This document shows positions 1 through 38,449 of a stretch of DNA of 38,449 nt, piece by piece. This stretch comes from Deltaproteobacteria bacterium (GTDB taxonomy: Bacteria > Desulfobacterota > UBA8473). The stretch spans positions 1 through 38,449 of the forward strand of contig QZJR01000016.1 in assembly GCA_003599365.1 (NCBI GenBank), in the 5' to 3' direction. The notes beneath the pieces are model-generated. The model was not told the DNA's origin. It worked only from the letters and a program-made list of their open reading frames with translations, and ran no database searches. Position numbers and translations under genes: made by a program. How positions within the stretch are numbered: the first letter of the stretch is position 1; each line of letters starts with the position of its first letter.

Positions 1-90
1 ATAATTTAGAGGGCACAGAGGGGAGGAAAACAGAAATCTCACAACTTATTGACGTTTGATAATTTCTCTGTGTTCTCTGTGGTTTCTTTT
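1..90. repeat. Partial palindromic element cut by the window edge, built from cacagag/cacaaag units and related to the MITE at 15253-15380
   Basis: 'gggcacagagg..ggaaaacag' on the left and inverted 'ctctgtgttctctgtgg' on the right. The MITE has the same layout: G-rich cacaRag units, an A-rich 'ggaaaaaaca' centre, then inverted units. Confidence 0.3.
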
Positions 91-123
91 GACAATACGT
101 TAACAATCATAAGGAGGCATATT

Positions 124-978
124 ATGGAGATCAAGACTTTTGGTATTATTGGTGCGGGACAGATGGGTAGTGGTATTGCTCAGGTTGCGGCTTCTACCGG
201 ATTTGATGTAATACTGAATGATATTAAGGATGACTTTGTAAAGAAGGGAATATCCTCTATTTCCACAAGTCTGGATAGGATGCTTAAGAAGGAAAAGATT
301 ACCGTTGAACAAAAAGACAGTATACTTGCTAAGATTTCCGGCACCACTAAGCTGGAAGATATGTCAAAAGCTGACTTTGTAGTGGAAGCTGCAACAGAGA
401 ACCTTCCAATCAAGCTTGATATCTTCAAAAAACTGGACGAGGTTTGTAAACCTGAGGCAATCCTGGCCAGTAACACATCTTCCATATCTATTACAAGGAT
501 CGGTTCCTCAACCAAAAGACCGGACAGGGTGATAGGTATGCACTTTATGAACCCTGTTCCTATGATGCAGTTGGTGGAGGTTATCAGAGGACTTCCTACC
601 TCTGATGAGACTTTTAATACTGTGATGAAGCTTGCAGAAAAGATGGGTAAAACCCCGGTAGAAGCAGGGGATTTCCCGGGCTTTATCGCCAACAGGATAC
701 TGCTTCCTATGATCAACGAGGCTGTTTATGCCTTGTATGAAGGGGTAGGGAAACCAGAGGCTATAGACACCGTAATGAAATTAGGTATGAACCACCCCAT
801 GGGTCCCCTGACTCTGGCAGATTTAATAGGGCTGGACACGTGCCTGGCAATCATGGAGGTCTTGCACAATGAATTAGGCGATCCAAAATATCGTCCATGT
901 CCCCTCTTAAGAAAATACGTAGAGGCCGGATACCTGGGAAGGAAGGCTGGAAGGGGGTTTTACGACTACAGCAAATGA
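124..978 (+). CDS. hbd: 3-hydroxybutyryl-CoA / 3-hydroxyacyl-CoA dehydrogenase (NAD-binding)
   Basis: N-terminal Rossmann motif '[15 protein letters not shown]' and an Hbd-like body ('[18 protein letters not shown]', 'PGFIANRIL'). ATG at 124 follows SD 'aaggagg' (111-117). The upstream part of the 49..978 ORF lies in a repeat and looks non-coding. Confidence 0.9.
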
Positions 979-1574
979 AGCCTGCCATCATCGTAGTAGA
1001 TATGCTGAAGGGTGGAGTGGGGAGCAACCCCTCTCTTAAAGCGGAGGTCGAGAGGATAGTACCGAATATCCGGAGACTCCTGAAGGAAAGCAGGGGTTTG
1101 AATATCCCGATTATATTTGCCTGTGACAGTTTTCTTCCTCAGGATTTCATGTTCAAGGGGAAGATGAAACCTCATTCGATCCGAGGGACAAACGGGGTTG
1201 AGGTCATAGAGGAGTTGAAACCGGAAAAAGGGGATATGGTCCTGGAGAAAAGGCGGTTCAGCGCCTTCTTCAGAACGGATTTGGATATGACCCTGAGGAC
1301 CCTTGGGTTAGATACTATTGTGGTCTGCGGGATGAATACCCATGTATGCGTTATGTTTACGGCATGGGACGGTCTGGCAAACGATTTTAATGTTATTATT
1401 CTGGAAAATTGCTGCGCTGCCCCCAAGAAAGAGATTCACGATGCAGCCATAAATTTGTATCGGAACTCCCCCATATACCCATTGTTCAGAATAATAACAC
1501 TGAGTGAATTCCTGGCAGAGGCAAACAATGGTTTAAAAACATTACCTGAAAACGGAGAAATTTTACAGGAATGA
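975..1574 (+). CDS. Isochorismatase-family cysteine hydrolase
   Basis: Asp/Lys/Cys triad context: 'AIIVVDM', 'EKRRFSAFF', '[11 protein letters not shown]'. ATG at 975 overlaps the hbd stop (ATGA), implying translational coupling. The earlier start at 897 would overlap hbd by 80 nt. Confidence 0.85.
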
Positions 1575-1595
1575 CTTGGGCTGTATAACAGTCTT

Positions 1596-1663
1596 GAGAG
1601 CTTTGAAAAACCCCCTCCCTTTTCGCTTCAGCATGAATTCGCTCTCAGTGGTACTTCTTCAGA
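1596..1663. repeat. Degenerate copy of the palindromic element 'gagagctttgaa..ccttttcgcttcagcat..gaattcgctctcag.ggtacttcttca'
   Basis: Aligns by eye with 2574-2654 in the same orientation, sharing the core 'ccttttcgcttcagcat' and 'gaattcgctctcag'. Lies just downstream of the isochorismatase stop. Confidence 0.5.
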
Positions 1664-1744
1664 TCACAAACGAACTTCCTTATGAAAAAAGTTAACGTTT
1701 ACCATATGTAAGCAAAAGAATCTATCGTAAAGGAGTATTCAACT

Positions 1745-1924
1745 ATGAGTTCCATCTTGCCGAAAGGGGAAGACATAAGAAGGGCAGTAAAATGGATTTC
1801 TGAACAATTGCAGGAAAACCCTGATCAAATTGTGCAAAAGCTTGTAAATGAAGCTGTCTTACGTTTCAACCTATCCCCCAAAGACTCAGAGTTTTTAATA
1901 AAGTTCTACAGCTCCCAGAAGTGA
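1745..1924 (+). CDS. Small hypothetical protein (59 aa), below the ORF-track length cut-off
   Basis: Hand translation gives MSSILPKGEDIRRAVKWISEQLQENPDQIVQKLVNEAVLRFNLSPKDSEFLIKFYSSQK*. SD 'aaaggag' lies 7 nt upstream, and the ORF ends 15 nt before the GNAT start. Confidence 0.5.
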   Translation: MSSILPKGEDIRRAVKWISEQLQENPDQIVQKLVNEAVLRFNLSPKDSEFLIKFYSSQK

Positions 1925-1939
1925 AGCAAAGGTTAAATT

Positions 1940-2584
1940 ATGCTGGCTAATAATGACTTAGCAAAACTCTACACGAAAGAAAAAGAGTCGGAGTGGGTCA
2001 ACTATGGAATCCTATTGCTGTTCTCTTTCAATCTAAGGAAAGAAATACCATGTGTGAGGGAAAATATCTCTGCCGAGATACATTTTATTACTGATGAATC
2101 CTCTGACACTAAAGAAATACTTATGAATGGATGCAACCAAAATAGTGATATCTTTGAAGATCGGTTAAGGAAGGGAGACATCTGTTGTGCTGCTTGCTTT
2201 AGAGAGGAAATTGCCTCTTATTGCTGGGTGGCTTCAAGTGAAGCATATATAGGGGAAATTGGTAAGAAGATAAGATTGAAAAATAATGAGATATACTTGT
2301 ACGATGCCTTTACAAAACCTGAATTACGAGGAAATAATCTCTTTCCTAAAATACTGACAGCCATACTCTATTATGGGAGGCAAAAAGGGTATCAAACTGT
2401 TCTTACATTTGTCCTCTCCTCAAATAACCCCTCTGTAACAGCGATTAAAAAGGCAGGTTTCGATAGATTCCAGAGTGTATATTTTGTTGATATCTACAGT
2501 AAGACATTCTGCAGATTCAGCAAAGCGAAAGATGTAGAGTTGGCAATTGGGGAGCGGTTAGTGTCAACAATTAGAGAGCTTTGA
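1940..2584 (+). CDS. GNAT-family N-acetyltransferase with a ~90-aa N-terminal extension
   Basis: C-terminal half shows a GNAT acetyl-CoA motif context: 'LYDAFTKPELRGNNLFPKILTAILYYGRQKGYQTVLTFVLSSNNPSVTAIKKAGF'. The last codons and the stop lie inside repeat 2574-2654. Confidence 0.7.
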   Translation: MLANNDLAKLYTKEKESEWVNYGILLLFSFNLRKEIPCVRENISAEIHFITDESSDTKEILMNGCNQNSDIFEDRLRKGDICCAACFREEIASYCWVASSEAYIGEIGKKIRLKNNEIYLYDAFTKPELRGNNLFPKILTAILYYGRQKGYQTVLTFVLSSNNPSVTAIKKAGFDRFQSVYFVDIYSKTFCRFSKAKDVELAIGERLVSTIREL

Positions 2585-2654
2585 AGAAGTACCCCTTTTC
2601 GCTTCAGCATACATTTTTTGAATTCGCTCTCAGGGGTAATTCTTCAAAGCTCTC
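2574..2654. repeat. 81-bp palindromic element with 20-bp inverted arms
   Basis: Left arm 'gagagctttgaagaagtacc' (2574-2593) matches the reverse complement of right arm 'ggtaattcttcaaagctctc' (2635-2654) at 19/20. It sits at the convergent 3' ends of the GNAT and M48 genes and contains both stop codons. Confidence 0.65.
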
Positions 2655-3910
2655 GGTAGGTTGTGCAAGGTCTCCAGATAGAGTTCCCTGATAGTATGGA
2701 TTCGTTCAAGGACAGGGGGGTGACTGTAACTCAGGAATACCTTGAATGGGTGGGGAGTCAGGTTTGAGAGATTTTCAACACTCAGCTTTTTTAAGGCTGT
2801 AATCATGGATTGAGGTCTATTATAGGTCTTCACCGCATATGCATCTGCCTGGTATTCGTGTCTTCGGGACAGCATGTTCCCGAAAATGGAGAGAGTCATC
2901 CCTATAGGGTGATAGAGAAAACCGAAAAAGAAGAGACTCCCATAGATCGAAATCTCCTGCATCTTAAACGCTGCAAATAATTCTCTGTTATTCATAAACA
3001 GAGATAGAACAAAGAACATCAGGGCAGTCGTCAGGATAGAGATACCGATAGACTTCAGTATGTGCCTCTTCTTGTAATGACCTATTTCATGTGCAAGAAC
3101 GGAAACAAGCTCTTCTACCGTATGCTTTTCAATGAGGGTATCAAACAGAACGACCCTGCGAAATCTCCCAAAACCGGCAAAAAAGGCATTTGACTTGGTG
3201 GAGCGCTTTGATGCATCCATGGTGAAAACGCCTTTGATCTTGAAATCTTGTGATCTGGCATATTCTTCAATGGCACTTTTGAGTGCCCCGTCTTCCAGCA
3301 GGATAAATTTGTTGAAAAGAGGCATAATAGTAACCGGCGCAATAAAAGTGAGGAATACCTGGAATACCGTTACCGCAATCCAGCAATAGAACCAGGCAGG
3401 TGCCCCTGCCTTTTCAAAGAGCCACAAAACAACTGAGAAAATAACCCCTCCAATAACTGCAGCCAAAAGCCAGCTTTTCAGGATATCCAGAATAAATGTT
3501 TTGGGCGTTGTCCTATTGAAACCGTATTTTTCTTCAATGACAAAGGTACTATAGATGGAAAAGGGAATGAGGAGTATCTGGGAAGCGAACAGAAGTGTCC
3601 CCGCAAAAATCAAGCCTGTCACGATACTCCCCAGATGAAAGCCTCGCGCGAACTGGTCAACGATATTGAATCCTCCAAAGAGTATAAAAGCAATGCTAAT
3701 CGGCGTAATAACGGTATCACTGATTATTCCAAACCGGGTATTTTCTCTGAGATACTCCTGGGATTTCCTGTACTTGTCGGCATCATAATAGCCTTCAAAT
3801 TCTTCAGGCAAATCTGTTCTCACATGCCGAACATTCAATGTCTCAACGGTCAAATCCAAAAGATAGCTGCCAACTAAAATGGCAAGAATTATCACCAGAA
3901 AAAAATTCAT
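2630..3910 (-). CDS. Ste24/CAAX-protease-like M48 zinc metallopeptidase (integral membrane)
   Basis: HEXXH motif 'LAHEIGHYKKRH', multiple TM segments, and an M48 N-terminal region ('EEFEGYYDADKYRKSQEYLRE'). ATG at 3908-3910. Confidence 0.9.
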   Translation of the reverse strand: MNFFLVIILAILVGSYLLDLTVETLNVRHVRTDLPEEFEGYYDADKYRKSQEYLRENTRFGIISDTVITPISIAFILFGGFNIVDQFARGFHLGSIVTGLIFAGTLLFASQILLIPFSIYSTFVIEEKYGFNRTTPKTFILDILKSWLLAAVIGGVIFSVVLWLFEKAGAPAWFYCWIAVTVFQVFLTFIAPVTIMPLFNKFILLEDGALKSAIEEYARSQDFKIKGVFTMDASKRSTKSNAFFAGFGRFRRVVLFDTLIEKHTVEELVSVLAHEIGHYKKRHILKSIGISILTTALMFFVLSLFMNNRELFAAFKMQEISIYGSLFFFGFLYHPIGMTLSIFGNMLSRRHEYQADAYAVKTYNRPQSMITALKKLSVENLSNLTPHPFKVFLSYSHPPVLERIHTIRELYLETLHNLPRALKNYP

Positions 3911-3988
3911 CCCAGCCTCTACTCACCGCCTCTCCCTGAGTAAAATAACACTAGTTCAAGAAGATGGAATTGTCAAGTATCTCTTTCC

Positions 3989-4019
3989 TTGACTTTTCAG
4001 GGCTACTTTTGGTAAAAAT
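3989..4019 (+). promoter_or_regulatory. Candidate sigma70-type promoter for the 4088 gene
   Basis: 'ttgact' (3989-3994), 18-nt spacer, then 'tgg taaaaat' (extended -10-like, 4010-4019), about 70 nt upstream of the ATG. Confidence 0.3.
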
Positions 4020-4087
4020 CTAATAGCTGTAGCGAAAGGAATAAGAAATCGAGAGCGGGGGGTTTTGAAGTAAAAGGAGGCGCAAAG

Positions 4088-4456
4088 ATGAGAAAAGAAC
4101 AAAAACAAGCAGAGGGAGACTTTGACAAGATTAATGACCTTTCATTGGAACAGAAGAAAGAAATCAGTAATCTGCCGTATCAAGTTAAAGAAAGAATCGA
4201 GAAACTTGACGAAAGGTCAAAGGAAGAGATTGAAAAAAAAATTACCGAGCTCTGCAACCTGGACGATGCAACGAGTTTTGAAAAATTTCCCAAGAGAGTT
4301 AGAGAATGGCTTGAAAAAGATATTGAGAGGATACTGGGAATAACATGGAAAGATCTGACATCGACTGTTCATGGTGAAAGGTTTTTATCCAACACACTTA
4401 GGTTCTTTATCTTTAAACTAAATACAATTCTTAAATCTGGATCATCTCCAAATTAG
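4088..4456 (+). CDS. Hypothetical Lys/Glu-rich protein
   Basis: Strong SD 'aaaggagg' 6 nt upstream of the ATG. I recognised no family motif. Confidence 0.6.
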   Translation: MRKEQKQAEGDFDKINDLSLEQKKEISNLPYQVKERIEKLDERSKEEIEKKITELCNLDDATSFEKFPKRVREWLEKDIERILGITWKDLTSTVHGERFLSNTLRFFIFKLNTILKSGSSPN

Positions 4457-4466
4457 TTGGGAAAAG

Positions 4467-4620
4467 AACTTTGATGAAGTCGTAAAAAGTCTGGAAACGC
4501 CACTCTTTATCATTGCGAGCGAAGCGAAGCAATCTATAACTTATTGATATTGTTTCAGATTGCTTCGTCGCTTTACTCCTCGCAATGACTGTGATGGACT
4601 TTTTACGAAGCCGTCAACTT
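4467..4620. repeat. ~150-bp nested palindromic (REP/MITE-like) element
   Basis: Outer arms are 'tcgtaaaaagtc' (4480-4491) and 'gactttttacga' (4597-4608). Inner arms are 'tcattgcgagcgaagcgaagcaatct' (4510-4535) and 'agattgcttcgtcgctttactcctcgcaatga' (4558-4589). Intergenic. Confidence 0.7.
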
Positions 4621-4688
4621 TAAATCTTAACAATACGGGGAAACAGGATATATGATATATATGTTTAAAACTGCGGGGGTATAGAAAC

Positions 4689-5540
4689 ATGTCAAAATTC
4701 AGATTTATCGATTCCCATGTACATCTCTTTCCTGAACCACTCTTTCATTCCATCTGGAAATGGTTTGACGAGTTCGCATGGCCGGTTAAATACAAAGTTC
4801 CCGCAGACGAAATAATAGAACTCCTCACAAATTTAGGTGCAGAGAGGTTGGTGCTTTACAACTATTCACACAAAGCAGATATTTCTTCATCTCTCAATGA
4901 GTGGAGTTACAACCTTACCCAGAAGTATCCGCAACTGATAGGATTCGCAACAGCCCATCCTGATGATGATAATTTGTCAGCCCTCCTCGATACGGCATTT
5001 GTGGATTACAATCTTTACGGCTTGAAGATACAGTGTCACGTGAACAAAATCCCCTCTGACGACGAGAGAATGTTCCCCATTTACGAAAAGGTAATCGAAC
5101 ACAATAAGATACTAAATATCCATGCAGGAACAGGCCCTATCCTACCTTCCTATGACTTCGATCCCAGTGAGATATGCGGAGTCAAACGATTTAAAAAAGT
5201 AGTGAAGCGGTATCCTGATCTACGATGCATCTTTCCCCATCTGGGTGCAGAGGAATTTGAGAAATTCTTTGACCTCATGAGAGAATATAAAAATATATGG
5301 ACTGACACTACCATGATGCTTACCGGGTTTTTCCCTCACGATATAAACCCCGAACGCCTCGTTGAATTCCAGGATAGGATTCTATACGGCAGTGATACCC
5401 CAAACATCCCTTACGACCTCCAGACGGAGATAAACTATATCAAAAAATTGGGGTTGGGCAAGGAGGTAGAAGACAAGATATTCTATAATAACGCCAAAAA
5501 TCTGTTCAATCTCGGGCCGGCGAGAAAAGTGGAGTTATGA
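4689..5540 (+). CDS. Amidohydrolase-2 family metal-dependent hydrolase (TIM barrel)
   Basis: 'FIDSHVHLFP' N-terminal metal motif, plus 'PHLGAEEF' and 'YGSDTP' further on. Confidence 0.8.
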   Translation: MSKFRFIDSHVHLFPEPLFHSIWKWFDEFAWPVKYKVPADEIIELLTNLGAERLVLYNYSHKADISSSLNEWSYNLTQKYPQLIGFATAHPDDDNLSALLDTAFVDYNLYGLKIQCHVNKIPSDDERMFPIYEKVIEHNKILNIHAGTGPILPSYDFDPSEICGVKRFKKVVKRYPDLRCIFPHLGAEEFEKFFDLMREYKNIWTDTTMMLTGFFPHDINPERLVEFQDRILYGSDTPNIPYDLQTEINYIKKLGLGKEVEDKIFYNNAKNLFNLGPARKVEL

Positions 5541-6187
5541 TGCTTGAACTGGCTGTTGTTTTTGGGGGGTCTTTTACCCTGGCACTCTCAGGAGCACTCA
5601 TGCCAGGCCCTCTTTTAACAGTAACCATAGCCGAATCGGCGCATCGTGGCTTCGTGGCAGGGCCTTTGCTCATGGTTGGCCATGCGGTTCTCGAACTGGC
5701 CCTGGTGGTGGCTATCATTCTGGGGTTGGGGCCTTTTCTGAAGATACCCCAGGTTATGGGGGGTATTGCCCTGGTTGGCGGAGCCATCCTTATATGGATG
5801 GGTATACAGATGATCCGGACAGCACGAAATATCTCCCTTAATATGGATGGGCCAGAGGGCAGGGTATCTTCTTATCCTGTGCTGACCGGCATTCTGGCCA
5901 GCCTTTCCAACCCTTACTGGATCCTGTGGTGGGCTACTATTGGCCTGGGATATCTGGTTGCCGCCATAAAGCTGGGTGTTCTGGGGGTAGGGGTTTTCTT
6001 TGTGGGTCATATTGCGGCCGATTTCCTCTGGTACAGCATAGTCTCCTATGGTATCAGCCGCGGCAAAAGAATTCTCAAAGACAGAGCTTATCAACATATT
6101 ATCCGTTTCTGCGGCATCTTCCTTTTGGGATTCGGCGGGTGGTTTTTGCTTGCCGGAAGGACTTACCTGGGGAGATGTCCATTATAG
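5537..6187 (+). CDS. LysE/RhtB-family amino-acid or metabolite exporter
   Basis: Six hydrophobic segments and an N-terminal 'LSGALMPGPLLTVTI' motif. ATG overlaps the amidohydrolase stop (ATGA at 5537-5540). Confidence 0.85.
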   Translation: MMLELAVVFGGSFTLALSGALMPGPLLTVTIAESAHRGFVAGPLLMVGHAVLELALVVAIILGLGPFLKIPQVMGGIALVGGAILIWMGIQMIRTARNISLNMDGPEGRVSSYPVLTGILASLSNPYWILWWATIGLGYLVAAIKLGVLGVGVFFVGHIAADFLWYSIVSYGISRGKRILKDRAYQHIIRFCGIFLLGFGGWFLLAGRTYLGRCPL

Positions 6188-6226
6188 AAGCGGCTGTTTA
6201 GGGATACGCCTCAGATGGACTTATCT

Positions 6227-6254
6227 AGGCTATTAGGCTACAGGCTAATAGCCT
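6227..6254. terminator. Perfect 10-bp-stem hairpin between convergent genes; possible bidirectional terminator and repeat-family member
   Basis: 'aggctattag' (6227-6236), 8-nt loop, 'ctaatagcct' (6245-6254), followed by 'ttgtcacttt'. Lies between the LysE stop (6187) and the ATPase stop (6258). Confidence 0.5.
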
Positions 6255-6257
6255 TTG

Positions 6258-8564
6258 TCACTTTATACAGACAGCCCGTACCTGTTTAACATCGGTATAT
6301 CCCTTGATTGCCTTTTCTATTCCATCCTGTTTTAACGTCCTCATACACTCTTTCATGGCCTGCTCCCGGATCTCTTCAACCCGTGCTTTGTTTTGGATTA
6401 AGGCTTTGATTTCATCAGAGGCTATCAGTAACTCATGTATCCCCATCCTTCCTTTATAACCTGTATTGTTGCAGGTTGGACATCCTACAGGGGTATAAAA
6501 GGTCATATCCTGGGAATAAGCGATGTCTAAATCTTTAAAGTATTCCTCTCCATATTCCATCACTAGATTCTTAAACTCTTCCTCTGATGGGTTATATGGT
6601 TTTTTACATTCCTTACAAAGTGTTCTTAAGAGTCTCTGAGCCAGTACCCCTAATAGTGCATCGGCAAAGTTGAAAGGATCCATTCCCATGTCCAAAAGCC
6701 TTGTGATGGTCTCAGGAGCACTGTTGGTGTGTAACGTGCTGAACACAAGGTGTCCTGTCAAGGATGCCTCAATACCCGTAGAAACAGTTTCTTCGTCTCT
6801 CATCTCACCGACCATAATCACATCCGGGTCCGCCCTTAAAAATGCCCTCATTGCTGCCGCAAAGTTTAATCCAATCTTTGGGCGTACCTGGACCTGTCTC
6901 AATCTATACTGGGTAATCTCAACAGGGTCTTCTGCCGTCCATATCTTTTTCTCCGGTGTATTGATAAAGCCCAAAGCCGAATGGAGAGTAGTTGTCTTTC
7001 CGGAGCCTGTAGGCCCCACCACCATAACAATTCCGTACGGCTTTTGTACAATTTCTTTAAAAAGATTCAAGTTTCTATCAGACATGGCCAACTTATCCAA
7101 CGGGATAGGTTCGCTGGCAGCAAGAATCCTCATGACTACATCCTCTGTCCCCCCGCTAGTTGGAAGGGTAGCTACCCTCAGCTCTATCTCCCTTCCCCCA
7201 CGTATCTTGAATTTGATCTTTCCATCCTGAGGCAATCGCCTCTCAGCTATGTCCAGCTGCGACATGATCTTTATCCTGGAGACAACTGCCATTTTGTGAC
7301 TGTAGGGAATAGTCTGGTAAGGAACGCACATACCATCTATCCTAAGTCTAATCTCTGTATTGCTCTTGCCTGGGTACGTCTCAACATGAATATCAGAGGC
7401 ATCCCTGTTGTATGCTTCGGTTATTATCTTGTTAACCAGTTGGACTATAGCGCTATCATCCTCACTTACCTGTTGATCCAGAGTATCAAATTCGCCTACA
7501 TCATCTTCGTCATCGAGTTTGTTCAATATGTCAGAGATCGTCTCTCTGCTCGCCTCTTCACCAAAAAAGAGGGTTAGGTAACTTATTATATCCCCCTTCA
7601 AGGCAACAACGAATTCACAACTTCTCTTTCCAAATTTTGCCTTTATAAAGTCAGTCCTCTGAAGGTCGGTCGGATTGTCAATAACGATAACTATCTTATC
7701 CCCGTTCTTTTCTAATGGGACCCATAGGGTTTTTTTCAAATAGCTAACCTTCAAACCCACCAACAGTTCCCCGGGTATAACAGTCTTGTCATCGAATTGA
7801 ACAAACCTGCATTTATAAAAATCACTCAGTGCCTTGCCAATATCTGACTTTGAAATCTTGAATCTCCTCATCAATATGGATTCGATCTCTTCTCTTTGCT
7901 CCCTGGCGTCCTTTATGGCTTCCTCCAGTTCTCTGGAAGTAATAATATGGTTGGTTACCAGGTAATCGAATTTAGAGGACCGCCTTTTACGTATCTTGAT
8001 CTGATTATAAAAGGCTATCCCCAAAATCTTTGCAATCTCAGTAATGGATATTTGATCCTCTACAGTAAAATCAGCATTATCCTTCTTGTTAATTAACTGT
8101 ATGACCCCTAATAAGTACCTCTCAAATATAATGGGAGCCGCTAAAACCTGGACAGTTTTATAACCCGTCTTCTGATCCCAGCTCTTATCAAATCTGAGAC
8201 CCGGATTAATACTTTTCAGTTGTTCTGTATCATAGGCATTAGATATATTGACAAGTTCCTTGGAATACGCTGTATAACCTGCAATGCTTTCAGGGTTTAC
8301 AGGAACCCTGATCTCCTTTATTCCGTTTCCAACCATAAACCTTGAATAGAGTTCCTTTTTAACCCCATCTACTGCGTAGATTGTAATCCTGTCTGCATCA
8401 AACACTCTGAGCATGTCATCCTTTAAATCAACAAGAATCTCATTTATATTCTTGGCGGAGTGGATACGATTGGTAATCTCCCTCAATGCCAATCCATACT
8501 CCACTTCCTTCTTTAGTTTTTCAACGTTGTTTTCAGTATTGTCTGTCTTTTTTGCTATATCCAA
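6258..8564 (-). CDS. GspE/PilB-family secretion ATPase with an N-terminal GAF domain and a T2SSE_N-like domain
   Basis: Walker A 'GPTGSGKTTT', Walker B 'DPDVIMVGEMRD', His box 'GHLVFSTLHTN', and a tetracysteine 'CKECKK..CPTCNNTGYKGR'. The N-terminal ~190 aa are GAF-like. TTG start with SD 'ggagag'. Confidence 0.9.
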   Translation of the reverse strand: MDIAKKTDNTENNVEKLKKEVEYGLALREITNRIHSAKNINEILVDLKDDMLRVFDADRITIYAVDGVKKELYSRFMVGNGIKEIRVPVNPESIAGYTAYSKELVNISNAYDTEQLKSINPGLRFDKSWDQKTGYKTVQVLAAPIIFERYLLGVIQLINKKDNADFTVEDQISITEIAKILGIAFYNQIKIRKRRSSKFDYLVTNHIITSRELEEAIKDAREQREEIESILMRRFKISKSDIGKALSDFYKCRFVQFDDKTVIPGELLVGLKVSYLKKTLWVPLEKNGDKIVIVIDNPTDLQRTDFIKAKFGKRSCEFVVALKGDIISYLTLFFGEEASRETISDILNKLDDEDDVGEFDTLDQQVSEDDSAIVQLVNKIITEAYNRDASDIHVETYPGKSNTEIRLRIDGMCVPYQTIPYSHKMAVVSRIKIMSQLDIAERRLPQDGKIKFKIRGGREIELRVATLPTSGGTEDVVMRILAASEPIPLDKLAMSDRNLNLFKEIVQKPYGIVMVVGPTGSGKTTTLHSALGFINTPEKKIWTAEDPVEITQYRLRQVQVRPKIGLNFAAAMRAFLRADPDVIMVGEMRDEETVSTGIEASLTGHLVFSTLHTNSAPETITRLLDMGMDPFNFADALLGVLAQRLLRTLCKECKKPYNPSEEEFKNLVMEYGEEYFKDLDIAYSQDMTFYTPVGCPTCNNTGYKGRMGIHELLIASDEIKALIQNKARVEEIREQAMKECMRTLKQDGIEKAIKGYTDVKQVRAVCIK

Positions 8565-8761
8565 TATTCTCTCCGAAACGATACACTGAAGGGTTTTATT
8601 ACCTTACGCTGAAAAGTGATTAACTTGTAAAAAGTTAAAAAGAATCCTCTACCAATCTCAATTTACACTAGCATACCTAAATAAATAAAATCAACCTAAA
8701 AAAACCGGGGGCAAAAAGGGGATGATAGCAGAATAGAAGGCAGTCTCAATGGTTAGATTTG

Positions 8762-10057
8762 TTACGGACTTACTTTCCCCAACTCGAGTCCCATAACGGG
8801 CTTTGGTGTCTTGAGGAAAAAGGTCAAAGCGCCGGCCAGTCCAAAACAGACGGCAGCGATTAAAAAAGGAACGACATAACTTCCGGTTATATCGTACACG
8901 AACCCTCCTATTAACGAACCAATAATAGCTCCGGTTCCGGCCATTGCCCAGAATATACCCATTATTTCCGTGAGATTTTTGTTCCCGAAATAGTTTCCTA
9001 TCAGTCCGGGAATCTGTGGGACCCTTGCCCCATAAAAGAAACCATAAAGGACAACAAATATAAGGAACATGTGTGAAGTTTTTATGAAAGGGAGCCAGAG
9101 GAGTGCAGCCGTTGAAAAAAAGGCAGCCACTATAAGGGATCTCTTTAATCCAAATAAATCCGAAAAAGCGCCTCCCAAAAGTCTTCCAACTATACTCATC
9201 CCGCCGATGAGTCCGAGACCGGTAGCGGCAGCCCCTTTGGGTATACCCATATTTATGGCGAAAGGTACTATATTGATCATGACAAGGTGCACTGGCAGGG
9301 CACAGAGTATCCAGATAGAACTCAATATATAGAATGTTTTGGTCCTTATAGCATCCTTAGTGATCCATTCCGCCATCTTTAGTGGGATGGTTTCCTCTGC
9401 TGTCGTAGTGTAGCCAACTTGTGGTTCCCCATCCAATCCGCCATGGAATTCTTCTTCTCCTAATGGACACAGACCGATATCCTCCGGTTTATCCACCATT
9501 GCCAGGGCAACCAGAGTGAGAATAGCCCATAAGAGCCCTCCAATGATAAAATAAGACGTTCGCCAGCCATAATGTGAAATTAAATAATTTGCCAGGGGGG
9601 CCGCAATGGGAGGGCCTGCACCGATACCGGAGACTGCGATACCTAAAGCCAACCCCTTCTTCTTTATAAACCACTTTTGAATGATTGAAGTGGGTAGAGC
9701 CGTAGTGGCGCCTACACCCAATGATGCGATAAGGTAAAACAGGTAGAATTGCCATAACTCCCTAACGATACCGCAAAGAAAGAAACCAAGACCCATAAAG
9801 AAGGCGCTCAAAAGAAACATTATCTTCGATCCGTATCTATCCGTCATCCTCCCTATTATTGGAATAGTAAGAATCATTACTGTCAGATGAAGAGAGTGTA
9901 TCGTGGAGATCAATCCGGCACTCCATCCAAATTCACTCTGCAAAGGCTTAAAGAACACCCCCAGAGAAAAGAAAAAACCATAACTGGATGCACTGATAAA
10001 GCAGCATATCGCTATTATCCAGCCATAAAAAAACTTTGGGTTATTTATCCTGTTCAC
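8762..10057 (-). CDS. MFS transporter (oxalate/formate-antiporter-like carboxylate transporter)
   Basis: ~12 TM segments and an OFA-like N-terminus 'FFYGWIIAICCFISASSYGFFFSLGVFFKPLQSEFGWS'. GTG start with a weak SD, so the start is uncertain. Confidence 0.85.
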   Translation of the reverse strand: MNRINNPKFFYGWIIAICCFISASSYGFFFSLGVFFKPLQSEFGWSAGLISTIHSLHLTVMILTIPIIGRMTDRYGSKIMFLLSAFFMGLGFFLCGIVRELWQFYLFYLIASLGVGATTALPTSIIQKWFIKKKGLALGIAVSGIGAGPPIAAPLANYLISHYGWRTSYFIIGGLLWAILTLVALAMVDKPEDIGLCPLGEEEFHGGLDGEPQVGYTTTAEETIPLKMAEWITKDAIRTKTFYILSSIWILCALPVHLVMINIVPFAINMGIPKGAAATGLGLIGGMSIVGRLLGGAFSDLFGLKRSLIVAAFFSTAALLWLPFIKTSHMFLIFVVLYGFFYGARVPQIPGLIGNYFGNKNLTEIMGIFWAMAGTGAIIGSLIGGFVYDITGSYVVPFLIAAVCFGLAGALTFFLKTPKPVMGLELGKVSP

Positions 10058-10156
10058 AATATATCCAAAATCCTTTCGTATCTCATCGTATTACCCCGGT
10101 ACATTATGCCATCACTGAATCACCACCTACAGGGAAAAACTTAAATAAATTGCGTG

Positions 10157-10182
10157 TCATTGCGAACGAAGTGAAGCAATCT
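10157..10182. repeat. Solo half-copy of the inner arm of the 4467-4620 element
   Basis: 'tcattgcgaacgaagtgaagcaatct' versus 'tcattgcgagcgaagcgaagcaatct' (24/26). No partner arm nearby. Confidence 0.5.
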
Positions 10183-10200
10183 CTTGGGAACATTCTCAGG

Positions 10201-10239
10201 AACCTCCTGATTTCCTCTTTTAGAGAGTTGCATGATAAA
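10201..10239 (-). other. ~40-nt relic resembling the 3' end of the MFS gene at 12156-13427
   Basis: 'aacctcctgatttcctcttttagagagttgcatgataaa' versus 12168-12208 'aacttcctgattccctcttttagagagtcgcaggatataaa' (4 mismatches plus a 2-nt indel). Intergenic, with no intact ORF. Confidence 0.35.
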
Positions 10240-10279
10240 AAAATCAAAGGCACTTGGAAGGACAAGAAGAACATTTGTC

Positions 10280-11077
10280 CTACTTGCCCCGAAAGACAGG
10301 TTTCCTCTTCTCCTTGAATGCCTTCTGTCCCTCCTTCAAATCCTCACTACTAAAGCACCGGTTGATAAGCTCCTCAGCCATGGCTTCGTCTTCCGGGGTA
10401 GGCATTGGTGAACTTACAGATTTATTGATGAGTATCTTAGCTCCGCTTACAGATAATGGAGCATTCTCTATTATCTCCCTGGCCAGATCATAGGTCGCTG
10501 ACAGAAGATCATCCTCTGATACCACGTAATTAACAAGCCCCATTTCTTTCGCCTTGTGTGCATCAACCATCCTTCCTGTAAGAAATAGTTCTTTTGCATT
10601 TGCCTCACCTACCAGATTGACGAATCGCCTATGCCCGCTAAAGGAATAAAGAACACCCAGTTTTGCCGGTGGCATGCCAAACTTTGCTTTATCAGAAGCT
10701 ATCCTGAGATCACACGTTGCAGCAAGTTCACAACCTGCTCCAAGGGTAAAGCCATTTACCATGGCAATAACAGGGTATCTATATTCAGAAATCACCTCAA
10801 GCCCCCTCAGCAATGGATTTATCTTTTTTAATGCTTCCATATCTTCCGGACTAATTCCTTTGGGAATATCGAAAATACTGTATCCTGAAGAAAATGCCTC
10901 GTTTCCGGCTCCACGGACGACAACAACTCTGGTTTCTTGATCATCATTTAAGGATTCCATAACCCTAATAAACTGAATTAACAGAGGGGGGGATAATGAA
11001 TTTCGTTTCTCGGGGCGGTTAAATACAATAGTACATATACGATCCTGCTTCTCAACTATTATTAACTTATCATCCAT
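10280..11077 (-). CDS. Crotonase-fold protein (enoyl-CoA hydratase/isomerase family) retaining only the first catalytic Glu
   Basis: 'FNRPEKRNS' and '[29 protein letters not shown]'. The second Glu position is Pro. SD 'aggagg' precedes the ATG at 11077. Confidence 0.9.
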
Positions 11078-11309
11078 TTAGTCCTCCTGCATGACCGAGC
11101 AGCATATTTAATTCCACGAAGCTGCCCGGATCCAGAAGTTTATCAATCCGTTCTCGGGCCGTTAACTTACCGGCATTATGAACCTCTTCTATTTTGTCTG
11201 GTCCTCCGCCGAGTTTTGCCTTTTCCTTAACCTCTCTTAATTGCTGAATCCTACCCTTACCTTGTCCTCCCACAATCTCCTCCTTTTCCTTCACATCGTT
11301 CAACCCCAC
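11070..11309 (-). pseudogene. N-terminal relic (79 codons) of an acyl-CoA carboxylase carboxyltransferase (PccB/MmdA-like)
   Basis: '[45 protein letters not shown]' matches the conserved N-terminus of ~510-aa carboxyltransferases. The frame ends after ~79 codons inside the SD/start of the next crotonase. GTG start with no SD. Confidence 0.6.
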
Positions 11310-11354
11310 CCTGTAACAGGCCAGCTTGATCCCTTGAATCCTTTTAATATCTTC

Positions 11355-12131
11355 TTACCTGCCGGTAAAGGTCGGTTTTCGTTTTTCCAGCATAGCCATT
11401 ACGCCTTCTCCGGCATCCTCACTCTGATTCACTTCATCTGCCAGGGCTCTTAACTCAGATTCAATTTGAGGATCGATCCCATGGCGCTCCAGAAGTTTGT
11501 TAATAGTCAATTTGGTAGCCTTCATAGCCAGTGGAGCATTTTCTTCAGCCAACTCCTTTGCCATGGAATAGGTGGTCTTAATCAGTTGATCAGAAGAAAC
11601 CACCTGACTGACAAGCCCTATCTCCAGTGCCCGTTTCGCATCTACAAGTTTTCCTGCCAAGAGCAGCTCTTTTGCCGCCGCTATACCCACCAAACTGAGG
11701 AGTCGGTTAATTGCGGTATAATAATAAATCCTTCCAAGCTTAACCAGGGTCGCGCCAAATCTGGCCCCTTCCGACGCTATCCTGAAATCCGAGATAACAG
11801 ATATGTCCAGCCCGGCCCCGATGGCCGGCCCGGAGATCATGGCTATGATAGGAGATGGATAACTAATCAGGTTATTGAGACAGTGCTCCAATCCCTTTAT
11901 GGTCTTTTCAATGGATTCAGATCCGCCGGAAAGGTCTACCCCTGAAGAAAAGATATTGTCTCCTGCTCCCCTTATTACAACCACTCGAATATTATTATCC
12001 TCCTTTAAATCACTGAGAATATCTCCCATGCTAAATAGTGCGTCTGCATTTAAGGCATTCCTTTTCTCAGGTCTGTTGATGGAAAGGGTAGTAATATAAC
12101 CATCATCTTCCCTTAAAATTTCTTCTACCAT
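11355..12131 (-). CDS. Crotonase-fold protein lacking both canonical hydratase glutamates
   Basis: 'INRPEKRNAL' and 'GAGLDISVISDFRIASEGARFGATLVKLG' (Glu1 to Asp, Glu2 to Leu). SD 'aaggagg'. Confidence 0.9.
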   Translation of the reverse strand: MVEEILREDDGYITTLSINRPEKRNALNADALFSMGDILSDLKEDNNIRVVVIRGAGDNIFSSGVDLSGGSESIEKTIKGLEHCLNNLISYPSPIIAMISGPAIGAGLDISVISDFRIASEGARFGATLVKLGRIYYYTAINRLLSLVGIAAAKELLLAGKLVDAKRALEIGLVSQVVSSDQLIKTTYSMAKELAEENAPLAMKATKLTINKLLERHGIDPQIESELRALADEVNQSEDAGEGVMAMLEKRKPTFTGR

Positions 12132-12155
12132 ACTTCCTCCTTTGCTAATTCTGTT

Positions 12156-13427
12156 TTAACCCACATAAACTTCCTGATTCCCTCTTTTAGAGAGTCGCAG
12201 GATATAAAGAAAACCAACGGTGCTTAAAAGGGCAAGAACAGCAATTAATAGCCAACTCCAATAATAGCCAACGCTGTCAGCAATATACCCAAAGACAGGG
12301 GGGCCTATTATGATCCCTATCCACGCAATGGTTACGAGAATGCCCATGATTGATCCGGCCAGTTCCTTGCCTGCCAGCTCTGCGGCCAGGGTTATCAAAA
12401 CAGCGTTCCAACCTATAAAGGTACCTCCCATGAGAATTGACCAAAAGAAAGACAACCAGAGGGGAGAGCCTTTTGATAAGAAAGCCGTTCCAAGTGCACC
12501 GATGAAAGCGATAACCGATAAAATAACTATCGGTATCATTCTGTCTCCGGCAAATAACCGATCACTAATGATACCCCAACCGATCCTGCCCACTGACCCA
12601 GCTATCATTGCAGCAGTCAGACAACCTCCGGCAAGCCCCACTGAAAAGTTTAACTCCTCTTCCAGGTAAAGCACAAGGAACGAGGCAATACCGGTTTGCC
12701 CAAAGGCCATTAGCGGAGTTATAAGGCATAATATTAGAAGAACAGGATTTGACATTACCTTTAGCAGGGATCCCTCTTTTTGGCCTTTTTTCGATGTGGA
12801 TGCCACATTGGATGCCCCTTCAGCGGGGAGAACAGGACGCTCCTTATAAAATATCAGGGACAAAAAAGCCATAACAAGCATCAATATACCAATGACCAAA
12901 ACTCCCAACCTCCAGCTATATGCCACAGTCAGGGCAGGGAGTAAAACAGCAACGATAGCACCCCCTAGAGTAACCCCTGTCTGTTTTATACCCATCGCGG
13001 TGGCCCTGAACCTGGCAGAAAACCAGTACATAATACCTTTGGTCGAAATTTGATTTATCATTCCATAGCCCAGACCGCCAACTGCAGCAAAAACTATGAA
13101 AAACAGATAGTTTTTTGCCAACGCCATAATAGCAAAAGGTATCCCCATTATAATCAGACTGATAATGAGCATAATCCGAGCGCCCAACTTATCTACGGCT
13201 ATTCCGGAAGGTATGGCTATTATAACCGATGCGAAATACAGCACCGAGGTAATAGTTCCGATCTGGGCCCGGCTGAGGTTAAATTCATCTCTAAGAACCG
13301 GAGCCAGCGGACCCCATGTATAAGCACCCATGGACATAACCAACTGGGCCACAGTTAAAATGCCCAAGATTATCCACCCATAACTATTTTGATTCTCTTG
13401 AGTGATACTGGTATCAGGGTCTGTCAT
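12156..13427 (-). CDS. MFS transporter
   Basis: 12 predicted TM segments, ATG with SD 'aaggag'. Sits directly downstream of the tandem mutase genes. Confidence 0.85.
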   Translation of the reverse strand: MTDPDTSITQENQNSYGWIILGILTVAQLVMSMGAYTWGPLAPVLRDEFNLSRAQIGTITSVLYFASVIIAIPSGIAVDKLGARIMLIISLIIMGIPFAIMALAKNYLFFIVFAAVGGLGYGMINQISTKGIMYWFSARFRATAMGIKQTGVTLGGAIVAVLLPALTVAYSWRLGVLVIGILMLVMAFLSLIFYKERPVLPAEGASNVASTSKKGQKEGSLLKVMSNPVLLILCLITPLMAFGQTGIASFLVLYLEEELNFSVGLAGGCLTAAMIAGSVGRIGWGIISDRLFAGDRMIPIVILSVIAFIGALGTAFLSKGSPLWLSFFWSILMGGTFIGWNAVLITLAAELAGKELAGSIMGILVTIAWIGIIIGPPVFGYIADSVGYYWSWLLIAVLALLSTVGFLYILRLSKRGNQEVYVG

Positions 13428-13460
13428 CTCTTAACTCCTTAAAAGATAATTGTCATTATT

Positions 13461-15197
13461 CTAAACAAACGAATCCATCTGCCACTCACCAAATACGCCT
13501 CTCAAAACATCACACTGTTCTTGAAGGGTAGCGTATTCTCTTGCCAGATTAACAAAAAGAGGCATCAGGTTCTCATCGTCCTTTTTGGCAGCCCTTTCCA
13601 ACTCTCCAAGAAGCCTCGTTACTTCCCGGTTGTTCCTTGTACGTTTGACTTCAGCAAGGTTAGCCTTCTGCTTTTTCTCGGCATCATACCTCTTCTCTTC
13701 AGAATACGGATGCTCAACCATCTTGCTGGTGGTCACATCCAGCTCGTATTCCTCTGTGAAACAGTTCACTCCAACTATGATATCTTCTCTTTTCTCTATC
13801 CTGGACTGACGTTCAGCAGCGCTCTTTGCAATCGAGCGTTGCATATACCCGTTCTCAATAGCAGCCACAGATCCACCTATCCCCTCGACTTTTTCCAGTT
13901 CTTTCCATGCTGCTTCCTCTATTTCATTGGTCAATGACTCTACATAGTAAGACCCGGCCAGAGGATCTAAAACATCGCACATCCCTGTCTCATACATGAG
14001 AATCCTTGTTGCATCCTCTGCAAGCTGCCTTGCTTCCAAACTCCAACCCAATCCCAGCGGCTCATCATACGGCGGGAAGGCCAATGGCGGACCTCCCGAA
14101 AGAACACCGGCTACTGCGCCTATTACTGAGCGGGTAAGATTGTTCAGTGCCCGTTGTTTGGTGGTGGTACTGATACCACTATAGGCTGTGTATTGGCTTC
14201 GGATTCTCATGCTTTCGGATTTCTTTGCACCGAATCTTTCCTTGAGAATCTTAGCCCACATACGGCGAGACGCCCTATGGAAAGCGATCTCCTTGAAAAA
14301 CTCCATACTACCACCAAAACCTACAAAGGAAAACCTGGGGGCAAAGGCATCAATATTGAGTCCTGCATTTATCCCTTCCTGTAAATAAGCAATCCCGTTA
14401 GCCATAGTGAATGCCAATTCCTGCTCTCTTGTGGCTCCTCCCTCACGGATATGAGCACCGCCAAAGCCGTTTATATTCATCGCCGGAAGACTCTCCGTAA
14501 AGAAGACCAGACTGTCTCGAAACATACGCATGGAAGGCCTCGGAGGGAATATGTAGGTGCCGCGGGAAATAAACTCCTTTAGTATGTCATTCTGGGGGGT
14601 ACCCTTCAACTTTGCCAGTGATATACCCCTCTTCTCTGCAAGAGCCACATACATGGCAACCAGGATATTTGCAGGGGCATTTATCGTCATGTTTGTAGCG
14701 ATCTTGTCCAGATCCAGATTGCCTGTAAATGCCTCAAATATAACCTCAAAATCCCGCAAGGTGTCTACTGCCACACCCACCTTACCTATCTCTCCTTCAA
14801 CTATCTCATTATCCGAATCATAGCCGCACTGGGTAGGAAGATCTAACGCCAGGTTGGGCCCGCCTGTATACATTAATTTCGCCATTAATCTGTAGTAATC
14901 CCTGGTGTCTTCCGGGGTTCCATATCCGGAATATGTTCCTGCCCTTCTCAACCCCCCAGGCTTTGCACCTTTTTCAAGTCTTGGTACAAGATTTACCGGA
15001 TAAGAGGCTGCCGTCAATGGATATTGCCCAGGGAAACCCACATCCCGTAAGAAATCAAAGTCCGGTATGTCTAAAGGCGTATGGAATTCTGTCGGCCTTT
15101 TTTCTATACCAAACCTCTTGGCCGCAGGCAACAACGCCTTCTCCTCCCATTCCTCCTTCTTCTCTTTTATCTCAGCCAATTTATCTTTATTATCCAT
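13461..15197 (-). CDS. Acyl-CoA mutase large (catalytic, B12-dependent) subunit, divergent paralog 1 (578 aa, no fused B12 domain)
   Basis: MCM-family core: 'GTPQNDILKEFISRGTYIFPP', 'HIREGGATREQELAF', 'DPLAGSYYVESLT'. The N-terminal signature diverges ('FPGQYPLTAAS' in place of '..TRG'). Confidence 0.9.
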   Translation of the reverse strand: MDNKDKLAEIKEKKEEWEEKALLPAAKRFGIEKRPTEFHTPLDIPDFDFLRDVGFPGQYPLTAASYPVNLVPRLEKGAKPGGLRRAGTYSGYGTPEDTRDYYRLMAKLMYTGGPNLALDLPTQCGYDSDNEIVEGEIGKVGVAVDTLRDFEVIFEAFTGNLDLDKIATNMTINAPANILVAMYVALAEKRGISLAKLKGTPQNDILKEFISRGTYIFPPRPSMRMFRDSLVFFTESLPAMNINGFGGAHIREGGATREQELAFTMANGIAYLQEGINAGLNIDAFAPRFSFVGFGGSMEFFKEIAFHRASRRMWAKILKERFGAKKSESMRIRSQYTAYSGISTTTKQRALNNLTRSVIGAVAGVLSGGPPLAFPPYDEPLGLGWSLEARQLAEDATRILMYETGMCDVLDPLAGSYYVESLTNEIEEAAWKELEKVEGIGGSVAAIENGYMQRSIAKSAAERQSRIEKREDIIVGVNCFTEEYELDVTTSKMVEHPYSEEKRYDAEKKQKANLAEVKRTRNNREVTRLLGELERAAKKDDENLMPLFVNLAREYATLQEQCDVLRGVFGEWQMDSFV

Positions 15198-15252
15198 GAT
15201 AAGTCTACCTCCCTATCTCAGTTGATAAAACATGGTTGTCATTATTCTAAAC

Positions 15253-15380
15253 GTAACTATTCAGGCAGGCACAAAGGCACAGAGCACCAAAGGCACAAAG
15301 TAGGAAAAAACAATGAGACGACCCTGCTCCGCTCTGCTTTGTACCTATGTGCCTTTGCCACTTTGTGCCTGAGTAGTTAC
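15253..15380. mobile_element. 128-bp MITE with terminal inverted repeats and an 8-bp target-site duplication
   Basis: TIRs are 'gtaactattcaggcaggcacaaag' (left) and the reverse complement of the right end, 'gtaactactcaggcacaaag'. Flanking direct repeats are 'ttctaaac' (15245-15252) and 'ttctagac' (15381-15388). The paralogous empty site at 13451-13470 reads 'tgtcattattctaaacaaac'. Confidence 0.7.
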
Positions 15381-15382
15381 TT

Positions 15383-17119
15383 CTAGACAAACGTATCCAA
15401 CTGCCACTCACCAAACACACCTCTTAAAACATCGCATTGCTCTTGAAGGGTCGCATACTCCCTTGCCAGATTAATGAAAAGGGGCATCAGGTTCTCATCT
15501 TCCTTTTTAGCAGCACTCTCCAATTCTTTCAGAAGCCTCGTAACCTCCCGGTTATTCCTTGTCCGCTTCACCTCAGCCAGATTGGCCTTCTGCTTTTTCT
15601 CGGCATCATACCTCTTCTCTTCAGAATACGGATGCTCAATGATCTTACTGGTGGTTACATCGAGCTCATATTCCTCTGTAAAACAATTCACCCCTACAAT
15701 AAGTTCCTCTCTCCTCTCTATCCTGGCCTGACGCTCGGCAGCGCTCCTTGCACATTCGCGCTGCATATACCCGTTTTCTATTGCCGTCACGGCACCCCCT
15801 ATCCCTTCGATCTTCTCCAGCCCTTTCCACGCAGCATCCTCTATTTCGTTGGTCAATGATTCCACATAGTAAGACCCGGCCAGAGGGTCTATAACATCGC
15901 ACATCCCCGTCTCATACATGACAATCCTTGTGGCATCCTCGGCCAGTTGTCTCGCTTCTAAACTCCAGCCCAACCCCAGCGGTTCATCATATGGTGGAAA
16001 TGCCATTGGCGAACCTCCGGAGAGAACTCCAGCTATTGCCCCTACCACAGAACGGGAAAGGTTGTTCAGCGCCCGCTGCTTGGTGGTGCTGCTGCAACCA
16101 ATATGAGCTGAGAGAGGACACCGGATCCTCATACTATCCTGCTTCTTTGCACCGAACCTTTCTTTAAGAATCTTTGCCCACATACGGCGAGCTGCCCTCT
16201 GAAAGGCTACCTCCTTAAAAAGCTGCATGCTCCCCCCAAACCCATTGAAGGTAAACTTGGGGGCAAAGGCGTCAATATCGACCCCTGCATTCACACCCTC
16301 CTGCAAATAGGCAATCCCTATGGCCATACTAAAGGCCAGCTCCTGTTCCCGAGTAGCTCCCCCTTCACGAATATGATACCCACCGATACTGGTTATGTTT
16401 ACCCCTGGAAGATTCTCAGTAAAGAAGACCACGCTGTCTCGAAACATCCGCATAGAAGGTCTCGGAGGAAATATGTAGGTGCCCCTGGAAACAAACTCTT
16501 TTAGTATGTCATTCTGGGGTGTACACCTTAGTTTTGCCATGTTTATGCCCCTCTTTTCAGCCAGGGCTATGTACATGGCAACCAGGATATTTGCAGCGGC
16601 ACTGATGGTTATGTTCGTGGCTATCCTGTCCAGATCCTGCTCTCCTGTAAATGCCTCATAAATAACCTCAAAATCCCGCAAGGTATCTATCGCGACCCCC
16701 ACCTTGCCTACTTCCCCTTCGACCGTCTCATTATCCGAATCATAACCGCACTGGGTAGGGAGATCTAATGCCAGGTTGGGACCGCCTGTATACATTATCT
16801 TCGCCATCTGCTTATAGTAATCCCTGGTATCTTCCGGAGTGCCATAGCCGGAATATGTCCCTGCCCTTTTCAACCCCCCAGGCTTTGCACCCTTTTCAAT
16901 CCGAGGCACAAGACTTATTGGATAAGCTGATGGGGTAAACGGATATTGCCCCGGAAAACCAACATCACGCTCAAAGTCAAAATCCGCTATATCCAAAGGC
17001 GTATAGAATTCCGTCGGACTTTTCTCTATACCGAACCTCTTGGCTGAGGGCATCAATACCTTCTCTTCCCATTCCTTCCTCTTCTCTTTTATCTCACTCA
17101 ATTTATCTTTATTATCCAT
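15383..17119 (-). CDS. Acyl-CoA mutase large subunit, divergent paralog 2 (578 aa), tandem duplicate of 13461-15197
   Basis: Collinear with paralog 1 with no indels (constant 1922-nt offset), roughly 80-85% aa identity by eye. 'CTPQNDILKEFVSRGTYIFPP' and 'GGYHIREGGAT'. Confidence 0.9.
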   Translation of the reverse strand: MDNKDKLSEIKEKRKEWEEKVLMPSAKRFGIEKSPTEFYTPLDIADFDFERDVGFPGQYPFTPSAYPISLVPRIEKGAKPGGLKRAGTYSGYGTPEDTRDYYKQMAKIMYTGGPNLALDLPTQCGYDSDNETVEGEVGKVGVAIDTLRDFEVIYEAFTGEQDLDRIATNITISAAANILVAMYIALAEKRGINMAKLRCTPQNDILKEFVSRGTYIFPPRPSMRMFRDSVVFFTENLPGVNITSIGGYHIREGGATREQELAFSMAIGIAYLQEGVNAGVDIDAFAPKFTFNGFGGSMQLFKEVAFQRAARRMWAKILKERFGAKKQDSMRIRCPLSAHIGCSSTTKQRALNNLSRSVVGAIAGVLSGGSPMAFPPYDEPLGLGWSLEARQLAEDATRIVMYETGMCDVIDPLAGSYYVESLTNEIEDAAWKGLEKIEGIGGAVTAIENGYMQRECARSAAERQARIERREELIVGVNCFTEEYELDVTTSKIIEHPYSEEKRYDAEKKQKANLAEVKRTRNNREVTRLLKELESAAKKEDENLMPLFINLAREYATLQEQCDVLRGVFGEWQLDTFV

Positions 17120-17167
17120 GATACCTTTACCTCCCCCTAAACCTGAAATATTTCCAGCCAGAACTTT

Positions 17168-17575
17168 TCAGGCTATTTTACGTACGTTTTTCCTTATAAA
17201 GTCCCCAATATCCTTTATCAGAGTACCAGGACCAAAGATTTCTGTGACACCTTTCTCTTTGAGTATTGGGATATGCTCGTCAGGTATAATGCCACCACCT
17301 ATAACCAACATATCTCCAGCGTCATTTTCCCTCAAAAGATTCACAACCTTGGGGAAGAATGTCAGATGGGCTCCGGATAGGATGCTAAGCCCCACAACAT
17401 CCACATCCTCTTGCAGTGCTGAGTTTACAATCTGTTCGGCTGACTGTCTCCTTCCGGTATAGATTACTTCCATACCCTGGTCTCTCAGCCCGAAGGAGAG
17501 AACCTTTGCGCCTCTATCATGTCCGTCAAGCCCGGGCTTTGCTATTAATACCTTTATCTTTCTTTCTTTTTCCAT
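17168..17575 (-). CDS. Stand-alone B12-binding (cobalamin) small subunit of an acyl-CoA mutase
   Basis: '[18 protein letters not shown]' (DxHxxG), 'GLSILSG' (SxL), 'IGGGIIP' (GG). ATG at 17575 has SD 'aaggagg'. The track's TTG at 17614 would overlap the upstream gene. Confidence 0.9.
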
Positions 17576-17588
17576 AAAAAACACCTCC

Positions 17589-19544
17589 TTAATCATAGAT
17601 AGTCTGACATTCAAGTATCTCCACCGGTACCTCGGTTTCTCTTTCTATCTCCATATATACCCTTCCTGTCAGGTCCCTTCCCCACCCACTTAGATTGAAG
17701 GGCGAAGATGGGATTACGACCAAATCCGGTTTTACATCCGTTGATTTAATATAATCTTTTATATAGTTAATATAATCCTGGACTACTAATAAATCCCCCA
17801 TACAGATATTACCCCCAAAAAATCGGTTTGGAGGAACAGCAACCTTTATATCAATGTTCCTTCCTCTAAAGAAAGGGGATTCCAGCATGACCTTTTCCAG
17901 CAATGGCTTAATAAGGATTGACGTAAGGAAGAGGATGTTTTTGGCACCTTTCTTTTCGATAAGGTATTCTAATGACTCCAGGTAACCTCCCCGAAGACCT
18001 GTGCCCATAAATATTATCCCGAGATGGGTGTCGATATCCCTCGAATATGGGTATGAAGTCTTGTTTAAATTGAGTAAGAGATCCAATGTACAACCCTTCC
18101 TCAAGACCTCTATTGCCACAGATTCCATCTCATTCTTTTGTAAAATGGAGAGGAGGGTTCGGGCCTGAGGTCTATTGTGGATCACATTGCTCCCTATCTT
18201 CGTCAATATATCGCCTCTTCGCAAACCACTGTTAGCCACCGGAGAGCCTTTCACTATTCCGATAATTTCCGGCAGGTTCTTCCGGTTACAGAACAGCCCC
18301 TCTTCATACATAGCAGGCCTGATTACTATGGGAATCCCGTATTTACTCCTTATATCCCTTACCTTCCTGGCAATCGCCTCCCAGATGGAATCATGGTCGA
18401 ACAGATCATCTTCTGAAAAGTACTTAGAGTACCCCGGTAAGCTGATTTCTGCGAGATGGGCGTCATTTTCATCAGCATACTCAATCGTTCTCTCCATGTC
18501 ATCCAGCATCTCCTCCGGAGATCCGTCAGGCCATGGCACAATGACTGTGTTGTAAGGAATACCGGCTTTCCTGAGTAAAGGCAGAGATTTGATAGCTATC
18601 TCCGGGGTTTTGTCATGCATTAACCTCTGCCTCCTATGAGTTGAAGAACTATGCAGGGCAACATCCAGGTGCAATGGATTAAACCCCAAAAGGTAATCAA
18701 TCATCTCCTCTGTCAGAGTCGAACCATTTGTAGTTATTCTTATAAGTTTATCGCTCTTCTTCCGAACTTCCTGTAGTACCTCTCTGAAATGGGGATGAAT
18801 GAATGCCTCAAAGCTGCTCCCCAGACTTGTGAATAAGTTCTTCTTTTTTTCAGGATAAAAGTATTTCAGGCGGGTCTGTACCTCTTTGAACTCTTCGTCA
18901 GGAGACTTAGAAGGGTTCGTAAGTGCCAGAGATGGGGGACATCCTTTGTTATAACAAAAAACACAGTTGCAGTTGCATCTTGTTGCCAGATATCCCAACA
19001 TATCAGCGGGATCACAGGAAGACTCTTCAACCCATTGGGACAAGTCTTTAAGCCTGAAGGCATCGACTTTCACTGTCTTTCCATGACTTTCCAGCTCCAC
19101 CAAATCCAACAAACTCTGTAGTAGTCGTTGAATATACTCGACAGTCGGTTCATAAAGGGAGGTATTTCTTATAGATTGGAAACCGCACCCCCATGCGTCC
19201 CCATTTTCTTCTTCGAGAGATTTGCCGTTGTCTCCGTCCGGATATCTGATGGTTTCCGTTGGCATAAGGTTTCCCCGGCGTTCGCTATCCGATTCGACAG
19301 GGCACCCTTCATCCCCATCGAATACCCTGTGTATACGACTCCTGTCGTTCATCAATTTGAATCCGTCAATCCTTACCTCAGAATCTCCGTTACAGGGGAT
19401 TGCTATATCGAGGATATTCCTCAAATGCATTCTCAAAAGATCTAATCGAGAGGCACAGCGCTTATCCTCTCTATTGGTGCCATCAGACATTTTATATCGA
19501 AAGACATAATCATTGTCTGAAGATGCTGTTTCTTCCCTTTTCAT
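17589..19544 (-). CDS. Radical SAM protein with an internal PDZ-like domain, a DUF512-like C-terminus and an unassigned ~175-190-aa N-terminal region
   Basis: 'CNCNCVFC' is CxxxCxxC. The PDZ-like stretch is '[21 protein letters not shown]'. The C-terminus '[28 protein letters not shown]' resembles DUF512. ATG at 19544 has SD 'aggag', whereas the GTG at 19595 has none. Confidence 0.8.
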
Positions 19545-19602
19545 TTTGACTCCTGAATTCTGTCTCCTGTCTCCTGAACAGTTAGAAATCACCACGATTA
19601 TT

Positions 19603-20820
19603 TTACAGCTTCTCTTTTACATGTTTTGCCAATTCTTTAGCATGCTCCTCTGTTTCTTTTTGTATAGACCTTATCTTTTCATCGGAATACCCAAGAAGAC
19701 TTTTCAATACCTCTTCAGTATGTTGACCAAGGGTTGGCGGCGGCTCGTGGCTACCATCCATTCTATCCCTGATGCGTATAGGAGTTGCAATAGCCCTGAT
19801 CGGCCCGCAGACCGGATGATCCATATGAATAACGGTCTCATTATAAATCACCTGAGGGTCTTTCTCTACCTTGTCCAGTGTGTTTATAGGTCCGCCAATT
19901 ATGTCATGCTCTTTAAACAGATCCAACCATTCTTCTGTGTCCTTCTCCATGAGGGCCTCTTCCATGATACTTTCCAATTCATTCTTAGACTTCAGTCTTT
20001 TTTCCATTGTGTCAAACCTTGGATCGTTTAGAAGCCAGCTTCTACCGAGCACATGGGCAATATCCGGCCATGAGAGACCTAAGGTTACATATCCATTCCG
20101 GGTCTGAAACACCCCGATAGGAGCAGCAGGATGCCTTTTTCCTTGAGGTTTCGGTGGCTTGCCGGAGAGAAAGTACATCTGAAAGTGGTTGGACATAAGT
20201 GACATAGTAGATTCTAAAAGGTTCACATCTACTCTCACTCCTTTGCCTGTCTTCTGCCTTTCGTAGAGGGCTGCAACGACACCCATAGCGCCGAAAAAAC
20301 CTCCTGAAAGATCCGCAATTGCAATACCAGGACGAAGTGGACCGCTATCAGGATCCCCTACAAGGCTTAATGAGCCTGCCATCCCTTGAACAATATCATC
20401 AATAGCGGGTTTATCCTTATATGGCCCTGCTGTACCATATCCGGTAATAGAACAAGAGATAATTTTAGGATTCGTCTTCTTCAAGGTTTCAAAATCAACT
20501 CCCAATCTTTCAATGACACCGGCTCTAAAATTGTCAAACACTACATCGGATATTTTGACCAGGTCATAGAATGCCTCTTTACCGGATTCAGTATACATAT
20601 CCAGCGTAATGCTCTTCTTGTTTCGATTGAGAGCCAGGGTATAATAGCTCTCACCCTTTAAGCTCGGATTAATCCCCCTCACGATATCCCCCCTGCCTGG
20701 AGGCTCTATCTTTAATACCTCTGCTCCCAGGTCACCCAAAAGCTGAGACCCATATGGTCCTGCATGGGCATGTGATAGGTCCAGAACTCTAATACCGGTT
20801 AGTGGTCCCCTAATTGCCAT
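19603..20820 (-). CDS. Family III CoA-transferase (CaiB/BaiF/Frc-like)
   Basis: 'GIRVLDLSHAHAGPYGSQLLGDLGAEVLKIEPP' N-terminal signature, 405 aa, SD 'gggggagg'. Confidence 0.9.
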   Translation of the reverse strand: MAIRGPLTGIRVLDLSHAHAGPYGSQLLGDLGAEVLKIEPPGRGDIVRGINPSLKGESYYTLALNRNKKSITLDMYTESGKEAFYDLVKISDVVFDNFRAGVIERLGVDFETLKKTNPKIISCSITGYGTAGPYKDKPAIDDIVQGMAGSLSLVGDPDSGPLRPGIAIADLSGGFFGAMGVVAALYERQKTGKGVRVDVNLLESTMSLMSNHFQMYFLSGKPPKPQGKRHPAAPIGVFQTRNGYVTLGLSWPDIAHVLGRSWLLNDPRFDTMEKRLKSKNELESIMEEALMEKDTEEWLDLFKEHDIIGGPINTLDKVEKDPQVIYNETVIHMDHPVCGPIRAIATPIRIRDRMDGSHEPPPTLGQHTEEVLKSLLGYSDEKIRSIQKETEEHAKELAKHVKEKL

Positions 20821-20836
20821 CTTCCTCCCCCTCTAA

Positions 20837-21631
20837 CTATCTTCCTTTGAAAATTGGCTCACGTTTCTCCATAAACGCCTTCATGCCCTCAACTCGATCC
20901 TCAGTATTCCAGCATACCCCAATGGTCATCACTTCGTAATCAACGGCTTGTGATATGTCCATATTATAAAAATTCTGGAGACCTCTCTTTGCCAGGGCTA
21001 TTGGTATCGGGGCATTCTTTGCCATTTTCTGGGCCAGTTCTTTTGTTGCGTGAATGAGATTATCGTGGGGCACCACTTTATTGACCATGCCAATTCTAAG
21101 CGCCTCTTCAGCATCTATTATGTCTCCTGTAAAAATCAATTCTGCCGCCTTGGCATAGCCAACCAGCCTCGGCAAAAACCAGATACCTCCCCAATCAGGA
21201 TGTACCCCTCGTTTCACAAATGCCTGAGAAAATCTGGCACGCTCACTCGCAATACGGATGTCACACGATAGGGCAAGGTTGCACCCACCGCCCGCGGCCG
21301 CCCCATTTACAGCGGCAATGACCGGCTTCTCAATAGAATTGATTAACAGGACAATCTTGCTCATGGCAGGCCGTTCACTGGTAGCGATATTTGAAAGGGC
21401 CTTTGTAGTTCCAGAAACAAATTCATCTATATCGCCCCCTACGCAAAACGCCTTTCCTGCCCCTGTAATCACTATCACACGTACATCGCCATCAGAGCAG
21501 GCGAGTTCAAGGGCTGCCAATATCTCCTGTCGCATATTGCCGCCCAGGGCGTTGTATTTTTCAGGCCGATTTAAGGTAATTGTGCCGATACCATCCTCTT
21601 TTTCAAACAATACAAATTCCCATTCCATCAT
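20837..21631 (-). CDS. Crotonase-fold protein lacking both canonical hydratase glutamates
   Basis: 'LNRPEKYNAL' and 'GGGCNLALSCDIRIASERARFSQAFVKRG' (Glu1 to Asn, Glu2 to Phe). ATG at 21631 sits 5 nt after SD 'aggagg'. The track's TTG at 21649 is unlikely. Confidence 0.9.
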   Translation of the reverse strand: MMEWEFVLFEKEDGIGTITLNRPEKYNALGGNMRQEILAALELACSDGDVRVIVITGAGKAFCVGGDIDEFVSGTTKALSNIATSERPAMSKIVLLINSIEKPVIAAVNGAAAGGGCNLALSCDIRIASERARFSQAFVKRGVHPDWGGIWFLPRLVGYAKAAELIFTGDIIDAEEALRIGMVNKVVPHDNLIHATKELAQKMAKNAPIPIALAKRGLQNFYNMDISQAVDYEVMTIGVCWNTEDRVEGMKAFMEKREPIFKGR

Positions 21632-21678
21632 CTCTTCCTCCTGTATCAAAGTAGATCGTCTTGAAAAATGAAAATAGG

Positions 21679-22620
21679 TTATGACTCAAAGTCTCCAGCC
21701 AGCTCCAAAGACAGCCTATTGGCCCCTTCAACCATCCGCTTAATAAGTTCCTCGATAGTGGTAATCTCCTTTGTCAATCCTGCAATTTGCCCCGCAGGCA
21801 TAAGCATATAATCCGGATCGTTTTTATGCTCACTGCCCAGTTTGTCCACAAAGGCGTTGATTTCCTCTTGGTTGGCACCTTTTTCCTCCATTTCACGAAT
21901 CGCCATAACAGCCTTATTCTTCAAAGCTCTGAGAGGGAAACCCTTTCTAGCCGCAATCATTGTACTATTGTCCCTGGCAGCTAGAATTGCCTGTTTATAT
22001 ACCTCAGGGACAGGGCACTCCTCTGTGACAAGGAAACGGGTGCCCATCTGTATCCCCTCAGCGCCAAGGGCGTGTACCGCCACCCAACCCCGTGCATCTC
22101 CTATACCACCTGCTGCAACCACCGGTATCCTGACCGCGTCTACTACCTGGGGAATGAGTGTCAGTGTACTCACTTCATCTCGACCCACATGGCCGCCTGC
22201 CTCTGTCCCTACGGCAATAACGCCATCTACCCCTGCATCCTCTGCCTTCTTCGCCATCTCTACTGTAGGGGCCATGTGCAACACCTTAATCCCTGCCTCT
22301 TTAATCCTCTTTATGAGTTTACCTGCATCACCGGCCGAGGTAGTGATCGTCTTTATCCCTTCTTCAATAGCTATCTCCAGTGCCTCAAAGGCATTGGGTC
22401 TGTAGACAGGAATATTTATACCGAGGGGGTTGTCGGTCAATTCACGGGCATTCCTGATCTGTTTTCTCAAAGGTTCTGCCTTCATCCCTGAGGCAGCTAT
22501 TAAACCAAAACCCCCTGCATTGGACATGGCTGCCGCCATTTTCGCAAGGGTAATAAAACGCATTGCCCCTAAGATAATCGGATATTGAGAACCAAGTATC
22601 TCGGTAATCCTGTTTTTCAT
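21679..22620 (-). CDS. NMO/2-nitropropane-dioxygenase-family FMN oxidoreductase (FabK-like enoyl reductase fold)
   Basis: 'YPIILGAM', 'GVDGVIAVGTEAGGH', 'IPVVAAGGIGD', 'GAEGIQMGTRF'. Confidence 0.85.
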   Translation of the reverse strand: MKNRITEILGSQYPIILGAMRFITLAKMAAAMSNAGGFGLIAASGMKAEPLRKQIRNARELTDNPLGINIPVYRPNAFEALEIAIEEGIKTITTSAGDAGKLIKRIKEAGIKVLHMAPTVEMAKKAEDAGVDGVIAVGTEAGGHVGRDEVSTLTLIPQVVDAVRIPVVAAGGIGDARGWVAVHALGAEGIQMGTRFLVTEECPVPEVYKQAILAARDNSTMIAARKGFPLRALKNKAVMAIREMEEKGANQEEINAFVDKLGSEHKNDPDYMLMPAGQIAGLTKEITTIEELIKRMVEGANRLSLELAGDFES

Positions 22621-22654
22621 AGAGACTCCTTTTCAATGGTATTTGTAACTCGTG

Positions 22655-23449
22655 CTATCTCCCTTTCCAGGTAGGTGGCCTCTTCTCCGTGAAGGCTTTA
22701 AAACCCTCCATTACGTCCTCAGTGCGCATCAGGCTATGAGTTACATGGTCTGTTAGAGACATGGCATCAGGACGGCTCATATCCTCGCCTCTCCTAATCA
22801 GCTCTTTTACTGCCCTTATTGCGAGAGGACTATTTTGACAGATACTCTCCGCCATCTCCGTTGCCGTAGGGAGAAGTTGCTCAGCGGAAACTATCCGGGT
22901 CACCAGTCCCACCTCGTAGGCCCTCTGAGCGCTGATTTTATCTGTGGTAAGGAGCATTTCATGGGCAACCCCTCGGGGGATATAGCGCTGGAGAAGCGCA
23001 GTAAAGGTTGCCGGCATGCCCAACCTCGGCTCCGGTACCCCAAATTGAGCGCTCTCAACGGCAATCCTTATGTCGCTTTCCAACGCCAGCCACAAGCCTC
23101 CACCAAGACAATACCCGTTGATGGCCGCAATAATGGGTTTCGAGACATCATATCTTGCAGGAGATGCACGCCAAACAGGCGCCTCTTTCTCCCAAGAAAT
23201 CACCCTTGACGGAGGATTGCCCTTCATCGCCTCCAACATCTCCACGTCCGATGCGATATCAACCCCGGCGCAAAATGCCTTCCCAGCGCCAGTGAGAACA
23301 CCCACCCACACGTCATCATCGTCCCTGAAATTCACCCAGGTCTTCGCTAACTCATTGACAAGCTCAGGATTTAGGGCATTTAACTTTTCAGGACGATTCA
23401 TGGTAATATAAGCGATTTTATCCTTCTTCTCATAGATGACTAACGACAT
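22655..23449 (-). CDS. Crotonase-fold protein retaining only the second catalytic Glu
   Basis: 'MNRPEKLNAL' and 'GGGLWLALESDIRIAVESAQFGVPEPRLG' (Glu1 to Trp). Confidence 0.9.
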   Translation of the reverse strand: MSLVIYEKKDKIAYITMNRPEKLNALNPELVNELAKTWVNFRDDDDVWVGVLTGAGKAFCAGVDIASDVEMLEAMKGNPPSRVISWEKEAPVWRASPARYDVSKPIIAAINGYCLGGGLWLALESDIRIAVESAQFGVPEPRLGMPATFTALLQRYIPRGVAHEMLLTTDKISAQRAYEVGLVTRIVSAEQLLPTATEMAESICQNSPLAIRAVKELIRRGEDMSRPDAMSLTDHVTHSLMRTEDVMEGFKAFTEKRPPTWKGR

Positions 23450-23468
23450 AAATAACCTCCTTTTGGTA

Positions 23469-23915
23469 CTAGCCCTTTAAAGCAAACATTACATCACAGC
23501 ATTCATCGCCGGCTGCCACCGTCTTCAAGATAGAGAGGTCAATTTCTTCCCCTGTAGCCGCTTCAAAGATCCCTATATCCATATTCATCATGGCCTCACA
23601 TAACGGACGACCGGCACCGGCCAAGCCTAATGCACACCGTTCGTTTTTGCATCTAAGCCTTTTTTCTGTGAGTTCGAGTAGTGTTACCGGACTTTTACGC
23701 CGTTTAGCGCCTTCCAAAAAGGCGCTGCCAACACTCTTGAGGTCAAAGGAATCCAAATTTGTTCTCATCTGGTTTCCAATAGCCCTTCCCAACCTGCGGC
23801 ACACCTCCCCTATAAGAGGCAGAACCTCATCACCATACTTTTTATAAATCATACGGCTTAACAATGCCAGTGCATCCCTTGCAGTATTTACCTCAACTTC
23901 TTGCAATGAATTCAT
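23469..23915 (-). CDS. Small Cys-rich protein, possibly ATC-hydrolase-like (PF14196-type) fold
   Basis: The C-terminal pattern 'RCKNERCALG..PLCEAMMNMDIGIFEA..AAGDECCDVMF' resembles that family's C..C / LC..D / G..CDF signature as I remember it. The family assignment is tentative. Confidence 0.55.
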   Translation of the reverse strand: MNSLQEVEVNTARDALALLSRMIYKKYGDEVLPLIGEVCRRLGRAIGNQMRTNLDSFDLKSVGSAFLEGAKRRKSPVTLLELTEKRLRCKNERCALGLAGAGRPLCEAMMNMDIGIFEAATGEEIDLSILKTVAAGDECCDVMFALKG

Positions 23916-24017
23916 AATACCCCCTGTTAAAGTATAAGAAACAATTGCCCACTAGAACCCCATTTAAAAGGTCACTGAGAAAGAAAAACCCCATGGTTAC
24001 CATGACGATTTTTTGAT

Positions 24018-24422
24018 TTACAGACCTGCATGTTGTACTGTTTCATTTATACATCTGATGATACTTTGAAGACGGGATCCAGGCCCGAATATTTCCACGA
24101 CTCCCATTTCTCTTAATTTAGGTTTTTCTTTGGGTGTGATGATCCCTCCCACCAAGATAGGAATATTATCGCCTCCTTGTTCACTCAAGGCTGACTTTAC
24201 TTTCGAAAAAAGCGTTACTGCTCCACCTGCATGAATGCTCAGTCCGATAATATCCGCTCCTTCTTCGACTGCCGCCTGAGCGATTTCATTTGGGGTCAAA
24301 TCGACTCCTAGATAAACAACTTCCATCCCTGCATCCATCAAGGCTTTTGCCAAAACGTTTATCCCTCTCAGGTGACCATCTAAGCCAGGTTTTGCCAAAA
24401 GAATCCTGATATTTTTTTTCAT
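24018..24422 (-). CDS. Stand-alone B12-binding small subunit of an acyl-CoA mutase
   Basis: '[18 protein letters not shown]' (DxHxxG), 'GLSIHAGG', 'LVGGIITP'. Lies directly downstream of the 553-aa large subunit. Confidence 0.9.
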   Translation of the reverse strand: MKKNIRILLAKPGLDGHLRGINVLAKALMDAGMEVVYLGVDLTPNEIAQAAVEEGADIIGLSIHAGGAVTLFSKVKSALSEQGGDNIPILVGGIITPKEKPKLREMGVVEIFGPGSRLQSIIRCINETVQHAGL

Positions 24423-24470
24423 ACGTCATCCTTTATCAAATAATCTACAAAACTTCTCCGGTTATCATAA

Positions 24471-26132
24471 TCAAACCGTTACATTGGCTCCTCTCTCCCA
24501 AGCCCGTCGAACCTCCCCAAGAGTTGCCAATGCTTTATAGGCTTCCACCATTGATCTCATGGTATTCATGCCCTTTTCAGTAATATGAGTTATCTCGTTC
24601 AATGCCCTCTCAACCGATTTTTGGTCTCTTTTTCTTTTAATCTCGGATAGAAACGCAATCTGTTTCTCTTCAAAATCTGGATCTATTTCAAAGAGGTTTA
24701 ATTCCTGATCTTCTTGCTCGTCAAGGGTAAACGCGTTAAGCCCGACAACAACCTGTTTGTTGTTTTCTATCCTTTTTTGTTTTTCATATGCTGCTGATAG
24801 ATAGCTGTCCTGTATCCATTTCCAAGCCTTAACCGCGCCTCCTCTTTTATCCACCTGTTCTATAATTTCAAAGGATTTTCTTTCCAACTCATCAGTGAAT
24901 GCCTCAATACAATAAGACCCCCCCAGGGGATCTACCGTATTGGCAACACCACTTTCATGAGCTATGATTTGCTGAGTTCGCAGAGCGATCAAAGCAGCTT
25001 CGGGAGTTGGGGCAGCAAACGCTTCGTCATAGGAATTAGTATGTAGAGAATTGCAACCTCCTAACACTGCGGCAAGGGCCTGTATGGTGGTTCTTATTAT
25101 GTTGTTCAATGGTTGTTGTGCCAACAAGGAATTGCCGGCTGTCTGAACGTGATACCGCAGAAGCAAACTCCTCTCTTCTTTCGCATGAAATCTGTTCTTC
25201 ATTATTTTAGCCCAGACTCTCCTCGCTGCCCTGAATTTGGCCACTTCTTCCAGGAAATCCGTCTCACAACTAAAAAAGAAACTCAACCTTGGGGCAAATG
25301 AGTCGACATCCATACCCCTTTCAATGAAATCTTCGACATAGGCAATCCCGTCAGCAAGGGTAAACCCGATTTCTTGTGCTGCTGTGGCACCTCCTTCTCG
25401 AATATGATAGCCAACAATACTCAATGGATTCCATAACGGTAAATATCTCGTAGCGAACTCTACAGCATCACCGTGTACTTTCATTCTTAAAGGCAATGGA
25501 GCCATCCTAAACCAATTACACGAGTGAGAATTGTTGATACAATCGTTTTGGATCGTTCCTTTTAATTTGTGGAGTTGGACACCCCGATTCTCCGCCATAG
25601 CAATGTACATAGGAAATAAAAAGGGATGCGGAGCAATAAGGCTCACAGAAACCTTCTCTATGTCAATTTCATCAAACAGATCTTCCATATCTATTAAAGT
25701 ATCGATAGCCGTTCCGTTGATTCCTACCTGGCTCTGCGAGATATCTTCGTCTGAATCTCTGACATTCAAAGTGGGAGGATCGAAAACCGGATTTAACCCT
25801 GTCTCCCCATGAGCGAGAAGGTTCTTCAATATCTTATTCGATTCCTTGCCACCCATTGCCCCTGAAACAAGACGATGAGTCCAGAGTTGTCCGCGATAGC
25901 CGGTAGGCCTTATCCCTCGCGTAAAGGGATATTGACCGGGGAAATTCAGGTCATCCAGATACTCAATATTCTTGATATCTTCCGGGGTATAAACCCTGCT
26001 TACATTGTTTATTGATGAAGTTGAGAATTCACTTTCTCGCTCCCCCATTTTTTCAAGAATAGGGTTTACACATTTTTTCTCCCAGTTGATTTTTTCTTCT
26101 TCTATACGTTTTATATCCAGTTCGCCGCCCAA
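24471..26132 (-). CDS. Acyl-CoA mutase large subunit, paralog 3 (553 aa)
   Basis: 'FPGQYPFTRGIRPTGY', 'GTIQND', 'GYHIREGGATAAQEIGFTLADG', 'HVQTAGNSLLAQQPLNN', 'LHTNSYDEA', 'DPLGGSYCIE'. TTG start with SD 'aaggag' at 6-nt spacing. Confidence 0.9.
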   Translation of the reverse strand: MGGELDIKRIEEEKINWEKKCVNPILEKMGERESEFSTSSINNVSRVYTPEDIKNIEYLDDLNFPGQYPFTRGIRPTGYRGQLWTHRLVSGAMGGKESNKILKNLLAHGETGLNPVFDPPTLNVRDSDEDISQSQVGINGTAIDTLIDMEDLFDEIDIEKVSVSLIAPHPFLFPMYIAMAENRGVQLHKLKGTIQNDCINNSHSCNWFRMAPLPLRMKVHGDAVEFATRYLPLWNPLSIVGYHIREGGATAAQEIGFTLADGIAYVEDFIERGMDVDSFAPRLSFFFSCETDFLEEVAKFRAARRVWAKIMKNRFHAKEERSLLLRYHVQTAGNSLLAQQPLNNIIRTTIQALAAVLGGCNSLHTNSYDEAFAAPTPEAALIALRTQQIIAHESGVANTVDPLGGSYCIEAFTDELERKSFEIIEQVDKRGGAVKAWKWIQDSYLSAAYEKQKRIENNKQVVVGLNAFTLDEQEDQELNLFEIDPDFEEKQIAFLSEIKRKRDQKSVERALNEITHITEKGMNTMRSMVEAYKALATLGEVRRAWERGANVTV

Positions 26133-26330
26133 TTAGAACTCCTTATTCTATCATAATTGTCTTATTGCATTTTCCTTTTTAGCAAGTTATAAAAAGTCAT
26201 AAAGAATTAACTCAGGTTTTTCTAATCACTCTCCATCCGTTTGATTCGTTCTGCGAGATTATCGAATTTGAACCATAGGGATCAGGTCTTGAATATTTGT
26301 GTAAAGATGGGCTCAAGAGACTAACCTCTT

Positions 26331-27896
26331 CTATTCCGGCTCGCCAAATATTTCCCTTTCTCTTTTCTTCAACTCGACCTTCTTGACCTTGCCACTCGTG
26401 GTCATGGGAAACTCCTTCAAGAATTCCAGACTTGTGGGATACTTATATTTGGCCACTTTACCCTCCAGATACTCGTGTATCTCCTCTAGAGTAATGGTTT
26501 CCCCTTCCTTCAATACAATAAAGGCCTTCCCGGTCTCGCCCCATTTTTTATCAGGCACACCGATAATCGCTGCATTGGCGATCTTGGGATGGTCAGCCAG
26601 AACCTTCTCTGTTTCAGCAGGATACACATTTTCACCCCCACTGCGATACATATCCTTGGCCCGATCTACGATATAAAAATAACCTTCCTCATCCGTATAA
26701 CCCAGGTCGCCGGTGTCAAGCACCTCGTTTACAAGCACCTTTGCAGTTTCCTCCGGCATATTCCAATAGCCGCTCATCCTGGTAGGTCCCTTGCATACAA
26801 TGCGGCCGACTTGACCTGGGGGAAGTTTGTTCCATTCATCGTCCGCTATCCAGACCTCGGTGCAGAATCCTGGCAACCCGATAGAGCCCTTCTTCCTTTC
26901 CACATCTTCTTTGGGCAGCATCATCATCGCCGAGTTTTCAGTCTGACCAAACCCCTGCTGCAAAAAAAGCCCCTTTTGCGCCAGTTCATCAAGCAAACCG
27001 AGGGGGGTTCTTTCCCCTCCTCCGAATGTAATTCGAACATTACTTGTGTCGACTTCATTGAGCCGTCCTGTCTGGAGTACAAACCTCCACATTGTAGTAA
27101 GAGAAAAGACGACAGTGGCTCTGTATCTTTCAATGTCTTCCGCATACTTTACCGGATCAAAGTCCTGCCTCAAAATCATTGTTGCGCCTCTCCAAAGAAC
27201 AGGCGTGGCAGTGACAAAAATACCTCCGGAATGAAACAGAGGCAACTGCGCCAGGATTATATCATCTGACCTCATGTCCATGTACATCATGATCTGAATG
27301 TTTTTAAAATAGGTCTGCAGGTGAGAGACAAGGGCTCCTTTAGGGGCTCCCATTGTCCCTGATGTATATATAATGGCCAGAGGATCATCCATATCAACAG
27401 GCTTATCAGGCTGTGGCTCATCAACAGGGTATTTCTCGATCACTTCATGGTAGTCCGCCGCCCATTCAGGACAGCTTAGAGCCTCTTCTTGAGCGCTTCT
27501 CTTTACAAAAATGAATTTATCCTTTTCAACCTTTATCCTGGAGCGAATGGAACCGGTCATCTCTGTAAACTTGTCATGAAACATAAAGACACTAGCGCTA
27601 CAGTTGTTAAGCTGATACTCTACCTCAGGCCCAACCATACGGAAATTCAGCGGGACAAAAATAAGCCCGAGCTTGGCAGCGGCAAAGTATATCTCAATAA
27701 ATTCCGGGCAGTTTAAGAGCATCACCGAAATTCTGTCACCCTTTTTGACCCCCATTTCTTTCAGAAGATTGGCAACACGGTTGGCGTTATCGTTAATCTC
27801 CTTATAAGTAACCGGTCTATCCTCATAAATCAAAGCCGGTTTGTTTGGTGTCAATAAGGCTCTTTTTGCAGCAATACGGCCTATGTCCCATTCCAT
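26331..27896 (-). CDS. AMP-forming acyl-CoA synthetase/ligase (ANL superfamily)
   Basis: 'IIYTSGTMGAPKG', 'GYWNMPEETAK', 'DTGDLGYTDEEGYFYIVDRAKD', 'SGKVKK'. Confidence 0.92.
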   Translation of the reverse strand: MEWDIGRIAAKRALLTPNKPALIYEDRPVTYKEINDNANRVANLLKEMGVKKGDRISVMLLNCPEFIEIYFAAAKLGLIFVPLNFRMVGPEVEYQLNNCSASVFMFHDKFTEMTGSIRSRIKVEKDKFIFVKRSAQEEALSCPEWAADYHEVIEKYPVDEPQPDKPVDMDDPLAIIYTSGTMGAPKGALVSHLQTYFKNIQIMMYMDMRSDDIILAQLPLFHSGGIFVTATPVLWRGATMILRQDFDPVKYAEDIERYRATVVFSLTTMWRFVLQTGRLNEVDTSNVRITFGGGERTPLGLLDELAQKGLFLQQGFGQTENSAMMMLPKEDVERKKGSIGLPGFCTEVWIADDEWNKLPPGQVGRIVCKGPTRMSGYWNMPEETAKVLVNEVLDTGDLGYTDEEGYFYIVDRAKDMYRSGGENVYPAETEKVLADHPKIANAAIIGVPDKKWGETGKAFIVLKEGETITLEEIHEYLEGKVAKYKYPTSLEFLKEFPMTTSGKVKKVELKKREREIFGEPE

Positions 27897-27940
27897 GATA
27901 AACTTCCTCCTTCTGTTGTTAAAAAGTGGCCGAGGATTTG

Positions 27941-27970
27941 AGTAGGGGCAGGGTTATCCCTGCCCCTACT
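27941..27970. repeat. GC-rich perfect hairpin (13-bp stem), member of a 'gggcaggg-N4-ccctgccc' repeat family
   Basis: 'agtaggggcaggg ttat ccctgcccctact', followed by the related 'gggcaaccacaagggattgcccctac'. Intergenic, between the PrpD-family stop and the ligase start. Confidence 0.6.
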
Positions 27971-28027
27971 GGGCAACCACAAGGGATTGCCCCTACCCCT
28001 TGCCCCCTTGAATCCCTTTATTTGTTC

Positions 28028-29401
28028 TTACTTCTTTGTTACAGTTTCCATAAGCTCTCTAACGTTCTTCACCCCCGCCAGGTTTGAAAGCATGTCTAAT
28101 GACTTCTCCACGCCATCCTTAGAAAGCACAGTGGAAGCACAGTCCTTGTATTTCTCATTAAACTCATCAGAGGTTAATGGCTTCTGAGGCAACCCTTTGG
28201 ATATGCTTACCTCATGGGAGTATTCCTTGCCATCCTTCAGCTTCACGGTAACCGAAGTTGCCCCCAATCCCTCTCGTTGTTGTCCCAAAGACGGCATAGG
28301 ATACTTCTCTACCCACTTCATGCGCTCTATCAGGCCCTTTATTGGAGGTTCATTTACCCCTTCATCAGTCAAATGTCTGAGCTTAACCTCACCGGAATGA
28401 AGGGCTCTGGCAACTGTATACTCCAGGCTGAACTTTCCCTCTAAACCTGTCTTGGGACGGTGATGAATAAGCACTTGGGGCAGAAAGGGACTGGTGCCCA
28501 ATTCCACTTCAGCTATATCATCTGATTGCAGCTCATACTCGTTCTTCAGGAAAATCGAGGCATCAATCCCACCGTGGGTCCCACCACAAGCGGGATAGGG
28601 CTTGATAGCAATCCCGCTAAAGTTGGGAGCGGTAATGTTTAAAGTCTTCCCCAGACCCTCGCTGGCTTTTGCCCAATCAACCTCTTCACCATGTCCGAAT
28701 ACCCTGGTAAAACCAAGCGGAGTTTCAATTATGTTCTCATCGGCGGTAAAGCCTGCCTGAGCCAGGAGAGCCGCCTGAATGCCGTTGGCCGCAGCCTGCC
28801 CGGCATGAAGGGGCTTGGTCATGGTGCCGAAATTCTGCCTTAACCCGCCGGCTAAAGAGGCGGCAATGCCCAAAGCCATTCTCACCTGATGCACATTGAG
28901 TTTCAACAGCCAGGCTACCGCCGCTGCCGCCCCCAAGGTGCCAAAATTGTCTGTGCTGTGCCACCCCCGTGTGTAGTGGCTCTCCATGAGCGGTCCGCAA
29001 AGACAGACAGCCACCTCAAAACCGATAACGTAAGCAGCTAAAATATCCTTCCCTGAAGCCCCTATGCTTTCCCCAATGGCTAAAACCGCCGGCGCCAGGG
29101 CTACCGATGGGTGTCCGAATCCGCCCATGTCGTCATAGTCCAGGGCGTGCCCCATCGTTCCGTTAGCCAGAGCCGCCAGGTACGGAGATGTTTTGATATT
29201 ACTGCCGATTATACTGGACTCAGCCACGCCTCCCATTTTTTTGGCATAGTCCCTCATTATCTTCCCAAGTGGCTCCAGTGAGCCTGGGAACGTCACCCCT
29301 ATACAATCGGTAATCCCCATCCGGGCAACCTTAAGAGCACCCTCTGGAATATCACCTACACCTGTTTCAGCCACAAAATGGGCCAACTTTTCTGTAATCA
29401 T
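28028..29401 (-). CDS. MmgE/PrpD-family protein (2-methylcitrate dehydratase superfamily)
   Basis: 'GITDCIGV', 'NGTMGHALDYDD', 'HPSVALAPAVLA', 'GWHSTDNFGTLGAAAA'. ATG at 29401 follows SD 'ggaggg'. An ATG at 29416 is the alternative start. Confidence 0.88.
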   Translation of the reverse strand: MITEKLAHFVAETGVGDIPEGALKVARMGITDCIGVTFPGSLEPLGKIMRDYAKKMGGVAESSIIGSNIKTSPYLAALANGTMGHALDYDDMGGFGHPSVALAPAVLAIGESIGASGKDILAAYVIGFEVAVCLCGPLMESHYTRGWHSTDNFGTLGAAAAVAWLLKLNVHQVRMALGIAASLAGGLRQNFGTMTKPLHAGQAAANGIQAALLAQAGFTADENIIETPLGFTRVFGHGEEVDWAKASEGLGKTLNITAPNFSGIAIKPYPACGGTHGGIDASIFLKNEYELQSDDIAEVELGTSPFLPQVLIHHRPKTGLEGKFSLEYTVARALHSGEVKLRHLTDEGVNEPPIKGLIERMKWVEKYPMPSLGQQREGLGATSVTVKLKDGKEYSHEVSISKGLPQKPLTSDEFNEKYKDCASTVLSKDGVEKSLDMLSNLAGVKNVRELMETVTKK

Positions 29402-29442
29402 CTTTTCACCCTCCATAAAGTAGAAGTATTGTTAAAAGCCGC

Positions 29443-30153
29443 TTATCTTCCAATCTTTTCAAGATACTCCTGGAGTATCTCACCATTTATCGTGATATGG
29501 TTTTCTACGAGAGACCTTACTAAATCGGCATCTTTCTCAATAAAGGCTTCAATAATCCTTTCATGGGCATCCATGAATATTTTCAGCGGATTGGGACGTA
29601 TCGTAATGAGAAACCAATTTTGAGGGATTACGTCCACCTTATCTCGAATCAATTCCACAAGGCCTATTACGCCACATTTCCTTACAAATACCCCATGGAA
29701 TCTTTCGTTTAACCTCAACCATCTTTCGTAATCGTTTTCCAGGACAGCGGTTTCCATTTGCAGTTGATACTCTTTGAGCTTCTCAATATCGGCAGTCTCC
29801 ATGTATTTTACAGCCTGTCCAGCCGCTGCTCCAGCCAGGACAGCAGTAATAAAATAAATATCTTCTATCTCTTTATGTTGAAGTTTGCGGACAGTGGCTC
29901 CTTTATTCGGGATTATCTCTACTATTTTTTCAAAGCTAAGCTTTCTGATAGCTTCCCTCAGAGGGGTGCGACTCACCTGCAACTCTTCGGCCAGAGTGGC
30001 CTCCACTAATCTTTCACCGGGCATGAGATAACCGTATTTTATAGCATGCTTCAAGGCGCTATATATCACCTTTTCTAAAGGTTCCCCATCTTTAACCTCA
30101 AGTTTAAGCTTCACTGGAGCAACTATAATTTCACCTGCCTTTTCCAAAACCAT
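29443..30153 (-). CDS. GntR-family transcriptional regulator with an FCD-type C-terminal domain
   Basis: wHTH 'PGERLVEATLAEELQVSRTPLREAIRKL' plus a helical effector domain. SD 'aaggagg'. Confidence 0.88.
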   Translation of the reverse strand: MVLEKAGEIIVAPVKLKLEVKDGEPLEKVIYSALKHAIKYGYLMPGERLVEATLAEELQVSRTPLREAIRKLSFEKIVEIIPNKGATVRKLQHKEIEDIYFITAVLAGAAAGQAVKYMETADIEKLKEYQLQMETAVLENDYERWLRLNERFHGVFVRKCGVIGLVELIRDKVDVIPQNWFLITIRPNPLKIFMDAHERIIEAFIEKDADLVRSLVENHITINGEILQEYLEKIGR

Positions 30154-30193
30154 TAAATCCCCTCCTTGGCCAATGTCTTATGAATCCCTGCAG

Positions 30194-30213
30194 GGGCAGG
30201 GATAACCCTGCCC
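30194..30213. repeat. Second copy of the GC-rich 'gggcaggg-N4-ccctgccc' hairpin
   Basis: 'gggcaggg ataa ccctgccc', then 'atgcccctact' (compare 27961-27970). Lies between the USP stop and the GntR start. Confidence 0.45.
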
Positions 30214-30219
30214 ATGCCC

Positions 30220-30681
30220 CTACTCCTTTCCCCTCACGGAAAGAACAGGACACGGTGATCTCCTTACAACCCTTTCAGCTACACTTCCCATAAGAATGTG
30301 GCTCACTCCTGATCTTCCATGGGTACCAATAACAATCAAATCAACTTTTCTTTCTTTCGCTACCCTGATGATTTCTTCGGCTGGAATACCTACTTCGATA
30401 AGTTGTCCTTCAAATAAGGTTTGATCTGTTTCTCCATTCACAATTTTCTGAATCTTTTCATTAATGTCGCGTTTCTTTCTTTCCAGGAATTCTCCTGGGG
30501 GATCATCTTCGCCTAAGAAGCCCCGAACGGTTTTTATTTCATTTAGCAGCTCTTGAGAAATCACATGTAAGAGACAGATTTTTGCTCCAAAGTGCCTGGC
30601 AAGAGCTACCCCATATTTCAATGCACGTATAGAAAAATCAGAAAAGTCTATAGGAACCAATATCTTCTTAATCTCTACCAT
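30220..30681 (-). CDS. Universal stress protein (UspA family)
   Basis: 'KILVPIDFSDFS' and 'DLIVIGTHGRSGVSHILMGSVAERVVRRSPCPVL'. Confidence 0.88.
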   Translation of the reverse strand: MVEIKKILVPIDFSDFSIRALKYGVALARHFGAKICLLHVISQELLNEIKTVRGFLGEDDPPGEFLERKKRDINEKIQKIVNGETDQTLFEGQLIEVGIPAEEIIRVAKERKVDLIVIGTHGRSGVSHILMGSVAERVVRRSPCPVLSVRGKE

Positions 30682-30782
30682 TTTAACACCTCCGTTTTAT
30701 TTTGGGTGATGACTACTTCTCTTCCTCTTTAATCACATTATTTCATACTGCCTAGATAATTTTCAACAATATTTTGCAATAT

Positions 30783-30794
30783 ATTGTATACAAT
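30783..30794. promoter_or_regulatory. 12-bp perfect palindrome 'attgtatacaat', candidate GntR-type operator
   Basis: Matches the generic GntR/FadR half-site logic (..GT-N-AC..). Lies ~100 nt upstream of the usp-gntR-prpD transcription unit in a 150-nt AT-rich intergenic region. Confidence 0.3.
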
Positions 30795-30831
30795 TTGGGT
30801 TAAACTACCCCCTTGCGATTTGCACCTTTAT

Positions 30832-32337
30832 CTACTGTATGATGTCCTCCTTTGCAGCATTTTCCCCGGCAATGCGTCCAAAGGCAATACATTCGGCGAG
30901 ATTGCTTCCTGCTGAGGGGTAAAGCATACCGTAGATGGAGCCGAATTCTCCGGCGGCGTATAAACGTGGGATTGGATCACCATTCACATTTAATACTTGG
31001 GCCCGGTGATTGCGCTTCGGCCCACCCTGGGTATTGGGGCCCCCTGGAAGGAGTTTTACGCCATAGAAAGGTGGTTTGATTAGGGGTACCAGGTCTTGCT
31101 GTTGGCGGTCGAACTCAGGATCACTTCCCTGGGCACAGTAGCGCTCATAGCCCCTCGCTGTTTGTTCAAGATTGTCGGGGTCCACCCCTATTTTATGAGC
31201 AAGCTCTCTTATGGAACCGGCCTGGATTATCCACCCGCGCTCTATCTCCTTGCTGTTGTCTCTGCTCCATCGGTATAGTCTTACCGGCCCGCTGGCACCT
31301 GTAATTTGTAATGCCAAAGGACCCGAATCCATTCGATTCTGGTCAAAAATCCAGAAGCATGGCACCCTGGGATAGATAAGACGCTGGCTATCAAAAAGTG
31401 TTAGTTCGTAGTACAGGGTATGGTATTTAAAGTTCTCGTTAGTGAACCTTTTACCGTTACGATCCACAAAGAAGAAGCCGCAGGGTTTCGATGGGGCTTT
31501 TCCCATCACCTTGTGCAATACAGAGTTGCAGCCGCGATGGTCAAAATCAAAAGCAATTGGGAAGTCCGGGAATTTACCAACCAGTCTGGCAGAACAGCAG
31601 TTCATATGCCATAGATCGGCGCCGAGTTCCATCACCATACGATGACCATCACCTGTATTAGCCGGTGAACCATAAAAGTGGGTGGGATAGACCTTGAGGT
31701 AATTCAGCTTCATCTCCTCGTTAAACTCAAAGCCGCCACAGGTCATTATCACTGCCCGGCGCGCCCGTATGTTCACTCTATGTCTGCGTTCTTCTTCGCC
31801 TGTTTCTACTCTGACCCCTACAACTTCTCCTTTCAGGCTGGTAATAAGTCTGATCGCAGGGCTATCGTACATTATTCTAATCTCACGATGGGTTACCTGC
31901 CTTTCAAGGAACTTCGCAAACCCTGTTCCAAATCCTGGATACCTACAGATGTCCATGCATTCAGCACCTTCAACTTGGTGCTCCCCGAAAGGGCCGATGA
32001 ACCTGGGTTTGCCTCCCAGATTTTCAATCCATTCCCTGTTTTGTGATGCATATTCAGCCCAGGCCTTTATCACGTCCGTATCCGTCCAACTGACACCACG
32101 TTCTATCTGGCAAAGGGATTGAAGATACTTGATTCCTTTTTCAACATTGTTTACATTGACAAATATGCCGCCGGACATCTTGGTGTTGGTGCAGTGGGTG
32201 TCTTCAGGCTGTTTTTCCAGGATGAGAACCACTGCCCCTTTATCGTGAGCGGTTATGGCAGCCACCGCTCCGGCGCCGCCGTAACCCACAATCACCACAT
32301 CAGCCTCTTTGTCCCAATCTTCCTTTTCAGTAAGCAT
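30832..32337 (-). CDS. FAD-dependent oxidoreductase (FAD_binding_2; 3-ketosteroid-dehydrogenase / fumarate-reductase flavoprotein-like)
   Basis: 'DVVIVGYGGAGAVAA' dinucleotide fold and C-terminal 'RLYAAGEFGSIYG..GSNLAECIAFGRIAG'. ATG at 32337 follows SD 'aaggag'. The track's GTG at 32439 is unsupported. Confidence 0.85.
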   Translation of the reverse strand: MLTEKEDWDKEADVVIVGYGGAGAVAAITAHDKGAVVLILEKQPEDTHCTNTKMSGGIFVNVNNVEKGIKYLQSLCQIERGVSWTDTDVIKAWAEYASQNREWIENLGGKPRFIGPFGEHQVEGAECMDICRYPGFGTGFAKFLERQVTHREIRIMYDSPAIRLITSLKGEVVGVRVETGEEERRHRVNIRARRAVIMTCGGFEFNEEMKLNYLKVYPTHFYGSPANTGDGHRMVMELGADLWHMNCCSARLVGKFPDFPIAFDFDHRGCNSVLHKVMGKAPSKPCGFFFVDRNGKRFTNENFKYHTLYYELTLFDSQRLIYPRVPCFWIFDQNRMDSGPLALQITGASGPVRLYRWSRDNSKEIERGWIIQAGSIRELAHKIGVDPDNLEQTARGYERYCAQGSDPEFDRQQQDLVPLIKPPFYGVKLLPGGPNTQGGPKRNHRAQVLNVNGDPIPRLYAAGEFGSIYGMLYPSAGSNLAECIAFGRIAGENAAKEDIIQ

Positions 32338-32486
32338 TGCATCTCCTTTTGCTGTAACCTCCAATCCTTTTGAGACTGATGGAAAAATCATCTTTCTCTC
32401 TTCCAAAATGTATCTTTTGCAAACTCCTAATTGGTTCACACTGAAAAATTCCCTTTTCCGCTCTCTGGTTCAGGTTTTTTGAGTAT

Positions 32487-34499
32487 CTATATACTTATGG
32501 CAAGTTCAGCCCCTTCTCTTATGGCCCACATAACATCCCTCGGCTCTACACAATCTCCGATTTCATAGACCTCCGGCACCAAGCCTTTCAATTTTGTGCT
32601 CAACTCTTTCTCCGGTTTAACACCCACAGCCAGTACCACTGAATCAGCCTCTAAAAATACAAGATCGTTATTGAAAACAACGTAAATCCCATCGGTCATT
32701 ATCTCTATAACCGGACAATTTTGGTAAAGATAAACCCCTTTCCTAATCAATCGATTACGCAACGTCAGGTAAGTGTTCCGCTCTATATCTCTACCGAGGG
32801 TCCTTCGGGTTACGAGGCTTACCTTTTTCCCTTCTCCTGCAAGCTGATCGGCAATCTCCATACCCAGGTACCGTCCACCGATTACGACTGCCCGGTTACC
32901 AGTCTTCACTTTACCTAGAATCACATCATTGGCTTGAACCACATTCTTATTATCTATACCCTTTATATCCAAAATGGCAGGGCTCGCCCCCGTTGCGATA
33001 ACTACTATGTTCGGCTTTTCGCGTTTAACCAGCCCAGGAGTTACTCTCGTTCCAAGGTGAACTTTTACACCGGCTTTATCCAAACCCCTTTTCAAATAGT
33101 AAAGCACCTTGGGATAATCGTGCCTTTTTTGTGTCTGCTGGGACGCCACGTACCACTGCCCTCCCAATTCTTTGTCCTGTTCGTAAAGTGTAACTCGATG
33201 GCCCCTTTCTTGAAGAGTCCGCGCCGCTTCCATGCCGGCAGGACCACCACCAACTACCATTATCTTTTTAGGCAATGAGGTAGGCACAATGACAAATTCT
33301 TTTTCCCGCATAAGGGTTGGGTTAACAGAGCAATGAAGTCCTTCTCTCAAGATATTGGGATGATCCTTGAAATTGAAGCAATTCAAACAATAAATACAAG
33401 CACGAATATCATCAAAACGCCCTTCTTTGGCCTTATTGGACCATTCCGGGTCTGCCAACAATGCCCTCCCTAACGCAACGAAATCCGCTTTACCTTGAGC
33501 CAATACTTCCTCGGCAAACGTAGGATCGACAATCTTTCCTACAGCAATCACCGGTACCTTGACCACCTTTTTTATTGCTTCCGCCAAATGTACCAGAGGT
33601 CCCTGCTGAAAAAGAAAACTGGGATATTGCCAATCGATAGATCCCTGTTCGCTGGCAGATACGTCCAGGGCATCGGCACCAGCTTCAACGAAAAGAGGCG
33701 CTTGTCGGGTAGAATCGTCTATATTGATACCTCCGGGCATAAAATCACTTCCGCTAAATCTAAAAATAACGGGAAAGTCCAAGCCCACTTTCTGTTTCAC
33801 GGCATCAATGATCTCGCAGGCAAAAAGGGCCCTCTTTTCTACGCTCCCTCCGTATTCATCGGTTCTTTGGTTGGCCAATGGAGAGAGGAACTGACTTATG
33901 AGATACCCGTGACCACCGTGGATCTCTACCGCATCAAACCCAGCATCCTTAACCCTTCTCGCTGCTTCCGCAAAAGCTTTGATAATACGCTTTATGTCCT
34001 CCCCGGTGGCTTCTTCAGGCGGAATGTTTCCCCGCACCCAGATGGAGAGATCCTGCTCTTCTTTCGCCCCGGGAATCTCCAACACCCTGAGCAGCCTGGG
34101 AATAGGTGATGGGCCGAGAATCCTTAATTCCTCTGGACGGTCCACCATGTGTTGATAATCGGTCAGTAACCTTCCGTGATGGACAAGTTGAAATGCTGCC
34201 TGACCGCCGTTTTTATGAATCGCATTCGCCACTCGCTGCAGACCGGGGATAAATTTGTCATCATAGATCGACGGTCGATGGGGAGCGCGGCTTTCTCTCA
34301 TAATAATGCTGGACTGACAAATAATAAACCCCACTCCACCTTTAGCCCGCTCAGCATAGTAGTTTACTGTCCGATCAGTGATTTCTCCTTCCGGACTATG
34401 GGCGACAGTACCCATGGGCGACATGACAATACGATTCTTTACCTCCATCTTACCGATATTCCCAGGTCGGAACAGATTTATCAATTTCGATCTATACAT
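32487..34499 (-). CDS. OYE-domain / Fe-S / FAD-NAD(P) three-domain oxidoreductase (2,4-dienoyl-CoA reductase FadH / BaiH-like)
   Basis: 'NRIVMSPMGT', 'HGGHGYLISQFLSPLANQRTDEYGGS', Cys cluster 'CIYCLNCF..HCSVNP', and a second Rossmann motif 'MVVGGGPAGMEAA'. Confidence 0.9.
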   Translation of the reverse strand: MYRSKLINLFRPGNIGKMEVKNRIVMSPMGTVAHSPEGEITDRTVNYYAERAKGGVGFIICQSSIIMRESRAPHRPSIYDDKFIPGLQRVANAIHKNGGQAAFQLVHHGRLLTDYQHMVDRPEELRILGPSPIPRLLRVLEIPGAKEEQDLSIWVRGNIPPEEATGEDIKRIIKAFAEAARRVKDAGFDAVEIHGGHGYLISQFLSPLANQRTDEYGGSVEKRALFACEIIDAVKQKVGLDFPVIFRFSGSDFMPGGINIDDSTRQAPLFVEAGADALDVSASEQGSIDWQYPSFLFQQGPLVHLAEAIKKVVKVPVIAVGKIVDPTFAEEVLAQGKADFVALGRALLADPEWSNKAKEGRFDDIRACIYCLNCFNFKDHPNILREGLHCSVNPTLMREKEFVIVPTSLPKKIMVVGGGPAGMEAARTLQERGHRVTLYEQDKELGGQWYVASQQTQKRHDYPKVLYYLKRGLDKAGVKVHLGTRVTPGLVKREKPNIVVIATGASPAILDIKGIDNKNVVQANDVILGKVKTGNRAVVIGGRYLGMEIADQLAGEGKKVSLVTRRTLGRDIERNTYLTLRNRLIRKGVYLYQNCPVIEIMTDGIYVVFNNDLVFLEADSVVLAVGVKPEKELSTKLKGLVPEVYEIGDCVEPRDVMWAIREGAELAISI

Positions 34500-34591
34500 C
34501 TTTACCCCCTTAGAAAGCCCCGCTGCTTACAACAGGGATGAAGATAATTTCCTATTTATATTTCGCTTTTCCCTTTTAACCCGTTCAGGGG

Positions 34592-34999
34592 TTACCCTGA
34601 TGTCCCAGCATCAAAATGACTTCTAACATAGTCCACTATATCTGAAATCTTTGTTCCGGGAGTGAATATCCCTTCTATTCCAATCCCTTTCAATGTGGGT
34701 ACAATTGGCGGGGGGATGATCCCGCCAACAATGATCTGAATATCCCGGATTGATCTCTCCTTGAGCAGCTCTACCAATCTCGGCACAAGAATTTCAGGAG
34801 CGCCATCCATAATTCGGTAGCCTATGAAGTCTACATCCTCCTGAACGGCAGATTTCACTATCTGAGGGGGAATCTGGAACCCCCCAAGTATTACCTCTAT
34901 ACCTGCCTCCCTCAACCCCTTTCCCACTACATAGTAACCGGTAGCATGCCCCGGACTGTCAGAAACCAGCAACACTCTGATCTTTTTATTAAGTTCCAA
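34592..34999 (-). CDS. Divergent stand-alone B12-binding-domain protein (small-subunit paralog lacking the Asp of DxHxxG)
   Basis: 'RVLLVSDSPGHATGYYV' aligns to '[13 protein letters not shown]', so His and Gly are kept and Asp becomes Pro. SxL is 'GYRIMDG', and the GG motif is 'IVGGIIPP'. TTG start with SD 'ggagg'. Confidence 0.8.
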   Translation of the reverse strand: MELNKKIRVLLVSDSPGHATGYYVVGKGLREAGIEVILGGFQIPPQIVKSAVQEDVDFIGYRIMDGAPEILVPRLVELLKERSIRDIQIIVGGIIPPPIVPTLKGIGIEGIFTPGTKISDIVDYVRSHFDAGTSG

Positions 35000-35015
35000 T
35001 CTCCACCTCCAAGTT

Positions 35016-35086
35016 TAGACTATAGACTATTAGCCTGTAGACTATTAGCCTACTTCAGCCTACAGCCTAAACACCTGAGTAGTTAC
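35016..35086. repeat. Tandem 'tagactattagcct' repeats ending in the 'cctgagtagttac' terminus shared with the MITE
   Basis: Copies lie at 35023-35036 and 35038-35051. The block is 24/28 identical to the reverse complement of hairpin 6227-6254. 'cctgagtagttac' occurs at 35074-35086 and also at 15368-15380. Confidence 0.55.
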
Positions 35087-36753
35087 ATACCGAAGTAGCA
35101 TCCCCATACATGGCTTAGATCTGCCGGGCCATAAACCTTTTCTCTTATCTCAACAATCTCTCCGATGCTCAGATATGCCTTAACAGCCTCTACCATAGGT
35201 CCTATTATATTTATTCTATTCCTGTACGCATCTTCCAGCAGCTTCTTCGCTTTCTCTGCTTTTCCAGGGTCTCTTTTCTTCTTAACTCTATCGAGCCTTT
35301 CTATCTGTTTGTCTCTCCAGACAGGATCGTATCCCAGAATATCCGTATTACCGAGATCAATCCCCCCTTCACCCTCTCTCACAACAAATCTATTAACACC
35401 CACCATAGCCCTTTCGTTATTGTCTATGGCCTTTTGCCTGAGATATCCGGACTCTTTGCCCTGATCAACAATATACTTATATGCCTTCCGGGGCTCCATA
35501 TCCTCTAATTCTTTCAGTGTCTCTAATGCCTTTTGTTCAAGTTGATTGGTAAGAGACTCTATGCAATATGAACCCCCTAAAGGATCGATAACGTTTGCTA
35601 CACCGCTTTCATGGCCAATTATCTGTTGGGTACGCAGTGATAAGGTAGCTGAAGCCCTGGTTGGTATGGCTAATGCCTCGTCAAAGGAGTTTACAGACAT
35701 TGACTGAGCACCCCCCAGCACAGCAGCAAGGGCGTGGATGGTAGAGCGGATTACGTTATTAAGGGGCTGCTGGGCTGTCAGGTTAATTGCTGTGGTCTGG
35801 GTATGGAATCGCATAAGCCATGATCTGGGATCCCTGGCATTGAACCTTTCTTTAACTGTCCTTGCCCATAACCTGCGCATTGCGCGGAATTTGGCTACCT
35901 CTTCCAGGAAGTCATTCTCAGAGCTGAGAAAAAAGGAGATCCTTGGGGCAACTTCATCAACATCTATGTTCCTTGCGATTACGGATTGCAGGGTAAAACC
36001 TCCCATGTAGACCCCAAAAGCAATTTCCTGAGGGGCAGATATGCCTTCATCCCTGATATTCCTCACAGAGATACTGGTATGGTTCCATCGCGGCAGATTC
36101 TTTGTGCAATACTCACTGATATCCACCGAACCATTCCCCCTCATTTGCGGGCCTTCGCCAAAAGGGAAAACACAGTTCTGAATAGTTCCGGACAGATTCT
36201 TAAAATCTATACCCTGCCTTTCGGCTTCTGCCAGAATCATGGCAAAGACAGGTATGGAAAAGCCAATCTGGTTGATGCTGATCTCAGACATATCTATCCC
36301 GTCAAACAGGGTTTCAATGTCTGCCAGGGTATCAATCCATACCCCGCCCTTTCCCAGAATACCAAAACTCCGTTCATCACCGGACTCATAGGGCTGGTAG
36401 CCCATTCCGCAGACACTGAATCCGGTCTGCCCTTGTTTAAATAGATATTTCAGCCTCTCGTTGGTCTCCTCAGCAGTCCCCAATCCTACTACCTGTCTTA
36501 TAGTCCATTCTTTTGTCCTATAACCTGTTGGCGTGACCCCCCTGGTAAAGGGATACGAACCGGGGGAAGAAATATCTTCAACATAGTTATTGTCTTTAAT
36601 ATCAAGAGGGGTGTAAATCGGTTTTAAGGGGAGCCCTGAAAGGGTTGTCATCTCTTTCTCTTCTATTGAAAATTTCTTTAAGACTTCTTTAACACTGGCT
36701 TCATATCCCTTGTTCAATTGCTCAATCTCTTTCAATATCTCTTCTTTAAACAA
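35083..36753 (-). CDS. Acyl-CoA mutase large subunit, paralog 4 (556 aa), with the most divergent active-site motifs
   Basis: 'SPGSYPFTRGVTPTGY', 'HTQTTAINLTAQQPLNN', 'DPLGGSYCIESLT'. However, it has 'GTIQNCVFPFGEG' and 'VRNIRDEGISAPQEIAF' in place of the QNDILKE and GYH..EAGA motifs. TTG start with SD 'ggagg'. Confidence 0.88.
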   Translation of the reverse strand: MFKEEILKEIEQLNKGYEASVKEVLKKFSIEEKEMTTLSGLPLKPIYTPLDIKDNNYVEDISSPGSYPFTRGVTPTGYRTKEWTIRQVVGLGTAEETNERLKYLFKQGQTGFSVCGMGYQPYESGDERSFGILGKGGVWIDTLADIETLFDGIDMSEISINQIGFSIPVFAMILAEAERQGIDFKNLSGTIQNCVFPFGEGPQMRGNGSVDISEYCTKNLPRWNHTSISVRNIRDEGISAPQEIAFGVYMGGFTLQSVIARNIDVDEVAPRISFFLSSENDFLEEVAKFRAMRRLWARTVKERFNARDPRSWLMRFHTQTTAINLTAQQPLNNVIRSTIHALAAVLGGAQSMSVNSFDEALAIPTRASATLSLRTQQIIGHESGVANVIDPLGGSYCIESLTNQLEQKALETLKELEDMEPRKAYKYIVDQGKESGYLRQKAIDNNERAMVGVNRFVVREGEGGIDLGNTDILGYDPVWRDKQIERLDRVKKKRDPGKAEKAKKLLEDAYRNRINIIGPMVEAVKAYLSIGEIVEIREKVYGPADLSHVWGCYFGM

Positions 36754-36789
36754 TTTCTACCTCCAAATTTAAGTTTCCCGGGAAGGTTA

Positions 36790-38094
36790 CTACTTCATCA
36801 ATCTCGGCAGCCACAATGCAAGTTCAGGGAAAACAACAAACAATGCCAGAACGGCAAACTCCAGGAGCACGTAGGGCATAGTCCCACTTATGATTTCTTC
36901 CATCGTCACGTCATCGGCTATAGACTTCATGGTATATAGATTTAGACCGACAGGCGGAGTAATAACGGCCATTTCCAGGTTCATCACCAGTATGATACCA
37001 TACCATAAAGGGTCAAAGCCAAGAGCAATTACTGTAGGAAGAAAGATAGGGGTGGTTACCAATACTATTGATGCCCCATCAATGAAACAACCCATAAATA
37101 CCAGGACCAGCATAAAGAACATAATGACAAGGAAGGGGGATAGACCCAACGAAACAGAGAATTCTGCCAACCGATCAGGTACCCTGGTATAAAGCAAAAA
37201 CTGTCCAAAGGCAAAGGCGCATGCAGCAATGAGTATAACGGCGCCCACAATTCGGGCGGTGTTGCCAAATATCTTCTTAAGAGCCTCCCGGTTTAAAGAC
37301 CTGTATACGAAAGCCCCAATCAAAAGGGCAACTGCGGCCCCAATAGCCCCTGCTTCAGTCGGCGTACAGATACCGGTATAGATGCTGACCATTACCGCAA
37401 CGATGAGTACAAGCGCCGTCCATAACCTCTTAAGAGATGAAAATTTCTCCCTCCACGTTATCCTATCCTCACTCCTCACAGCAAGGGCAGGGTTTCTAAA
37501 CGCCTTAACAAAAACGTAACCTGCCATTGCTAGAGCAAGAAACACCCCTGGTACTATTCCGCCAATAAAGAGTTTTCCTACCGATACCCCGGATACCGCG
37601 CCATAAAGGATGAACGGCAGACTCGGAGGGATAAGCATTGCCAGAGCGCCAGCGGCTGTAATTGACCCTACGGCAAGTTTCTTATCGTACCCGTGCCTTA
37701 ACATCTCTGGCAGAGCCATCACACCAATAACGGCAACCCCTATTATGCTTACCCCACACATAGCCCCGAATATGGCGCAGGCAAATATACTTGCAACAGC
37801 AAGCCCACCAGGGAGGCGGTAAAACCATTTGTGTAATGCAAAATACAAATCTCTGCCAATTCCTGTCTGAGCAATTGTTTCCCCCATTATGATATAGAGG
37901 GGGGCAGCTACCAAAACAGGATTGTTAAGCTGAGACATGATTGATAACGGCACCTGGGTTAAGCCTATAACCCCCCGGCTCAAGAAGATGCCAACAGCGC
38001 CTGCAATACCCAGAGATGCAAAAATGGGACACTTGAACGCTATCAAAACAAAAATAATCAGAAATGTTATTGCTATAACCAATTCAGGAGCCAT
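36790..38094 (-). CDS. dctM: TRAP transporter large permease subunit
   Basis: ~434 aa, highly hydrophobic, DctM-like. ATG at 38094 follows SD 'gaggagg' and overlaps the DctQ stop by 11 nt. Confidence 0.9.
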   Translation of the reverse strand: MAPELVIAITFLIIFVLIAFKCPIFASLGIAGAVGIFLSRGVIGLTQVPLSIMSQLNNPVLVAAPLYIIMGETIAQTGIGRDLYFALHKWFYRLPGGLAVASIFACAIFGAMCGVSIIGVAVIGVMALPEMLRHGYDKKLAVGSITAAGALAMLIPPSLPFILYGAVSGVSVGKLFIGGIVPGVFLALAMAGYVFVKAFRNPALAVRSEDRITWREKFSSLKRLWTALVLIVAVMVSIYTGICTPTEAGAIGAAVALLIGAFVYRSLNREALKKIFGNTARIVGAVILIAACAFAFGQFLLYTRVPDRLAEFSVSLGLSPFLVIMFFMLVLVFMGCFIDGASIVLVTTPIFLPTVIALGFDPLWYGIILVMNLEMAVITPPVGLNLYTMKSIADDVTMEEIISGTMPYVLLEFAVLALFVVFPELALWLPRLMK

Positions 38095-38449
38095 GTTTAT
38101 CCTCCTCTCTAGCCTCAATTATATGCAACAGATACTCCAGTCCGACAAACAGAGAACCCAGGGGGATGACTATATAAATAACCCACAACGGCATGCGAAA
38201 TTCACCGGCCATGTACATGCCATATTTATATGTTGAAAGAGCGGCCTTGCTTCCCATCCAGACCAGGACGGCACAAAACAGGATGACCAGCACAGAATCA
38301 AACACATCAACACGTCTCTGATTTCTTCTCGACAGACGCGACACCAACATACCCATGTCAATATGCTGCCCCCTTCTAACCAGCTCGGCAGCACAAATAA
38401 ACCCCATATATACCAATAAAACGGCATTCAGTTCGATAGCCCAACTAGT
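38084..38449 (-). CDS. dctQ: TRAP transporter small permease subunit (5'-partial; frame stays open to the window edge)
   Basis: Hand translation upstream of the track's TTG stays open (..TSWAIELNAVLLVYMGF..). DctQ-like 'GQHIDMGMLVSRL', directly upstream of dctM. Confidence 0.8.
   Translation of the reverse strand, partial: TSWAIELNAVLLVYMGFICAAELVRRGQHIDMGMLVSRLSRRNQRRVDVFDSVLVILFCAVLVWMGSKAALSTYKYGMYMAGEFRMPLWVIYIVIPLGSLFVGLEYLLHIIEAREEDKHGS

Follow-up and report, generated by a model that had tools for sequence, protein, structure and literature searches.

The window, that is, the whole stretch of 38,449 nucleotides analysed here, carries a single array of minus-strand genes from an uncultured sulfate-reducer-like bacterium that contains three distinct and uncharacterised kinds of B12-dependent carbon-skeleton mutase (Table 1). 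Pfam and NCBIfam profiles run on the open reading frames recover four MCM-family large subunits (MM_CoA_mutase, 457-586 bits) and three B12-binding small subunits (S1, S2 and S3; 79, 80 and 43 bits). The array also encodes enzymes for substrate activation, three flavoenzymes, four crotonases of non-canonical type, transporters and a regulator of the GntR family. All the genes listed in an earlier sequence-only reading of this DNA were found in place on the minus strand, and its remark that MeaB is absent also holds, since no MeaB/ArgK-like gene occurs among the window's open reading frames of at least 100 aa. Its list was incomplete, missing the radical SAM/PDZ, universal stress (Usp) and ATC-hydrolase-like proteins, and the array extends further than it had proposed: the MFS gene at 8762-10057 lies outside its start yet belongs to the array. 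The DctQ gene is cut at its 5' end by the window edge, its frame being open through base 38449. The S1 frame is open to 17614, and the ATG at 17575 is favoured as its start because S1 orthologs are 135 aa long.

Table 1. Features of the mutase array, in window coordinates
Feature	Coordinates	Strand	Basis
MFS transporter, last array gene	8762-10057	-	Pfam MFS_1
Crotonase ECH1	10280-11077	-	lacks second Glu
Crotonase ECH2, candidate substituted-malonyl-CoA decarboxylase	11355-12131	-	lacks both catalytic Glu
MFS transporter	12156-13427	-	Pfam MFS_1
M1a large subunit, M1b paralog	13461-15197	-	Tyr243 to Ala; 326-335 segment differs
M1b large subunit	15383-17119	-	Tyr89, Gln197, Arg207, Tyr243, His244 retained
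S1, canonical B12-binding small subunit for M1	17168-17575	-	Pfam 78.6 bits; DGHDRG motif
Radical SAM/PDZ protein, DUF512/Mmp10 (class II cobalamin-dependent) type	17589-19544	-	predicted fold; 651 aa
Family III CoA-transferase	19603-20820	-	Pfam CoA_transf_3, 391 bits
Crotonase ECH3	20837-21649	-	lacks both catalytic Glu
NMO/FabK-like FMN enzyme	21679-22620	-	Pfam NMO; FabK 295 bits, below cut-off of 453
Crotonase ECH4	22655-23449	-	first catalytic Glu to Trp
148-aa protein, weak ATC-hydrolase similarity	23469-23915	-	Pfam 23.4 bits, below cut-off
Strain-variable M2-S2 cassette, 2,365 bp	23925-26289	-	4 bp in its place in L003
S2, canonical B12-binding small subunit	24018-24422	-	Pfam 79.6 bits; DGHLRG motif
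M2 large subunit, HCM-related mutase	24471-26132	-	best PDB match HcmA, 477 bits
AMP-forming acyl-CoA ligase	26331-27896	-	Pfam AMP-binding
MmgE/PrpD-family protein, candidate substituted-succinate epimerase/isomerase	28028-29416	-	Pfam; closest iminodisuccinate epimerase
GntR-FCD transcriptional regulator	29443-30153	-	Pfam GntR + FCD
Universal stress protein (Usp)	30220-30681	-	Pfam Usp 1.1e-34
FAD_binding_2 flavoprotein, KstD/TcuA/fumarate-reductase-like	30832-32439	-	no equivalog cut-off reached
OYE/2,4-dienoyl-CoA-reductase-type Fe-S flavoenzyme, BaiCD-like	32487-34499	-	Pfam Oxidored_FMN + Pyr_redox_2; NCBIfam BaiCD 515 bits, below cut-off of 825
S3, B12-binding small subunit, variant motif	34592-34999	-	Pfam B12-binding 42.7 bits
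M3 large subunit, atypical MCM-family mutase	35083-36753	-	Pfam 486 bits
DctM, TRAP large membrane subunit	36790-38118	-	Pfam DctM 7.8e-91
DctQ, TRAP small membrane subunit	38084-38449	-	Pfam DctQ 1.5e-19

The four large subunits fall into three classes, M1a/M1b, M2 and M3. In a joint alignment the HCM, ICM-like and MCM controls display the signatures known for them, whereas M1, M2 and M3 do not, and no mutase of the array nests in a characterised specificity class in a simple neighbour-joining tree that carries no support values and leaves out the ECM, IcmA and PCM references. No NCBIfam equivalog cut-off is reached either, which bears out the earlier view that the cluster is unusual. The carboxylate-binding site is present in M1 and absent in M2 and M3. 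M1a and M1b, which are 84% identical, both retain the carboxylate-binding Tyr89 and Arg207 within a remodelled pocket; 38 paralog-specific differences are fixed in three strains, and the two are probably subfunctionalised paralogs with different pockets.

The strong Pfam matches, scores above the TIGR00641 cut-off for all four large subunits and the full MCM catalytic residue set of M1b would be expected if a sulfate reducer simply kept redundant paralogs of methylmalonyl-CoA mutase for ordinary propionate or succinate metabolism, with no special substrate. Such a role is very improbable. The four proteins score only 386-494 bits against the MCM equivalog, whose cut-off is 876; Arg207 is missing from M2 and M3, and His244 also from M3; and the M1 pocket (positions 328, 330, 364 and 366, with an insertion of 9 aa ahead of Tyr89 in M1b) is unlike that of three solved MCMs and of the canonical split MCMs that this search also returned (L099-L104). 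In addition, the window contains no methylmalonyl-CoA epimerase, propionyl-CoA carboxylase or transcarboxylase to accompany the missing MeaB.

M2 has Val both at position 89 and at the position of HCM Asp117, Cys at that of Arg207, and an intact Tyr-His pair, and the same Val/Val/Cys signature is found in L096-L098. With this hydrophobic pocket, devoid of a carboxylate binder, M2-S2 probably isomerises a branched monocarboxylic acyl-CoA, which may be formed by the adjacent AMP ligase. M3 is more divergent: Val takes the place of Tyr89, the loop with Arg207 is deleted, FDxPT becomes CGMG and Tyr243-His244 becomes Arg-Asn, a signature kept in 34 homologs from many phyla. Its small subunit has SDSPGHATG in place of DxHxxG and YRI in place of SxL, a variant shared by P0234 and P0239, proteins in which S3 and M3 are fused. 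M3-S3 belongs to a conserved clade of its own whose catalytic residues are altered; in this array it is paired with TRAP uptake and two flavoenzymes.

The sequence-only reading had proposed one substrate that needs successive rearrangements. Several features of the array are consistent with a linear pathway of this kind, in which a complex branched di- or tricarboxylic acid would undergo three successive B12-dependent rearrangements by M3, M2 and M1 in turn: the genes all point the same way, little space separates them, one GntR regulator sits in mid-array, promoter and terminator scans yield nothing above chance to divide it, and the gene order from Usp to ECH2 is kept in a close relative, whose contig (L096) begins or ends at Usp, so that the comparison stops short of the M3/OYE/FAD part. 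The comparison with other genomes, however, makes this pathway unlikely. M2-S2 is present in L096 but precisely missing from L003, a strain 96% identical in which the remainder of the array is retained and the flanks of the gap are 95-97% identical to the window. Elsewhere, orthologs of M2 (71-76% identical) and of M3 (58-76% identical) lie amid unrelated neighbours, and an extended neighbourhood is conserved for M1 only, the one class with a carboxylate-binding site. Among the sister strains, the AMP ligase ortholog is broken into two open reading frames in L003-L005, which lack M2-S2; the 148-aa gene and the MFS gene at 12156-13427 are kept in L001 and L003; the last MFS gene has a 92%-identical ortholog at the same position in L003; and the ECH1 slot is filled in L001 and L003 by a 521-aa carboxyltransferase, making the two positional alternatives.

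The conserved M1 neighbourhood comprises the radical SAM/PDZ protein, a small subunit, a crotonase, an iminodisuccinate epimerase-like MmgE/PrpD protein and a CoA-transferase. M1-type mutases (61-81% identical) occur with the radical SAM/PDZ protein in Thermodesulfobacteriota (L006), Dehalococcoidales (L092), Actinomycetota (L094) and Syntrophales (L119). PrpD-like genes are found in the first three of these loci, crotonases in L006, L092 and L119, and a CoA-transferase in L092. The minimal unit, in L119, is radical SAM, S1, M1 and ECH2, the ECH2 ortholog (71% identical) lying immediately after the mutase, and in L013 an S1-M1-PrpD set lies within bbs-like beta-oxidation genes.

The radical SAM/PDZ protein is a recurrent conserved partner of M1-type mutases and occupies the slot held by MeaB in related loci. 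Its predicted fold (AF2 model, pLDDT 82.5) matches the DUF512/Mmp10 cobalamin-dependent radical SAM enzymes: the best Foldseek match is 9cg2 (E 7e-10, TM 0.63), followed by 9cg1, both DUF512, and then Mmp10. It shares with them the CX3CX2C cluster motif (C190/C194/C197 counted from the ATG at 19544, the probable start; C207, C211 and C214 from the GTG at 19595) and a C-terminal NxFFGGNI...LL motif, and with csDUF512 a PDZ domain (PMC11659888). It differs in that the PDZ domain sits between the radical SAM and C-terminal domains rather than at the N terminus, in an additional N-terminal region of ~170 aa, and in a sequence identity of just 11-16%. A systematic linkage to acyl-CoA mutases is mentioned neither in the DUF512 paper (PMC11659888) nor in a review (PMC12931638).

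The earlier reading had taken the transporter types and the PrpD-family enzyme as a hint of a branched or substituted di- or tricarboxylic acid. Membership of the MmgE/PrpD family stands, but the protein fails the PrpD equivalogs of NCBIfam and is closest to iminodisuccinate epimerase (2HP0, 236 bits over residues 3-430, against 176 for IRG1 and 143 for CAD), not to 2-methylcitrate dehydratase. Since the substrate of that epimerase is a 2-substituted succinate, the similarity points to a substituted succinate and not a tricarboxylate, although the window gene is partnered with a mutase and not with an aminopolycarboxylate pathway. PrpD-like genes flank M1-type mutases in L006, L012, L013, L092 and L094. 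The CoA-transferase reaches no NCBIfam equivalog cut-off, and its paralogs flank M1 or the radical SAM gene in L013, L092 and L093; the CoA_transf_3 family also includes alpha-methylacyl-CoA racemases. The canonical hydratase Glu/Glu pair is missing from all four crotonases, and ECH1 scores 186 bits against the methylmalonyl-CoA decarboxylase profile (cut-off 257); position and the missing residues suggest that ECH1 and ECH2 may act as decarboxylases. Orthologs of ECH3 (69% identical) and of the NMO/FabK-like enzyme (64%, adjoining the radical SAM gene) are found in L006.

A link to alkyl- or arylsuccinates, raised in the sequence-only reading for the cluster at large, gains real comparative support for the M1 module. 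M1-type or radical SAM-linked modules adjoin fumarate-adding glycyl-radical enzymes in two genomes, L012 and L093, a linkage seen in individual loci and carrying no frequency across genomes, as the genome scan was saturated by the generic MCM motif. In L012 (Desulfatibacillaceae) the order is S1-type subunit, M1-type mutase (54% identical), MeaB, PrpD-like protein, glycyl-radical activases and a PFL-like enzyme that shares 47% identity with the L093 enzyme across 848 aa. The latter matches MasD (9o8u) at 746 bits against 464 for benzylsuccinate synthase, and downstream of it lie a radical SAM/PDZ gene, CoA-transferases, a split mutase, TRAP genes and an ACAD gene. This L093 mutase is not M1-type (Phe89, no Arg at aligned 207, Tyr-Asn at 243-244), so "ass-associated mutase" is not one clade. 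The M1 module's gene families also match those of the ass clusters of Desulfoglaeba alkanexedens, which are reported to contain both MCM subunits, large and small, an ATPase of the MeaB type, MmgE/PrpD and a carboxyl transferase (PMC7180275). Mutases linked to ass have never been biochemically characterised (PMC6776118, PMC8163825), and likening M1 to them compares one uncharacterised enzyme with another. Close relatives of the window derive from groundwater metagenomes. In this kind of habitat, sites contaminated with hydrocarbons have been reported to contain succinate adducts.

The same core chemistry, from succinyl to malonyl to decarboxylated acyl-CoA, might instead act on a non-hydrocarbon dicarboxylate taken up by TRAP and MFS transporters, such as methylsuccinate, ethylsuccinate, an itaconate or mesaconate derivative or tricarballylate, of environmental or fermentative origin. 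The window encodes three systems for uptake and two enzymes for activation, but no glycyl-radical enzyme. In L006 the M1-type mutase is accompanied by two sets of DctPQM genes, a fumarase-type lyase of class II, an epimerase-like protein with a glyoxalase fold and a carboxyltransferase, again with no glycyl-radical enzyme, and none is in view in L119 and L094. Positions 328, 330, 364 and 366 also vary within the M1 family, which suggests several substrates. Set against the L012 and L093 loci, the Desulfoglaeba gene families and the groundwater origin of the relatives, a non-hydrocarbon source is the less likely alternative. Other dicarboxylates would fit equally.

Our preferred reading, to which we give a probability of roughly 0.55, is an island of modular build, with a core that isomerises a 2-substituted succinyl-CoA and decarboxylates the product, and not a single pathway with three successive rearrangements. 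One conserved core (radical SAM/PDZ protein, S1, M1b/M1a, ECH2/ECH1, PrpD protein, CoA-transferase and/or AMP ligase, transporters) would have received two independently mobile mutase cassettes, M2-S2 and M3-S3. A 2-substituted succinate, with alkyl- or cycloalkyl-succinate as the leading candidate, would be imported and converted to its CoA thioester, and then epimerised by the PrpD-like protein or the CoA-transferase/racemase-family protein. The adenosylcobalamin-dependent M1, with Arg207 and Tyr89 holding the free carboxylate, would form a substituted malonyl-CoA, to be decarboxylated by a non-hydratase crotonase (or by the carboxyltransferase in sister strains), and the branched acyl-CoA product would enter beta-oxidation. 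The substituent is not fixed, because no fumarate-adding enzyme occurs in the 38-kb window or on the relatives' contigs.

Among known systems, the mcmLS genes of the ass/mas clusters of D. alkanexedens ALDC and Desulfatibacillum alkenivorans AK-01 likewise encode split large and small MCM-family subunits, alongside MmgE/PrpD, a carboxyl-removing enzyme and CoA-activating enzymes (PMC7180275), and the L012 ortholog of M1 stands in exactly that arrangement beside a fumarate-adding-type glycyl-radical enzyme. The window differs in lacking ass/mas genes and MeaB, and in having transporters, a GntR regulator, a radical SAM/PDZ protein of the cobalamin type and a duplication of the large subunit. 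Among solved structures, HcmAB, the 2-hydroxyisobutyryl-CoA mutase (PDB 4R3U), is the best match to each of the four large subunits and shares their split architecture, but the HCM-defining Ile90 and Asp117, retained by true HCM relatives from the same search, are replaced by Tyr/Ala in M1, Val/Val in M2 and Val/Cys in M3. The Escherichia coli sbm-argK-ygfG-ygfH operon encodes a mutase, a G-protein chaperone, a crotonase-type methylmalonyl-CoA decarboxylase and a CoA-transferase, YgfH, of a family other than family III. Its logic, in which a succinyl-type CoA ester passes through a mutase to crotonase-fold decarboxylation with the help of a CoA-transferase, resembles that proposed for the core and is mirrored by the minimal unit of L119. 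In the window, however, the mutase is split rather than fused and its pocket is remodelled, the crotonases fall below the MMCD cut-off, and a DUF512-type radical SAM/PDZ protein stands at the ArgK/MeaB position.

The minus strand carries every gene from DctQ down to the MFS gene at 8762 (see table), and we read this array, with a probability of about 0.55, as a modular island in which a core processes a 2-substituted succinate and two pairs of mutase large and small subunits, M2-S2 and M3-S3, form independent cassettes. The remaining mutase module consists of the small subunit S1 and the large subunits M1a and M1b (together M1). ORF listing and Pfam and NCBIfam scans bear out the gene inventory of the sequence-only reading, including its statement that no MeaB-like gene is present (no MeaB Pfam match in any window ORF of at least 100 aa). 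That inventory had overlooked a gene for a radical SAM protein with a PDZ domain (rSAM/PDZ), which is the most informative neighbour in the array. None of the window proteins attains an NCBIfam equivalog cut-off. Promoter and terminator scans gave counts no higher than shuffle expectation, so that operon boundaries could not be placed, and an Rfam scan of the whole window returned zero matches, hence no cobalamin riboswitch.

Genes of the array in transcription order, followed by other features of the window
Feature	Coordinates	Strand	Position or remark
DctQ	38084 to window end	minus	first in transcription order, cut by window edge
DctM		minus	after DctQ, before M3
M3 large subunit	35083-36753	minus	after DctM
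S3 small subunit	34592-34999	minus	after M3
OYE/BaiCD-like Fe-S flavoenzyme, FAD_binding_2 flavoprotein, Usp		minus	in this order after S3
GntR-FCD, MmgE/PrpD		minus	in this order after Usp
AMP ligase	26331-27896	minus	after MmgE/PrpD
M2 large subunit	24471-26132	minus	after AMP ligase
S2 small subunit	24018-24422	minus	after M2
148-aa ATC-hydrolase-like protein, ECH4, NMO/FabK-like, ECH3, family III CoA-transferase		minus	after S2
rSAM/PDZ protein	17589-19544	minus	after family III CoA-transferase
S1 small subunit	17168-17575	minus	after rSAM/PDZ
M1b large subunit	15383-17119	minus	after S1
M1a large subunit	13461-15197	minus	after M1b
MFS, ECH2, ECH1, MFS		minus	last four of array, in this order after M1a
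T2SSE type II/IV secretion ATPase	6258-8564	minus	directly downstream of array
Weak terminator-like hairpin	23991-24005	minus	directly 3' of S2 stop
3-Hydroxyacyl-CoA dehydrogenase ORF	49-978	plus	TTG start as listed
Isochorismatase-family ORF	897-1574	plus	overlaps preceding ORF by 82 bp

The secretion ATPase has N-terminal GAF and MshEN domains; its adjacency to the array is kept in a close relative (L003, 96% aa identity), and it probably has nothing to do with the catabolic genes. The left part of the window, also unrelated, holds the two plus-strand ORFs together with an M48 peptidase, an Amidohydro_2 protein and a LysE exporter. The hairpin, a 6-bp stem followed by a T-run, falls within the 3' end of the M2-S2 cassette.

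All four large subunits have HcmA (4R3U) as their best solved relative, above the MCMs; M1a and M1b are 84% identical to each other, M1 shares 30-35% identity with M2 and M3, and M2 shares 43% with M3. Specificity positions were taken from HMMER alignments to solved structures and from MAFFT alignments (P. shermanii MutB numbering), in which controls from the same search gave Ile/Asp/Gln for HcmA and two relatives, Phe/Gln for an ICM-like sequence (L114) and Tyr/Ala/Arg for four split MCMs. In the MCM, ICM and HCM literature, Tyr89, Gln197, Arg207, Tyr243 and His244 are the substrate-binding and catalytic residues of MCM. M1b has all five; M1a keeps the first three and His244, with Ala in place of Tyr243. 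Both M1 paralogs carry a 9-aa insertion upstream of Tyr89, and at the pocket positions 328/330/364/366, which are His/Gln/His/Asn in MCM, M1b has S/H/A/P and M1a T/Y/A/P; M2 has all four MCM residues there and M3 has H/Q/S/N. Of 578 positions, 95 differ between M1a and M1b, most densely in the pocket segment, and 38 of these differences are fixed in three strains; the pattern suggests subfunctionalised paralogs.

M2 has Val89, Val at the position of HCM Asp117, Cys at 207 and the Tyr-His pair, and its V/V/Q/C signature is the same in its three orthologs (71-98% identical); an exact look-up of the window protein itself gave no record. M3 departs further: it has Val89, the nine-residue loop bearing Arg207 is deleted, FDxPT is changed to CGMG and Tyr243-His244 to Arg-Asn, and in its partner S3 the DxHxxG motif is replaced by SDSPGHATG. 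These oddities are kept in 34 homologs from Thermodesulfobacteriota, Spirochaetota, Nitrospinota, Rokubacteria, NC10 and Binatia, and in Binatia a single 674-aa fusion protein comprises S3 and M3 and has the same variant B12 motif; M3 and S3 thus constitute a genuine conserved clade. The possibility that M3 is a decaying pseudo-paralog is ruled out by this conservation across phyla and by the existence of the fused proteins. Lacking His244 and Arg207 and with a variant B12 motif, M3/S3 may catalyse a rearrangement new to the superfamily.

Membership in the characterised classes was considered for each mutase. HCM is marked by Ile90 and Asp117 (HcmA numbering), which HcmA and the proteins of loci L105 and L108 reproduce in our alignment; both are absent from the window mutases (M2 Val/Val, M3 Val/Cys, M1 Tyr/Ala). 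At the Tyr89 position, ICM has Phe and PCM variants have smaller hydrophobic residues, both with Gln at the Arg207 position; Val89 of M2 is likewise small and hydrophobic, but its residue 207 is Cys and not Gln, in an alignment that holds no PCM or IcmA reference. ECM is a single fused polypeptide and the window mutases are split, which argues against membership in that class. Scores against the MCM equivalog NF006944 (417, 406, 494 and 386 bits) are all below its cut-off of 876 bits, although this model describes a fused 721-aa enzyme, so that split subunits are penalised. The sequence-only reading had left the class of the four paralogs to a phylogeny, and this has been addressed in part: in a neighbour-joining tree, which carries no support values and no ECM, IcmA or PCM references, M1 branches deeply as a clade of its own, and M2 and M3 each make up a clade close to HCM. 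That the mutases are redundant ordinary MCMs is very improbable; the five MCM residues of M1b would fit such a reading, and the altered pocket of M1, Cys207 of M2 and the rebuilt active site of M3 would not. One M1-type mutase (P0056, 68% identical) is labelled 'Candidatus Methanosuratincola sp.', which could stem from misbinning or from gene transfer into archaea.

The modular reading of the island draws on comparison with close relatives (L001/L096 and L003-L005, from groundwater and other environmental metagenomes), which share 85-99% aa identity with the window and keep the gene order from Usp to the final MFS. The differences lie in entire modules. One of them is M2-S2, a cleanly delimited cassette of 2,365 bp (window 26289-23925); L003 has 4 bp in its place, within DNA 95-97% identical to the window. 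In the strains without M2-S2, the AMP-ligase ortholog occurs as two ORFs of 186 and 340 aa (L003/L004/L005 1-1124), which suggests a frameshift, with possible joint loss of the ligase and M2-S2. In addition, the relatives have a further MFS gene between the CoA-transferase and rSAM/PDZ, and in L001 and L003 the ECH1 position is held by a 521-aa carboxyltransferase. Elsewhere, M2 orthologs adjoin an M20 peptidase and an MFS gene, or a TetR regulator, and M3-S3 pairs adjoin an ACAD and an MBL-fold protein, two FAD proteins, or a CoA-transferase and cobalamin genes. On one 155-kb metagenome contig (L010), a type III-A CRISPR-Cas (Csm/Cas10) locus at 839-8069 adjoins an M3-S3 pair, with two FAD proteins after the pair. 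A single linear pathway with three rearrangements would suit the common strand and the conserved gene order; given the clean absence of M2-S2 from a near-identical strain and the varied company of M2 and M3 in other genomes, we consider it improbable. In the modular island, M2-S2 would be an independent cassette with its own specificity class, probably working with the AMP ligase, and M3-S3 would be another, again with its own specificity class, operating with TRAP uptake and two flavoenzymes.

Among the three mutase modules, only M1 has a conserved extended neighbourhood. In a Thermodesulfobacteriota contig (L006), an M1-type mutase occurs with a PrpD-like protein, an ECH3-type crotonase, NMO and rSAM/PDZ, along with two DctPQM sets, a carboxyltransferase and a glyoxalase-fold protein. 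In a complete Dehalococcoidales genome (L092), a crotonase, rSAM/PDZ, MeaB and a PrpD-like gene lie next to a small subunit, a CoA-transferase and an M1-type mutase, and an actinomycetotal locus (L094) contains an M1-type mutase, rSAM/PDZ, small subunit and PrpD-like protein. The minimal unit, found in Syntrophales (L119) and surrounded by housekeeping genes, comprises rSAM/PDZ with S1-type (85%), M1-type (81%) and ECH2-type (71%) proteins. In Dehalococcoidia (L013), a set of ECH1-type crotonase, CoA-transferase, S1, M1, ACAD and PrpD-like genes is embedded in bbs-like genes (SDRs, DUF35 with SCP-x thiolase, OYE and ETF). L006 (GCA_052745215.1, JBRAKX010000029.1) carries two M1-type paralogs, P0057 and P0115, and its gene content is unlike that of the window. 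A genome-collection scan with M1b gave 599 matches, nearly all canonical MCMs because one of the patterns was the generic QNDILKEF motif, and the useful ones were L012, L013 and L038.

The rSAM/PDZ gene lies between or beside mutase subunit genes in seven contexts, and in six of them MeaB was not seen nearby. MeaB adjoins M1-type genes in L012 and L092; the latter, where both stand side by side, rules out rSAM/PDZ as a strict replacement for MeaB. The family is small (84 clusters in an indexed search; 261 representatives at E <= 1e-30 among 1.84 billion), and the CX3CX2C cysteines (C207, C211 and C214 from GTG 19595, or C190, C194 and C197 from ATG 19544) are invariant in 36 homologs. A PDB sequence search gave a marginal DUF512 match, and the assignment was settled by a fold search, in which a confident AF2 (AlphaFold) model (pLDDT 82.5, pTM 0.81) had as its top Foldseek matches the two DUF512 structures 9CG2 (E 7e-10, TM 0.63) and 9CG1 (E 6e-9), followed by Mmp10 (~1e-6). 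The model contains the C-terminal cobalamin-type Rossmann domain of the DUF512 fold, the NxFFGGNI..LL motif is common to rSAM/PDZ and DUF512, and PF04459 is found in family members. DUF512 proteins bind cobalamin, their substrates not being known (PMC11659888, PMC12931638); csDUF512 and pfDUF512 have been purified and subjected to cofactor analysis for cobalamin (PMC11659888). With the modelled DUF512/Mmp10 fold, rSAM/PDZ would be a probable fourth cobalamin protein of the array.

Solved DUF512 proteins have no counterpart to the ~170-aa N-terminal region of the window protein, within which the model places two similar helix and beta-hairpin units (residues 33-175) separated by a disordered linker (pLDDT <50 at residues 78-120). 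A 412-aa protein on a 9,684-bp contig (P0250), listed as window-encoded and 100% identical to part of the window protein, is probably the same sequence assembled or gene-called another way. A distant homolog (37%) in L095 (1-21767) lies beside five B12-binding radical SAM genes, in a cluster that also has a DUF512 protein, methyltransferases and U32 peptidases and looks like a natural-product or RiPP type, so that more distant members of the family serve other functions.

Methyl-coenzyme M reductase is methylated at one of its residues by Mmp10, and the PDZ domain of csDUF512 has been proposed to bind the C-terminus of a partner (PMC11659888, PMC12931638). The C-terminal tail of the M1-family large subunits is hydrophobic and conserved (…EWQxD[T/S]F[V/I] in close relatives), and the class I PDZ-ligand pattern [S/T]-x-hydrophobic fits 15 of 27 M1-family C-termini as against 0 of 34 for M3. 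Docking of the PDZ domain on this tail is no more than a lead, as the sequences share ancestry and the rSAM-linked mutases of L006 and L092 are among those that do not fit. It is unlikely, in our estimate, that rSAM/PDZ is a dedicated partner of M1-clade mutases acting on the mutase itself; if it were, the PDZ domain would dock onto the hydrophobic C-terminus of the M1 large subunit and the enzyme would post-translationally change an active-site residue, as Mmp10 does on methyl-coenzyme M reductase, or else load or regenerate the mutase cobalamin in MeaB's stead.

The chemistry of the core is suggested by the PrpD-like protein and the crotonases. The window MmgE/PrpD protein has IDS epimerase (2HP0) as its closest solved structure (236 bits, above IRG1 and CAD), and it stays far below the PrpD equivalogs (49 bits against a cut-off of 950 for NF042438; 38.5 bits against 575 for NF006943). 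Since the substrate of IDS epimerase is a 2-substituted succinate, this protein is a candidate for the missing epimerase of the pathway. Classical crotonase hydratases have two catalytic Glu residues, in GGGxE... and ...PE... motifs. In an alignment without a reference hydratase, this pair is incomplete in all four window crotonases (ECH1 E/A, ECH2 D/V, ECH3 N/V, ECH4 W/E). ECH2 and ECH1 are candidate decarboxylases of the mutase product, by analogy with the E. coli sbm-ygfG operon and in view of the location of ECH2 directly 3' of the mutase in L119 and of the positional interchange of ECH1 with a carboxyltransferase; the NCBIfam MMCD score of ECH1 is under its cut-off. In the proposed core, a 2-substituted succinate would be taken up and made into its CoA ester, which would then be epimerised; M1 would rearrange the substituted succinyl-CoA to a substituted malonyl-CoA, and the latter would be decarboxylated.

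Two further loci connect such genes with fumarate addition. In a Desulfatibacillaceae MAG (L012), genes for an S1-type small subunit, an M1-type mutase (54%), MeaB and a PrpD-like protein come in this order after a sigma-54 activator, and directly behind them stand two glycyl-radical activases and an 897-aa PFL-like/Gly_radical enzyme, which is 47% identical over 848 aa to a glycyl-radical enzyme from a Peptococcaceae MAG (L093). The L093 enzyme scores 746 bits with the (1-methylalkyl)succinate synthase MasD (PDB 9O8U); benzylsuccinate synthase reaches 464 and other glycyl-radical enzymes ~285. Its operon includes BssC/TutF, two activases and MoxR/VWA genes, and directly after it come rSAM/PDZ, a CoA-transferase, a split mutase, a second CoA-transferase, DctPQM and an ACAD. 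The mutase of L093 (13138-14775) is not M1-type, having Phe89, Glu197, no Arg at aligned 207 and Tyr-Asn at 243-244, so that more than one mutase clade is linked to fumarate-addition operons. It represents a fourth signature type, without His244 like M3. That the same chemistry serves a dicarboxylate not of hydrocarbon origin is rather unlikely; the window and L001, L003 and L096 contain no glycyl-radical (PFL-like/Gly_radical) genes, as it would predict, and the L012 and L093 operons point the other way.

In anaerobic alkane degradation, fumarate addition is followed by activation, epimerisation, rearrangement of the carbon skeleton and decarboxylation, and the array offers candidate enzymes with which this part of the pathway becomes testable. 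The mutase candidate is concrete, namely the distinct M1 clade with its predicted carboxylate-binding site and enlarged variable pocket; other expressible candidates are the IDS-epimerase-like epimerase and, for decarboxylation, a crotonase or carboxyltransferase. M2 (Val/Val/Cys) and M3 (sometimes fused with its small subunit) are conserved clades that add to the known range of B12-dependent acyl-CoA mutases and deserve attention in branched-chain biocatalysis. The analysis also places a subfamily of DUF512 cobalamin radical SAM proteins in a recurring genomic context for the first time (compare PMC11659888); if rSAM/PDZ does act on M1, a DUF512 subfamily would gain its first function, and B12 mutases a new type of maturation or repair factor.

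Literature searches on mutase with PrpD and radical SAM, on alkylsuccinate rearrangement and on acyl-CoA mutase phylogeny found nothing specific; in the searchable literature we came across no account of the M1 clade or its active-site differences, of how it recurs together with a DUF512-type radical SAM/PDZ protein and an IDS-epimerase-like protein, or of the conserved M2 and M3/S3 clades. An alkylsuccinate epimerase has been proposed only (PMC13450708), and the enzymes downstream of fumarate addition are still termed putative or unclear (PMC6776118, PMC8163825). What is already known is the presence of split MCM-like genes in ass clusters, without biochemical characterisation. The label 'LAO/AO transport' ATPase is the one usually given to MeaB/ArgK. 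For the alkane degrader Desulfoglaeba alkanexedens, a genome announcement lists two ass clusters with MCM large and small subunits, an ATPase so labelled, an MmgE/PrpD protein and a carboxyl transferase (PMC7180275). Split mutase, MmgE/PrpD, carboxyl-removing and CoA-activating enzymes co-occur in ass/mas clusters (PMC7180275, PMC6776118), and all four are encoded in the array.

Follow-up and report, generated by a model that had tools for sequence, protein, structure and literature searches.

Automatic annotation labels four genes in the 38,449-nucleotide stretch of Deltaproteobacteria bacterium DNA analyzed here (the window; GCA_003599365.1, QZJR01000016.1) "enoyl-CoA hydratase", and the locus raises the question of whether any of their products (P1 to P4, Table 1) has the glutamate pair of such an enzyme and, if not, which reactions they might catalyze. 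In rat enoyl-CoA hydratase (ECH) the catalytic pair is Glu144 and Glu164 (PMC3660561). The four proteins were aligned pairwise with HMMER to the solved canonical crotonases 5Z7R (the Clostridium crotonase), 7EUM and 5ZAI, and with MAFFT in an alignment that included E. coli PaaF, PaaG, ScpB, MenB and CaiD. In the MAFFT alignment the two Glu columns hold E/E in PaaF and CaiD, T/F in PaaG, E/P in ScpB (the methylmalonyl-CoA decarboxylase MMCD, also YgfG), and V/G in MenB. The two independent methods agree on the residues of P1 to P4, and in none of them does careful alignment put Glu at both columns, which is what a canonical enoyl-CoA hydratase (EC 4.2.1.17) has. The first-pass annotation had claimed this absence from motifs aligned by eye; the motifs are letter for letter the translations of these genes, and the claim holds for all four.

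Table 1. Crotonase genes, neighboring genes and relics in the window, with the residues in the first and second catalytic Glu columns where applicable
Feature	Coordinates	Strand	Description	Residues or basis
P1	10280..11077	(-)	crotonase, 265 aa	first E117, second P137
P2	11355..12131	(-)	crotonase, 258 aa	first D109, second L129
P3	20837..21649	(-)	crotonase	first N124, second F144
P4	22655..23449	(-)	crotonase, 264 aa	first W120, second E140
MFS gene relic	10197..10268	(-)	3' end of gene	downstream edge of P1 cassette
P1 cassette	10272..11082	(-)	translocated cassette and upstream junction	blastn and sequence comparison
Carboxyltransferase relic	11070..11309	(-)	mmdA-like, 79 codons	92% identity to residues 1-79 of G001 protein
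MFS transporter gene	12156..13427	(-)	between tandem mutases and P2	
Tandem B12 mutases	13461..17614	(-)	large subunits 13461-15197 and 15383-17119; small subunit 17168-17614	

All four proteins belong to the crotonase superfamily, whose marks are the ECH_1 fold and the oxyanion-hole motifs F-x-x-G and G-x-G; they match PF00378 at 162-229 bits across the full profile. Their ORFs are intact, covering positions 1-250 or 6-250 of the 251 in ECH_1, the oxyanion-hole Gly of G-x-G is kept throughout, and P1 and P2 as modeled by AF2 match crotonase structures. Canonical short-chain hydratases are their best-scoring solved relatives, and rat ECH, 5Z7R and PaaF share their fold, length and oxyanion-hole motifs at 30-35% identity; however, these enzymes have both glutamates, whereas P1 to P4 each lack the full pair. 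The alternative that the proteins fall into well-characterized hydratase subgroups is not borne out for any of them, as none reaches the cut-off of an NCBIfam equivalog model. The substituted residues are conserved within the family of each protein, and P1 to P4 sit in conserved non-standard branches that their residue patterns mark as decarboxylase-like (two), isomerase-like (one), and single-glutamate hydratase-like (one).

Crotonase-superfamily members without the Glu pair are common, and in this genome E/E is present in five of the 13 ECH_1 paralogs, all five outside the window on other contigs. If four paralogs are drawn, the probability that none is canonical is 70/715 (~0.10), so that, with eight of the 13 lacking the pair, the four together exceed chance only weakly. 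The observation is sound but unusual only to a moderate degree, and the bare pattern would not surprise a specialist. The accompanying proposal, that such proteins belong to non-hydratase classes, fits the MMCD-type patterns of P1 and P2 and the PaaG-type pattern of P3, but not so well P4, which keeps one Glu and possibly two.

At residues 66, 113, 133 and 140 E. coli ScpB has H, E, P and Y. The corresponding residues are Tyr66, Glu117, Pro137 and Tyr144 in P1, and Val65, Asp109, Leu129 and Tyr136 in P2, where the Tyr lies within an LGR-x-YYYT motif; the equivalent of Tyr140 is thus present in both proteins and that of His66 in neither. A role in orienting the departing carboxylate is ascribed to the MMCD tyrosine. 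The roles of His66 and Tyr140 were reportedly described by Benning et al. in 2000, and our search of the open literature found no paper giving them. ScpB (1EF8, 6N92) resembles P1 and P2 in its crotonase fold, in a second catalytic position without Glu (Pro in ScpB and P1), in losing the PGxGG loop, and in the clustering of its gene with a B12 acyl-CoA mutase (E. coli operon scpA-argK-scpB-scpC). It differs in being only 29-31% identical to them, in its His66, and, relative to P2, in the Asp/Leu of the Glu columns and the biotin-type carboxyltransferase with which P2 is partnered. Both proteins score below the PRK11423 cut-off of 257 bits (P1 186 bits, P2 150 bits). In the tree ScpB clades with the P1 and P2 families with support of 100/98; ScpB is on a long branch, and its placement with the canonical hydratases is not rejected by the AU test (p = 0.07).

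The Y-E/D-P-Y pattern of P1 is found in 112 of the 119 family members examined, with the column-140 Tyr in all 119, and crotonases of this type are very numerous, with more than 7000 database matches. The AF2 model of P1 is nearer to canonical hydratases or LiuC than to MMCD, with active-site loops of low confidence. In its residues P1 resembles MMCD, which makes it a candidate for a decarboxylase of (alkyl)malonyl-CoA that works without biotin. Its orthologs in G005 (89% identity) and G007 (82%) both lie between GntR and PrpD genes, and the ancestral neighbors of P1 are GntR, PrpD and an AMP-ligase, the tandem mutases not being among them. The genomic neighborhood of a P1-like gene in G024, 46% identical, is uninformative.

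The present location of P1 has a different origin. Homology to the G005 P1 locus, determined by blastn, runs from the ATG to 8 nt past the stop codon, making the cassette ORF-exact. Upstream it joins the relic of an mmdA-like carboxyltransferase gene within a GGAGG/GAAGG microhomology (junction 11070-11083) that preserves a Shine-Dalgarno sequence for P1. In the congener G001 the carboxyltransferase gene is intact, encoding a 533 aa protein with scores of 602 bits against TIGR01117 and 512 bits against PF01039; there is no ortholog elsewhere in this genome, where the best match is 45% identical. The MFS relic at the downstream edge has 75-80% identity by blastn to the MFS 3' ends of G005 and G001, and also matches positions 12172-12204 within the MFS gene of the window itself. 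In this genome, then, the carboxyltransferase gene has been destroyed, and P1, moved from the GntR/PrpD site, has recombined into its place. An assembly chimera is judged unlikely, as the two sides meet in a microhomology of 5-6 nt and not in a shared repeat.

These events bear on the first-pass suggestion that two of the crotonases directly follow Arg-retaining tandem mutases, in a mutase-then-decarboxylase logic. Both large subunits do keep the Arg of xRxTYIxPP, as aligned to E. coli ScpA, and because this is the carboxylate-binding Arg, a substituted malonyl-CoA is a plausible product. The argument from adjacency fails for P1, however, since its ancestral site is between GntR and PrpD and it reached the present one through gene replacement, and an MFS gene intervenes before P2, an order (mutases, MFS, P2) also seen in G001 and G002. 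The logic is weakened further by the conserved neighbor of P2, a biotin-type carboxyltransferase, which is the usual candidate for a decarboxylation. Decarboxylation of a mutase product by a carboxyltransferase is established in alkylsuccinate catabolism (PMC6776118). A fumarate-adduct (alkylsuccinate) pathway was considered for this cluster and gained no support: genomes of relatives carry 4-7 glycyl-radical enzymes, the four scored are of the PFL2, HypD or sulfopropanediol-dehydratase type and not benzyl- or alkylsuccinate synthases, and neither this genome nor G005 yielded any.

P2 belongs, by its residues, to a rare MMCD-like clade, in which 79 of 80 sequences have the Asp, 79 of 80 the Leu and all 80 the Tyr, with the full x-D-L-Y in 78. 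When genome contigs were scanned using the P2 alignment, a generic EKRKPxF pattern accounted for most of the output, and the scan recovered one true family member, in G007 (the 'tar_biofilm' Thermodesulfobacteriota MAG); an ESM Atlas search with P2 returned generic crotonase clusters only. The AF2 model of P2 (pLDDT 91.5) has its best TM-scores to MMCD (0.89 to 6N92 and 0.88 to 1EF8).

The P2 family and the mmdA-like carboxyltransferase are paired in four genomes of two genera (G001, G002, G010 and G012), where the partner would already provide a decarboxylation step. P2, and perhaps P1, might accordingly not be a decarboxylase, and might act instead as an epimerase or racemase, as an enolate-forming helper for the carboxyltransferase, or as a non-catalytic acyl-CoA binder or shuttle resembling M. 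tuberculosis EchA6, which is taken to be non-catalytic; binders of the EchA6 kind have the crotonase fold but a pocket devoid of conserved acid/base residues. We consider this somewhat unlikely. The missing His66 in both proteins speaks against a decarboxylase, and the P2 model fits EchA6 (TM 0.87) almost as closely as it does MMCD. By sequence, however, P2 matches MMCD at 101 bits and EchA6 is absent among its best 60 PDB matches, G007 and G009 carry P2 without the carboxyltransferase, and the near invariance of Asp109 and of Tyr136-138 (the YYYT tyrosines) across the 80 family sequences points to catalysis or very specific binding.

P3 combines Asn124 and Phe144 with an Asp152 that lies within HPDWGG and aligns to Asp136 of Thermus thermophilus PaaG, and it has an acidic residue at neither Glu column. 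Asp136 serves PaaG as its catalytic base (PMC7497051). P3 and PaaG form a clade with support of 99/95, and the nearest 143 representatives of P3 are mostly x-F/Y/W-D, with E/E in only 12. With PaaG, the 1,2-epoxyphenylacetyl-CoA / delta3,delta2-enoyl-CoA isomerase (6SL9 from T. thermophilus, chain C of 4FZW from E. coli), P3 shares the lack of Glu, the aromatic second position and the Asp in the PDxGG loop; it differs in its TIGR02280 score, which at 214.6 bits is below the cut-off of 345, and in its site between genes for an NMO/FabK-like flavoprotein and a family III CoA-transferase, a position conserved in G001 and G005. The window contains no paa genes. Translation of P3 probably begins at the ATG of codon 7 or 8, as relatives align from residue 8. 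Its residues make P3 PaaG-type, and it is probably an enoyl-CoA isomerase.

P4 has Trp120 and Glu140 in the two columns and a further glutamate, Glu124, four residues (one helical turn) after Trp120. All three are invariant in 19 of 19 close relatives; among more distant ones, 97 of 101 retain the second Glu. Glu124 is possibly a displaced first Glu. At the canonical positions P4 retains the second Glu alone, like the crotonases HCHL and DpgD, and JGI names, which are automatic annotations, set E-phenylitaconyl-CoA hydratase (BbsH) or DpgD beside some P4 relatives of 49-77% identity. We found no paper in the open literature giving the BbsH residues. As with bbsEF in the bbs operon, which also encodes BbsG, BbsCD and BbsAB, there is a family III CoA-transferase gene near P4. 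It is the one such gene present, and the window has neither a thiolase (BbsAB-type) nor an acyl-CoA dehydrogenase (ACAD; BbsG-type). The P4 clade carries an invariant Trp120 and Glu124 and a clade-specific insertion of ~8-11 residues. P4 is found in G001, and the same site in G005 is without it. Since it keeps one Glu, possibly two, and has relatives labeled hydratases, P4 may well be a hydratase, with a 2-substituted enoyl-CoA as candidate substrate.

A broader form of this view is that every one of the four remains a hydratase or dehydratase, a hydratase-lyase or a hydrolase, acting on an unusual substrate through alternative acid/base residues in an ordinary beta-oxidation-like step; this strikes us as rather doubtful. 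Candidate residue sets do exist (Glu117 plus Tyr in P1, Asp109 plus Tyr in P2, Glu124 plus Glu140 in P4), the top-scoring PDB and NCBIfam matches of all four are hydratases, the P1 model is canonical-like, and the window has flavoenzymes that would make enoyl-CoAs and no further crotonase to hydrate them. However, P3 has no acid in the Glu columns and matches the PaaG isomerase triad, P1 and P2 have lost the second Glu and carry a Tyr in place of the PGxGG loop, as does MMCD, and the genome encodes five canonical E/E hydratases elsewhere. That the four are decaying or inactive paralogs is very improbable and we reject it, for although the region bears rearrangement scars and cluster gene content differs between congeners, none of the ORFs is truncated and their oxyanion-hole motifs are intact, P1 retained a Shine-Dalgarno sequence at its new site, and the residues that stand in for the glutamates hardly vary among 19 to 119 relatives of 50-90% identity.

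The best overall explanation, on which our confidence is evenly balanced, is that these are intact and selectively maintained enzymes, P1 and P2 of the MMCD branch, P3 PaaG-type, and P4 hydratase-like. All retain the thioester oxyanion hole, and in each a different conserved group of residues has taken the place of the hydratase Glu-Glu pair. P1 and P2 would most likely act on 2-substituted malonyl-CoA thioesters that the cluster's Arg-type B12 mutases make, P1 as a biotin-independent decarboxylase, and P2 as a decarboxylase or as a handler of the same malonyl-type substrate beside its carboxyltransferase partner. P3 would most likely shift a double bond from 3-enoyl- to 2-enoyl-CoA with Asp152 as single base, and P4 most likely hydrate a bulky or 2-substituted enoyl-CoA via Glu140, possibly with Glu124 as displaced partner. 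A more specific proposal, which we hold quite tentatively and think unlikely in full, is that the tandem Arg-type mutases together with P2 and the mmdA-like carboxyltransferase make up a conserved module in which a substituted succinyl-CoA is rearranged and then decarboxylated, and that the biotin-independent P1 has here displaced the biotin-dependent carboxyltransferase by an ORF-exact replacement mediated by microhomology.

If the class assignments hold, the cluster would have three B12 mutase systems and no standard hydratase, its chemistry would be one of rearrangement, decarboxylation and double-bond shifting and not of plain beta-oxidation, and the P1 and P2 families would enlarge the small set of crotonase-fold decarboxylases. 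The replacement of the carboxyltransferase by P1 offers a concrete functional hint for the P1 family, whose unannotated members in anaerobic, hydrocarbon-impacted habitats number in the thousands. Were the module and its displacement real, this would be a natural non-orthologous displacement that points to a decarboxylase function for the Y-E/D-P-Y family, and the rare x-D-L-Y(YYT) family would be a new catalytic variant of the crotonase superfamily.

The four crotonase-fold proteins (P1 to P4) had been said in the first-pass annotation to lack the complete pair of glutamates that act as base and acid in hydration (PMC3660561), and its residue assignments are correct: the motifs are present verbatim, and the residues fall under the GGGCE and QPE glutamates when aligned by HMMER with solved canonical crotonases. 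The same columns result when the four are aligned by MAFFT with five reference enzymes of E. coli, drawn from its annotated K-12 genome; they contain Glu/Glu in PaaF and CaiD, Glu/Pro in ScpB (methylmalonyl-CoA decarboxylase, MMCD), Thr/Phe in PaaG and Val/Gly in MenB. The absence of the pair from all four is not statistically striking; five of the 13 ECH_1 paralogs in the genome have Glu/Glu, all five on other contigs, and the chance of four random paralogs all being non-canonical is about 0.10. Judged from the alignments, the replacement residues are meaningful, each being conserved within its protein's own family.

P1 belongs to a family with more than 7000 hits; of the nearest 119 (50-87% identity and, with few exceptions, some 265 aa long), 77 carry Y-E-P-Y and 35 Y-D-P-Y at MMCD columns 66/113/133/140 (ScpB numbering). 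The P2 family is a smaller clade (80 sequences, at least 51% identity) in which Asp109 and Leu129 are each present in 79 members and Tyr136, within an LGR-x-YYYT motif, in all 80. P1 and P2 are mutual closest paralogs (43% identity) and form one clade with E. coli ScpB (support 100/98) in a 53-sequence IQ-TREE tree, although ScpB is a long branch and a tree placing it among the canonical group is not rejected by the AU test (p = 0.07). ScpB has H66, E113, P133 and Y140, and thus has Glu, Pro and Tyr in common with P1 and Tyr with P2, whereas His66 is replaced in both; canonical hydratases have Pro, within PGxGG, at the Tyr140 column. The AF2 model of P2 (pLDDT 91.5) has its top TM-scores with MMCD (0.89 and 0.88), followed by EchA6 (0.87). 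That of P1 (pLDDT 83, with weak active-site loops) resembles LiuC or a canonical hydratase.

The complete 38.4-kb contig is part of a 1.9-Mb MAG that is 74% complete, and all genes from 38118 to 8762 are on the minus strand.

Gene order of the cluster in the direction of transcription, with the residues at the two Glu positions of the crotonases (MAFFT and HMMER)
Feature	Position	Strand	Residues
DctM transporter		-	
B12 mutase pair, first	35083 and 34592	-	
OYE/FadH-like reductase		-	
KstD-like flavoprotein		-	
Usp, GntR, PrpD-like protein, AMP-ligase		-	
B12 mutase pair, second	24471 and 24018	-	
Small Cys-rich protein	23469-23915	-	
Crotonase P4	22655-23449	-	W120/E140
NMO/FabK-like flavoprotein		-	
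Crotonase P3	20837-21649	-	N124/F144
Family III CoA-transferase		-	
Radical-SAM/PDZ protein		-	
B12 small subunit and two tandem mutase large subunits	17168, 15383, 13461	-	
MFS transporter		-	
Crotonase P2	11355-12131	-	D109/L129
Carboxyltransferase relic, 79 codons		-	
Crotonase P1	10280-11077	-	E117/P137
MFS transporter, second		-	

The cluster is mosaic inside one genus, as seen in the congeners G005 (contig C66) and G001 (contig C4). G005 has the order DctM, mutase pair, Usp, GntR, P1, PrpD, AMP-ligase, mutase pair, Cys-rich protein, NMO, P3, CoA-transferase, radical-SAM protein, tandem mutases and two MFS genes, and its cluster lacks P2, P4, the OYE reductase and the KstD-like flavoprotein; a 1.5-kb stretch lies between its AMP-ligase and second mutase. 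P1 is again between GntR and PrpD in G007, a tar-biofilm MAG of the Thermodesulfobacteriota that belongs to the same family as the source MAG and to a different genus. There a MeaB-type mutase chaperone GTPase (L028:3647-4621 on G007:C427, 306 bits) sits between GntR and P1; none of the ORFs of the window was recognised as MeaB.

P1 is absent from the G001 cluster, which has P4 and P3 at the same sites as the window and, after the tandem mutases, MFS, P2 and an intact 533-aa carboxyltransferase whose best family is mmdA (TIGR01117, 602 bits; PF01039, 512 bits). A 1.6-kb stretch separates the CoA-transferase and radical-SAM genes in G001. The P2-carboxyltransferase pair also occurs in G002, G010 and G012, in the latter two directly after a B12 small subunit, and P2 lacks its carboxyltransferase partner in G007 and G009. 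In G010 (genus g5; locus L110, G010:C7, 3759-13393) that small subunit stands alone, contig C7 having no mutase large subunit, and upstream are TAtT, DctM, DctP, DctQ and DctP (a TRAP transporter), a radical-SAM protein of 395 aa and an AMP-ligase that shares 69% identity with that of the window. Glycyl-radical enzymes of about 800 aa number four to seven per relative (G006, G007, G001 and G009; e.g. L114, L115 and L113:3407-6112), the four scored being of the PFL2/HypD/sulfopropanediol-dehydratase type, and one of 901 aa is two genes from the P2 copy of G009; no glycyl-radical enzyme turned up in the source MAG or in G005.

The carboxyltransferase remnant in the window is 92% identical to the G001 protein, and no ortholog was found elsewhere in the MAG (best match 45%). 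By blastn, window 10272-11077 matches P1 of G005, beginning at the ATG and extending 8 nt beyond the stop codon, and 11083-13448 matches the 5' end of the G001 carboxyltransferase gene together with P2 and the MFS gene. The join falls where carboxyltransferase codons and the P1 Shine-Dalgarno sequence share a GGAGG/GAAGG microhomology; the Shine-Dalgarno sequence is retained, and a 72-nt relic of the 3' end of the MFS gene follows P1. An ORF-exact P1 cassette thus stands in place of all but 79 carboxyltransferase codons (window 10272-11309), and the ancestral GntR/PrpD site of this genome lacks P1, with no gene in the interval 29416-29443. The location in G005 and G007 and the blastn junctions indicate that P1 did not evolve next to the tandem mutases and was recombined into the place of the carboxyltransferase. 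The proposal that two crotonases follow these mutases therefore holds for P2 only, though its conserved partner is the carboxyltransferase, and not for P1, which came from the GntR/PrpD site.

In methylmalonyl-CoA mutase the Arg of xRxTYIxPP binds the free carboxylate. This Arg is kept in the tandem mutases, as aligned with E. coli ScpA, and is absent from the other two mutases, so the tandem enzymes should yield 2-substituted malonyl-CoAs. A mutase followed by a carboxyltransferase is the accepted decarboxylation logic in alkylsuccinate catabolism (PMC6776118), and in E. coli scpB, encoding a crotonase-fold decarboxylase, is placed after scpA. Taken together these suggest that P1 and P2 act on malonyl-type thioesters, P1 as a putative biotin-independent decarboxylase. 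P2 would act on the same substrate class, either decarboxylating it or possibly assisting the carboxyltransferase in an epimerase-like way; a P2 that is solely an epimerase or a binding protein is the less likely rival.

P3 lacks Glu at both sites and has, within HPDWGG, an Asp152 that aligns with Asp136 of Thermus thermophilus PaaG, the proton-shuttling base of that enzyme (PMC7497051). It falls inside the E. coli PaaG clade (support 99/95, same tree), and among its 143 nearest 50%-identity representatives the majority have x-F/Y/W-D, its own N-F-D being commonest (27) and Glu/Glu occurring in only 12. P3 thus matches PaaG in residues and tree position, and would be an Asp-based enoyl-CoA isomerase. 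Relatives align from residue 8 (MEWEF...), so the listed TTG start of P3 (21628-21649) probably lies too early and translation more likely begins with an ATG at codon 7 or 8.

P4 belongs to a broad set in which the second Glu alone is retained, and it groups with E. coli CaiD (support 98/91), another long branch. Trp120, Glu124 and Glu140 are present in all 19 close relatives (at least 69% identity); more distant relatives have the second Glu in 97 of 101 and a variable first column (S, W, G, L, A or E), in which a bulky residue at 120 tends to accompany Glu at 124. The invariant Glu124 is one helical turn past Trp120, and the first catalytic Glu may have been displaced rather than lost. P4 would act as a hydratase on an enoyl-CoA that is bulky or 2-substituted; JGI automatic labels on some relatives are E-phenylitaconyl-CoA hydratase or DpgD. 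The small Cys-rich protein, with a weak ATC_hydrolase match (23 bits, under the cut-off), adjoins a crotonase in two contexts: upstream of P4 in the window and, in G237, of an unrelated family (L112:9485-9925), immediately 3' of a P2-like gene (58% identity) and close to genes for a DUF35/OB-fold protein and a thiolase of the SCP-x type.

The earlier view that these are not simple hydratases is reasonable, and is now better grounded for P3 and for P1 and P2. None of the four scored up to the cut-off of any NCBIfam model, which places them outside any curated hydratase equivalog; that all are hydratases using alternative residues is unlikely. Decay of the four genes is very unlikely given the conservation of the replacement residues. 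It is common for crotonases to lack the Glu pair, and the bare pattern is therefore of moderate interest; the notable new points are the conserved pairing of P2 with a carboxyltransferase and the replacement of that carboxyltransferase here by an MMCD-like crotonase.

Follow-up and report, generated by a model that had tools for sequence, protein, structure and literature searches.

A tandem pair of acyl-CoA mutase large subunits in a deltaproteobacterial gene cluster, candidates for the rearrangement of substituted succinyl-CoA

Introduction

The contig QZJR01000016.1 of a Deltaproteobacteria bacterium, analysed over its full 38,449 nucleotides and referred to below as the window, carries two adjacent genes for proteins of the methylmalonyl-CoA mutase (MCM) family that have lost several MCM signatures and kept the arginine that binds the substrate carboxylate, which raises the question of what acyl-CoA they act on. 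Our preferred answer, to which we assign a probability of about 0.6, is that they are large-subunit isoforms of an adenosylcobalamin-dependent mutase that, together with a separate small subunit, would move the CoA-thioester group of a 2-substituted succinyl-CoA, most plausibly of (1-methylalkyl)succinyl-CoA. If this is true, the mutase long assumed in the anaerobic alkane pathway, and never purified, has gene candidates.

The gene pair and its family

13461..15197, minus strand: paralog A, mutase large (substrate-binding TIM-barrel) subunit, 578 aa, ATG start
15383..17119, minus strand: paralog B, mutase large subunit, 578 aa, ATG start

The pair consists of two acyl-CoA mutase large-subunit paralogs, 84% identical in protein over their full length and 81% in DNA. 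Both match PF01642 (E about 1e-137) and TIGR00641 (479-489 bits; cut-off 304), and both fall far below the cut-offs of the MCM equivalog NF006944 (405-417 bits, under half of the required 876) and of the model for fused isobutyryl-CoA mutase (IcmF; 154-168 bits, cut-off 1500); the source annotation reads "methylmalonyl-CoA mutase family protein". In the relative L084, 92-97% identical in DNA, both genes are retained with their pocket differences, the ortholog of A being 96% and that of B 93.6% identical, and such close conservation of A, pocket residues included, is consistent with selection for a functional site.

In neighbor-joining trees the family is monophyletic (100/100 bootstraps) and set apart from MCM, 2-hydroxyisobutyryl-CoA mutase (HCM), and IcmF, and the window group joins the classic synthase-operon group in one clade (97/100), although the two are only 53-58% identical and the placement of the window group in a subclade by itself is weak (46/100). 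A canonical MCM-like gene adjoins family members in locus L036, a coexistence that argues for different functions. The AF2 model of paralog B (pTM 0.76), which is poor at the N-terminal arm (56-91) and at 119-140, superposes by Foldseek on HcmA with a TM score of 0.76 and on MCM structures with 0.69-0.76. An earlier note on this DNA had allowed that the proteins might belong to an already characterised subfamily, and this holds only weakly: the clade is that of the "putative methylmalonyl-CoA mutase McmLS" of genome papers (PMC5606693, PMC6776118, PMC7701123), for which we found no biochemical characterisation in the literature. The kind of gene is thus already known, and its traits mark a large clade, not this window alone; we infer the substrate for the family as a whole.

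Active-site residues and replaced motifs

The tyrosine of QYAGF is SEQRES 88 in 1req_A, so that the SEQRES index plus one gives the literature numbering; Gln202 and Arg212 of the paralogs align with SEQRES 196 and 206 in an ungapped phmmer block, and therefore correspond to Gln197 and Arg207. Ungapped alignment to both P. shermanii and human MCM gives the same equivalences, together with Tyr89 for Tyr89 and His249 for His244, and human MMUT concurs on the arginine (vsRg versus mvRn). The earlier note had staked its reading on this arginine lying at the Arg207 position, and there it lies; its statement that hydroxyisobutyryl-CoA mutases carry glutamine instead also agrees with HcmA, which at two HCM specificity positions has Gln for Arg212 (maQk) and Ile for Tyr89. 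Tyr89, Gln202, Arg212, and His249 are each present in 116/116 full-length homologs (63-94% identity), so that the Tyr89, Arg207, and His244 of MCM, which handle the carboxylate and the thioester, are all kept and invariant across the family.

The paralogs differ from one another within this shared framework. Paralog B has the family-typical pocket residues Tyr89, Gln202, Arg212, Tyr248, and His249. Paralog A retains Tyr89, Gln202, Arg212, His249, and the Glu of DEP, and departs from family-conserved residues with Ala at the Tyr243 position (248), Asn292 to Val, Pro335 to Gln, and Phe61 to Leu, as well as at GFGGAH, RFSFV, and RIRSQYTAYSG.

All the motif strings quoted in the earlier note are found in the translations: where MCM has PFxRG, paralog A reads PLTAAS and paralog B PFTPSA, LHTNSFDEA is replaced by AFPPYDEP in both, and the segment QNDILKEF(I/V)SRGTYIFPP, with Arg at +10 from Gln, is near-canonical in both. 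Around the WTxRQYAGFGT position paralog A reads VPRLEKGAKPGG and then LRRAGTYSGYGT, and paralog B has VPRIEKGAKPGGLKRAGTYSGYGT; the insertion, put at about eight residues, is corrected to a net nine relative to human MMUT, its length varying across the family. A further replacement, longer by two residues, affects the RxHxQTSG motif (His328/Gln330); we take His328, Gln330, and Asn366 to be MCM positions with roles described in crystal-structure papers. Replacement of PFTRG, RxHxQTSG, and HTNSxDEA is not specific to the window: PFTRG, RxHxQT, and HTNSxDEA, conserved in the aligned MCM and HcmA sequences, are replaced in every family member, and the same signature occurs in Desulfatibacillum alkenivorans (L049) and Smithella SCADC (L014, L020). 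Such replacement suggests that the pocket is physically remodelled. The dicarboxyl-CoA (succinyl-CoA-like) substrate proposed in the earlier note is supported by the invariant Tyr89/Arg207/His244 and by the clade shared with synthase-linked mutases, while the remodelled pocket that was to hold it is read from the motifs.

Neighboring genes in the window

10280-11077, minus strand: ECH4, crotonase-fold protein, matching a methylmalonyl-CoA decarboxylase model
11355-12131, minus strand: ECH3, crotonase-fold protein, matching the same model
12156-13427, minus strand: MFS transporter
17168..17614, minus strand: small B12-binding subunit with DxHxxG motif (PF02310 E 5e-22; TIGR00640 157 bits, cut-off 57)
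17589..19595, minus strand: radical SAM protein with CxxxCxxC, a PDZ domain, and a weakly DUF512-like C-terminal region (9cg2_A E 0.004)
19603..20820, minus strand: family III CoA-transferase (PF02515 E 1e-116)
20837..23915, minus strand: four-gene block of ECH1 (enoyl-CoA hydratase), a FabK/NMO-type FMN enoyl reductase, ECH2 (enoyl-CoA hydratase), and a 148-aa protein
26331..27896, minus strand: AMP-forming acyl-CoA ligase
28028..29416, minus strand: MmgE/PrpD-family protein

The gene at 17168..17614 is the sole small-subunit gene adjoining the mutase pair, and it probably starts at an internal ATG (MEKERKIK...), giving about 135 aa as in L084. Next to it lies the most novel lead of the cluster, the radical SAM/PDZ gene, which neighborhood counts identify as a conserved neighbor of the mutase clade and whose C-terminus resembles DUF512, a cobalamin-binding domain (PMC11659888). 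The CoA-transferase finds its top NCBIfam hits, none of which reaches the cut-off, among succinate-glutarate and formyl-CoA transferases, and a gene of this kind adjoins the mutase again in L008, L011, L012, and numerous loci from metagenomes; it may activate a substituted succinate by transfer from a CoA donor, or else serve as an epimerase resembling alpha-methylacyl-CoA racemase. The four-gene block turns up elsewhere together with either the mutase or the radical SAM gene, the same pair from it being found in L003, L012, L021, L052, L084, L104, L105, L145-L148, and L161-L164. The acyl-CoA ligase is about 60% identical to mutase-adjoining ligases of Smithella SCADC, L012, L021, and L032, and matches the role described for the CoA-synthetase/ligase assK (PMC6776118). 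ECH3 and ECH4 score 150 and 186 bits with NF008506 (cut-off 257) and are candidate alkylmalonyl-CoA decarboxylases; in L084, a 94%-identical relative, a carboxyltransferase gene occupies the ECH4 slot. In addition, the window holds two MFS genes in all, a DctM (TRAP) gene, and a GntR regulator, which fit uptake of a free dicarboxylate that need not be an alkylsuccinate, and we found no MeaB (YgfD) gene in it.

Linkage to alkylsuccinate synthase in relatives

Linkage was counted over flanks of 8-10 kb in 52 family loci (L001-L052, from the genome scan and L001-L004) and in 31 loci of the other mutase clade. A synthase alpha subunit or activase adjoins the mutase in 13/52 family loci and 0/31 of the others, and the MmgE/PrpD gene, among the most frequent neighbors of the clade and on par with B12-binding subunit genes, in 25/52 and 0/31; PrpD-like, synthase, and radical SAM/PDZ genes are linked specifically to the family. 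Alkylsuccinate synthase genes adjoin family members in some dozen metagenome-assembled genomes and in D. alkenivorans, a cultured organism, whose strain DSM 16219 has a sigma54 regulator followed by B12 subunit, mutase, MeaB, a PrpD-like gene lying between MeaB and the activase, the activase itself, and an 834-aa glycyl radical enzyme. Locus L012 has the gene order of the window plus a MasD ortholog: its synthase is followed by mutase, radical SAM/PDZ, B12 subunit, CoA-transferase, hydratase, carboxyltransferase, CoA ligase, NMO, and hydratase. The glycyl radical enzyme of L012 matches MasD (9o8u) with 1273 bits and benzylsuccinate synthase with 480 bits. Mutase, radical SAM/PDZ gene, and synthase occur together in three lineages (L010, L012, L102). 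No glycyl radical enzyme or activase was found in the 38-kb window or on the contigs of its closest relatives L084 and L129. A missing synthase gene says little in general, because the flanks span 8-10 kb and MAG contigs are fragmented.

Proposed reaction and alternative explanations

Because clade members adjoin alkylsuccinate synthase genes, in one case with the gene order of the window and a MasD ortholog, we consider the pair most likely to be the "putative Mcm" to which the literature on the alkane pathway assigns the carbon-skeleton rearrangement (PMC5606693, PMC6776118, PMC7701123); and since the next intermediate of the synthase pathway is a 2-substituted succinyl-CoA, this linkage gives genomic support for a succinyl-type substrate. 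A and B, with the small subunit at 17168..17614, would catalyze a 1,2-shift of the CoA-thioester group, converting (1-methylalkyl)succinyl-CoA, which arises when the product of fumarate addition to alkanes is activated, into (2-methylalkyl)malonyl-CoA, the corresponding substituted malonyl-CoA. By analogy with MCM, Arg212 would bind the free carboxylate, Tyr89 and His249 would work like Tyr89 and His244, and Glu379, at the Glu370 position, would hold the adenosyl ribose, while the exchange of polar MCM motifs for small or hydrophobic residues may open space for an alkyl branch at the future "methyl" carbon. The extra carboxyl group could then be removed by a crotonase-type enzyme in the window, or by a carboxyltransferase in relatives, ahead of beta-oxidation. 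With two isoforms, the range of substrates is probably either broadened or divided between them.

Residues that bind the carboxylate do not by themselves tell which substituent is present, and the same chemistry might serve another substituted succinyl-CoA taken up as the free dicarboxylate, in which case the cluster would scavenge outside alkane activation; methyl- or ethylsuccinyl-CoA (compare ethylmalonyl-CoA mutase), cycloalkylsuccinyl-CoA, and arylsuccinyl-CoA (compare the IaaGH phenylsuccinyl-CoA mutase) are its candidate substrates. We give this reading roughly one chance in four; it is encouraged by the transporter and GntR genes in a window without a synthase gene, by the many family loci, L003, L007, and L008 among them, that have TRAP transporters but lack a synthase within 10 kb, and by the iaa pathway, in which a family III CoA-transferase, a mutase, and a decarboxylating step serve arylsuccinate (PMC8360864). 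The weakness of synthase absence as evidence counts against it, as do the three loci that combine the same gene module with a MasD-type synthase and the similarity of the CoA ligase to those of synthase-linked loci.

That the proteins are ordinary MCMs interconverting succinyl-CoA and methylmalonyl-CoA in propionate or odd-chain metabolism, their divergence being functionally meaningless, is very improbable. Such a role would agree with the four kept catalytic residues, the annotation, and the need of the alkane pathway itself for an MCM in regenerating fumarate from propionate (PMC7701123), but it sits badly with the low equivalog score, the family-wide motif loss, the separate clade, the canonical MCM-like gene alongside family members in L036, and a neighbor linkage absent from the other mutase clade. 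Very improbable too is a non-catalytic structural role for A beside B, as MutA has for MutB: the four departures of A from family-conserved residues and the single small-subunit gene for two large-subunit genes might suggest it, yet A keeps its catalytic residues, resembles B over its full length, and has a highly conserved ortholog, whereas MutA-type chains match only over about residues 240-480 (E 2e-18, against 3e-84 for MutB).

Comparison with known systems

MCM itself (P. shermanii MutB and human MMUT; 1req, 4req, 2xij) shares with the paralogs the fold, 32-35% identity, the equivalents of Tyr89, Gln197, Arg207, and His244, Glu370 in DE(A/P), and a nearly identical QNDILKEF..R..TYI(F/Y)PP block, but in the paralogs the large and the B12-binding part form separate chains, PFTRG gives way to PFT(A/P/G), nine residues are inserted ahead of the Tyr89 segment, R-x-P-x-x-A-(H/Y)-x-G, two residues longer, stands in place of RxHxQTSG, and HTNSxDEA becomes x-F-P-P-Y-D-E-P. 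HcmA (4r3u) is the closest solved structure both by sequence (E 3e-103 to 6e-106) and by fold, with 37% identity when aligned by Foldseek, and likewise has separate large and small subunits; it differs in keeping RFHCQT and HTNGYDEA and in its Ile and Gln at the Tyr89 and Arg212 positions, from which it follows that HcmA binds a non-carboxylated acyl-CoA.

The sbm-ygfD-ygfG-ygfH operon of E. coli combines a mutase with a crotonase-fold acylmalonyl-CoA decarboxylase and a CoA-transferase. The window follows the same module logic, ECH3 and ECH4 matching the YgfG-type model below cut-off, but its mutase belongs to another clade, its CoA-transferase to another class, and the MeaB/YgfD gene is missing. 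Ethylmalonyl-CoA mutase (Ecm) is a fused single polypeptide, whereas the window proteins are split. Ecm/MeaA and IaaGH of Aromatoleum (phenylsuccinyl-CoA/benzylmalonyl-CoA) act on substituted succinyl- or malonyl-CoA and are likened to the pair by function, and the combination of IaaGH with a family III CoA-transferase and a decarboxylating step (PMC8360864) has the logic proposed here for the window.

The closest counterpart is the "putative methylmalonyl-CoA mutase" of ass/mas operons (Mcm/McmLS; D. alkenivorans, Smithella), which falls in the same clade (97-100/100), has the same motif signature, shares as companions a small B12 subunit, a PrpD-like protein, a CoA ligase, and a carboxyltransferase or crotonase, and has been proposed to catalyze the same reaction (PMC5606693, PMC6776118, PMC7701123). 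The window differs from it by its 53-58% identity, by having no synthase, activase, or MeaB gene, by having two isoforms in tandem, of which A carries Ala at the Tyr243 position, and by a radical SAM/PDZ gene that adjoins the B12 subunit gene and has no place in the classic arrangement.

The mutase pair and its relatives

The analysis centres on two adjacent 578-aa large subunits of B12-dependent acyl-CoA mutases, to which we refer as paralogs A and B, and on the genes that surround them. The clade to which they belong is called the family below. The main features are as follows.

13461-15197, minus strand: paralog A, ATG-initiated ORF, 578 aa
15383-17119, minus strand: paralog B, ATG-initiated ORF, 578 aa
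17168-17614, minus strand: small B12-binding subunit (PF02310; TIGR00640 at 157 bits against a cut-off of 57), DxHxxG motif present as LDGHDRG
17589-19595, minus strand: radical SAM/PDZ protein, 668 aa, a conserved neighbour of the mutase clade
24018-26132, minus strand: second mutase pair, small subunit of 134 aa and large subunit of 553 aa
34592-36753, minus strand: third mutase pair, large subunit of 556 aa

In profile searches both paralogs match PF01642 (E about 1e-137, 457 bits against a cut-off of 22) and TIGR00641 (479-489 bits against a cut-off of 304), and with scores above the curated cut-offs and a TIM-barrel mutase fold both qualify as large subunits of the acyl-CoA mutase superfamily, the partner B12-binding domain with its DxHxxG motif being encoded by the adjoining gene. 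The two proteins are 84% identical without gaps and their genes 81% identical. Identity at third codon positions varies from about 0.4 to 0.9 over the gene and for the most part is close to 0.6, so the genes were not duplicated recently. The same tandem pair is found on two groundwater metagenome contigs, L084 and L085, whose DNA is 92-97% identical to the window over most of 6361-27450 and 89-90% identical, a lower value, over paralog B and the radical SAM gene. B is 93.6% and A 96.0% identical to its ortholog, and the pocket differences peculiar to A (GFGGAH, RFSFV, RIRSxYTAYSG) are retained in the A ortholog; the persistence of both the tandem pair and these differences argues that selection maintains the two copies. 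A further contig, L129, is a closer relative of the window than either of these; a protein on it is annotated as from a Desulfobacteria bacterium, which assigns the window to that class. A DNA comparison of the window with locus L003 gave no match that reached both 300 nt and 78% identity.

Active-site residues and conserved motifs

The motif strings that the earlier note had quoted from the two proteins are all present in the translations, and its placement of the arginine of the QNDILKEF segment at the position of Arg207 of methylmalonyl-CoA mutase (MCM) is borne out by alignment. Against P. shermanii MutB (1req_A), phmmer aligns the block from TPQNDILKEFISRGTYIFPP onward without gaps; the Tyr of QYAGF is SEQRES residue 88, so that the numbering of the literature equals the SEQRES index plus one. 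In this ungapped alignment Gln202 and Arg212 of the paralogs correspond to MCM Gln197 and Arg207, with Tyr89 and His249 equivalent to Tyr89 and His244, and an ungapped alignment to human MMUT (2xij) gives the same equivalences. The Tyr243 position is occupied by Tyr in paralog B (GGYH) and by Ala in paralog A (GGAH). Around these residues the sequence departs from MCM: HTNSxDEA of MCM becomes AFPPYDEP, with loss of Asn366 and retention of Glu370; RxHxQTSG, which bears His328 and Gln330, becomes RCPLSAHIG in B and RSQYTAYSG in A and is two residues longer; the Arg of PFTRG is missing; and nine extra residues precede the Tyr89 segment. Judged from their sequences, the paralogs are split-subunit B12 mutases carrying the complete MCM set predicted to serve the binding of a carboxylated acyl-CoA and catalysis, which supports the dicarboxyl-CoA (succinyl-CoA-like) substrate proposed at the outset.

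An AlphaFold2 model of paralog B (pLDDT 71.8, pTM 0.76) is weak at residues 56-91, 119-140 and 475-498, and its best Foldseek matches are the 2-hydroxyisobutyryl-CoA mutase (HCM) subunit HcmA (TM 0.76), MCM (0.69-0.76) and the fused isobutyryl-CoA mutase IcmF (0.66-0.70); with its low confidence in the N-terminal arm and at 119-140, the model is taken to confirm the fold only.

These features are traits of a large family. At least 8000 relatives came up in a protein search, and among the best 120 that were considered, the full-length proteins measure 557-589 aa (mostly 575-585) and are annotated at source only as methylmalonyl-CoA mutase (family protein, N-terminal domain/subunit, or large subunit). 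Tyr89, Gln202, Arg212 and His249 are each invariant in the full-length homologs (116/116, at 63-94% identity), and the Tyr243 position holds Tyr in 103, Phe in 5, Ala in 4, Val in 3 and another residue in 1 of them. The replacement motifs PP(Y/F)DEP, GGSME and R-x-P-x-x-A-(H/Y)-x-G are conserved in these homologs as well.

Comparison with named mutase families

The question is whether the pair belongs to a mutase family that already has a name. With MCM it shares Tyr89, Gln197, Arg207 and His244, as well as Tyr243 in B with Ala in its place in A, and would work alike as far as these residues go, yet it falls outside MCM on two counts: paralogs A and B score 417 and 405 bits with the MCM equivalog model NF006944, below its cut-off of 876, and PFTRG, RxHxQTSG and HTNSxDEA are all three replaced in both paralogs and in the whole family. 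A distinct function is further argued for by locus L036, where a canonical MCM-like gene (RQYAGFST, HTNSLDEA) adjoins, and thus coexists with, two family members. HcmA carries Ile and Gln where the paralogs carry Tyr and Arg, at the positions of MCM Tyr89 and Arg207. Isobutyryl-CoA mutase, IcmF and pivalyl-CoA mutase, which we take to have Phe and Gln at these two positions, differ from the paralogs there too, and the IcmF model NF045497 gives 154-168 bits against a cut-off of 1500, identity to the IcmF structures being 24% (Foldseek). The pair is neither an HCM nor an isobutyryl-CoA mutase. NCBIfam offers no named enzyme family for the paralogs, and no model named for ethylmalonyl-CoA mutase (Ecm) is among the matches.

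Phylogeny and linkage to alkylsuccinate synthase

A neighbour-joining tree of 88 large subunits (100 bootstraps) included, outside the family, human and P. shermanii MCM, HcmA, the other two mutases of the window and a clade about 40% identical to the paralogs, and it separates the whole family of 56 sequences from all of these at 100/100. Within the family, the clade of classic operons with alkylsuccinate synthase (assA/masD; D. alkenivorans, Smithella and others) is supported at 100/100 and its union with the group holding the window pair at 97/100, with paralogs A and B as sisters at 95/100. Members linked to a synthase lie on either side of the split within the family, L049 (D. alkenivorans) and others on one and L010, L012 and L051 on the other, and the window pair lies in the same clade as the mutases adjoining assA/masD. 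In the motif table all of these synthase-linked members have one signature; in D. alkenivorans, Smithella sp. SCADC and the window paralogs it is made up of PFT(A/G/S), a variable insertion, TPQNDILKE..RGTYI and GG(Y)H, followed by FTFNxFGGS, R-x-P..AH-IG and (F/Y)PP(Y/F/W)DEP.

Species-representative genomes were scanned for the family, and members are present in Desulfatibacillum alkenivorans DSM 16219, Smithella sp. SCADC and Peptococcaceae bacterium SCADC1_2_3, further carriers being Desulfatibacillaceae and tar-biofilm MAGs, Syntrophorhabdus, and Dehalococcoidia and other Chloroflexota. At the D. alkenivorans locus the genes run from a sigma54 regulator through B12 subunit, mutase, MeaB, PrpD/MmgE-like protein and glycyl-radical activase to an 834-aa PFL-like glycyl radical enzyme. 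With all locus ORFs labelled by BLASTP against annotated reference proteins, a synthase-like alpha subunit or its activase is a neighbour at 13 of the 52 family loci (L001-L052, comprising the genome scan and L001-L004) and at 0 of 31 loci of the 40%-identity clade; for a PrpD-like gene the counts are 25/52 and 0/31. The gene order of the window itself is combined with a synthase at L012, a Desulfobacteraceae MAG locus (synthase, mutase, radical SAM/PDZ, B12 subunit, CoA-transferase III, hydratase, carboxyltransferase, CoA ligase, FMN enoyl reductase of the NMO type, hydratase). The glycyl radical enzyme encoded there reaches 1273 bits with MasD (9o8u), a 1-methylalkylsuccinate synthase of solved structure, and 480 bits with benzylsuccinate synthase. 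The combination of mutase, radical SAM/PDZ and synthase genes is also seen at L010 (Actinobacteria) and at L102, a metagenome contig with the gene order of the L002/Peptococcaceae type. The pair belongs to a clade genetically tied to alkane activation by fumarate addition.

No PFL-like or glycyl-radical gene is present in the 38-kb window or on L084 or L129, and linkage of the pair to a synthase of the same genome was not seen within these three contigs. The window does contain transporters and a GntR regulator, which would suit the uptake of a free dicarboxylate. Both observations weaken the case for an alkane-pathway role, and the substituent on succinyl-CoA could be alkyl, short alkyl, cycloalkyl or aryl.

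An Rfam scan of the window gave no cobalamin riboswitch and no other family. The cluster ends at a GAF/MshEN/T2SSE ATPase gene (6258-8564, minus strand), conserved in L084; the genes upstream of it (1-6187) are unrelated and encode a 3-hydroxyacyl-CoA dehydrogenase, an isochorismatase, an M48 peptidase, an amidohydrolase and a LysE transporter. A stretch of 745 bp on Smithella sp. SCADC contigs (L014 3983-4709; L020 3875-4601) is 94% identical to window 23174-23918; it spans a 148-aa protein and the end of the enoyl-CoA hydratase gene ECH2 and lies directly 3' of a mutase that is only 58% identical in protein. This points to a mosaic or transferred segment or, alternatively, to a chimeric assembly.

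The radical SAM/PDZ neighbour

The radical SAM/PDZ gene is also found at L002, L003, L005, L008, L010-L012, L050, L084, L086 and L088-L167. From a metagenome scan for its homologs 80 loci were kept; 26 of them extend 4 kb or more to each side of the gene, and 19 of these 26 include a family mutase. An alkylsuccinate synthase is present as well at three loci. Immediately upstream there is usually a crotonase gene, and immediately downstream the B12-subunit and mutase genes. The C-terminus of the window protein (residues 582-659) weakly matches the DUF512 protein 9cg2_A of P. furiosus (E 0.004); recent work showed that DUF512, a domain of functionally uncharacterised radical SAM enzymes, binds cobalamin (PMC11659888). 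The domain order is radical SAM, PDZ and C-terminal domain in the window protein, whereas it is PDZ, radical SAM and cobalamin domain in the solved C. sporogenes protein.

Several roles may be envisaged: the protein might modify the mutase or another pathway protein post-translationally, might service the mutase cobalamin in lineages that are often without MeaB, or might run a still-unknown radical step on an alkylsuccinyl intermediate. A plain replacement of MeaB was rejected, as both genes occur at L002, L011, L100, L102 and L108 and are not mutually exclusive. The mutase C-termini TFV and SFV were also considered as PDZ ligands, which they resemble, but are uninformative, because hydrophobic C-termini are found throughout the family, and also in the unrelated clade of 40% identity, whether or not the radical SAM gene is nearby. 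That the protein is a dedicated partner of the mutase clade, and that it forms, together with Tyr and Ala isoforms handling different branch sizes or diastereomers, one two-cobalamin-enzyme module, is a speculation that we consider unlikely; if true, the module would be a previously undescribed one in anaerobic hydrocarbon catabolism.

Other mutases at and beyond the window

The large subunit of the second pair is HcmA-like (477 bits to 4r3u), with Val where MCM has Tyr89 and HcmA Ile, and with an unusual Cys-/Asn-rich block, QNDCINNSHSCNWF, at the Arg207/Gln position. L084, a relative of 94-97% identity, lacks the whole pair, and L129 has it at 99%, so that the pair represents an insertion/deletion polymorphism. 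The large subunit of the third pair reads Arg-Asn where MCM has Tyr243-His244 and carries Val for Tyr89; the stretch around its Arg207 block and its GxNxAFDLPT region are both shorter. This subunit may lack catalytic activity or have a very different substrate.

The separate clade about 40% identical to the paralogs (L053-L083) mostly keeps Tyr89, Arg207 and His244. Most of its members have a Gly-rich run (e.g. MIAGGGGGGLT) for RxHxQTSG and xxALCS(Y/F)DEA(Y/F) (e.g. MALCSYDEAY) for HTNSxDEA; the subgroup L068-L082 has other replacements (FGCVCGGASLY and MFTAAWDEPF) and, in addition, Ala at Tyr243 (AGAHFRD). Its context of GntR, acyl-CoA dehydrogenase, CoA-transferase III and TRAP genes is reminiscent of the iaa (phenylsuccinyl-CoA) system.

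Proposed reaction and pathway

We infer that the putative reaction of the pair is the conversion of (1-methylalkyl)succinyl-CoA to (2-methylalkyl)malonyl-CoA. By analogy with MCM chemistry, the alkyl branch would sit on the carbon that the thioester group leaves, a carbon that would adjoin the adenosyl group. In MCM, His328, Gln330 and Asn366 presumably line the cavity around the adenosyl group and the substrate; with Pro, Ala or Phe in the replaced segments, a hydrophobic space would be created in which the branch could fit.

The acid would probably be activated by the CoA-transferase III (19603-20820, minus strand) and by a CoA ligase (26331-27896) that is about 60% identical to ligases of synthase-linked loci. 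Decarboxylation may fall to an ECH4-type crotonase or to a carboxyltransferase. The crotonase-fold proteins ECH3 (11355-12131) and ECH4 (10280-11077) score 150 and 186 bits with the model for crotonase-type methylmalonyl-CoA decarboxylase, whose cut-off is 257, and the slot of ECH4 (window 10037-11373) is taken in the 94% identical relative L084 (16263-17828) by a biotin-type carboxyltransferase gene, which suggests two interchangeable routes for removing the malonyl carboxyl group.

The MmgE/PrpD-family gene (window 28028-29416, minus strand; L049 12649-14109) is among the commonest neighbours of the mutase clade, on a par with B12-subunit genes, and in D. alkenivorans sits inside the synthase operon. 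Since the MmgE/PrpD family includes an epimerase, the PrpD-like protein is a candidate alkylsuccinate epimerase or isomerase. Such an epimerase is still postulated by the field (PMC13450708).

Relation to known systems

As outlined in PMC7701123 and in the account of Wilkes 2002 cited in PMC8360864, the accepted pathway leads from (1-methylalkyl)succinate through its CoA ester to (2-methylalkyl)malonyl-CoA, decarboxylation and beta-oxidation. The step in which the carbon skeleton of (1-methylalkyl)succinyl-CoA is rearranged entered the anaerobic alkane pathway in 2002 (Wilkes et al., as cited in PMC8360864). The rearranging enzyme is named only as a "putative" methylmalonyl-CoA mutase (PMC6776118, PMC5606693, PMC7701123), and our literature searches found no characterised alkylsuccinyl-CoA mutase. 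Because the candidates form a single well-supported clade whose signature is fixed (Tyr, Gln, Arg and His kept; PFTRG, RxHxQT and HTNS replaced), that signature can serve as a marker to tell them from housekeeping MCM in metagenomes. The replaced motifs and retained catalytic residues name specific positions for mutation, and the isoform pair with different residues at the Tyr243 position provides a natural comparison. Steps that still lack an enzyme, the proposed epimerisation among them, might be carried out by the PrpD-like and radical SAM/PDZ proteins, both of which accompany the mutase. Among known entities the nearest is the "putative Mcm/McmLS" found in anaerobic alkane degraders. The window pair is a further member of this kind, set apart by having a Tyr and an Ala isoform in tandem, no MeaB gene and a radical SAM/PDZ gene as neighbour.

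Follow-up and report, generated by a model that had tools for sequence, protein, structure and literature searches.

A probable ISBst12-type MITE at the 3' end of a tandem mutase gene in a groundwater Desulfobacteria contig

The 3' end of one of two tandem mutase genes is followed by a 128-bp hairpin and by a second copy of the 8 bp that hold the gene's last codon and stop codon, which raises the question of how this segment arrived and whether the gene was altered by it. The locus lies in a 38,449-nt stretch of DNA (hereafter the window), and the host lineage of the contig is a groundwater Desulfobacteria/Thermodesulfobacteriota MAG. Mutase 1 (15383..17119, minus strand) and its tandem paralog mutase 2 (13461..15197, minus strand) are each full-length proteins of 578 aa with the PF01642 (MM_CoA_mutase) domain and are 84% identical without gaps. 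Mutase 1 is a B12-dependent large subunit of the methylmalonyl-CoA mutase family; its ORF is intact and ends in GTC TAG, while mutase 2 ends in GTT TAG. The surrounding cluster encodes a B12-binding small subunit, a radical-SAM protein, a family-III CoA-transferase, enoyl-CoA hydratases, MFS transporters, and two more mutase/B12-binding pairs. A sequence-only reading of the window had proposed that a MITE was inserted within the last two codons of mutase 1, with a target-site duplication (TSD) that regenerated the C-terminus and stop codon. The ORF coordinates confirm its placement of the two genes 185 nt apart with the element between them.

The element and its target-site duplication

The element occupies positions 15253..15380, is non-coding, and was assigned to a subfamily built of GGCACAAA units from its inverted repeats, hairpin, sequencing depth, and consensus match. 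The 128-bp extent proposed earlier holds, as coordinates, inverted repeats, and depth breaks all agree. The terminal inverted repeats (TIRs) are 13 nt long (GTAACTAYTCAGG): GTAACTATTCAGG at 15253..15265 on the plus strand, on the side distal to mutase 1, and GTAACTACTCAGG at 15368..15380 on the minus strand (CCTGAGTAGTTAC on the plus strand), adjoining the mutase 1 stop. GTAACTATTCAGG and GTAACTACTCAGG agree at 12 of 13 positions. An inverted repeat is therefore present as proposed, but its suggested length of ~20 bp is not, since conservation across the family is limited to 13 nt; the 'cacaaag' pairing belongs to the interior of the element's own subfamily, offset by a 4-nt indel. The arms consist of 8-nt GGCACAAA-like units flanking a loop of ~30 nt. 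We considered and rejected this periodicity as an echo of the 8-bp TSD, as other subfamilies have 7-nt periods or none. The predicted RNA fold (MFE −59.8 kcal/mol; z = −5.6; 0 of 200 shuffles equally stable) bears out the long hairpin. The element is 93% identical to the consensus of 18 subfamily copies, and members of the wider family measure 68 to 244 bp. The only ORF across it is a mechanical one (15081..15386, plus strand, 101 aa), antisense to the start of mutase 2.

Read along the gene strand, the occupied site consists of ACGTTT GTCTAGAA, the 128 bp, GTTTAGAA, and TAATGACAACCATGTTTTA, whereas the end of mutase 2 reads TCGTTT GTTTAGAA TAATGACAATTATCTTTTA with no element. The gene-proximal TSD copy (15381..15388, minus strand; TTCTAGAC on the plus strand) comprises the last Val codon GTC, the stop TAG, and AA, so that, seen from mutase 1, the element starts 2 nt past the TAG. 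The distal copy (15245..15252, minus strand; TTCTAAAC on the plus strand) differs from it by one transition, leaving 7 of 8 positions matched, and this lone mismatch (GTT/GTC) is synonymous in the gene, as had been noted. The paralogous site (13459..13466, minus strand) carries GTTTAGAA once, followed by TAATGACAA. These junctions show that the 17 nt past the element are identical to the paralog's single copy. The paralog thus serves as the empty-site control that the sequence-only reading had seen in it, apart from the quoted string, which begins at 13453 and not at 13454.

The suggestion that the duplication restored the reading frame fits a staggered cut but carries no functional meaning: the gene-side copy was never interrupted, and the "regenerated" Val-stop is automatic because this copy stays contiguous with the gene. 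The sequence-only reading had also offered a ground for its own refutation, namely, that the flanking 8-mers might belong to the inverted repeat. The repeat does reach into them in this copy because the target is nearly palindromic (TCTAGA), but the 8-mers flanking other copies are all different, and metagenome contigs diverge or end precisely at 15253 and at 15380/81, which identifies the 8-mers as duplicated target sequence lying outside the element. When metagenome contigs were scanned for exact matches to the empty allele of the mutase 1 site (TGGATACGTTTGTYTAGAATAATGACAA), 0 were returned, and no joint skipping the element at this site was found in four metagenome runs. The paralog is the only empty control for this site; the more distant mutase homologs (P0015 and P0008) occur in single copy and in other contexts, which makes them uninformative on the empty site.

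Copies, insertion sites, and related lineages

Further copies, which the sequence-only reading had named as a check, are abundant. A scan of GTDB, with one genome per species and both ends placed 85 to 115 nt apart, listed more than 119 loci with paired element ends, a lower bound, against ~0.1 matches expected by chance (our own estimate). Contigs of JGI metagenomes contain at least 120 loci with the subfamily end of the element, and the loci listed represent 79 distinct insertion sites. Depth across 15253-15380 is 50 to 100 times that of the flanks in four metagenomes from groundwater and mine drainage (~1000 versus ~10 in run X1). The logic of TIR and TSD extends to the whole family: a perfect 8-bp duplication abuts the ends in 93 of 161 unique copies from ~1 Mb of loci in other genomes, and a 9-bp duplication in none, while control flanks match at no more than 5 of 8 positions. 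A second data set gave perfect 8-bp TSDs at 39 of 94 distinct sites. The duplication at the mutase locus, as originally described, has this same family-wide length. The element is a true transposon insertion, an ordinary one that left the protein untouched.

This family-wide register also bears on the origin of the repeat at the mutase locus. The distal copy together with 9 more nucleotides (GTTTAGAATAATGACAA) equals the 3' end of mutase 2, the proximal copy has GTC, the mutase 1 ortholog in a related contig (L005) also uses GTC as its Val codon, and spacer turnover among relatives is high. One could accordingly read the direct repeat as a by-product of tandem duplication or gene conversion between the 3' ends of the paralogs and suppose that the element arrived by another route or at a nearby point. 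We regard this as very unlikely: the repeat measures exactly 8 bp and adjoins both TIRs, as in the 93 of 161 copies, conversion would not set it in register with the element ends, and the mismatch is explicable by a single transition. Under transposition, the GTC in the L005 ortholog suggests that the distal copy, rather than the proximal one, may have been changed or converted from the paralog.

Comparison of orthologous loci, another check named at the outset, found the same and sister elements at sites that are occupied in some lineages and empty in others. In relatives with 92 to 97% identity to the window, the element is found at sites that are empty in the window. In two of them (L005 and L174), a copy of this MITE subfamily in the opposite orientation follows mutase 2, a position that is empty in the window. 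In L011, the last Val codon of each mutase is interrupted by a sister element with the same ends, which provides G+TAA; the former gene end can still be recognized downstream. The window is empty at 23470-23477 (AAGGGCTA), and L243 and L250 carry insertions of two different subfamilies at those same 8 bp; 20840-20847 is likewise empty in the window and occupied in L250 and L005. The spacer between mutase 1 and mutase 2 contains some MITE in each of three related lineages, with elements that differ in type and position, and the L005 spacer is without the 29-nt segment beginning TAGAATAATGACAACC. The element itself is kept in 4 of 4 contigs that encode the identical mutase.

Another such end occurs within the window, in a one-ended relic of a sister subfamily with TAGGCTGT units (35013..35086, minus strand). 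It retains the end GTAACTACTCAGG at 35074-35086, and the other TIR is missing. A third mutase gene, distant from the tandem pair (35083..36753), uses the TAA of this end (35083-35085) as its stop codon. The orthologous spacer in L120 has a different arrangement.

The proximity of these insertions to stop codons follows from the target preference. The TSDs are 67% AT versus 49% in the flanks, with the consensus S-A-W-W-W-W-T-S, and such a preference favors gene 3' flanks and stop codons. We reconstructed empty sites for 149 insertions with a good TSD. Native stops are evenly distributed over the interval from −36 to +4 nt around the cut, and counts collapse beyond +4 nt; mutase 1, whose stop ends 2 nt before the cut, is typical among the 149 sites. 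Targeting of stop codons was therefore rejected, as an AT-rich preference combined with purifying selection suffices, and strong selection against protein change is what shapes the insertion positions. ORFs of 100 codons or more that terminate in the TAA of the TIR were found at 21 of 322 element sides.

The spacer at the RNA level

The very stable fold, the position between codirectional genes, and the recurrence of the 13-nt end where another mutase gene terminates (35074-35086) would be expected of a conserved cis-regulatory or structural RNA of the mutase operon (attenuator, terminator, or processing site) that is not mobile. The whole window gave 0 Rfam matches at the gathering threshold, and neither a terminator-like site nor a U-tract was detected on either strand of 15000-15600. 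The hairpin is followed by GUUUAGAAUAAU and not by a U-run, and the element is no canonical intrinsic terminator because a U-tract is lacking. No σ70-like promoter was found at the spacer. The same 13-nt ends also flank ~30 mutually unrelated interiors beside unrelated genes in many phyla, they come with 8-bp target duplications, and the mutase spacers of relatives hold other elements or the same one elsewhere. A resident RNA element is hardly credible on these grounds, and a mobile element is the reading that we carry forward.

A mobile element may still have effects on transcripts, and the sequence-only reading had suggested one on co-transcription of the two genes; a search for RNA runs with the locus found none. 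We infer, weakly, that any mRNA reading through from one mutase gene to the other would gain a stem of ~50 bp from the element. By analogy with the MITEs and REP elements of other bacteria, such a stem could act as an RNase III substrate or as a block to 3' exonucleases, uncoupling the transcript levels of the paralogs. The ribosome-binding site of mutase 2 (GGGAGG) is intact, ~37 nt past the element and 29 nt past the distal TSD copy. These considerations lead to a variant in which the MITE has been retained as an exapted regulator, its hairpin setting differing expression or stability of the paralogs. Retention in all four contigs with the identical mutase, the presence of a MITE of some kind in the same spacer of three related lineages, and a stem presumably long enough for RNase III all speak for it. 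Because the spacer elements of these relatives differ in type and position, however, they point to a tolerant, AT-rich spacer that has repeatedly taken up neutral insertions, and we consider exaptation unlikely. If the hairpin does alter mRNA processing, the locus would provide a natural experiment on differing expression of tandem paralogs.

Link to the ISBst12 group and comparison with known systems

The combination of GTAA ends and an 8-bp duplication suggests the IS66 family, of which ends starting with GTAA and an 8-bp direct repeat are the hallmark (PMC11946415). Within its ISBst12 group, ISDge4 of Deinococcus geothermalis has the TIRs GTGACTACTCAGCA and GTAACTGCTCAGCA, an 8-bp direct repeat, and one 449-aa transposase, and its transposition has been observed (PMC12898284); the end of the element agrees with these TIRs at 11 to 12 of 13 nt. 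The Geobacillus plasmid pHTA426 carries an ISBst12-group IS of 1635 bp (L132, 14107-15741) with the ends GTATCTATTCAGCCC and GTAACTATTCAGCCC, the TSD GACGAGTT, and a RefSeq product described as "IS66-like element ... transposase"; the first 12 nt of the element equal its right end. Its transposase has thousands of metagenomic homologs with PF03050, PF13005, and PF20042, and from this set we drew three further ISs with PF03050+PF13005 transposases. The first (L133, 1583 bp; ends GTAACTATTCAGC and GTAACTATTCAGG; TSD ATAAAAAG) has at one end the identical 13-mer of the element's distal TIR. The ends of the second (L140, 1598 bp; GTAACTGCTCAGCCTG on both sides, 16/16; no TSD seen, flanks differ) and the third (L146, 1571 bp; GTATCTGCTCAGGC and GTTACTACTCAGGCC; TSD CTTTTGTT) are closely related to those of the element, as are those of the plasmid IS. 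Autonomous ISs of 1.57 to 1.64 kb with a PF03050/PF13005 transposase thus share the 12- to 13-nt ends and 8-bp duplications of the MITE.

Only the 13-nt end is common to the element and these ISs. The GGCACAAA arms, compared by eye, are unlike the subterminal sequence of the three metagenomic ISs and the pHTA426 ends, giving no sign of an internally deleted IS. Neither the window nor ~2 Mb of MITE-bearing loci, the latter searched by tblastn with five ISBst12-type transposases, yielded an ISBst12-type transposase gene, which makes trans-mobilization in the host organism something that we only infer. The MITE-bearing loci likewise yielded no 0.6- to 4-kb GTAA..TTAC unit with a TSD and no multicopy ORFs. 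Two loci (L027 and L030) with TIR pairs 2.3 to 2.8 kb apart were rejected as autonomous parents, as they hold housekeeping genes and no transposase, and "solo" ends were dismissed as remnants of autonomous elements, being mostly degenerate MITEs.

We conclude, with a probability of roughly 0.88, that 15253-15380 is a non-autonomous MITE with ends of the type that ISBst12-group (IS66-family) DDE transposases recognize. Judging from the behavior of the family, an ISBst12-group transposase encoded elsewhere in the genome or community would have bound both 13-nt ends and cut the two strands of the AT-rich GTYTAGAA 8 bp apart, a target that covers the last Val codon, TAG, and the next 2 nt. Gap repair would then have doubled the 8 bp, with the gene-side copy remaining joined and the mutase unchanged, and a C/T transition, synonymous where it falls within the gene, would later have altered one TSD copy. 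Insertions of this kind would survive because they lie in AT-rich 3' flanks and leave proteins unaltered.

For the mutase locus itself, the consequence is small: the mutase is intact, and the insertion looks neutral, like many other MITE insertions in AT-rich 3' flanks. The family nevertheless marks strain-level variation in uncultured groundwater Desulfobacteria, and it breaks metagenome assemblies, with per-run contigs (Logan) halting at the element ends. It ties a very common environmental repeat to a little-studied group of IS66 transposases, and ISBst12-group transposases seem to require end sequences of only ~13 bp. Of greatest interest among the by-products is how broad and modular the family is: the same 13-nt end occurs on unrelated interiors in many phyla, and no description of this was found within the literature searched. 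The same literature, whose extent limits the negative, contained neither an IS66-derived MITE nor the TIR string in a microbial context. A broader proposal, to which we give somewhat less than even odds, is that of an undescribed and very widespread MITE superfamily that has the ISBst12-type 12- to 13-nt end as its sole defining feature, with at least 30 unrelated hairpin interiors across more than 15 bacterial phyla (by MAG labels) and one ANME-1 archaeon. It would have been recently active in groundwater Desulfobacteria, repeatedly remodeling the spacers of the acyl-CoA-mutase cluster described here, and its G-TAA end would serve as the stop of the upstream gene at some sites. Interiors alike in nothing but their ends would mean capture or de novo end formation around palindromes and not deletion of a parent IS.

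Among known systems, REP/BIME sequences resemble the element as intergenic palindromes in operons; they can stabilize upstream mRNA and are spread by RAYT enzymes. The small size, abundance, and REP-like placement of the element within an operon might suggest that it too is a palindrome moved by a RAYT (IS200/IS605-like, HUH) and not by a DDE transposase. To our knowledge, REPs have no terminal inverted repeats matching IS ends and no target-site duplication, whereas the element has a TSD of exactly 8 bp and ends equal to those of IS66/ISBst12-type ISs, so that a RAYT-spread origin is scarcely tenable and a MITE with ISBst12-type ends is again preferred. Closer in form are Correia of Neisseria, ERIC/IRU of enterobacteria, and RUP of Streptococcus pneumoniae, which are non-coding, ~100 to 150 bp long, and present in many copies with TIRs and a TSD. 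They lie in the spacers of co-transcribed genes and form long RNA hairpins, for which effects on RNA processing or promoters have been shown. The element is like them in size, TIRs, TSD, copy number, intergenic placement, and hairpin, but they have other ends, other TSDs (TA in Correia and RUP), and other presumed transposases.

The classical IS66 elements, with three ORFs (tnpA/B/C), have in common with the element the GTAA start and the 8-bp direct repeat (PMC11946415), but their inverted repeats are 20 to 30 bp long and start with GTAAGCG, whereas those of the element (GTAACTAYTCAGG) are conserved over 13 nt. The closest match is the ISBst12 group itself (ISBst12 of Geobacillus stearothermophilus, the pHTA426 copy, and ISDge4), which shares the end GTAACT(A/G)(C/T)TCAG(C/G) and the 8-bp TSD. 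Its members differ in being autonomous, at ~1.57 to 1.64 kb with one PF03050/PF13005 ORF, while the element has 128 bp without a transposase and an unrelated hairpin as its interior.

The mutase cluster and the spacer of its third mutase gene

Positions 10000-37000 of the window hold a gene cluster with four large subunits of the methylmalonyl-CoA mutase family, two of them in tandem and 84% identical and the others ~30% identical, together with three B12-binding small subunits, a radical-SAM/PDZ protein, a family-III CoA-transferase, several enoyl-CoA hydratases, an AMP-binding ligase, and MFS transporters. The cluster appears to encode a pathway that rearranges the carbon skeletons of acyl-CoAs anaerobically.

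A one-ended MITE relic of a sister subfamily, with TAGGCTGT units, occupies 35013-35086 (minus strand). It lies between the third mutase gene and the B12-binding subunit of that gene. The TAA of the relic's kept end (35083-35085) is the stop codon of the third mutase gene. In the relative L120 (1230-1400), the counterpart of this gene ends in YFGM-TAG; next come 15 nt left over from the opposite end, and then a complete 128-bp GGCACAAA-type MITE. The relic in the window, set against the remnant and full MITE in L120, shows that this spacer was struck and reshaped repeatedly.

Sites and spacers that differ between the window and its relatives

Two minus-strand targets that are empty in the window are occupied in relatives. 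The 8 bp at 23470-23477, AAGGGCTA, comprise the last two codons of a gene and the TA of its stop; the identical 8 bp received a 92-bp element in L243 versus a different 128-bp element in L250, and TAG is restored by the first G of the element when the site is filled. The second target, at 20840-20847, is occupied in L250 and L005, where the insertion changes AGA-TAG to AGG-TAA and thus retains Arg-stop.

The spacer between mutase 1 and mutase 2 of L005, a relative with 94% identity, carries a 181-bp element (7746-7926) unlike that of the window. Its ends are GTAACCGTTCACGG and ..CCGTAAACGGTTAC, AGATGAG repeats lie on both sides, and TGA is the stop codon of mutase 1 in this locus. The element may be a member of another MITE family, characterised by GTAAC ends.

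A run at 6220-6260 of the window, TAGCCTGTAGCCTAATAGCCTAG, is similar to the arm units of TAGGCTGT-type MITEs. The run adjoins a site filled by a GGCACAAA-type MITE in L174, and may be another MITE relic.

Related insertion sequences and the spread of the 13-nt ends

On the contigs with the 1583-bp ISBst12-type IS (L133-L138), the left flank of one insertion site is joined to a right flank that comes from a different site (ATAAAAAG / AGAAGTTC), a pairing typical of assembly chimeras across a multi-copy IS.

We scanned genome contigs for both 13-nt ends of the MITE, 85-115 nt apart, and host groups are given as the labels of the MAGs holding the contigs. Among the matches listed (L013-L131), Chloroflexota/Anaerolineae-labelled MAGs contain dozens of ~112-bp copies each, and paired ends also occur in MAGs labelled Elusimicrobia, Nitrospirota, Nitrospinota, Firmicutes, Methylomirabilis, Gamma- and Betaproteobacteria, Bacteroidota, Verrucomicrobiota, Bdellovibrionales, Omnitrophota, Deferribacteres, and Chamaesiphon (a cyanobacterium), as well as in one archaeon-labelled MAG (ANME-1).

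Follow-up and report, generated by a model that had tools for sequence, protein, structure and literature searches.

A two-subunit acyl-CoA mutase with replaced specificity residues as a candidate for an uncharacterised substrate class

Which substrate does an acyl-CoA mutase take when its catalytic core is intact and both of its classical specificity residues are replaced? The question is raised by a gene pair in a 38,449-nucleotide stretch of DNA from a Deltaproteobacteria bacterium (contig QZJR01000016.1; hereafter, the window), which encodes a large subunit, M553, and a small subunit, S134. To our knowledge, characterised acyl-CoA mutases cover no more than five or six specificities. Earlier new specificities opened the ethylmalonyl-CoA pathway, the degradation of MTBE and 2-HIBA, and pivalate metabolism, and they also gave biocatalysts for carbon-skeleton rearrangements that are hard for chemistry. 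Here we argue, with moderate confidence, that M553 and S134 form an active AdoCbl-dependent two-subunit acyl-CoA mutase of an uncharacterised specificity class.

The mutase pair and its catalytic residues

The 553-residue reading frame reported in a first-pass annotation of this DNA, together with every motif that it quoted, is borne out on the minus strand (Table 1; FPGQYPFTRG at residue 64, HRLVSGA at 86, QNDCINNSHSC at 195, GYHIREGG at 241, QTAGNSLLAQ at 330 and LHTNSYDEA at 363). A gap of 6 nt separates the TTG start from its Shine-Dalgarno sequence, and the same start codon is used at three related loci (L001, L005 and L006). Residues 38-546 of M553 match PF01642 (585.8 bits, cut-off 22.1; E 9e-176). 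None of the NCBIfam equivalogs reaches its cut-off with M553; TIGR00641 alone passes, as a subfamily-level domain model (593.3 bits against a cut-off of 303.8). The AF2 model (pLDDT 84, pTM 0.89) confirms the family fold; its confidence is low in loops 79-85, 334-338 and 368-374, which line the substrate. The top structure returned by Foldseek is HcmA (4r3u, TM 0.93).

Table 1. Coordinates of the mutase pair, its key segments and the upstream ligase gene in the window
Feature	Position	Strand	Details
M553, acyl-CoA mutase large (substrate-binding, TIM-barrel) subunit	24471..26132	-	553 aa
M553 translation start	26130..26144	-	TTG 26130-26132; SD AAGGAG 26139-26144
Beta-strand 1 segment WTHRLVSGAMGG	25848..25883	-	Val89 (codon 25866-25868) at the MCM Tyr89 position
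GLNPVFDPPT segment	25770..25799	-	Asn114 for MCM Ser114; Val116 at the HcmA Asp117/MCM Ala116 position
Beta-strand 4 region KVSVSLIAPHPFLFPM	25608..25655	-	2-residue deletion; Ile166 for Thr166
Rebuilt segment QNDCINNSHSCNWFRMAPLPLR	25485..25550	-	Cys205 (codon 25518-25520) at the Arg207 position; Gln195 = Gln197
GYHIREGG	25389..25412	-	Tyr242-His243 = retained catalytic Tyr243-His244 dyad
S134, B12-binding small subunit	24018..24422	-	134 aa; 48 nt downstream of M553
S134 DxHxxG cobalamin motif, D15-G-H17-L-R-G20	24363..24380	-	from translation and alignment
AMP-forming acyl-CoA ligase	26331..27896	-	521 aa; directly upstream of M553; PF00501 + PF13193

The small subunit S134 matches PF02310 above its cut-off (E 2e-22) and TIGR00640 with 131.6 bits (cut-off 57). 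The lower axial ligand of cobalamin is presumed to be His17 of its DxHxxG motif, which takes a clade-specific form, DGHLRG, kept in seven of seven small subunits of the clade. At every related locus an orthologous small subunit directly follows the large one, and it is the sole constant companion of the M553-type gene. The catalytic and CoA residues Gln197, Tyr243, His244, Gln330 and Asn366 (P. shermanii numbering) are kept in M553 and in all members of its clade. Judged from sequence, M553 and S134 are thus very probably an active B12-dependent acyl-CoA mutase. An Rfam scan of the window returned no cobalamin riboswitch and no other RNA, and the sequencing runs that contain the M553 stretch are DNA metagenomes throughout, with zero RNA runs.

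The substrate-selecting positions

The first-pass annotation had placed a cysteine at the position of MCM Arg207 by gapless alignment, and the placement survives alignment methods that allow indels. In HMMER pairwise alignments with four MCM chains there are no gaps from QND onwards and the arginine (chain index 206, residue 207) faces Cys205; MAFFT alignments of three sequence sets give the same pairing each time, as does an hhalign profile-profile alignment whose single indel is a one-residue insertion after Pro214, past the PxP anchor. A shift of one residue, which brings Asn206 to this position, occurs in the HMMER pairwise alignment with HcmA only, and no alignment by HMMER, MAFFT or hhalign restores Arg or Gln there. 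The annotation had also held that Tyr89 was kept, in the TGY motif, along with Tyr243-His244. The dyad is present, but the Tyr89 assignment is wrong: the P. shermanii 5REQ chain, annotated as a Y89F mutant, reads WTIRQFAGF with the phenylalanine at chain index 88 (residue 89), and Tyr89 is therefore the tyrosine of RQYAGF, the very motif for which M553, as the annotation noted, has HRLVSGA. The tyrosine of TGY is equivalent to MCM Tyr79, is conserved family-wide and is distinct from Tyr89. As aligned, both classical specificity determinants are replaced in M553, Tyr89 by Val and Arg207 by Cys, and the pocket signature reads Val89/Val116/Cys205. Because Tyr89 is absent as well, this correction strengthens the case for a new substrate class.

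Changes elsewhere in the pocket accompany these replacements. Cys198, Asn200/201, Ser202, His203, Ser204, Cys205 and Asn206 give the rebuilt segment a polar and not a greasy character, which counts against a neutral alkyl substrate, and other sites have gained bulk (Val for Ala116, Ile for Thr166 and Asn for Ser114), so the pocket is reshaped and not just enlarged; Asn114, Thr141, Ile166 and Val240 are predicted to line it too. About 20 further sites that are identical across the compared MCM-type and ICM-like sets differ in the M553 clade. The sole point in favour of a repurposed scaffold, in which Cys205 or Cys198 would serve as a thiyl radical relay (cf. class II ribonucleotide reductase) or the Cys/His residues would form a metal site, is that the specificity site has two invariant cysteines and one invariant histidine in a span of eight residues. 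We give this idea almost no credence, as the residues for a normal 1,2-acyl shift are all kept, the gene context offers nothing in its support, and the Arg207 column holds Val, Ala or Gly elsewhere in the family, which suggests that the position simply tunes the shape of the pocket.

Reasoning from the mutase family, His17 of S134 would bind B12 in the base-off/His-on form, homolysis of the Co-C bond would yield the 5'-deoxyadenosyl radical, which would abstract a substrate hydrogen, and the CoA-thioester carbon would then move to the adjacent carbon, aided by Tyr242-His243 and Gln195 of M553. Because both substrate-choice residues are replaced, the substrate is probably new, and its falling outside the five characterised classes seems to us a fairly good prospect. 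The MCM/ECM clamp, the ICM Phe/Gln pair and the HCM Ile/Asp/Gln triad would all be gone from the pocket, with Val89, Val116 and Cys205 in their place. Such a pocket would most likely suit an acyl-CoA that carries neither a carboxylate nor a hydroxyl distally. Its acyl group would probably be an alkyl chain with a tertiary or quaternary branch at the alpha position, and the enzyme would convert it to a beta-oxidisable isomer. Since Arg/Tyr and Asp/Gln are lost, we tentatively propose a neutral branched alkyl acyl-CoA as the substrate. Somewhat less tentatively, and still short of probable, the Val89/Val116/Cys205 clade may catalyse a natural 1,2-acyl shift beyond those of MCM, ICM, ECM, HCM/RCM and PCM, for example one that linearises longer 2-alkyl-branched, 2,2-dialkyl-branched or alicyclic acyl-CoA.

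Conservation and gene neighbourhoods of the clade

Orthologues of M553 form 15 clusters with 70-90% identity, the next matches lie at ~51%, and in the tree the clade is monophyletic and sharply set apart. The variant singled out by the first-pass annotation is rare, as the Val/Val/Cys clade was found in 4 of 185,579 species genomes and in 4 of 241 million metagenome contigs; its hosts are groundwater relatives of sulfate reducers. All relatives that are at least 70% identical are metagenomic and bear only the generic name 'methylmalonyl-CoA mutase family', so that none of the close homologues is functionally assigned. Across the 15 clade sequences the beta-strand 1 segment is invariant except at Ala92 (Val in P0004), GLNPVFDPPT is invariant throughout, the rebuilt segment has invariant C198, H203, C205, N206 and W207, and in strand 4 residues I166, P168, H169, P170, F171, L172, F173 and P174 do not vary, while position 167 is Ala or Thr. 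Purifying selection on M553 is strong (dN/dS 0.06-0.12 in the clade), and this value, together with the invariance in 15 orthologues, shows that the changed segments are not chance.

Four mutase large subunits are encoded in the window, and a second mutase pair adjoins the M553 orthologues in L001, L002/L003 and L021, a setting in which M553 might be a non-catalytic or degenerate paralogue, such as a structural partner of another window mutase in the manner of MutA of the P. shermanii MCM. Strong purifying selection, the full set of catalytic residues and a DxHxxG partner of its own make this very improbable, and the M553-type pair occurs without a second mutase in L004/L007/L031, L023/L024, L025 and L029. 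A degenerate partner is rather to be sought in another pair of the window, M556/S135, which has lost both Tyr243-His244 and the motif Asp.

Apart from the small subunit, the genes that accompany the mutase vary, and the module in L001 is surrounded by housekeeping genes; ligases, LIV-type ABC importers, TetR and SCP2-type thiolase/DUF35 genes nevertheless recur. AMP-binding ligases lie within 10 kb of the mutase in six of nine distinct contexts, a LIV-type ABC transporter or binding protein is nearby in five of the nine, SCP2/BbsB-type thiolase and/or DUF35 genes in four, and TetR in three. As in the window, an AMP-forming ligase is located directly upstream of the mutase in L005 and L006, and the 521-aa ligase probably activates the acid that becomes the mutase's substrate. 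The pathway would then run from uptake of the free acid through activation by the acyl-CoA ligase and rearrangement by the mutase to beta-oxidation. An archaeal-type HMG-CoA synthase complex was considered for the thiolase-like neighbours and rejected, as both members of the L002 pair are SCP2/BbsB/archaeal-thiolase-like and not HMGCS. The neighbourhoods of the sister clade (L026 and L027) gave no functional hint.

The window cluster also includes one member each of the PrpD family and of the family III CoA-transferases, families that usually act on di- or tricarboxylates, and two relatives are flanked by M20 and M24 peptidase-family genes. These neighbours speak for a polar or charged substrate (amino, hydroxyl, thiol or carboxylate) that would be recognised by Cys198, His203, Cys205, Asn206, Arg125 and Arg216, six residues that are invariant in the clade and missing from the MCM, ICM and HCM sets. 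Arg125, Arg216, His169 and His220 are invariant residues of the clade's own, any of which could hold on to a group that is polar or negatively charged. We nevertheless consider a polar substrate unlikely, since the PrpD/CoA-transferase context is, outside the window, limited to the closest relatives L005 and L006, and two other window mutases, M578a and M578b, retain Tyr89/Arg207 and could take dicarboxylyl-CoA substrates themselves.

If the M553 clade does catalyse a 1,2-acyl shift beyond the characterised ones, it would provide subsurface relatives of sulfate reducers with a B12-dependent bypass of beta-oxidation blocks during the degradation of branched acids in groundwater. With its intact catalytic core, replacement of both specificity residues and dedicated small subunit, the clade is a small, clean target. 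Its value is tempered by the dozens of comparable pocket signatures in the mutase family that have no assigned substrate, and sequence and context name no substrate here; the new substrate class proposed in the first-pass annotation is supported and stays a candidate, one among those dozens.

Comparison with characterised mutases

M553 might instead perform a known reaction with different residues, as an isobutyryl-, pivalyl- or 2-hydroxyisobutyryl-CoA mutase. Its branch lies on the HCM/ICM side of the tree, HcmA is the closest structure, and the importer, ligase, mutase and acetoacetyl-type thiolase of its relatives would suit a route from isobutyrate to butyryl-CoA and on to acetyl-CoA. For pivalyl-CoA, moreover, the residue in the place of Tyr89/Phe is expected to be smaller, as it is here, reportedly on the basis of work on the IcmF F598A variant. 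Against these points, many distant bacterial and archaeal homologues hold strictly to the ICM-type signature Phe/Gln or the HCM-type signature Ile/Asp/Gln, whereas the M553 clade deviates at both or all three signature positions and at the ~20 further sites, and it lacks the hydroxyl-binding Asp of HcmA. A known specificity therefore seems to us distinctly unlikely. Full-text literature searches returned no paper on a Val/Cys-type mutase and none with the pocket residues of PCM. Orthology of M553 to the ketone-pathway HCM of Desulfococcus biacutus or Desulfosarcina cetonica was also rejected, as there is no match so named at 70% identity or above and the window has no TDP-dependent enzyme.

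The nearest solved enzyme is HcmA of Aquincola tertiaricarbonis (4R3U), the best PDB sequence match of M553 (E 5e-142, ~43% identity). HcmAB is likewise split into a large subunit of ~560 aa and a B12 subunit of ~135 aa, and HcmA has the equivalents of Gln197, Tyr243, His244, Gln330 and Asn366 in common with M553. The two differ in the pocket: Ile90/Asp117/Gln208 of HcmA, found as I/D/Q in the 4r3u chain and in six genomic HCM-type loci, are V/V/C in the same columns of M553, which also has two residues deleted in strand 4 and one inserted after the PxP motif. MCM (P. shermanii MutB, 1REQ; human MMUT, 2XIJ) has the same fold, radical machinery and CoA channel as M553 (E 1e-95 to 5e-106; TM normalised to the query 0.86-0.89). 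However, its Tyr89/Arg207 carboxylate clamp is Val/Cys in M553, whose B12 domain, unlike that of MCM, is a separate protein, and M553 scores 493.6 bits against the cut-off of 876 for the MCM equivalog NF006944. ECM is said to keep the Tyr/Arg pair.

On the tree, the nearest branch is a metagenomic and actinobacterial sister group (e.g. P0021, P0086, P0087 and P0095) with the pocket signature (Val/Ile)-(Val/Ile)-(Val/Ala). Its members are two-subunit enzymes like M553 and share Gly78, Asn114 and Ile166 with it, and in part Val116, Val240 and Asn361, but their identity to M553 is only 47-50%, and they have Gln in place of His244 and Val/Ala at the Arg207 position, whereas M553 keeps His244 and has Cys. 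The sister group is itself uncharacterised and so offers no function that could be carried over to M553.

ICM and PCM offer the nearest parallel to the reaction proposed here, the conversion of a branched acyl-CoA to its straight-chain isomer. IcmF/ICM and pivalyl-CoA mutase act on neutral substrates and, like M553, lack the Arg/Tyr carboxylate clamp. The ICM-type homologues (at least 63 sequences) carry Phe/Gln where M553 has Val/Cys, and the IcmF equivalog NF045497 gives M553 268 bits (cut-off 1500), the fused G-protein being absent. PCM has Gln at the Arg207 position, which in M553 is taken by Cys205.

Substrate-pocket residues of M553

M553, the 553-aa mutase large subunit, is covered end to end by the Pfam MM_CoA_mutase model (E 9e-176) and is encoded next to its B12-binding small subunit, S134, in a window of 45% G+C. 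Three further mutase large subunits (M578a, M578b and M556) and two further small subunits are present, and all of the mutase genes lie within a long minus-strand island of CoA-ester enzymes. The motifs quoted in the first-pass annotation are all found in M553, and its placement of a cysteine at the Arg207 position (P. shermanii methylmalonyl-CoA mutase (MCM) numbering) is real. In HMMER alignments with MCM chains from P. shermanii, human and M. tuberculosis, M553 is gapless from QND onward, and Cys205 lies opposite the arginine that is residue 207 (chain index 206). Three sequence sets aligned with MAFFT place it in the same column, as does an hhalign profile-profile alignment of MCM-type split mutases with the M553 clade (M553 and its orthologues at 70-90% identity), in which the sole local indel is a single inserted residue behind the conserved PxP. 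The one shifted alignment, by one residue to Asn206, is the pairwise HMMER comparison with HcmA, the large subunit of 2-hydroxyisobutyryl-CoA mutase (HCM; PDB 4R3U); none of these indel-aware methods restores Arg or Gln at this position.

The annotation had also seen that HRLVSGA replaces RQYAGF, as we confirm, but its view that Tyr89 is kept within a TGY motif was an alignment error. The chain of the Y89F mutant (PDB 5REQ) reads WTIRQFAGF, in which residue 89 (chain index 88) is Phe; Tyr89 is therefore the tyrosine of RQYAGF, and its counterpart in M553 is Val89. The TGY tyrosine is another residue, conserved family-wide. Both classical specificity determinants are thus replaced, and this correction strengthens the case for a candidate new specificity class. 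Val116 occupies the HcmA Asp117 position, and equivalents of Gln197, Tyr243-His244, Gln330 and Asn366 are kept.

Coordinates of mutase genes and associated features in the window and in related loci
Feature	Locus	Position	Strand	Remarks
M553 ORF	window	24471-26132	-	553 codons; start TTG at 26132; AAGGAG six bases upstream
S134, B12-binding protein	window	24018-24422	-	134 aa; 48 bases downstream of M553; motif D15-G-H17-L-R-G20
GLSIHAGG region of S134	window	24213-24245	-	also in L001, L002, L004, L021, L023, L025
M578b large subunit	window	13461-15197	-	
M578a large subunit	window	15383-17119	-	
M578a/M578b/S148 module	window	13461-17614	-	tandem 578-aa mutases with one shared small subunit
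Radical-SAM protein with PDZ domain	window	17589-19595	-	N-terminal extension of about 190 aa
M556 large subunit	window	35083-36753	-	
M556/S135 pair	window	34592-36753	-	
M556/S135 pair	L001	7814-9947		directly upstream of M553 pair
Distant M556-like pair	L002	12027-14122		43% identity, also Arg-Asn; after M553-like pair (L002/L003)
Mutase copy in two frames	L015	9977-11568		82% identity; MAG X2_MetaBAT.32
MeaB, mutase pairs and transposase	L021	91-5266		

Conservation, rarity and family placement of the clade

A search of 5.8 billion clustered proteins recovered 15 clade clusters (40 member sequences) at 70-90% identity to M553, after which identity falls abruptly to about 51%. The segments WTHRLVSG[A/V]MGG, GLNPVFDPPT and QNDCI[N/D]N[S/T]HSCNW are each kept in 15/15 clusters, and pairwise dN/dS between M553 and the orthologous loci is 0.06-0.12. 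The Val89/Val116/Cys205 signature is rare. The peptide IQNDCINN occurs at four clade loci among 185,579 species represented by a single genome each (hosts: Desulfobacteria, Desulfobacterales, 'Proteobacteria' and unclassified MAGs), and two clade peptides retrieve four loci among 241 million JGI metagenome records. Near-identical DNA is found in groundwater, subsurface and aquatic metagenomes, one freshwater-sediment run and one unlabelled run, from nine studies. The L015 copy consists of two frames separated by an N-run and appears to be interrupted by an assembly gap, not to be a pseudogene; the gene immediately upstream encodes a LIV-type binding protein.

When the 120 best homologues are placed in one tree with HcmA, human MMUT and neighbouring paralogues, the clade is monophyletic on a long branch. 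Its sister group is uncharacterised, with (Val/Ile)(Val/Ile)(Val/Ala) and Gln in place of His244, and other non-canonical paralogues and HcmA lie outside both. At twenty positions that are identical across the compared MCM-type and ICM-like (isobutyryl-CoA mutase) sets, the clade carries a different, fixed residue; examples are Met78 to Gly, Ser114 to Asn, Ala116 to Val, Val141 to Thr, Thr166 to Ile, Ser240 to Val and Gln361 to Asn, and several of these are reported to line the CoA/substrate channel in the MCM structure 4REQ. No NCBIfam equivalog reaches its cut-off for M553 (MCM, 494 versus 876; IcmF, 268 versus 1500), and the generic domain model alone passes.

The clade small subunits form their own orthologue group and share DGHLRG in place of DGH(D/N)RG. 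Every small subunit partnered with an M553-type large subunit carries GLSIHAGG, with His for Leu of the SxL cobalamin-tail motif; such changes could influence the choice of cobamide lower ligand.

Gene neighbourhoods and accompanying mutases

The small subunit is the only invariable neighbour of M553. Two near-identical loci (L005 and L006, 97-98%) retain the large island, with an AMP-ligase, a PrpD-family protein, a GntR regulator, an ATC-hydrolase-like small protein, crotonases, an NMO-type flavoprotein, a family III CoA-transferase, the radical-SAM/PDZ protein and the M578 module. At L001 (90% identity) the M553 pair directly follows the M556/S135 pair, with no catabolic genes beyond. Loci at 70-79% identity recurrently carry TetR, a DUF35 protein together with two thiolase paralogues of the SCP2/BbsB/archaeal type, and a LIV-type ABC importer in which an acyl-CoA ligase of 590-640 aa is embedded. 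Some of these loci also have an acyl-CoA dehydrogenase, a 3-hydroxyacyl-CoA dehydrogenase, or another mutase pair, the second or third of the locus. Across 9 distinct contexts, a ligase lies ≤10 kb from the M553-type pair in six, a LIV-type importer or binding protein occurs in five, thiolase and/or DUF35 genes in four, TetR in three and another mutase in four. Four contexts hold the M553 pair without any second mutase, so it is not an obligate partner of M556.

M556 has Arg-Asn in place of the Tyr243-His244 dyad and a deletion spanning the Arg207 segment, and S135 has Pro at the Asp position of DxHxxG; the pair is possibly a partner that lacks catalysis or works by a divergent mechanism. M578a and M578b keep both Tyr89 and Arg207 and have about 13 extra residues following FPGQYPFT, with Ala at Tyr243 in M578b; bulky dicarboxylyl-CoA esters, e.g. 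substituted succinyl- or malonyl-CoA, are candidate substrates. The radical-SAM/PDZ gene overlaps the start of the S148 gene, and a conserved copy of the protein (83-86% identity) is encoded beside S148 in L005 and L006. L021 encodes, in this order, MeaB, two other mutase pairs with non-canonical signatures (Leu/Cys/Gln-Tyr-His and Leu/Val/Ile|Thr-Tyr-Asn, the third position differing between alignments), a Y1 transposase and an M553-type pair: three different split mutases within 8 kb.

Proposed reaction and relation to known mutases

The mutase core of M553 is intact, its rebuilt pocket is under strong purifying selection, and it has a cobalamin subunit of its own; M553 and S134 probably form an active AdoCbl-dependent 1,2-acyl-shift enzyme. 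The pocket has neither the Tyr/Arg clamp nor the Asp or Gln, and it carries Val89, Val116, Ile166 and Val240, so that a substrate with no distal carboxylate or hydroxyl is the most likely one. A polar substrate is a live alternative, given the polar character of residues 198-206 and the Arg and His residues specific to the clade, whose unique residues are His86, Arg125, His169, Cys198, His203, Cys205, Trp207, Arg216 and His220. The neighbourhoods, with importer, ligase, mutase and thiolase genes, suggest a route in which a free branched acid would be taken up, activated to its CoA ester, rearranged by M553/S134 to a β-oxidisable isomer and then cleaved.

None of the characterised specificity signatures that could be tested is present in M553. 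It is less likely that M553 achieves ICM, PCM (pivalyl-CoA mutase) or HCM activity in another way, because in the same alignments even very distant lineages strictly keep the canonical signatures. A new specificity class is supported as a candidate, but not proven. Among the 150 best 50%-identity cluster representatives (P0121-P0270; exhaustive HMMER search of 1.84 billion cluster representatives), dozens of residue combinations occur at the Tyr89, Ala116, Arg207, Tyr243 and His244 columns, and three others have Cys at Arg207. Many of the 150 lack Tyr243 and/or His244. The family holds a large uncharted diversity of pockets, and the many comparably unassigned clades and signatures temper the surprise at M553, leaving its interest moderate. 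The AF2 model of M553, confident overall (pLDDT 84, pTM 0.89) but of low confidence in three substrate-lining loops, superposes on HcmA at TM 0.93; the clade is rare and well defined, within a known kind of enzyme.

Follow-up and report, generated by a model that had tools for sequence, protein, structure and literature searches.

The window, by which we mean the whole stretch of 38,449 nucleotides that was analysed, carries a pair of genes for a large, substrate-barrel subunit and a small, B12-binding-domain subunit of the acyl-CoA mutase family, next to genes of a TRAP transporter. In the direction of reading, the features are the following.

36790..38118, reverse strand: TRAP transporter DctM subunit, directly upstream and co-oriented (PF06808, E 7.8e-91)
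36754..36789, reverse strand: gap of 36 nt between dctM and the large-subunit gene, with GGAGG 6 nt before the TTG start
35083..36753, reverse strand: large subunit of Arg-Asn type, 556 aa (open reading frame, PF01642 and TIGR00641 matches, structure mapping, homologue conservation, dN/dS)
35000..35082, reverse strand: intergenic spacer of 83 nt between large and small subunit, with short 'taggct / aatagtcta' repeats and a GGAGG Shine-Dalgarno sequence
34592..34999, reverse strand: small subunit, 135 aa (open reading frame, PF02310 and TIGR00640 matches, alignments to 2YXB, 4R3U_C and 8DPB_C, homologue conservation)

Both mutase genes read TTG as the start codon, with GGAGG 6 nt before each, and their homologues begin at the same residues (MFKEE.. 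for the large subunit, ME.NK.. for the small one). This agrees with the initial annotation, which had given products of 556 and 135 aa with TTG starts behind good Shine-Dalgarno sequences. When the 36-nt gap was scanned, no convincing promoter- or terminator-like site was found between dctM and the large-subunit gene, which is consistent with co-transcription of the mutase pair and the TRAP genes. The close relatives L088 and L089 show the same gene order, with three to four DctP genes, DctQ, DctM, large subunit and small subunit; in the window, the DctQ gene upstream of dctM is cut by the window end. An Rfam search of the 38-kb window detected neither a riboswitch nor any other Rfam family. 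DNA sequencing runs containing this stretch come from groundwater, subsurface and coal metagenomes, and the sequencing-run search found no RNA run that contains it.

Both subunits exceed the curated cut-offs of acyl-CoA mutase superfamily models. The large subunit scores 485.9 bits against PF01642 (cut-off 22.1; E 1.7e-145) and 458.9 bits against TIGR00641 (cut-off 303.8). The small subunit reaches 99.4 bits with TIGR00640 (cut-off 57.45) and 42.7 bits with PF02310 (cut-off 32.1), a model against which the paralogues score about 79. No NCBIfam equivalog model is reached by the pair. Judged by its sequences, the pair is an intact member of a widespread, uncharacterised branch of the vitamin-B12 acyl-CoA mutase family. 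To our knowledge, the characterised acyl-CoA mutases all rely on one set of catalytic residues and one mode of His-Asp cobalt ligation, and only a handful of reactions is known for them.

Residues were mapped by HMMER alignments to 4R3U, 2XIJ, 6OXC, 5REQ and 2YXB as well as to the window's own paralogues; canonical positions of the large subunit follow P. shermanii MutB numbering, as derived from the alignment. In canonical mutases His244 is the general acid at the thioester carbonyl, and positions 89 and 207 form a specificity pair that is Tyr/Arg in MCM, Phe/Gln in ICM and Ile/Gln in HCM. The window protein has Arg231-Asn232 in place of Tyr243-His244. The specificity pair on a full-length 197-215 loop is absent as well: Tyr89 is replaced by Val88, and the loop is some 8 residues shorter, a deletion that removes Arg207. 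Phe117 is changed to Gly116 with deletion of Asp118-Leu119, His122 to Tyr119, Asp199 to Cys194, Gln246 to Arg234 and Glu247 to Asp235, position 247 thereby staying acidic. Other key residues are CGMGY115-119, QNCVFPFGEGPQMRGNG192-208, His225 and His317/Gln319. The motifs FTRG, TGY, QQPLNN and DPLGGSYCIE are kept, together with Thr85/Arg87, Ser114, Gln197-Asn198, His328/Gln330 and the NSFDEAL segment (own positions 355-361; Asn366..Glu370 in MutB). The cofactor-contact positions of MCM that persist are Ser114, Gln197/Asn198, His328/Gln330, NSFDEAL and the acidic residue at 247. The upper-face corrin and adenosine contacts are altered (Tyr89, Phe117, Leu119, His122 and the Val206-Arg207 loop), which counts against the explanation preferred below.

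The small subunit has been modified too. In place of the canonical 'GLDGHDRG' it reads 'DS-PGHATG', which is one residue shorter; it has His18 and Gly21, followed by Tyr22, with Pro16 at the canonical Asp position (His-2) and an Asp at His-4 (Asp14) instead. Similarly, 'GLSIL' becomes 'GYRIM', so that R-I-M occupies the SxL position inside GYRIMD60-65, while 'VGGII' (GG92-93) and 'PGT' (114-116) are retained. The subunit lacks the DxHxxG Asp, both the Ser and the Leu of SxL, and the Lys of the His-Asp-Lys triad, a second point against the preferred explanation. Mutation of the Asp or the His of DxHxxG in canonical enzymes cripples catalysis or AdoCbl binding. The initial annotation had reported replacement of the large-subunit loop and of the Tyr243-His244 motif, persistence of the four CoA-proximal motifs and a change of the SxL Ser to Arg, all of which are borne out by these alignments.

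It had also described the Asp of DxHxxG as changed to Pro. This is correct for the window protein; as a conserved feature it does not hold. Among 112 small-subunit homologues the His-2 position is variable (P 54, S 14, L 12, A 8, others) and is never D or E. No canonical D-x-H appears in the homologue alignment, contrary to what misregistered motifs would predict. On the other hand, the His, the Gly at His+3 and the Tyr at His+4 occur in 112/112, an Asp at His-4 in 111/112 alongside the one-residue deletion, and GYRIMD is near-universal. The question whether the Asp-to-Pro change accompanies the Tyr-His to Arg-Asn change thus has a divided answer: the Arg-Asn barrel goes with loss of the DxH Asp, and Pro itself is not constant.

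Conservation is equally strict in the large subunit. The 120 closest homologues (55-93% identity), all from uncultured organisms and spanning at least eight phyla, carry S[VA]R[ND], GMGY and the shortened QNx..P.GEG..RGN loop without exception. Across 15 diverse members, the invariant clade-specific residues include Gly116-Met117-Gly118-Tyr119, Trp139, Cys216, His225, Arg231, Arg234 and His340, and Asn232 is nearly invariant. Purifying selection is evident from dN/dS values of 0.08-0.17 against orthologues. Wherever the two genes could be read side by side, the S[VA]R[ND] barrel always adjoins a GH[ST][TA]GY / GYRIMD subunit; canonical barrels, at loci where both genes were read, adjoin DGHDRG / GLSIL subunits. 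In the family tree, the changes of both subunits fall on one branch, which comprises clade A, its sister clade B (MRN / DDWYH / YRIMD) and sequence P0245 (support 100; FastTree, IQ-TREE SH-aLRT). The co-variation of the two partners originally proposed is confirmed by this strict pairing and common branch. The pair has its own 1:1 large:small gene arrangement, and natural fusions of the clade exist (674 aa, B12 domain N-terminal). As read from these comparisons, the substitution pattern is neither decay nor a one-off; it is clade-wide and far beyond chance.

A scan of 185,579 species genomes with clade-specific small-subunit patterns yielded 51 related loci, none from an isolate. The large-subunit pattern GxGTAEETN matches canonical mutases too, and locus L007 is the sole true relative among the matches listed for it. 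In full-text literature searches, we came across no mutase clade described as being without His244 or the Asp of DxH.

The fold was modelled with AlphaFold2 on P0119, a natural fusion from the clade rather than the window protein, in the ligand-free state (mean pLDDT 81.9). The alignment used consisted of fusions and large subunits only, so that of the B12 domain was shallow. The model shows a TIM barrel and a flavodoxin-like B12 domain. Its barrel matches HCM and active MCM alpha chains with E values of 1e-36 to 1e-41 and TM up to 0.84, and inactive beta chains far more weakly (E ~1e-18); its B12 domain superimposes on solved B12 subunits at 1.7-2.3 A rmsd, with TM 0.84-0.90 to 2YXB and 4R3U_C/D.

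The closest solved relative is HcmAB, the 2-hydroxyisobutyryl-CoA mutase of Aquincola tertiaricarbonis (PDB 4R3U). It likewise consists of separate large barrel and small B12 subunits, and it is the best match of the large subunit in sequence (E 5e-111, residues 5-551) and of the clade fusion model in fold (TM 0.83-0.84 to 4R3U_A/B, 38% identity). Both it and the window protein have a residue other than Tyr at position 89 and 'HxQTxA' rather than the 'HxQTSGW' of MCM. Unlike the window pair, HCM keeps Gly-Tyr-His, the full QxDILKE..Arg207-region loop, FD(M), DGHDRG and GVSLL. With the MCM alpha chain (P. shermanii MutB 1REQ, human MMUT 2XIJ, M. tuberculosis 6OXC), the pair shares the barrel fold, the CoA-tunnel residues Thr85, Arg87, Ser114, Gln197, His328 and Gln330, the NSFDEAL segment, and the B12-domain fold with its His, GG and PGT. 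It differs in that Tyr89, Phe117-Leu119, His122, Arg207, Tyr243 and His244 are replaced or deleted and that the Asp608-Lys604 relay and Ser655/Leu657 are missing. Moreover, the domains lie on two polypeptides, and the clade fusions have the order B12-then-barrel, the reverse of MCM. B12-then-barrel is also the order of the fused isobutyryl-CoA mutase IcmF (PDB 4XC6), from which the clade fusions differ by lacking a G-protein (MeaI) domain between the parts. IcmF, which keeps canonical His-ligand and catalytic motifs, is a much weaker match of the large subunit (E 5e-41, residues 211-535).

We favour, with modest confidence, the view that the pair is a functional two-subunit enzyme of a distinct, deep-branching and uncharacterised 'Arg-Asn / YRIMD' acyl-CoA mutase subfamily, which would bind a cobamide and an acyl-CoA, has a rebuilt active site and His-ligand network, and would act on an imported, CoA-activated carboxylate. 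Since the CoA-tunnel motifs are kept, the barrel subunit most likely still threads acyl-CoA down the barrel axis. The small subunit most likely still holds the cobamide base-off with His18 on the cobalt, because the His, the Gly at His+3, GG and PGT are kept. The parts that serve migration of the thioester carbonyl in a canonical mutase have been lost, namely Tyr89, Tyr243, the general acid His244 and Arg207, which clamps the carboxylate, and Arg231, Asn232, Arg234, Tyr119, Trp139 and His225 form the invariant set replacing them. Under the cobalt, the His-Asp-Lys relay gives way to Asp at His-4, Tyr at His+4 and the Tyr-Arg-x-Met-Asp segment in the lower-ligand pocket. The near-universal Asp at His-4, coupled to the one-residue deletion, led to the proposal that the Asp-His partnership may have been relocated rather than lost. 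Asn232 may polarise the thioester, and the new arginines may serve to bind a group that is anionic or polar. In this organism, the neighbouring TRAP transporter would import the substrate, a carboxylate, which the CoA ligase or CoA-transferase of the island would then activate. The predicted outcome is a CoA-ester rearrangement that depends on cobamide and is unlike those of MCM, ICM, HCM, ECM and PCM in substrate, migrating group or both. Because the usual catalytic and cobalt-tuning residues of both subunits are replaced by a conserved set, the reaction is probably one not yet described.

A competing explanation assumes that the cobamide has been lost and that the pair is a B12-independent CoA-ester isomerase, epimerase or lyase using Arg/Asn/His/Cys acid-base catalysis, the small subunit being structural or binding another ligand. 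Of the five classical motif elements of the B12 domain, the Asp, the Ser and the Leu are changed, the PF02310 score falls well below that of the paralogues, the upper-face contacts are remodelled and no MeaB gene is adjacent. Moreover, bulky or charged Tyr, Arg and Asp residues occur where the lower-ligand pocket of MCM is hydrophobic (PMC6759758). However, the invariance of the His in all 112 small subunits, together with the Gly at His+3, GG and PGT, is hard to explain without a cobalt-ligand role. NSFDEAL, HxQT and the acidic residue 247 are also kept on the corrin-facing side of the barrel, and the small subunit does pass the curated PF02310 and TIGR00640 cut-offs. We consider loss of the cobamide unlikely.

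Alternatively, the pair could be non-catalytic, a structural or regulatory partner of a canonical mutase such as modules 1 or 2 of the island, in the manner of MutA, the inactive beta chain of heterodimeric MCM (1REQ_B, 6OXC_B). MutA is a mutase paralogue that also lacks the catalytic residues; it binds neither CoA nor B12 and has lost its His-ligand motif. The absence of His244, Tyr243, Tyr89, Arg207 and the DxHxxG Asp would fit such a role, as would the two further mutase modules in the window and the canonical pair found a few genes away in the close relatives L087 and L088. Nevertheless, the window protein resembles MutA poorly (E 1e-21 in sequence), and it is the active alpha chain whose fold the P0119 model matches, by an E-value some 20 orders of magnitude better than for beta chains. 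Unlike MutA, the pair keeps the cobalt-ligand His, GG and PGT, and at its variant positions it has strictly conserved polar residues specific to the clade, which is not the behaviour of a relaxed site. In several loci (L001, L003 and L004) no other mutase occurs in the flanks of 8-10 kb that were read on either side of it, and its own 1:1 arrangement and the fusions also speak for independence. Active-site conservation, the low dN/dS, the sole-mutase loci and the alpha-chain fold match all disfavour a non-catalytic role, which we regard as improbable. Of the three readings offered by the initial annotation (altered cofactor mode, different radical chemistry, non-catalytic pair), the third is thereby weakened, and sequence alone does not separate the first two.

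The neighbours across about 40 loci (a Pfam tally of 130 neighbour proteins) are mostly acyl-CoA enzymes: CoA-transferases or ligases in about 10 loci, plus ACAD, SDR, thiolase and 3HCDH. No conserved partner gene was found across the loci, and the neighbourhoods are too varied for a substrate to be named, which again counts against the preferred explanation. So does the lack of a MeaB-type chaperone gene beside the Arg-Asn pair in all 57 loci searched by tblastn with the MeaB of L087 as query. MeaB matches were obtained in 3/57 loci, each adjoining a canonical or 'AYD' pair, and none anywhere in the 38-kb window. HCM-type mutases are expressed with their native MeaB chaperone (PMC11599936).

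The absence of a neighbouring G-protein chaperone, such as canonical AdoCbl mutases use, would also suit a cobamide protein that is not an adenosyl-radical isomerase and that either acts on a CoA ester by Co(I)/methyl-type or reductive chemistry or senses cobamide or acyl-CoA. Loss of the Asp-Lys relay would alter the His-on/His-off and redox behaviour of the cobalt, and redox flavoproteins follow the pair in the window and in L001. These flavoproteins are not conserved across loci, however; the pair retains the barrel, the CoA tunnel and those contacts of the Glu370 region that typify AdoCbl mutases, and it contains no methyltransferase, activase or DNA-binding domain. This model seems to us quite improbable. 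Finally, an ordinary MCM, ICM, HCM, ECM or PCM activity carried out with unusual residues, as PF01642 and TIGR00641 membership, HCM as best solved relative and the acyl-CoA gene context might suggest, is very improbable, given that HCM and the human, M. tuberculosis and P. shermanii MCM all keep Tyr243-His244 and DxHxxG/SxL, as do the two other modules of the island and, as far as we know, the remaining characterised types, that the clade is a separate branch with support 100, and that no equivalog model is reached.

A bolder version of the preferred explanation, which we put forward only tentatively and hold to be rather unlikely as a whole, is that the Arg-Asn / YRIMD clade constitutes a new cobamide enzyme class. 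It would have a re-wired lower-ligand network (His plus relocated Asp, nucleotide pocket lined by Tyr/Arg/Asp) and an Arg-Asn-Arg active site, and would catalyse, without a G-protein chaperone, a B12 reaction on CoA esters outside the known mutase set. An example might be a new shift of the carbon skeleton or of a functional group by which anoxic subsurface bacteria make branched, hydroxy or dicarboxylic acids accessible to beta-oxidation. The clade is well defined, with co-varying subunits, fusions confirming their partnership, strong purifying selection, a distribution over at least eight phyla, and a catalytic machinery exchanged for a different invariant set. Characterisation of one member would reveal either B12 radical chemistry without the Asp-His relay and His244 or a scaffold that has been put to new chemical use. 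A function would also be gained for genes from those communities of groundwater, coal, tar and seeps in which recalcitrant carboxylic acids are degraded.

A survey of the family indicated that positions 243/244 vary widely over its uncharacterised part. The present clade thus offers one clear way into a larger, unexplored group.

The third mutase pair lies in a long catabolic island on the minus strand of the window, which holds four PF01642 barrel genes and three PF02310 B12-domain genes:

13461-15197, substrate barrel, module 1
15383-17119, substrate barrel, module 1
17168-17614, B12-binding domain, module 1
24018-24422, B12-binding domain
24471-26132, substrate barrel, module 2
34592-34999, minus strand, B12-binding small subunit of the third pair (135 aa)
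35083-36753, minus strand, barrel large subunit of the third pair (556 aa)

Both reading frames of the third pair exist as described in the initial annotation, and both genes indeed start with TTG, 6 nt after GGAGG; the N-termini of homologues start at the same residues. The large-subunit gene follows dctM after 36 nt, and nothing resembling a promoter or terminator lies in this gap. Between the two genes of the pair, the spacer (35000-35082) consists mostly of short repeated units, 'taggct' and 'aatagtcta', and its end carries the small subunit's Shine-Dalgarno sequence.

The pair was aligned by HMMER to 2-hydroxyisobutyryl-CoA mutase (HCM; 4R3U), to human, M. tuberculosis and P. shermanii methylmalonyl-CoA mutase (MCM) and to several solved B12 subunits; it was also aligned to the window's own paralogues. 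Every motif substitution listed in the initial annotation is reproduced in these alignments. P. shermanii numbering comes from the alignment to 5REQ (Y89F), whose printed chain index is the usual numbering minus one.

Substitutions in the large subunit, from the alignment (P. shermanii residue, then window protein in its own numbering)
Tyr89: Val88
Phe117: Gly116, with Asp118-Leu119 deleted
His122: Tyr119
Asp199: Cys194
Arg207: gone, in a deletion of ~8 residues
Tyr243-His244: Arg231-Asn232
Gln246: Arg234
Glu247: Asp235

The CoA-proximal motifs are kept, as had been claimed: the CoA-tunnel residues Thr85, Arg87, Ser114, Gln197-Asn198, His328 and Gln330 are retained, together with NSFDEAL (Asn366..Glu370), QQPLNN and DPLGGSY. 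In MCM, His244 is the general acid, Tyr89 and Tyr243 lie at the substrate and adenosine, Arg207 is the carboxylate clamp and His610-Asp608-Lys604 form a relay. PDB entries titled 'Y89F mutant' and 'H244A mutant' show that these residues have been studied for their part in catalysis.

The variant motif set is a trait of a clade, not a lesion. The best 120 large-subunit homologues (55-93% identity) come from MAGs labelled Thermodesulfobacteriota, Rokubacteria, NC10/Methylomirabilia, Binatia, Nitrospinae, Spirochaetota and others. All of them carry S[VA]R[ND], GMGY, a short QNx..P.GEG..RGN loop and Val, Met, Leu or Ile at the Tyr89 position. Across 15 diverse members, Gly116-Met117-Gly118-Tyr119, Trp139, Cys216, His225, Arg231, Arg234 and His340 are invariant and clade-specific, and Asn232 is nearly invariant. 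Against four orthologues, the large gene has a dN/dS of 0.08-0.17.

DxHxxG is the only motif common to B12 methyltransferases and isomerases (PMC3727330). Here the small subunit reads 'DS-PGHATG' where the reference has 'GLDGHDRG', shorter by one residue, and 'GYRIM' for 'GLSIL'; 'VGGII' and 'PGT' are retained. Among 112 related small subunits, the His, a Gly at His+3 and a Tyr at His+4 are present in all, an Asp at His-4 in 111, and GYRIMD occurs in nearly all. At His-2, where the canonical Asp would stand, the residue varies (P 54, S 14, L 12, A 8, then F, Y, I and K) and is never acidic in this set. The reported change of Asp to Pro is thus correct for the window gene without being a trait of the family. 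The clade trait is a loop one residue shorter with the Asp moved to His-4; the Asp-His partnership may be relocated rather than abolished. It is unlikely that the pair is a B12-independent enzyme.

Scanning 185,579 species genomes for the small-subunit patterns yielded 51 loci, all in MAGs. In every locus with both genes readable side by side, the S[VA]R[ND] barrel adjoins a GH[ST][TA]GY / GYRI[MCST]D subunit; canonical barrels (QNDILKE, RQYAG) in the same loci adjoin DGHDRG / GLSIL subunits. The proposed co-variation of the two partners is therefore borne out at the level of variant subunit types, which pair in all of these loci, while Pro itself is variable. A sister clade (loci L117, L118, L121, L124-L126 and L134; representative protein P0243) has 'LDMRNVREGG', 'GSMSNW' and 'HIRQVTG' in the barrel, and 'DDWYHQRGY' with 'GYRIMD' in the small subunit. 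Both the 138-row FastTree tree and the 53-row IQ-TREE tree unite the window clade, the sister clade and P0245 ('SRC') in a single branch, with support of 100, indicating that Arg at 243 and the YRIMD-type small subunit trace to one ancestor.

Natural fusions of 674 aa also occur, with the B12 domain N-terminal. The AlphaFold2 model of one of them, P0119, built without cofactor, has a mean pLDDT of 81.9 and a pTM of 0.74. Its barrel superimposes on HCM with a TM of 0.83-0.84 and its B12 domain on solved B12 subunits at 1.7-2.3 A rmsd. The modelled barrel matches active MCM alpha chains at E 1e-36 to 1e-41, and inactive beta chains far more weakly, at about 1e-18; that the pair is a non-catalytic partner is rather improbable.

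We lean slightly towards a functional cobamide-dependent enzyme with a new substrate or chemistry. On the most economical reading, the large and small subunits would be obligate partners, the barrel still binding a CoA ester and the small subunit still presenting a cobamide via His18 at the subunit interface. The chemistry would be unlike that of known mutases, because the residues for thioester-carbonyl migration and MCM carboxylate binding are swapped for an invariant Arg-Asn-x-Arg strand, Tyr119, Trp139 and His225. Unlike the hydrophobic lower-ligand pocket of MCM (PMC6759758), the corresponding segments of the window small subunit carry Tyr22, Tyr61, Arg62, Met64 and Asp65. Judged from these residues, the nucleotide tail may be held differently, or the cobamide may be another one. 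The island's two other small subunits have canonical DxHxxG and SxL motifs, which speaks against the cell having simply switched its cobamide. A non-radical or sensor use of the cobamide is quite unlikely. A known mutase activity with odd residues is the least probable reading. Weak hints that the substrate is a carboxylate-bearing or polar acyl-CoA come from the TRAP transporter, the CoA-transferases and the two new arginines.

The mutases of the island are surrounded by genes for enoyl-CoA hydratase family members, a family-III CoA-transferase, an acyl-CoA ligase, a PrpD/MmgE protein and flavoproteins, with a GntR regulator and transporters. The neighbours of the pair vary by lineage. In a tally of 130 flanking ORFs (about 40 loci), the leading Pfam families are family-III CoA-transferase (4), acyl-CoA dehydrogenase (4), AMP-ligase, SDR, acetyl-CoA hydrolase/transferase, luciferase-like and MBL-fold (3 each), then HpaB/AbfD-like, 3HCDH and thiolase (2 each). 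Several loci from Chloroflexota and Dehalococcoidia have a CoA-transferase gene directly after the pair. L088 and L089, which are closest to the window, run DctP (three to four copies), DctQ, DctM, large, small. USP and GntR genes come after the small subunit in both L087 and L088, and a canonical mutase pair stands further along; the PrpD and ligase genes precede this canonical pair in L088 but come after it in L087. In the window and in locus L104, an OYE/FadH-like gene (32487-34499) and a FAD_binding_2 gene (30832-32439) sit between the small subunit and the USP/GntR genes; neither L087 nor L088 has them there, so the two genes look like a recent, optional insertion. The Arg-Asn-type locus L003 has, within 1-1574 and about 6.5-8 kb upstream of its pair, a CbiA gene and a fragment of a CobA/BtuR-type corrinoid adenosyltransferase gene, both on the strand opposite to the pair; as a single case, this may be coincidence. 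The window stretch was found in DNA runs of metagenomes from groundwater, the subsurface and coal, and in no RNA run.

By tblastn, a homologue of the G-protein chaperone MeaB is absent from the whole 38-kb window, despite its three mutase modules, and only 3 of 57 loci have one, each beside a canonical or 'AYD' pair. No Rfam family reaches its gathering threshold in the window. In module 1 (13461-19595) a single B12 subunit faces two tandem 578-aa barrel paralogues, 'GGYH' in 15383-17119 and 'GGAH' in 13461-15197. Both have an insert of ~13 residues after FPGQYP[FL]T and are without the WTIRQY motif, and a radical-SAM/PDZ gene (17589-19595) lies directly upstream; module 1 may encode a heteromeric mutase in which one partner is inactive-like. 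In module 2 the barrel has Gly-Tyr-His intact. Its Val at the Tyr89 position (THRLVSG) and the Cys/Asn-rich stretch (QNDCINNSHSCNWFRMAPLPLRM) in place of the Arg207 loop suggest a specificity that is not that of MCM, isobutyryl-CoA mutase or HCM either.

The pair reaches no NCBIfam equivalog model, database names go no further than 'methylmalonyl-CoA mutase family protein' or 'cobalamin-dependent protein', and a full-text literature search found no description of such a mutase clade. It is of moderate to good interest for B12 enzymologists, and expressing its two small genes would test it directly. In a 50%-identity library the whole window clade is a single full-length representative (P0002), in a very large superfamily of 16,285 representatives at E<=1e-3 and 1,575 at E<=1e-30. 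The nearest 150 PF01642 representatives (P0241-P0389) show many non-GYH states at 242-244 (AYN, xYD, GHC, GQH, GSH and others). Judging by these motifs, the non-studied part of the family is far more varied than the studied enzymes, and the window clade is one clear example within this broader diversity, which lessens its uniqueness, not its reality. 'AYD' barrels in two related loci (L002, 3010-6125; L136, about 1-5643) have Asp for His244 and adjoin a B12 subunit and a MeaB gene, making at least one other lineage without His244, one that does travel with the chaperone.
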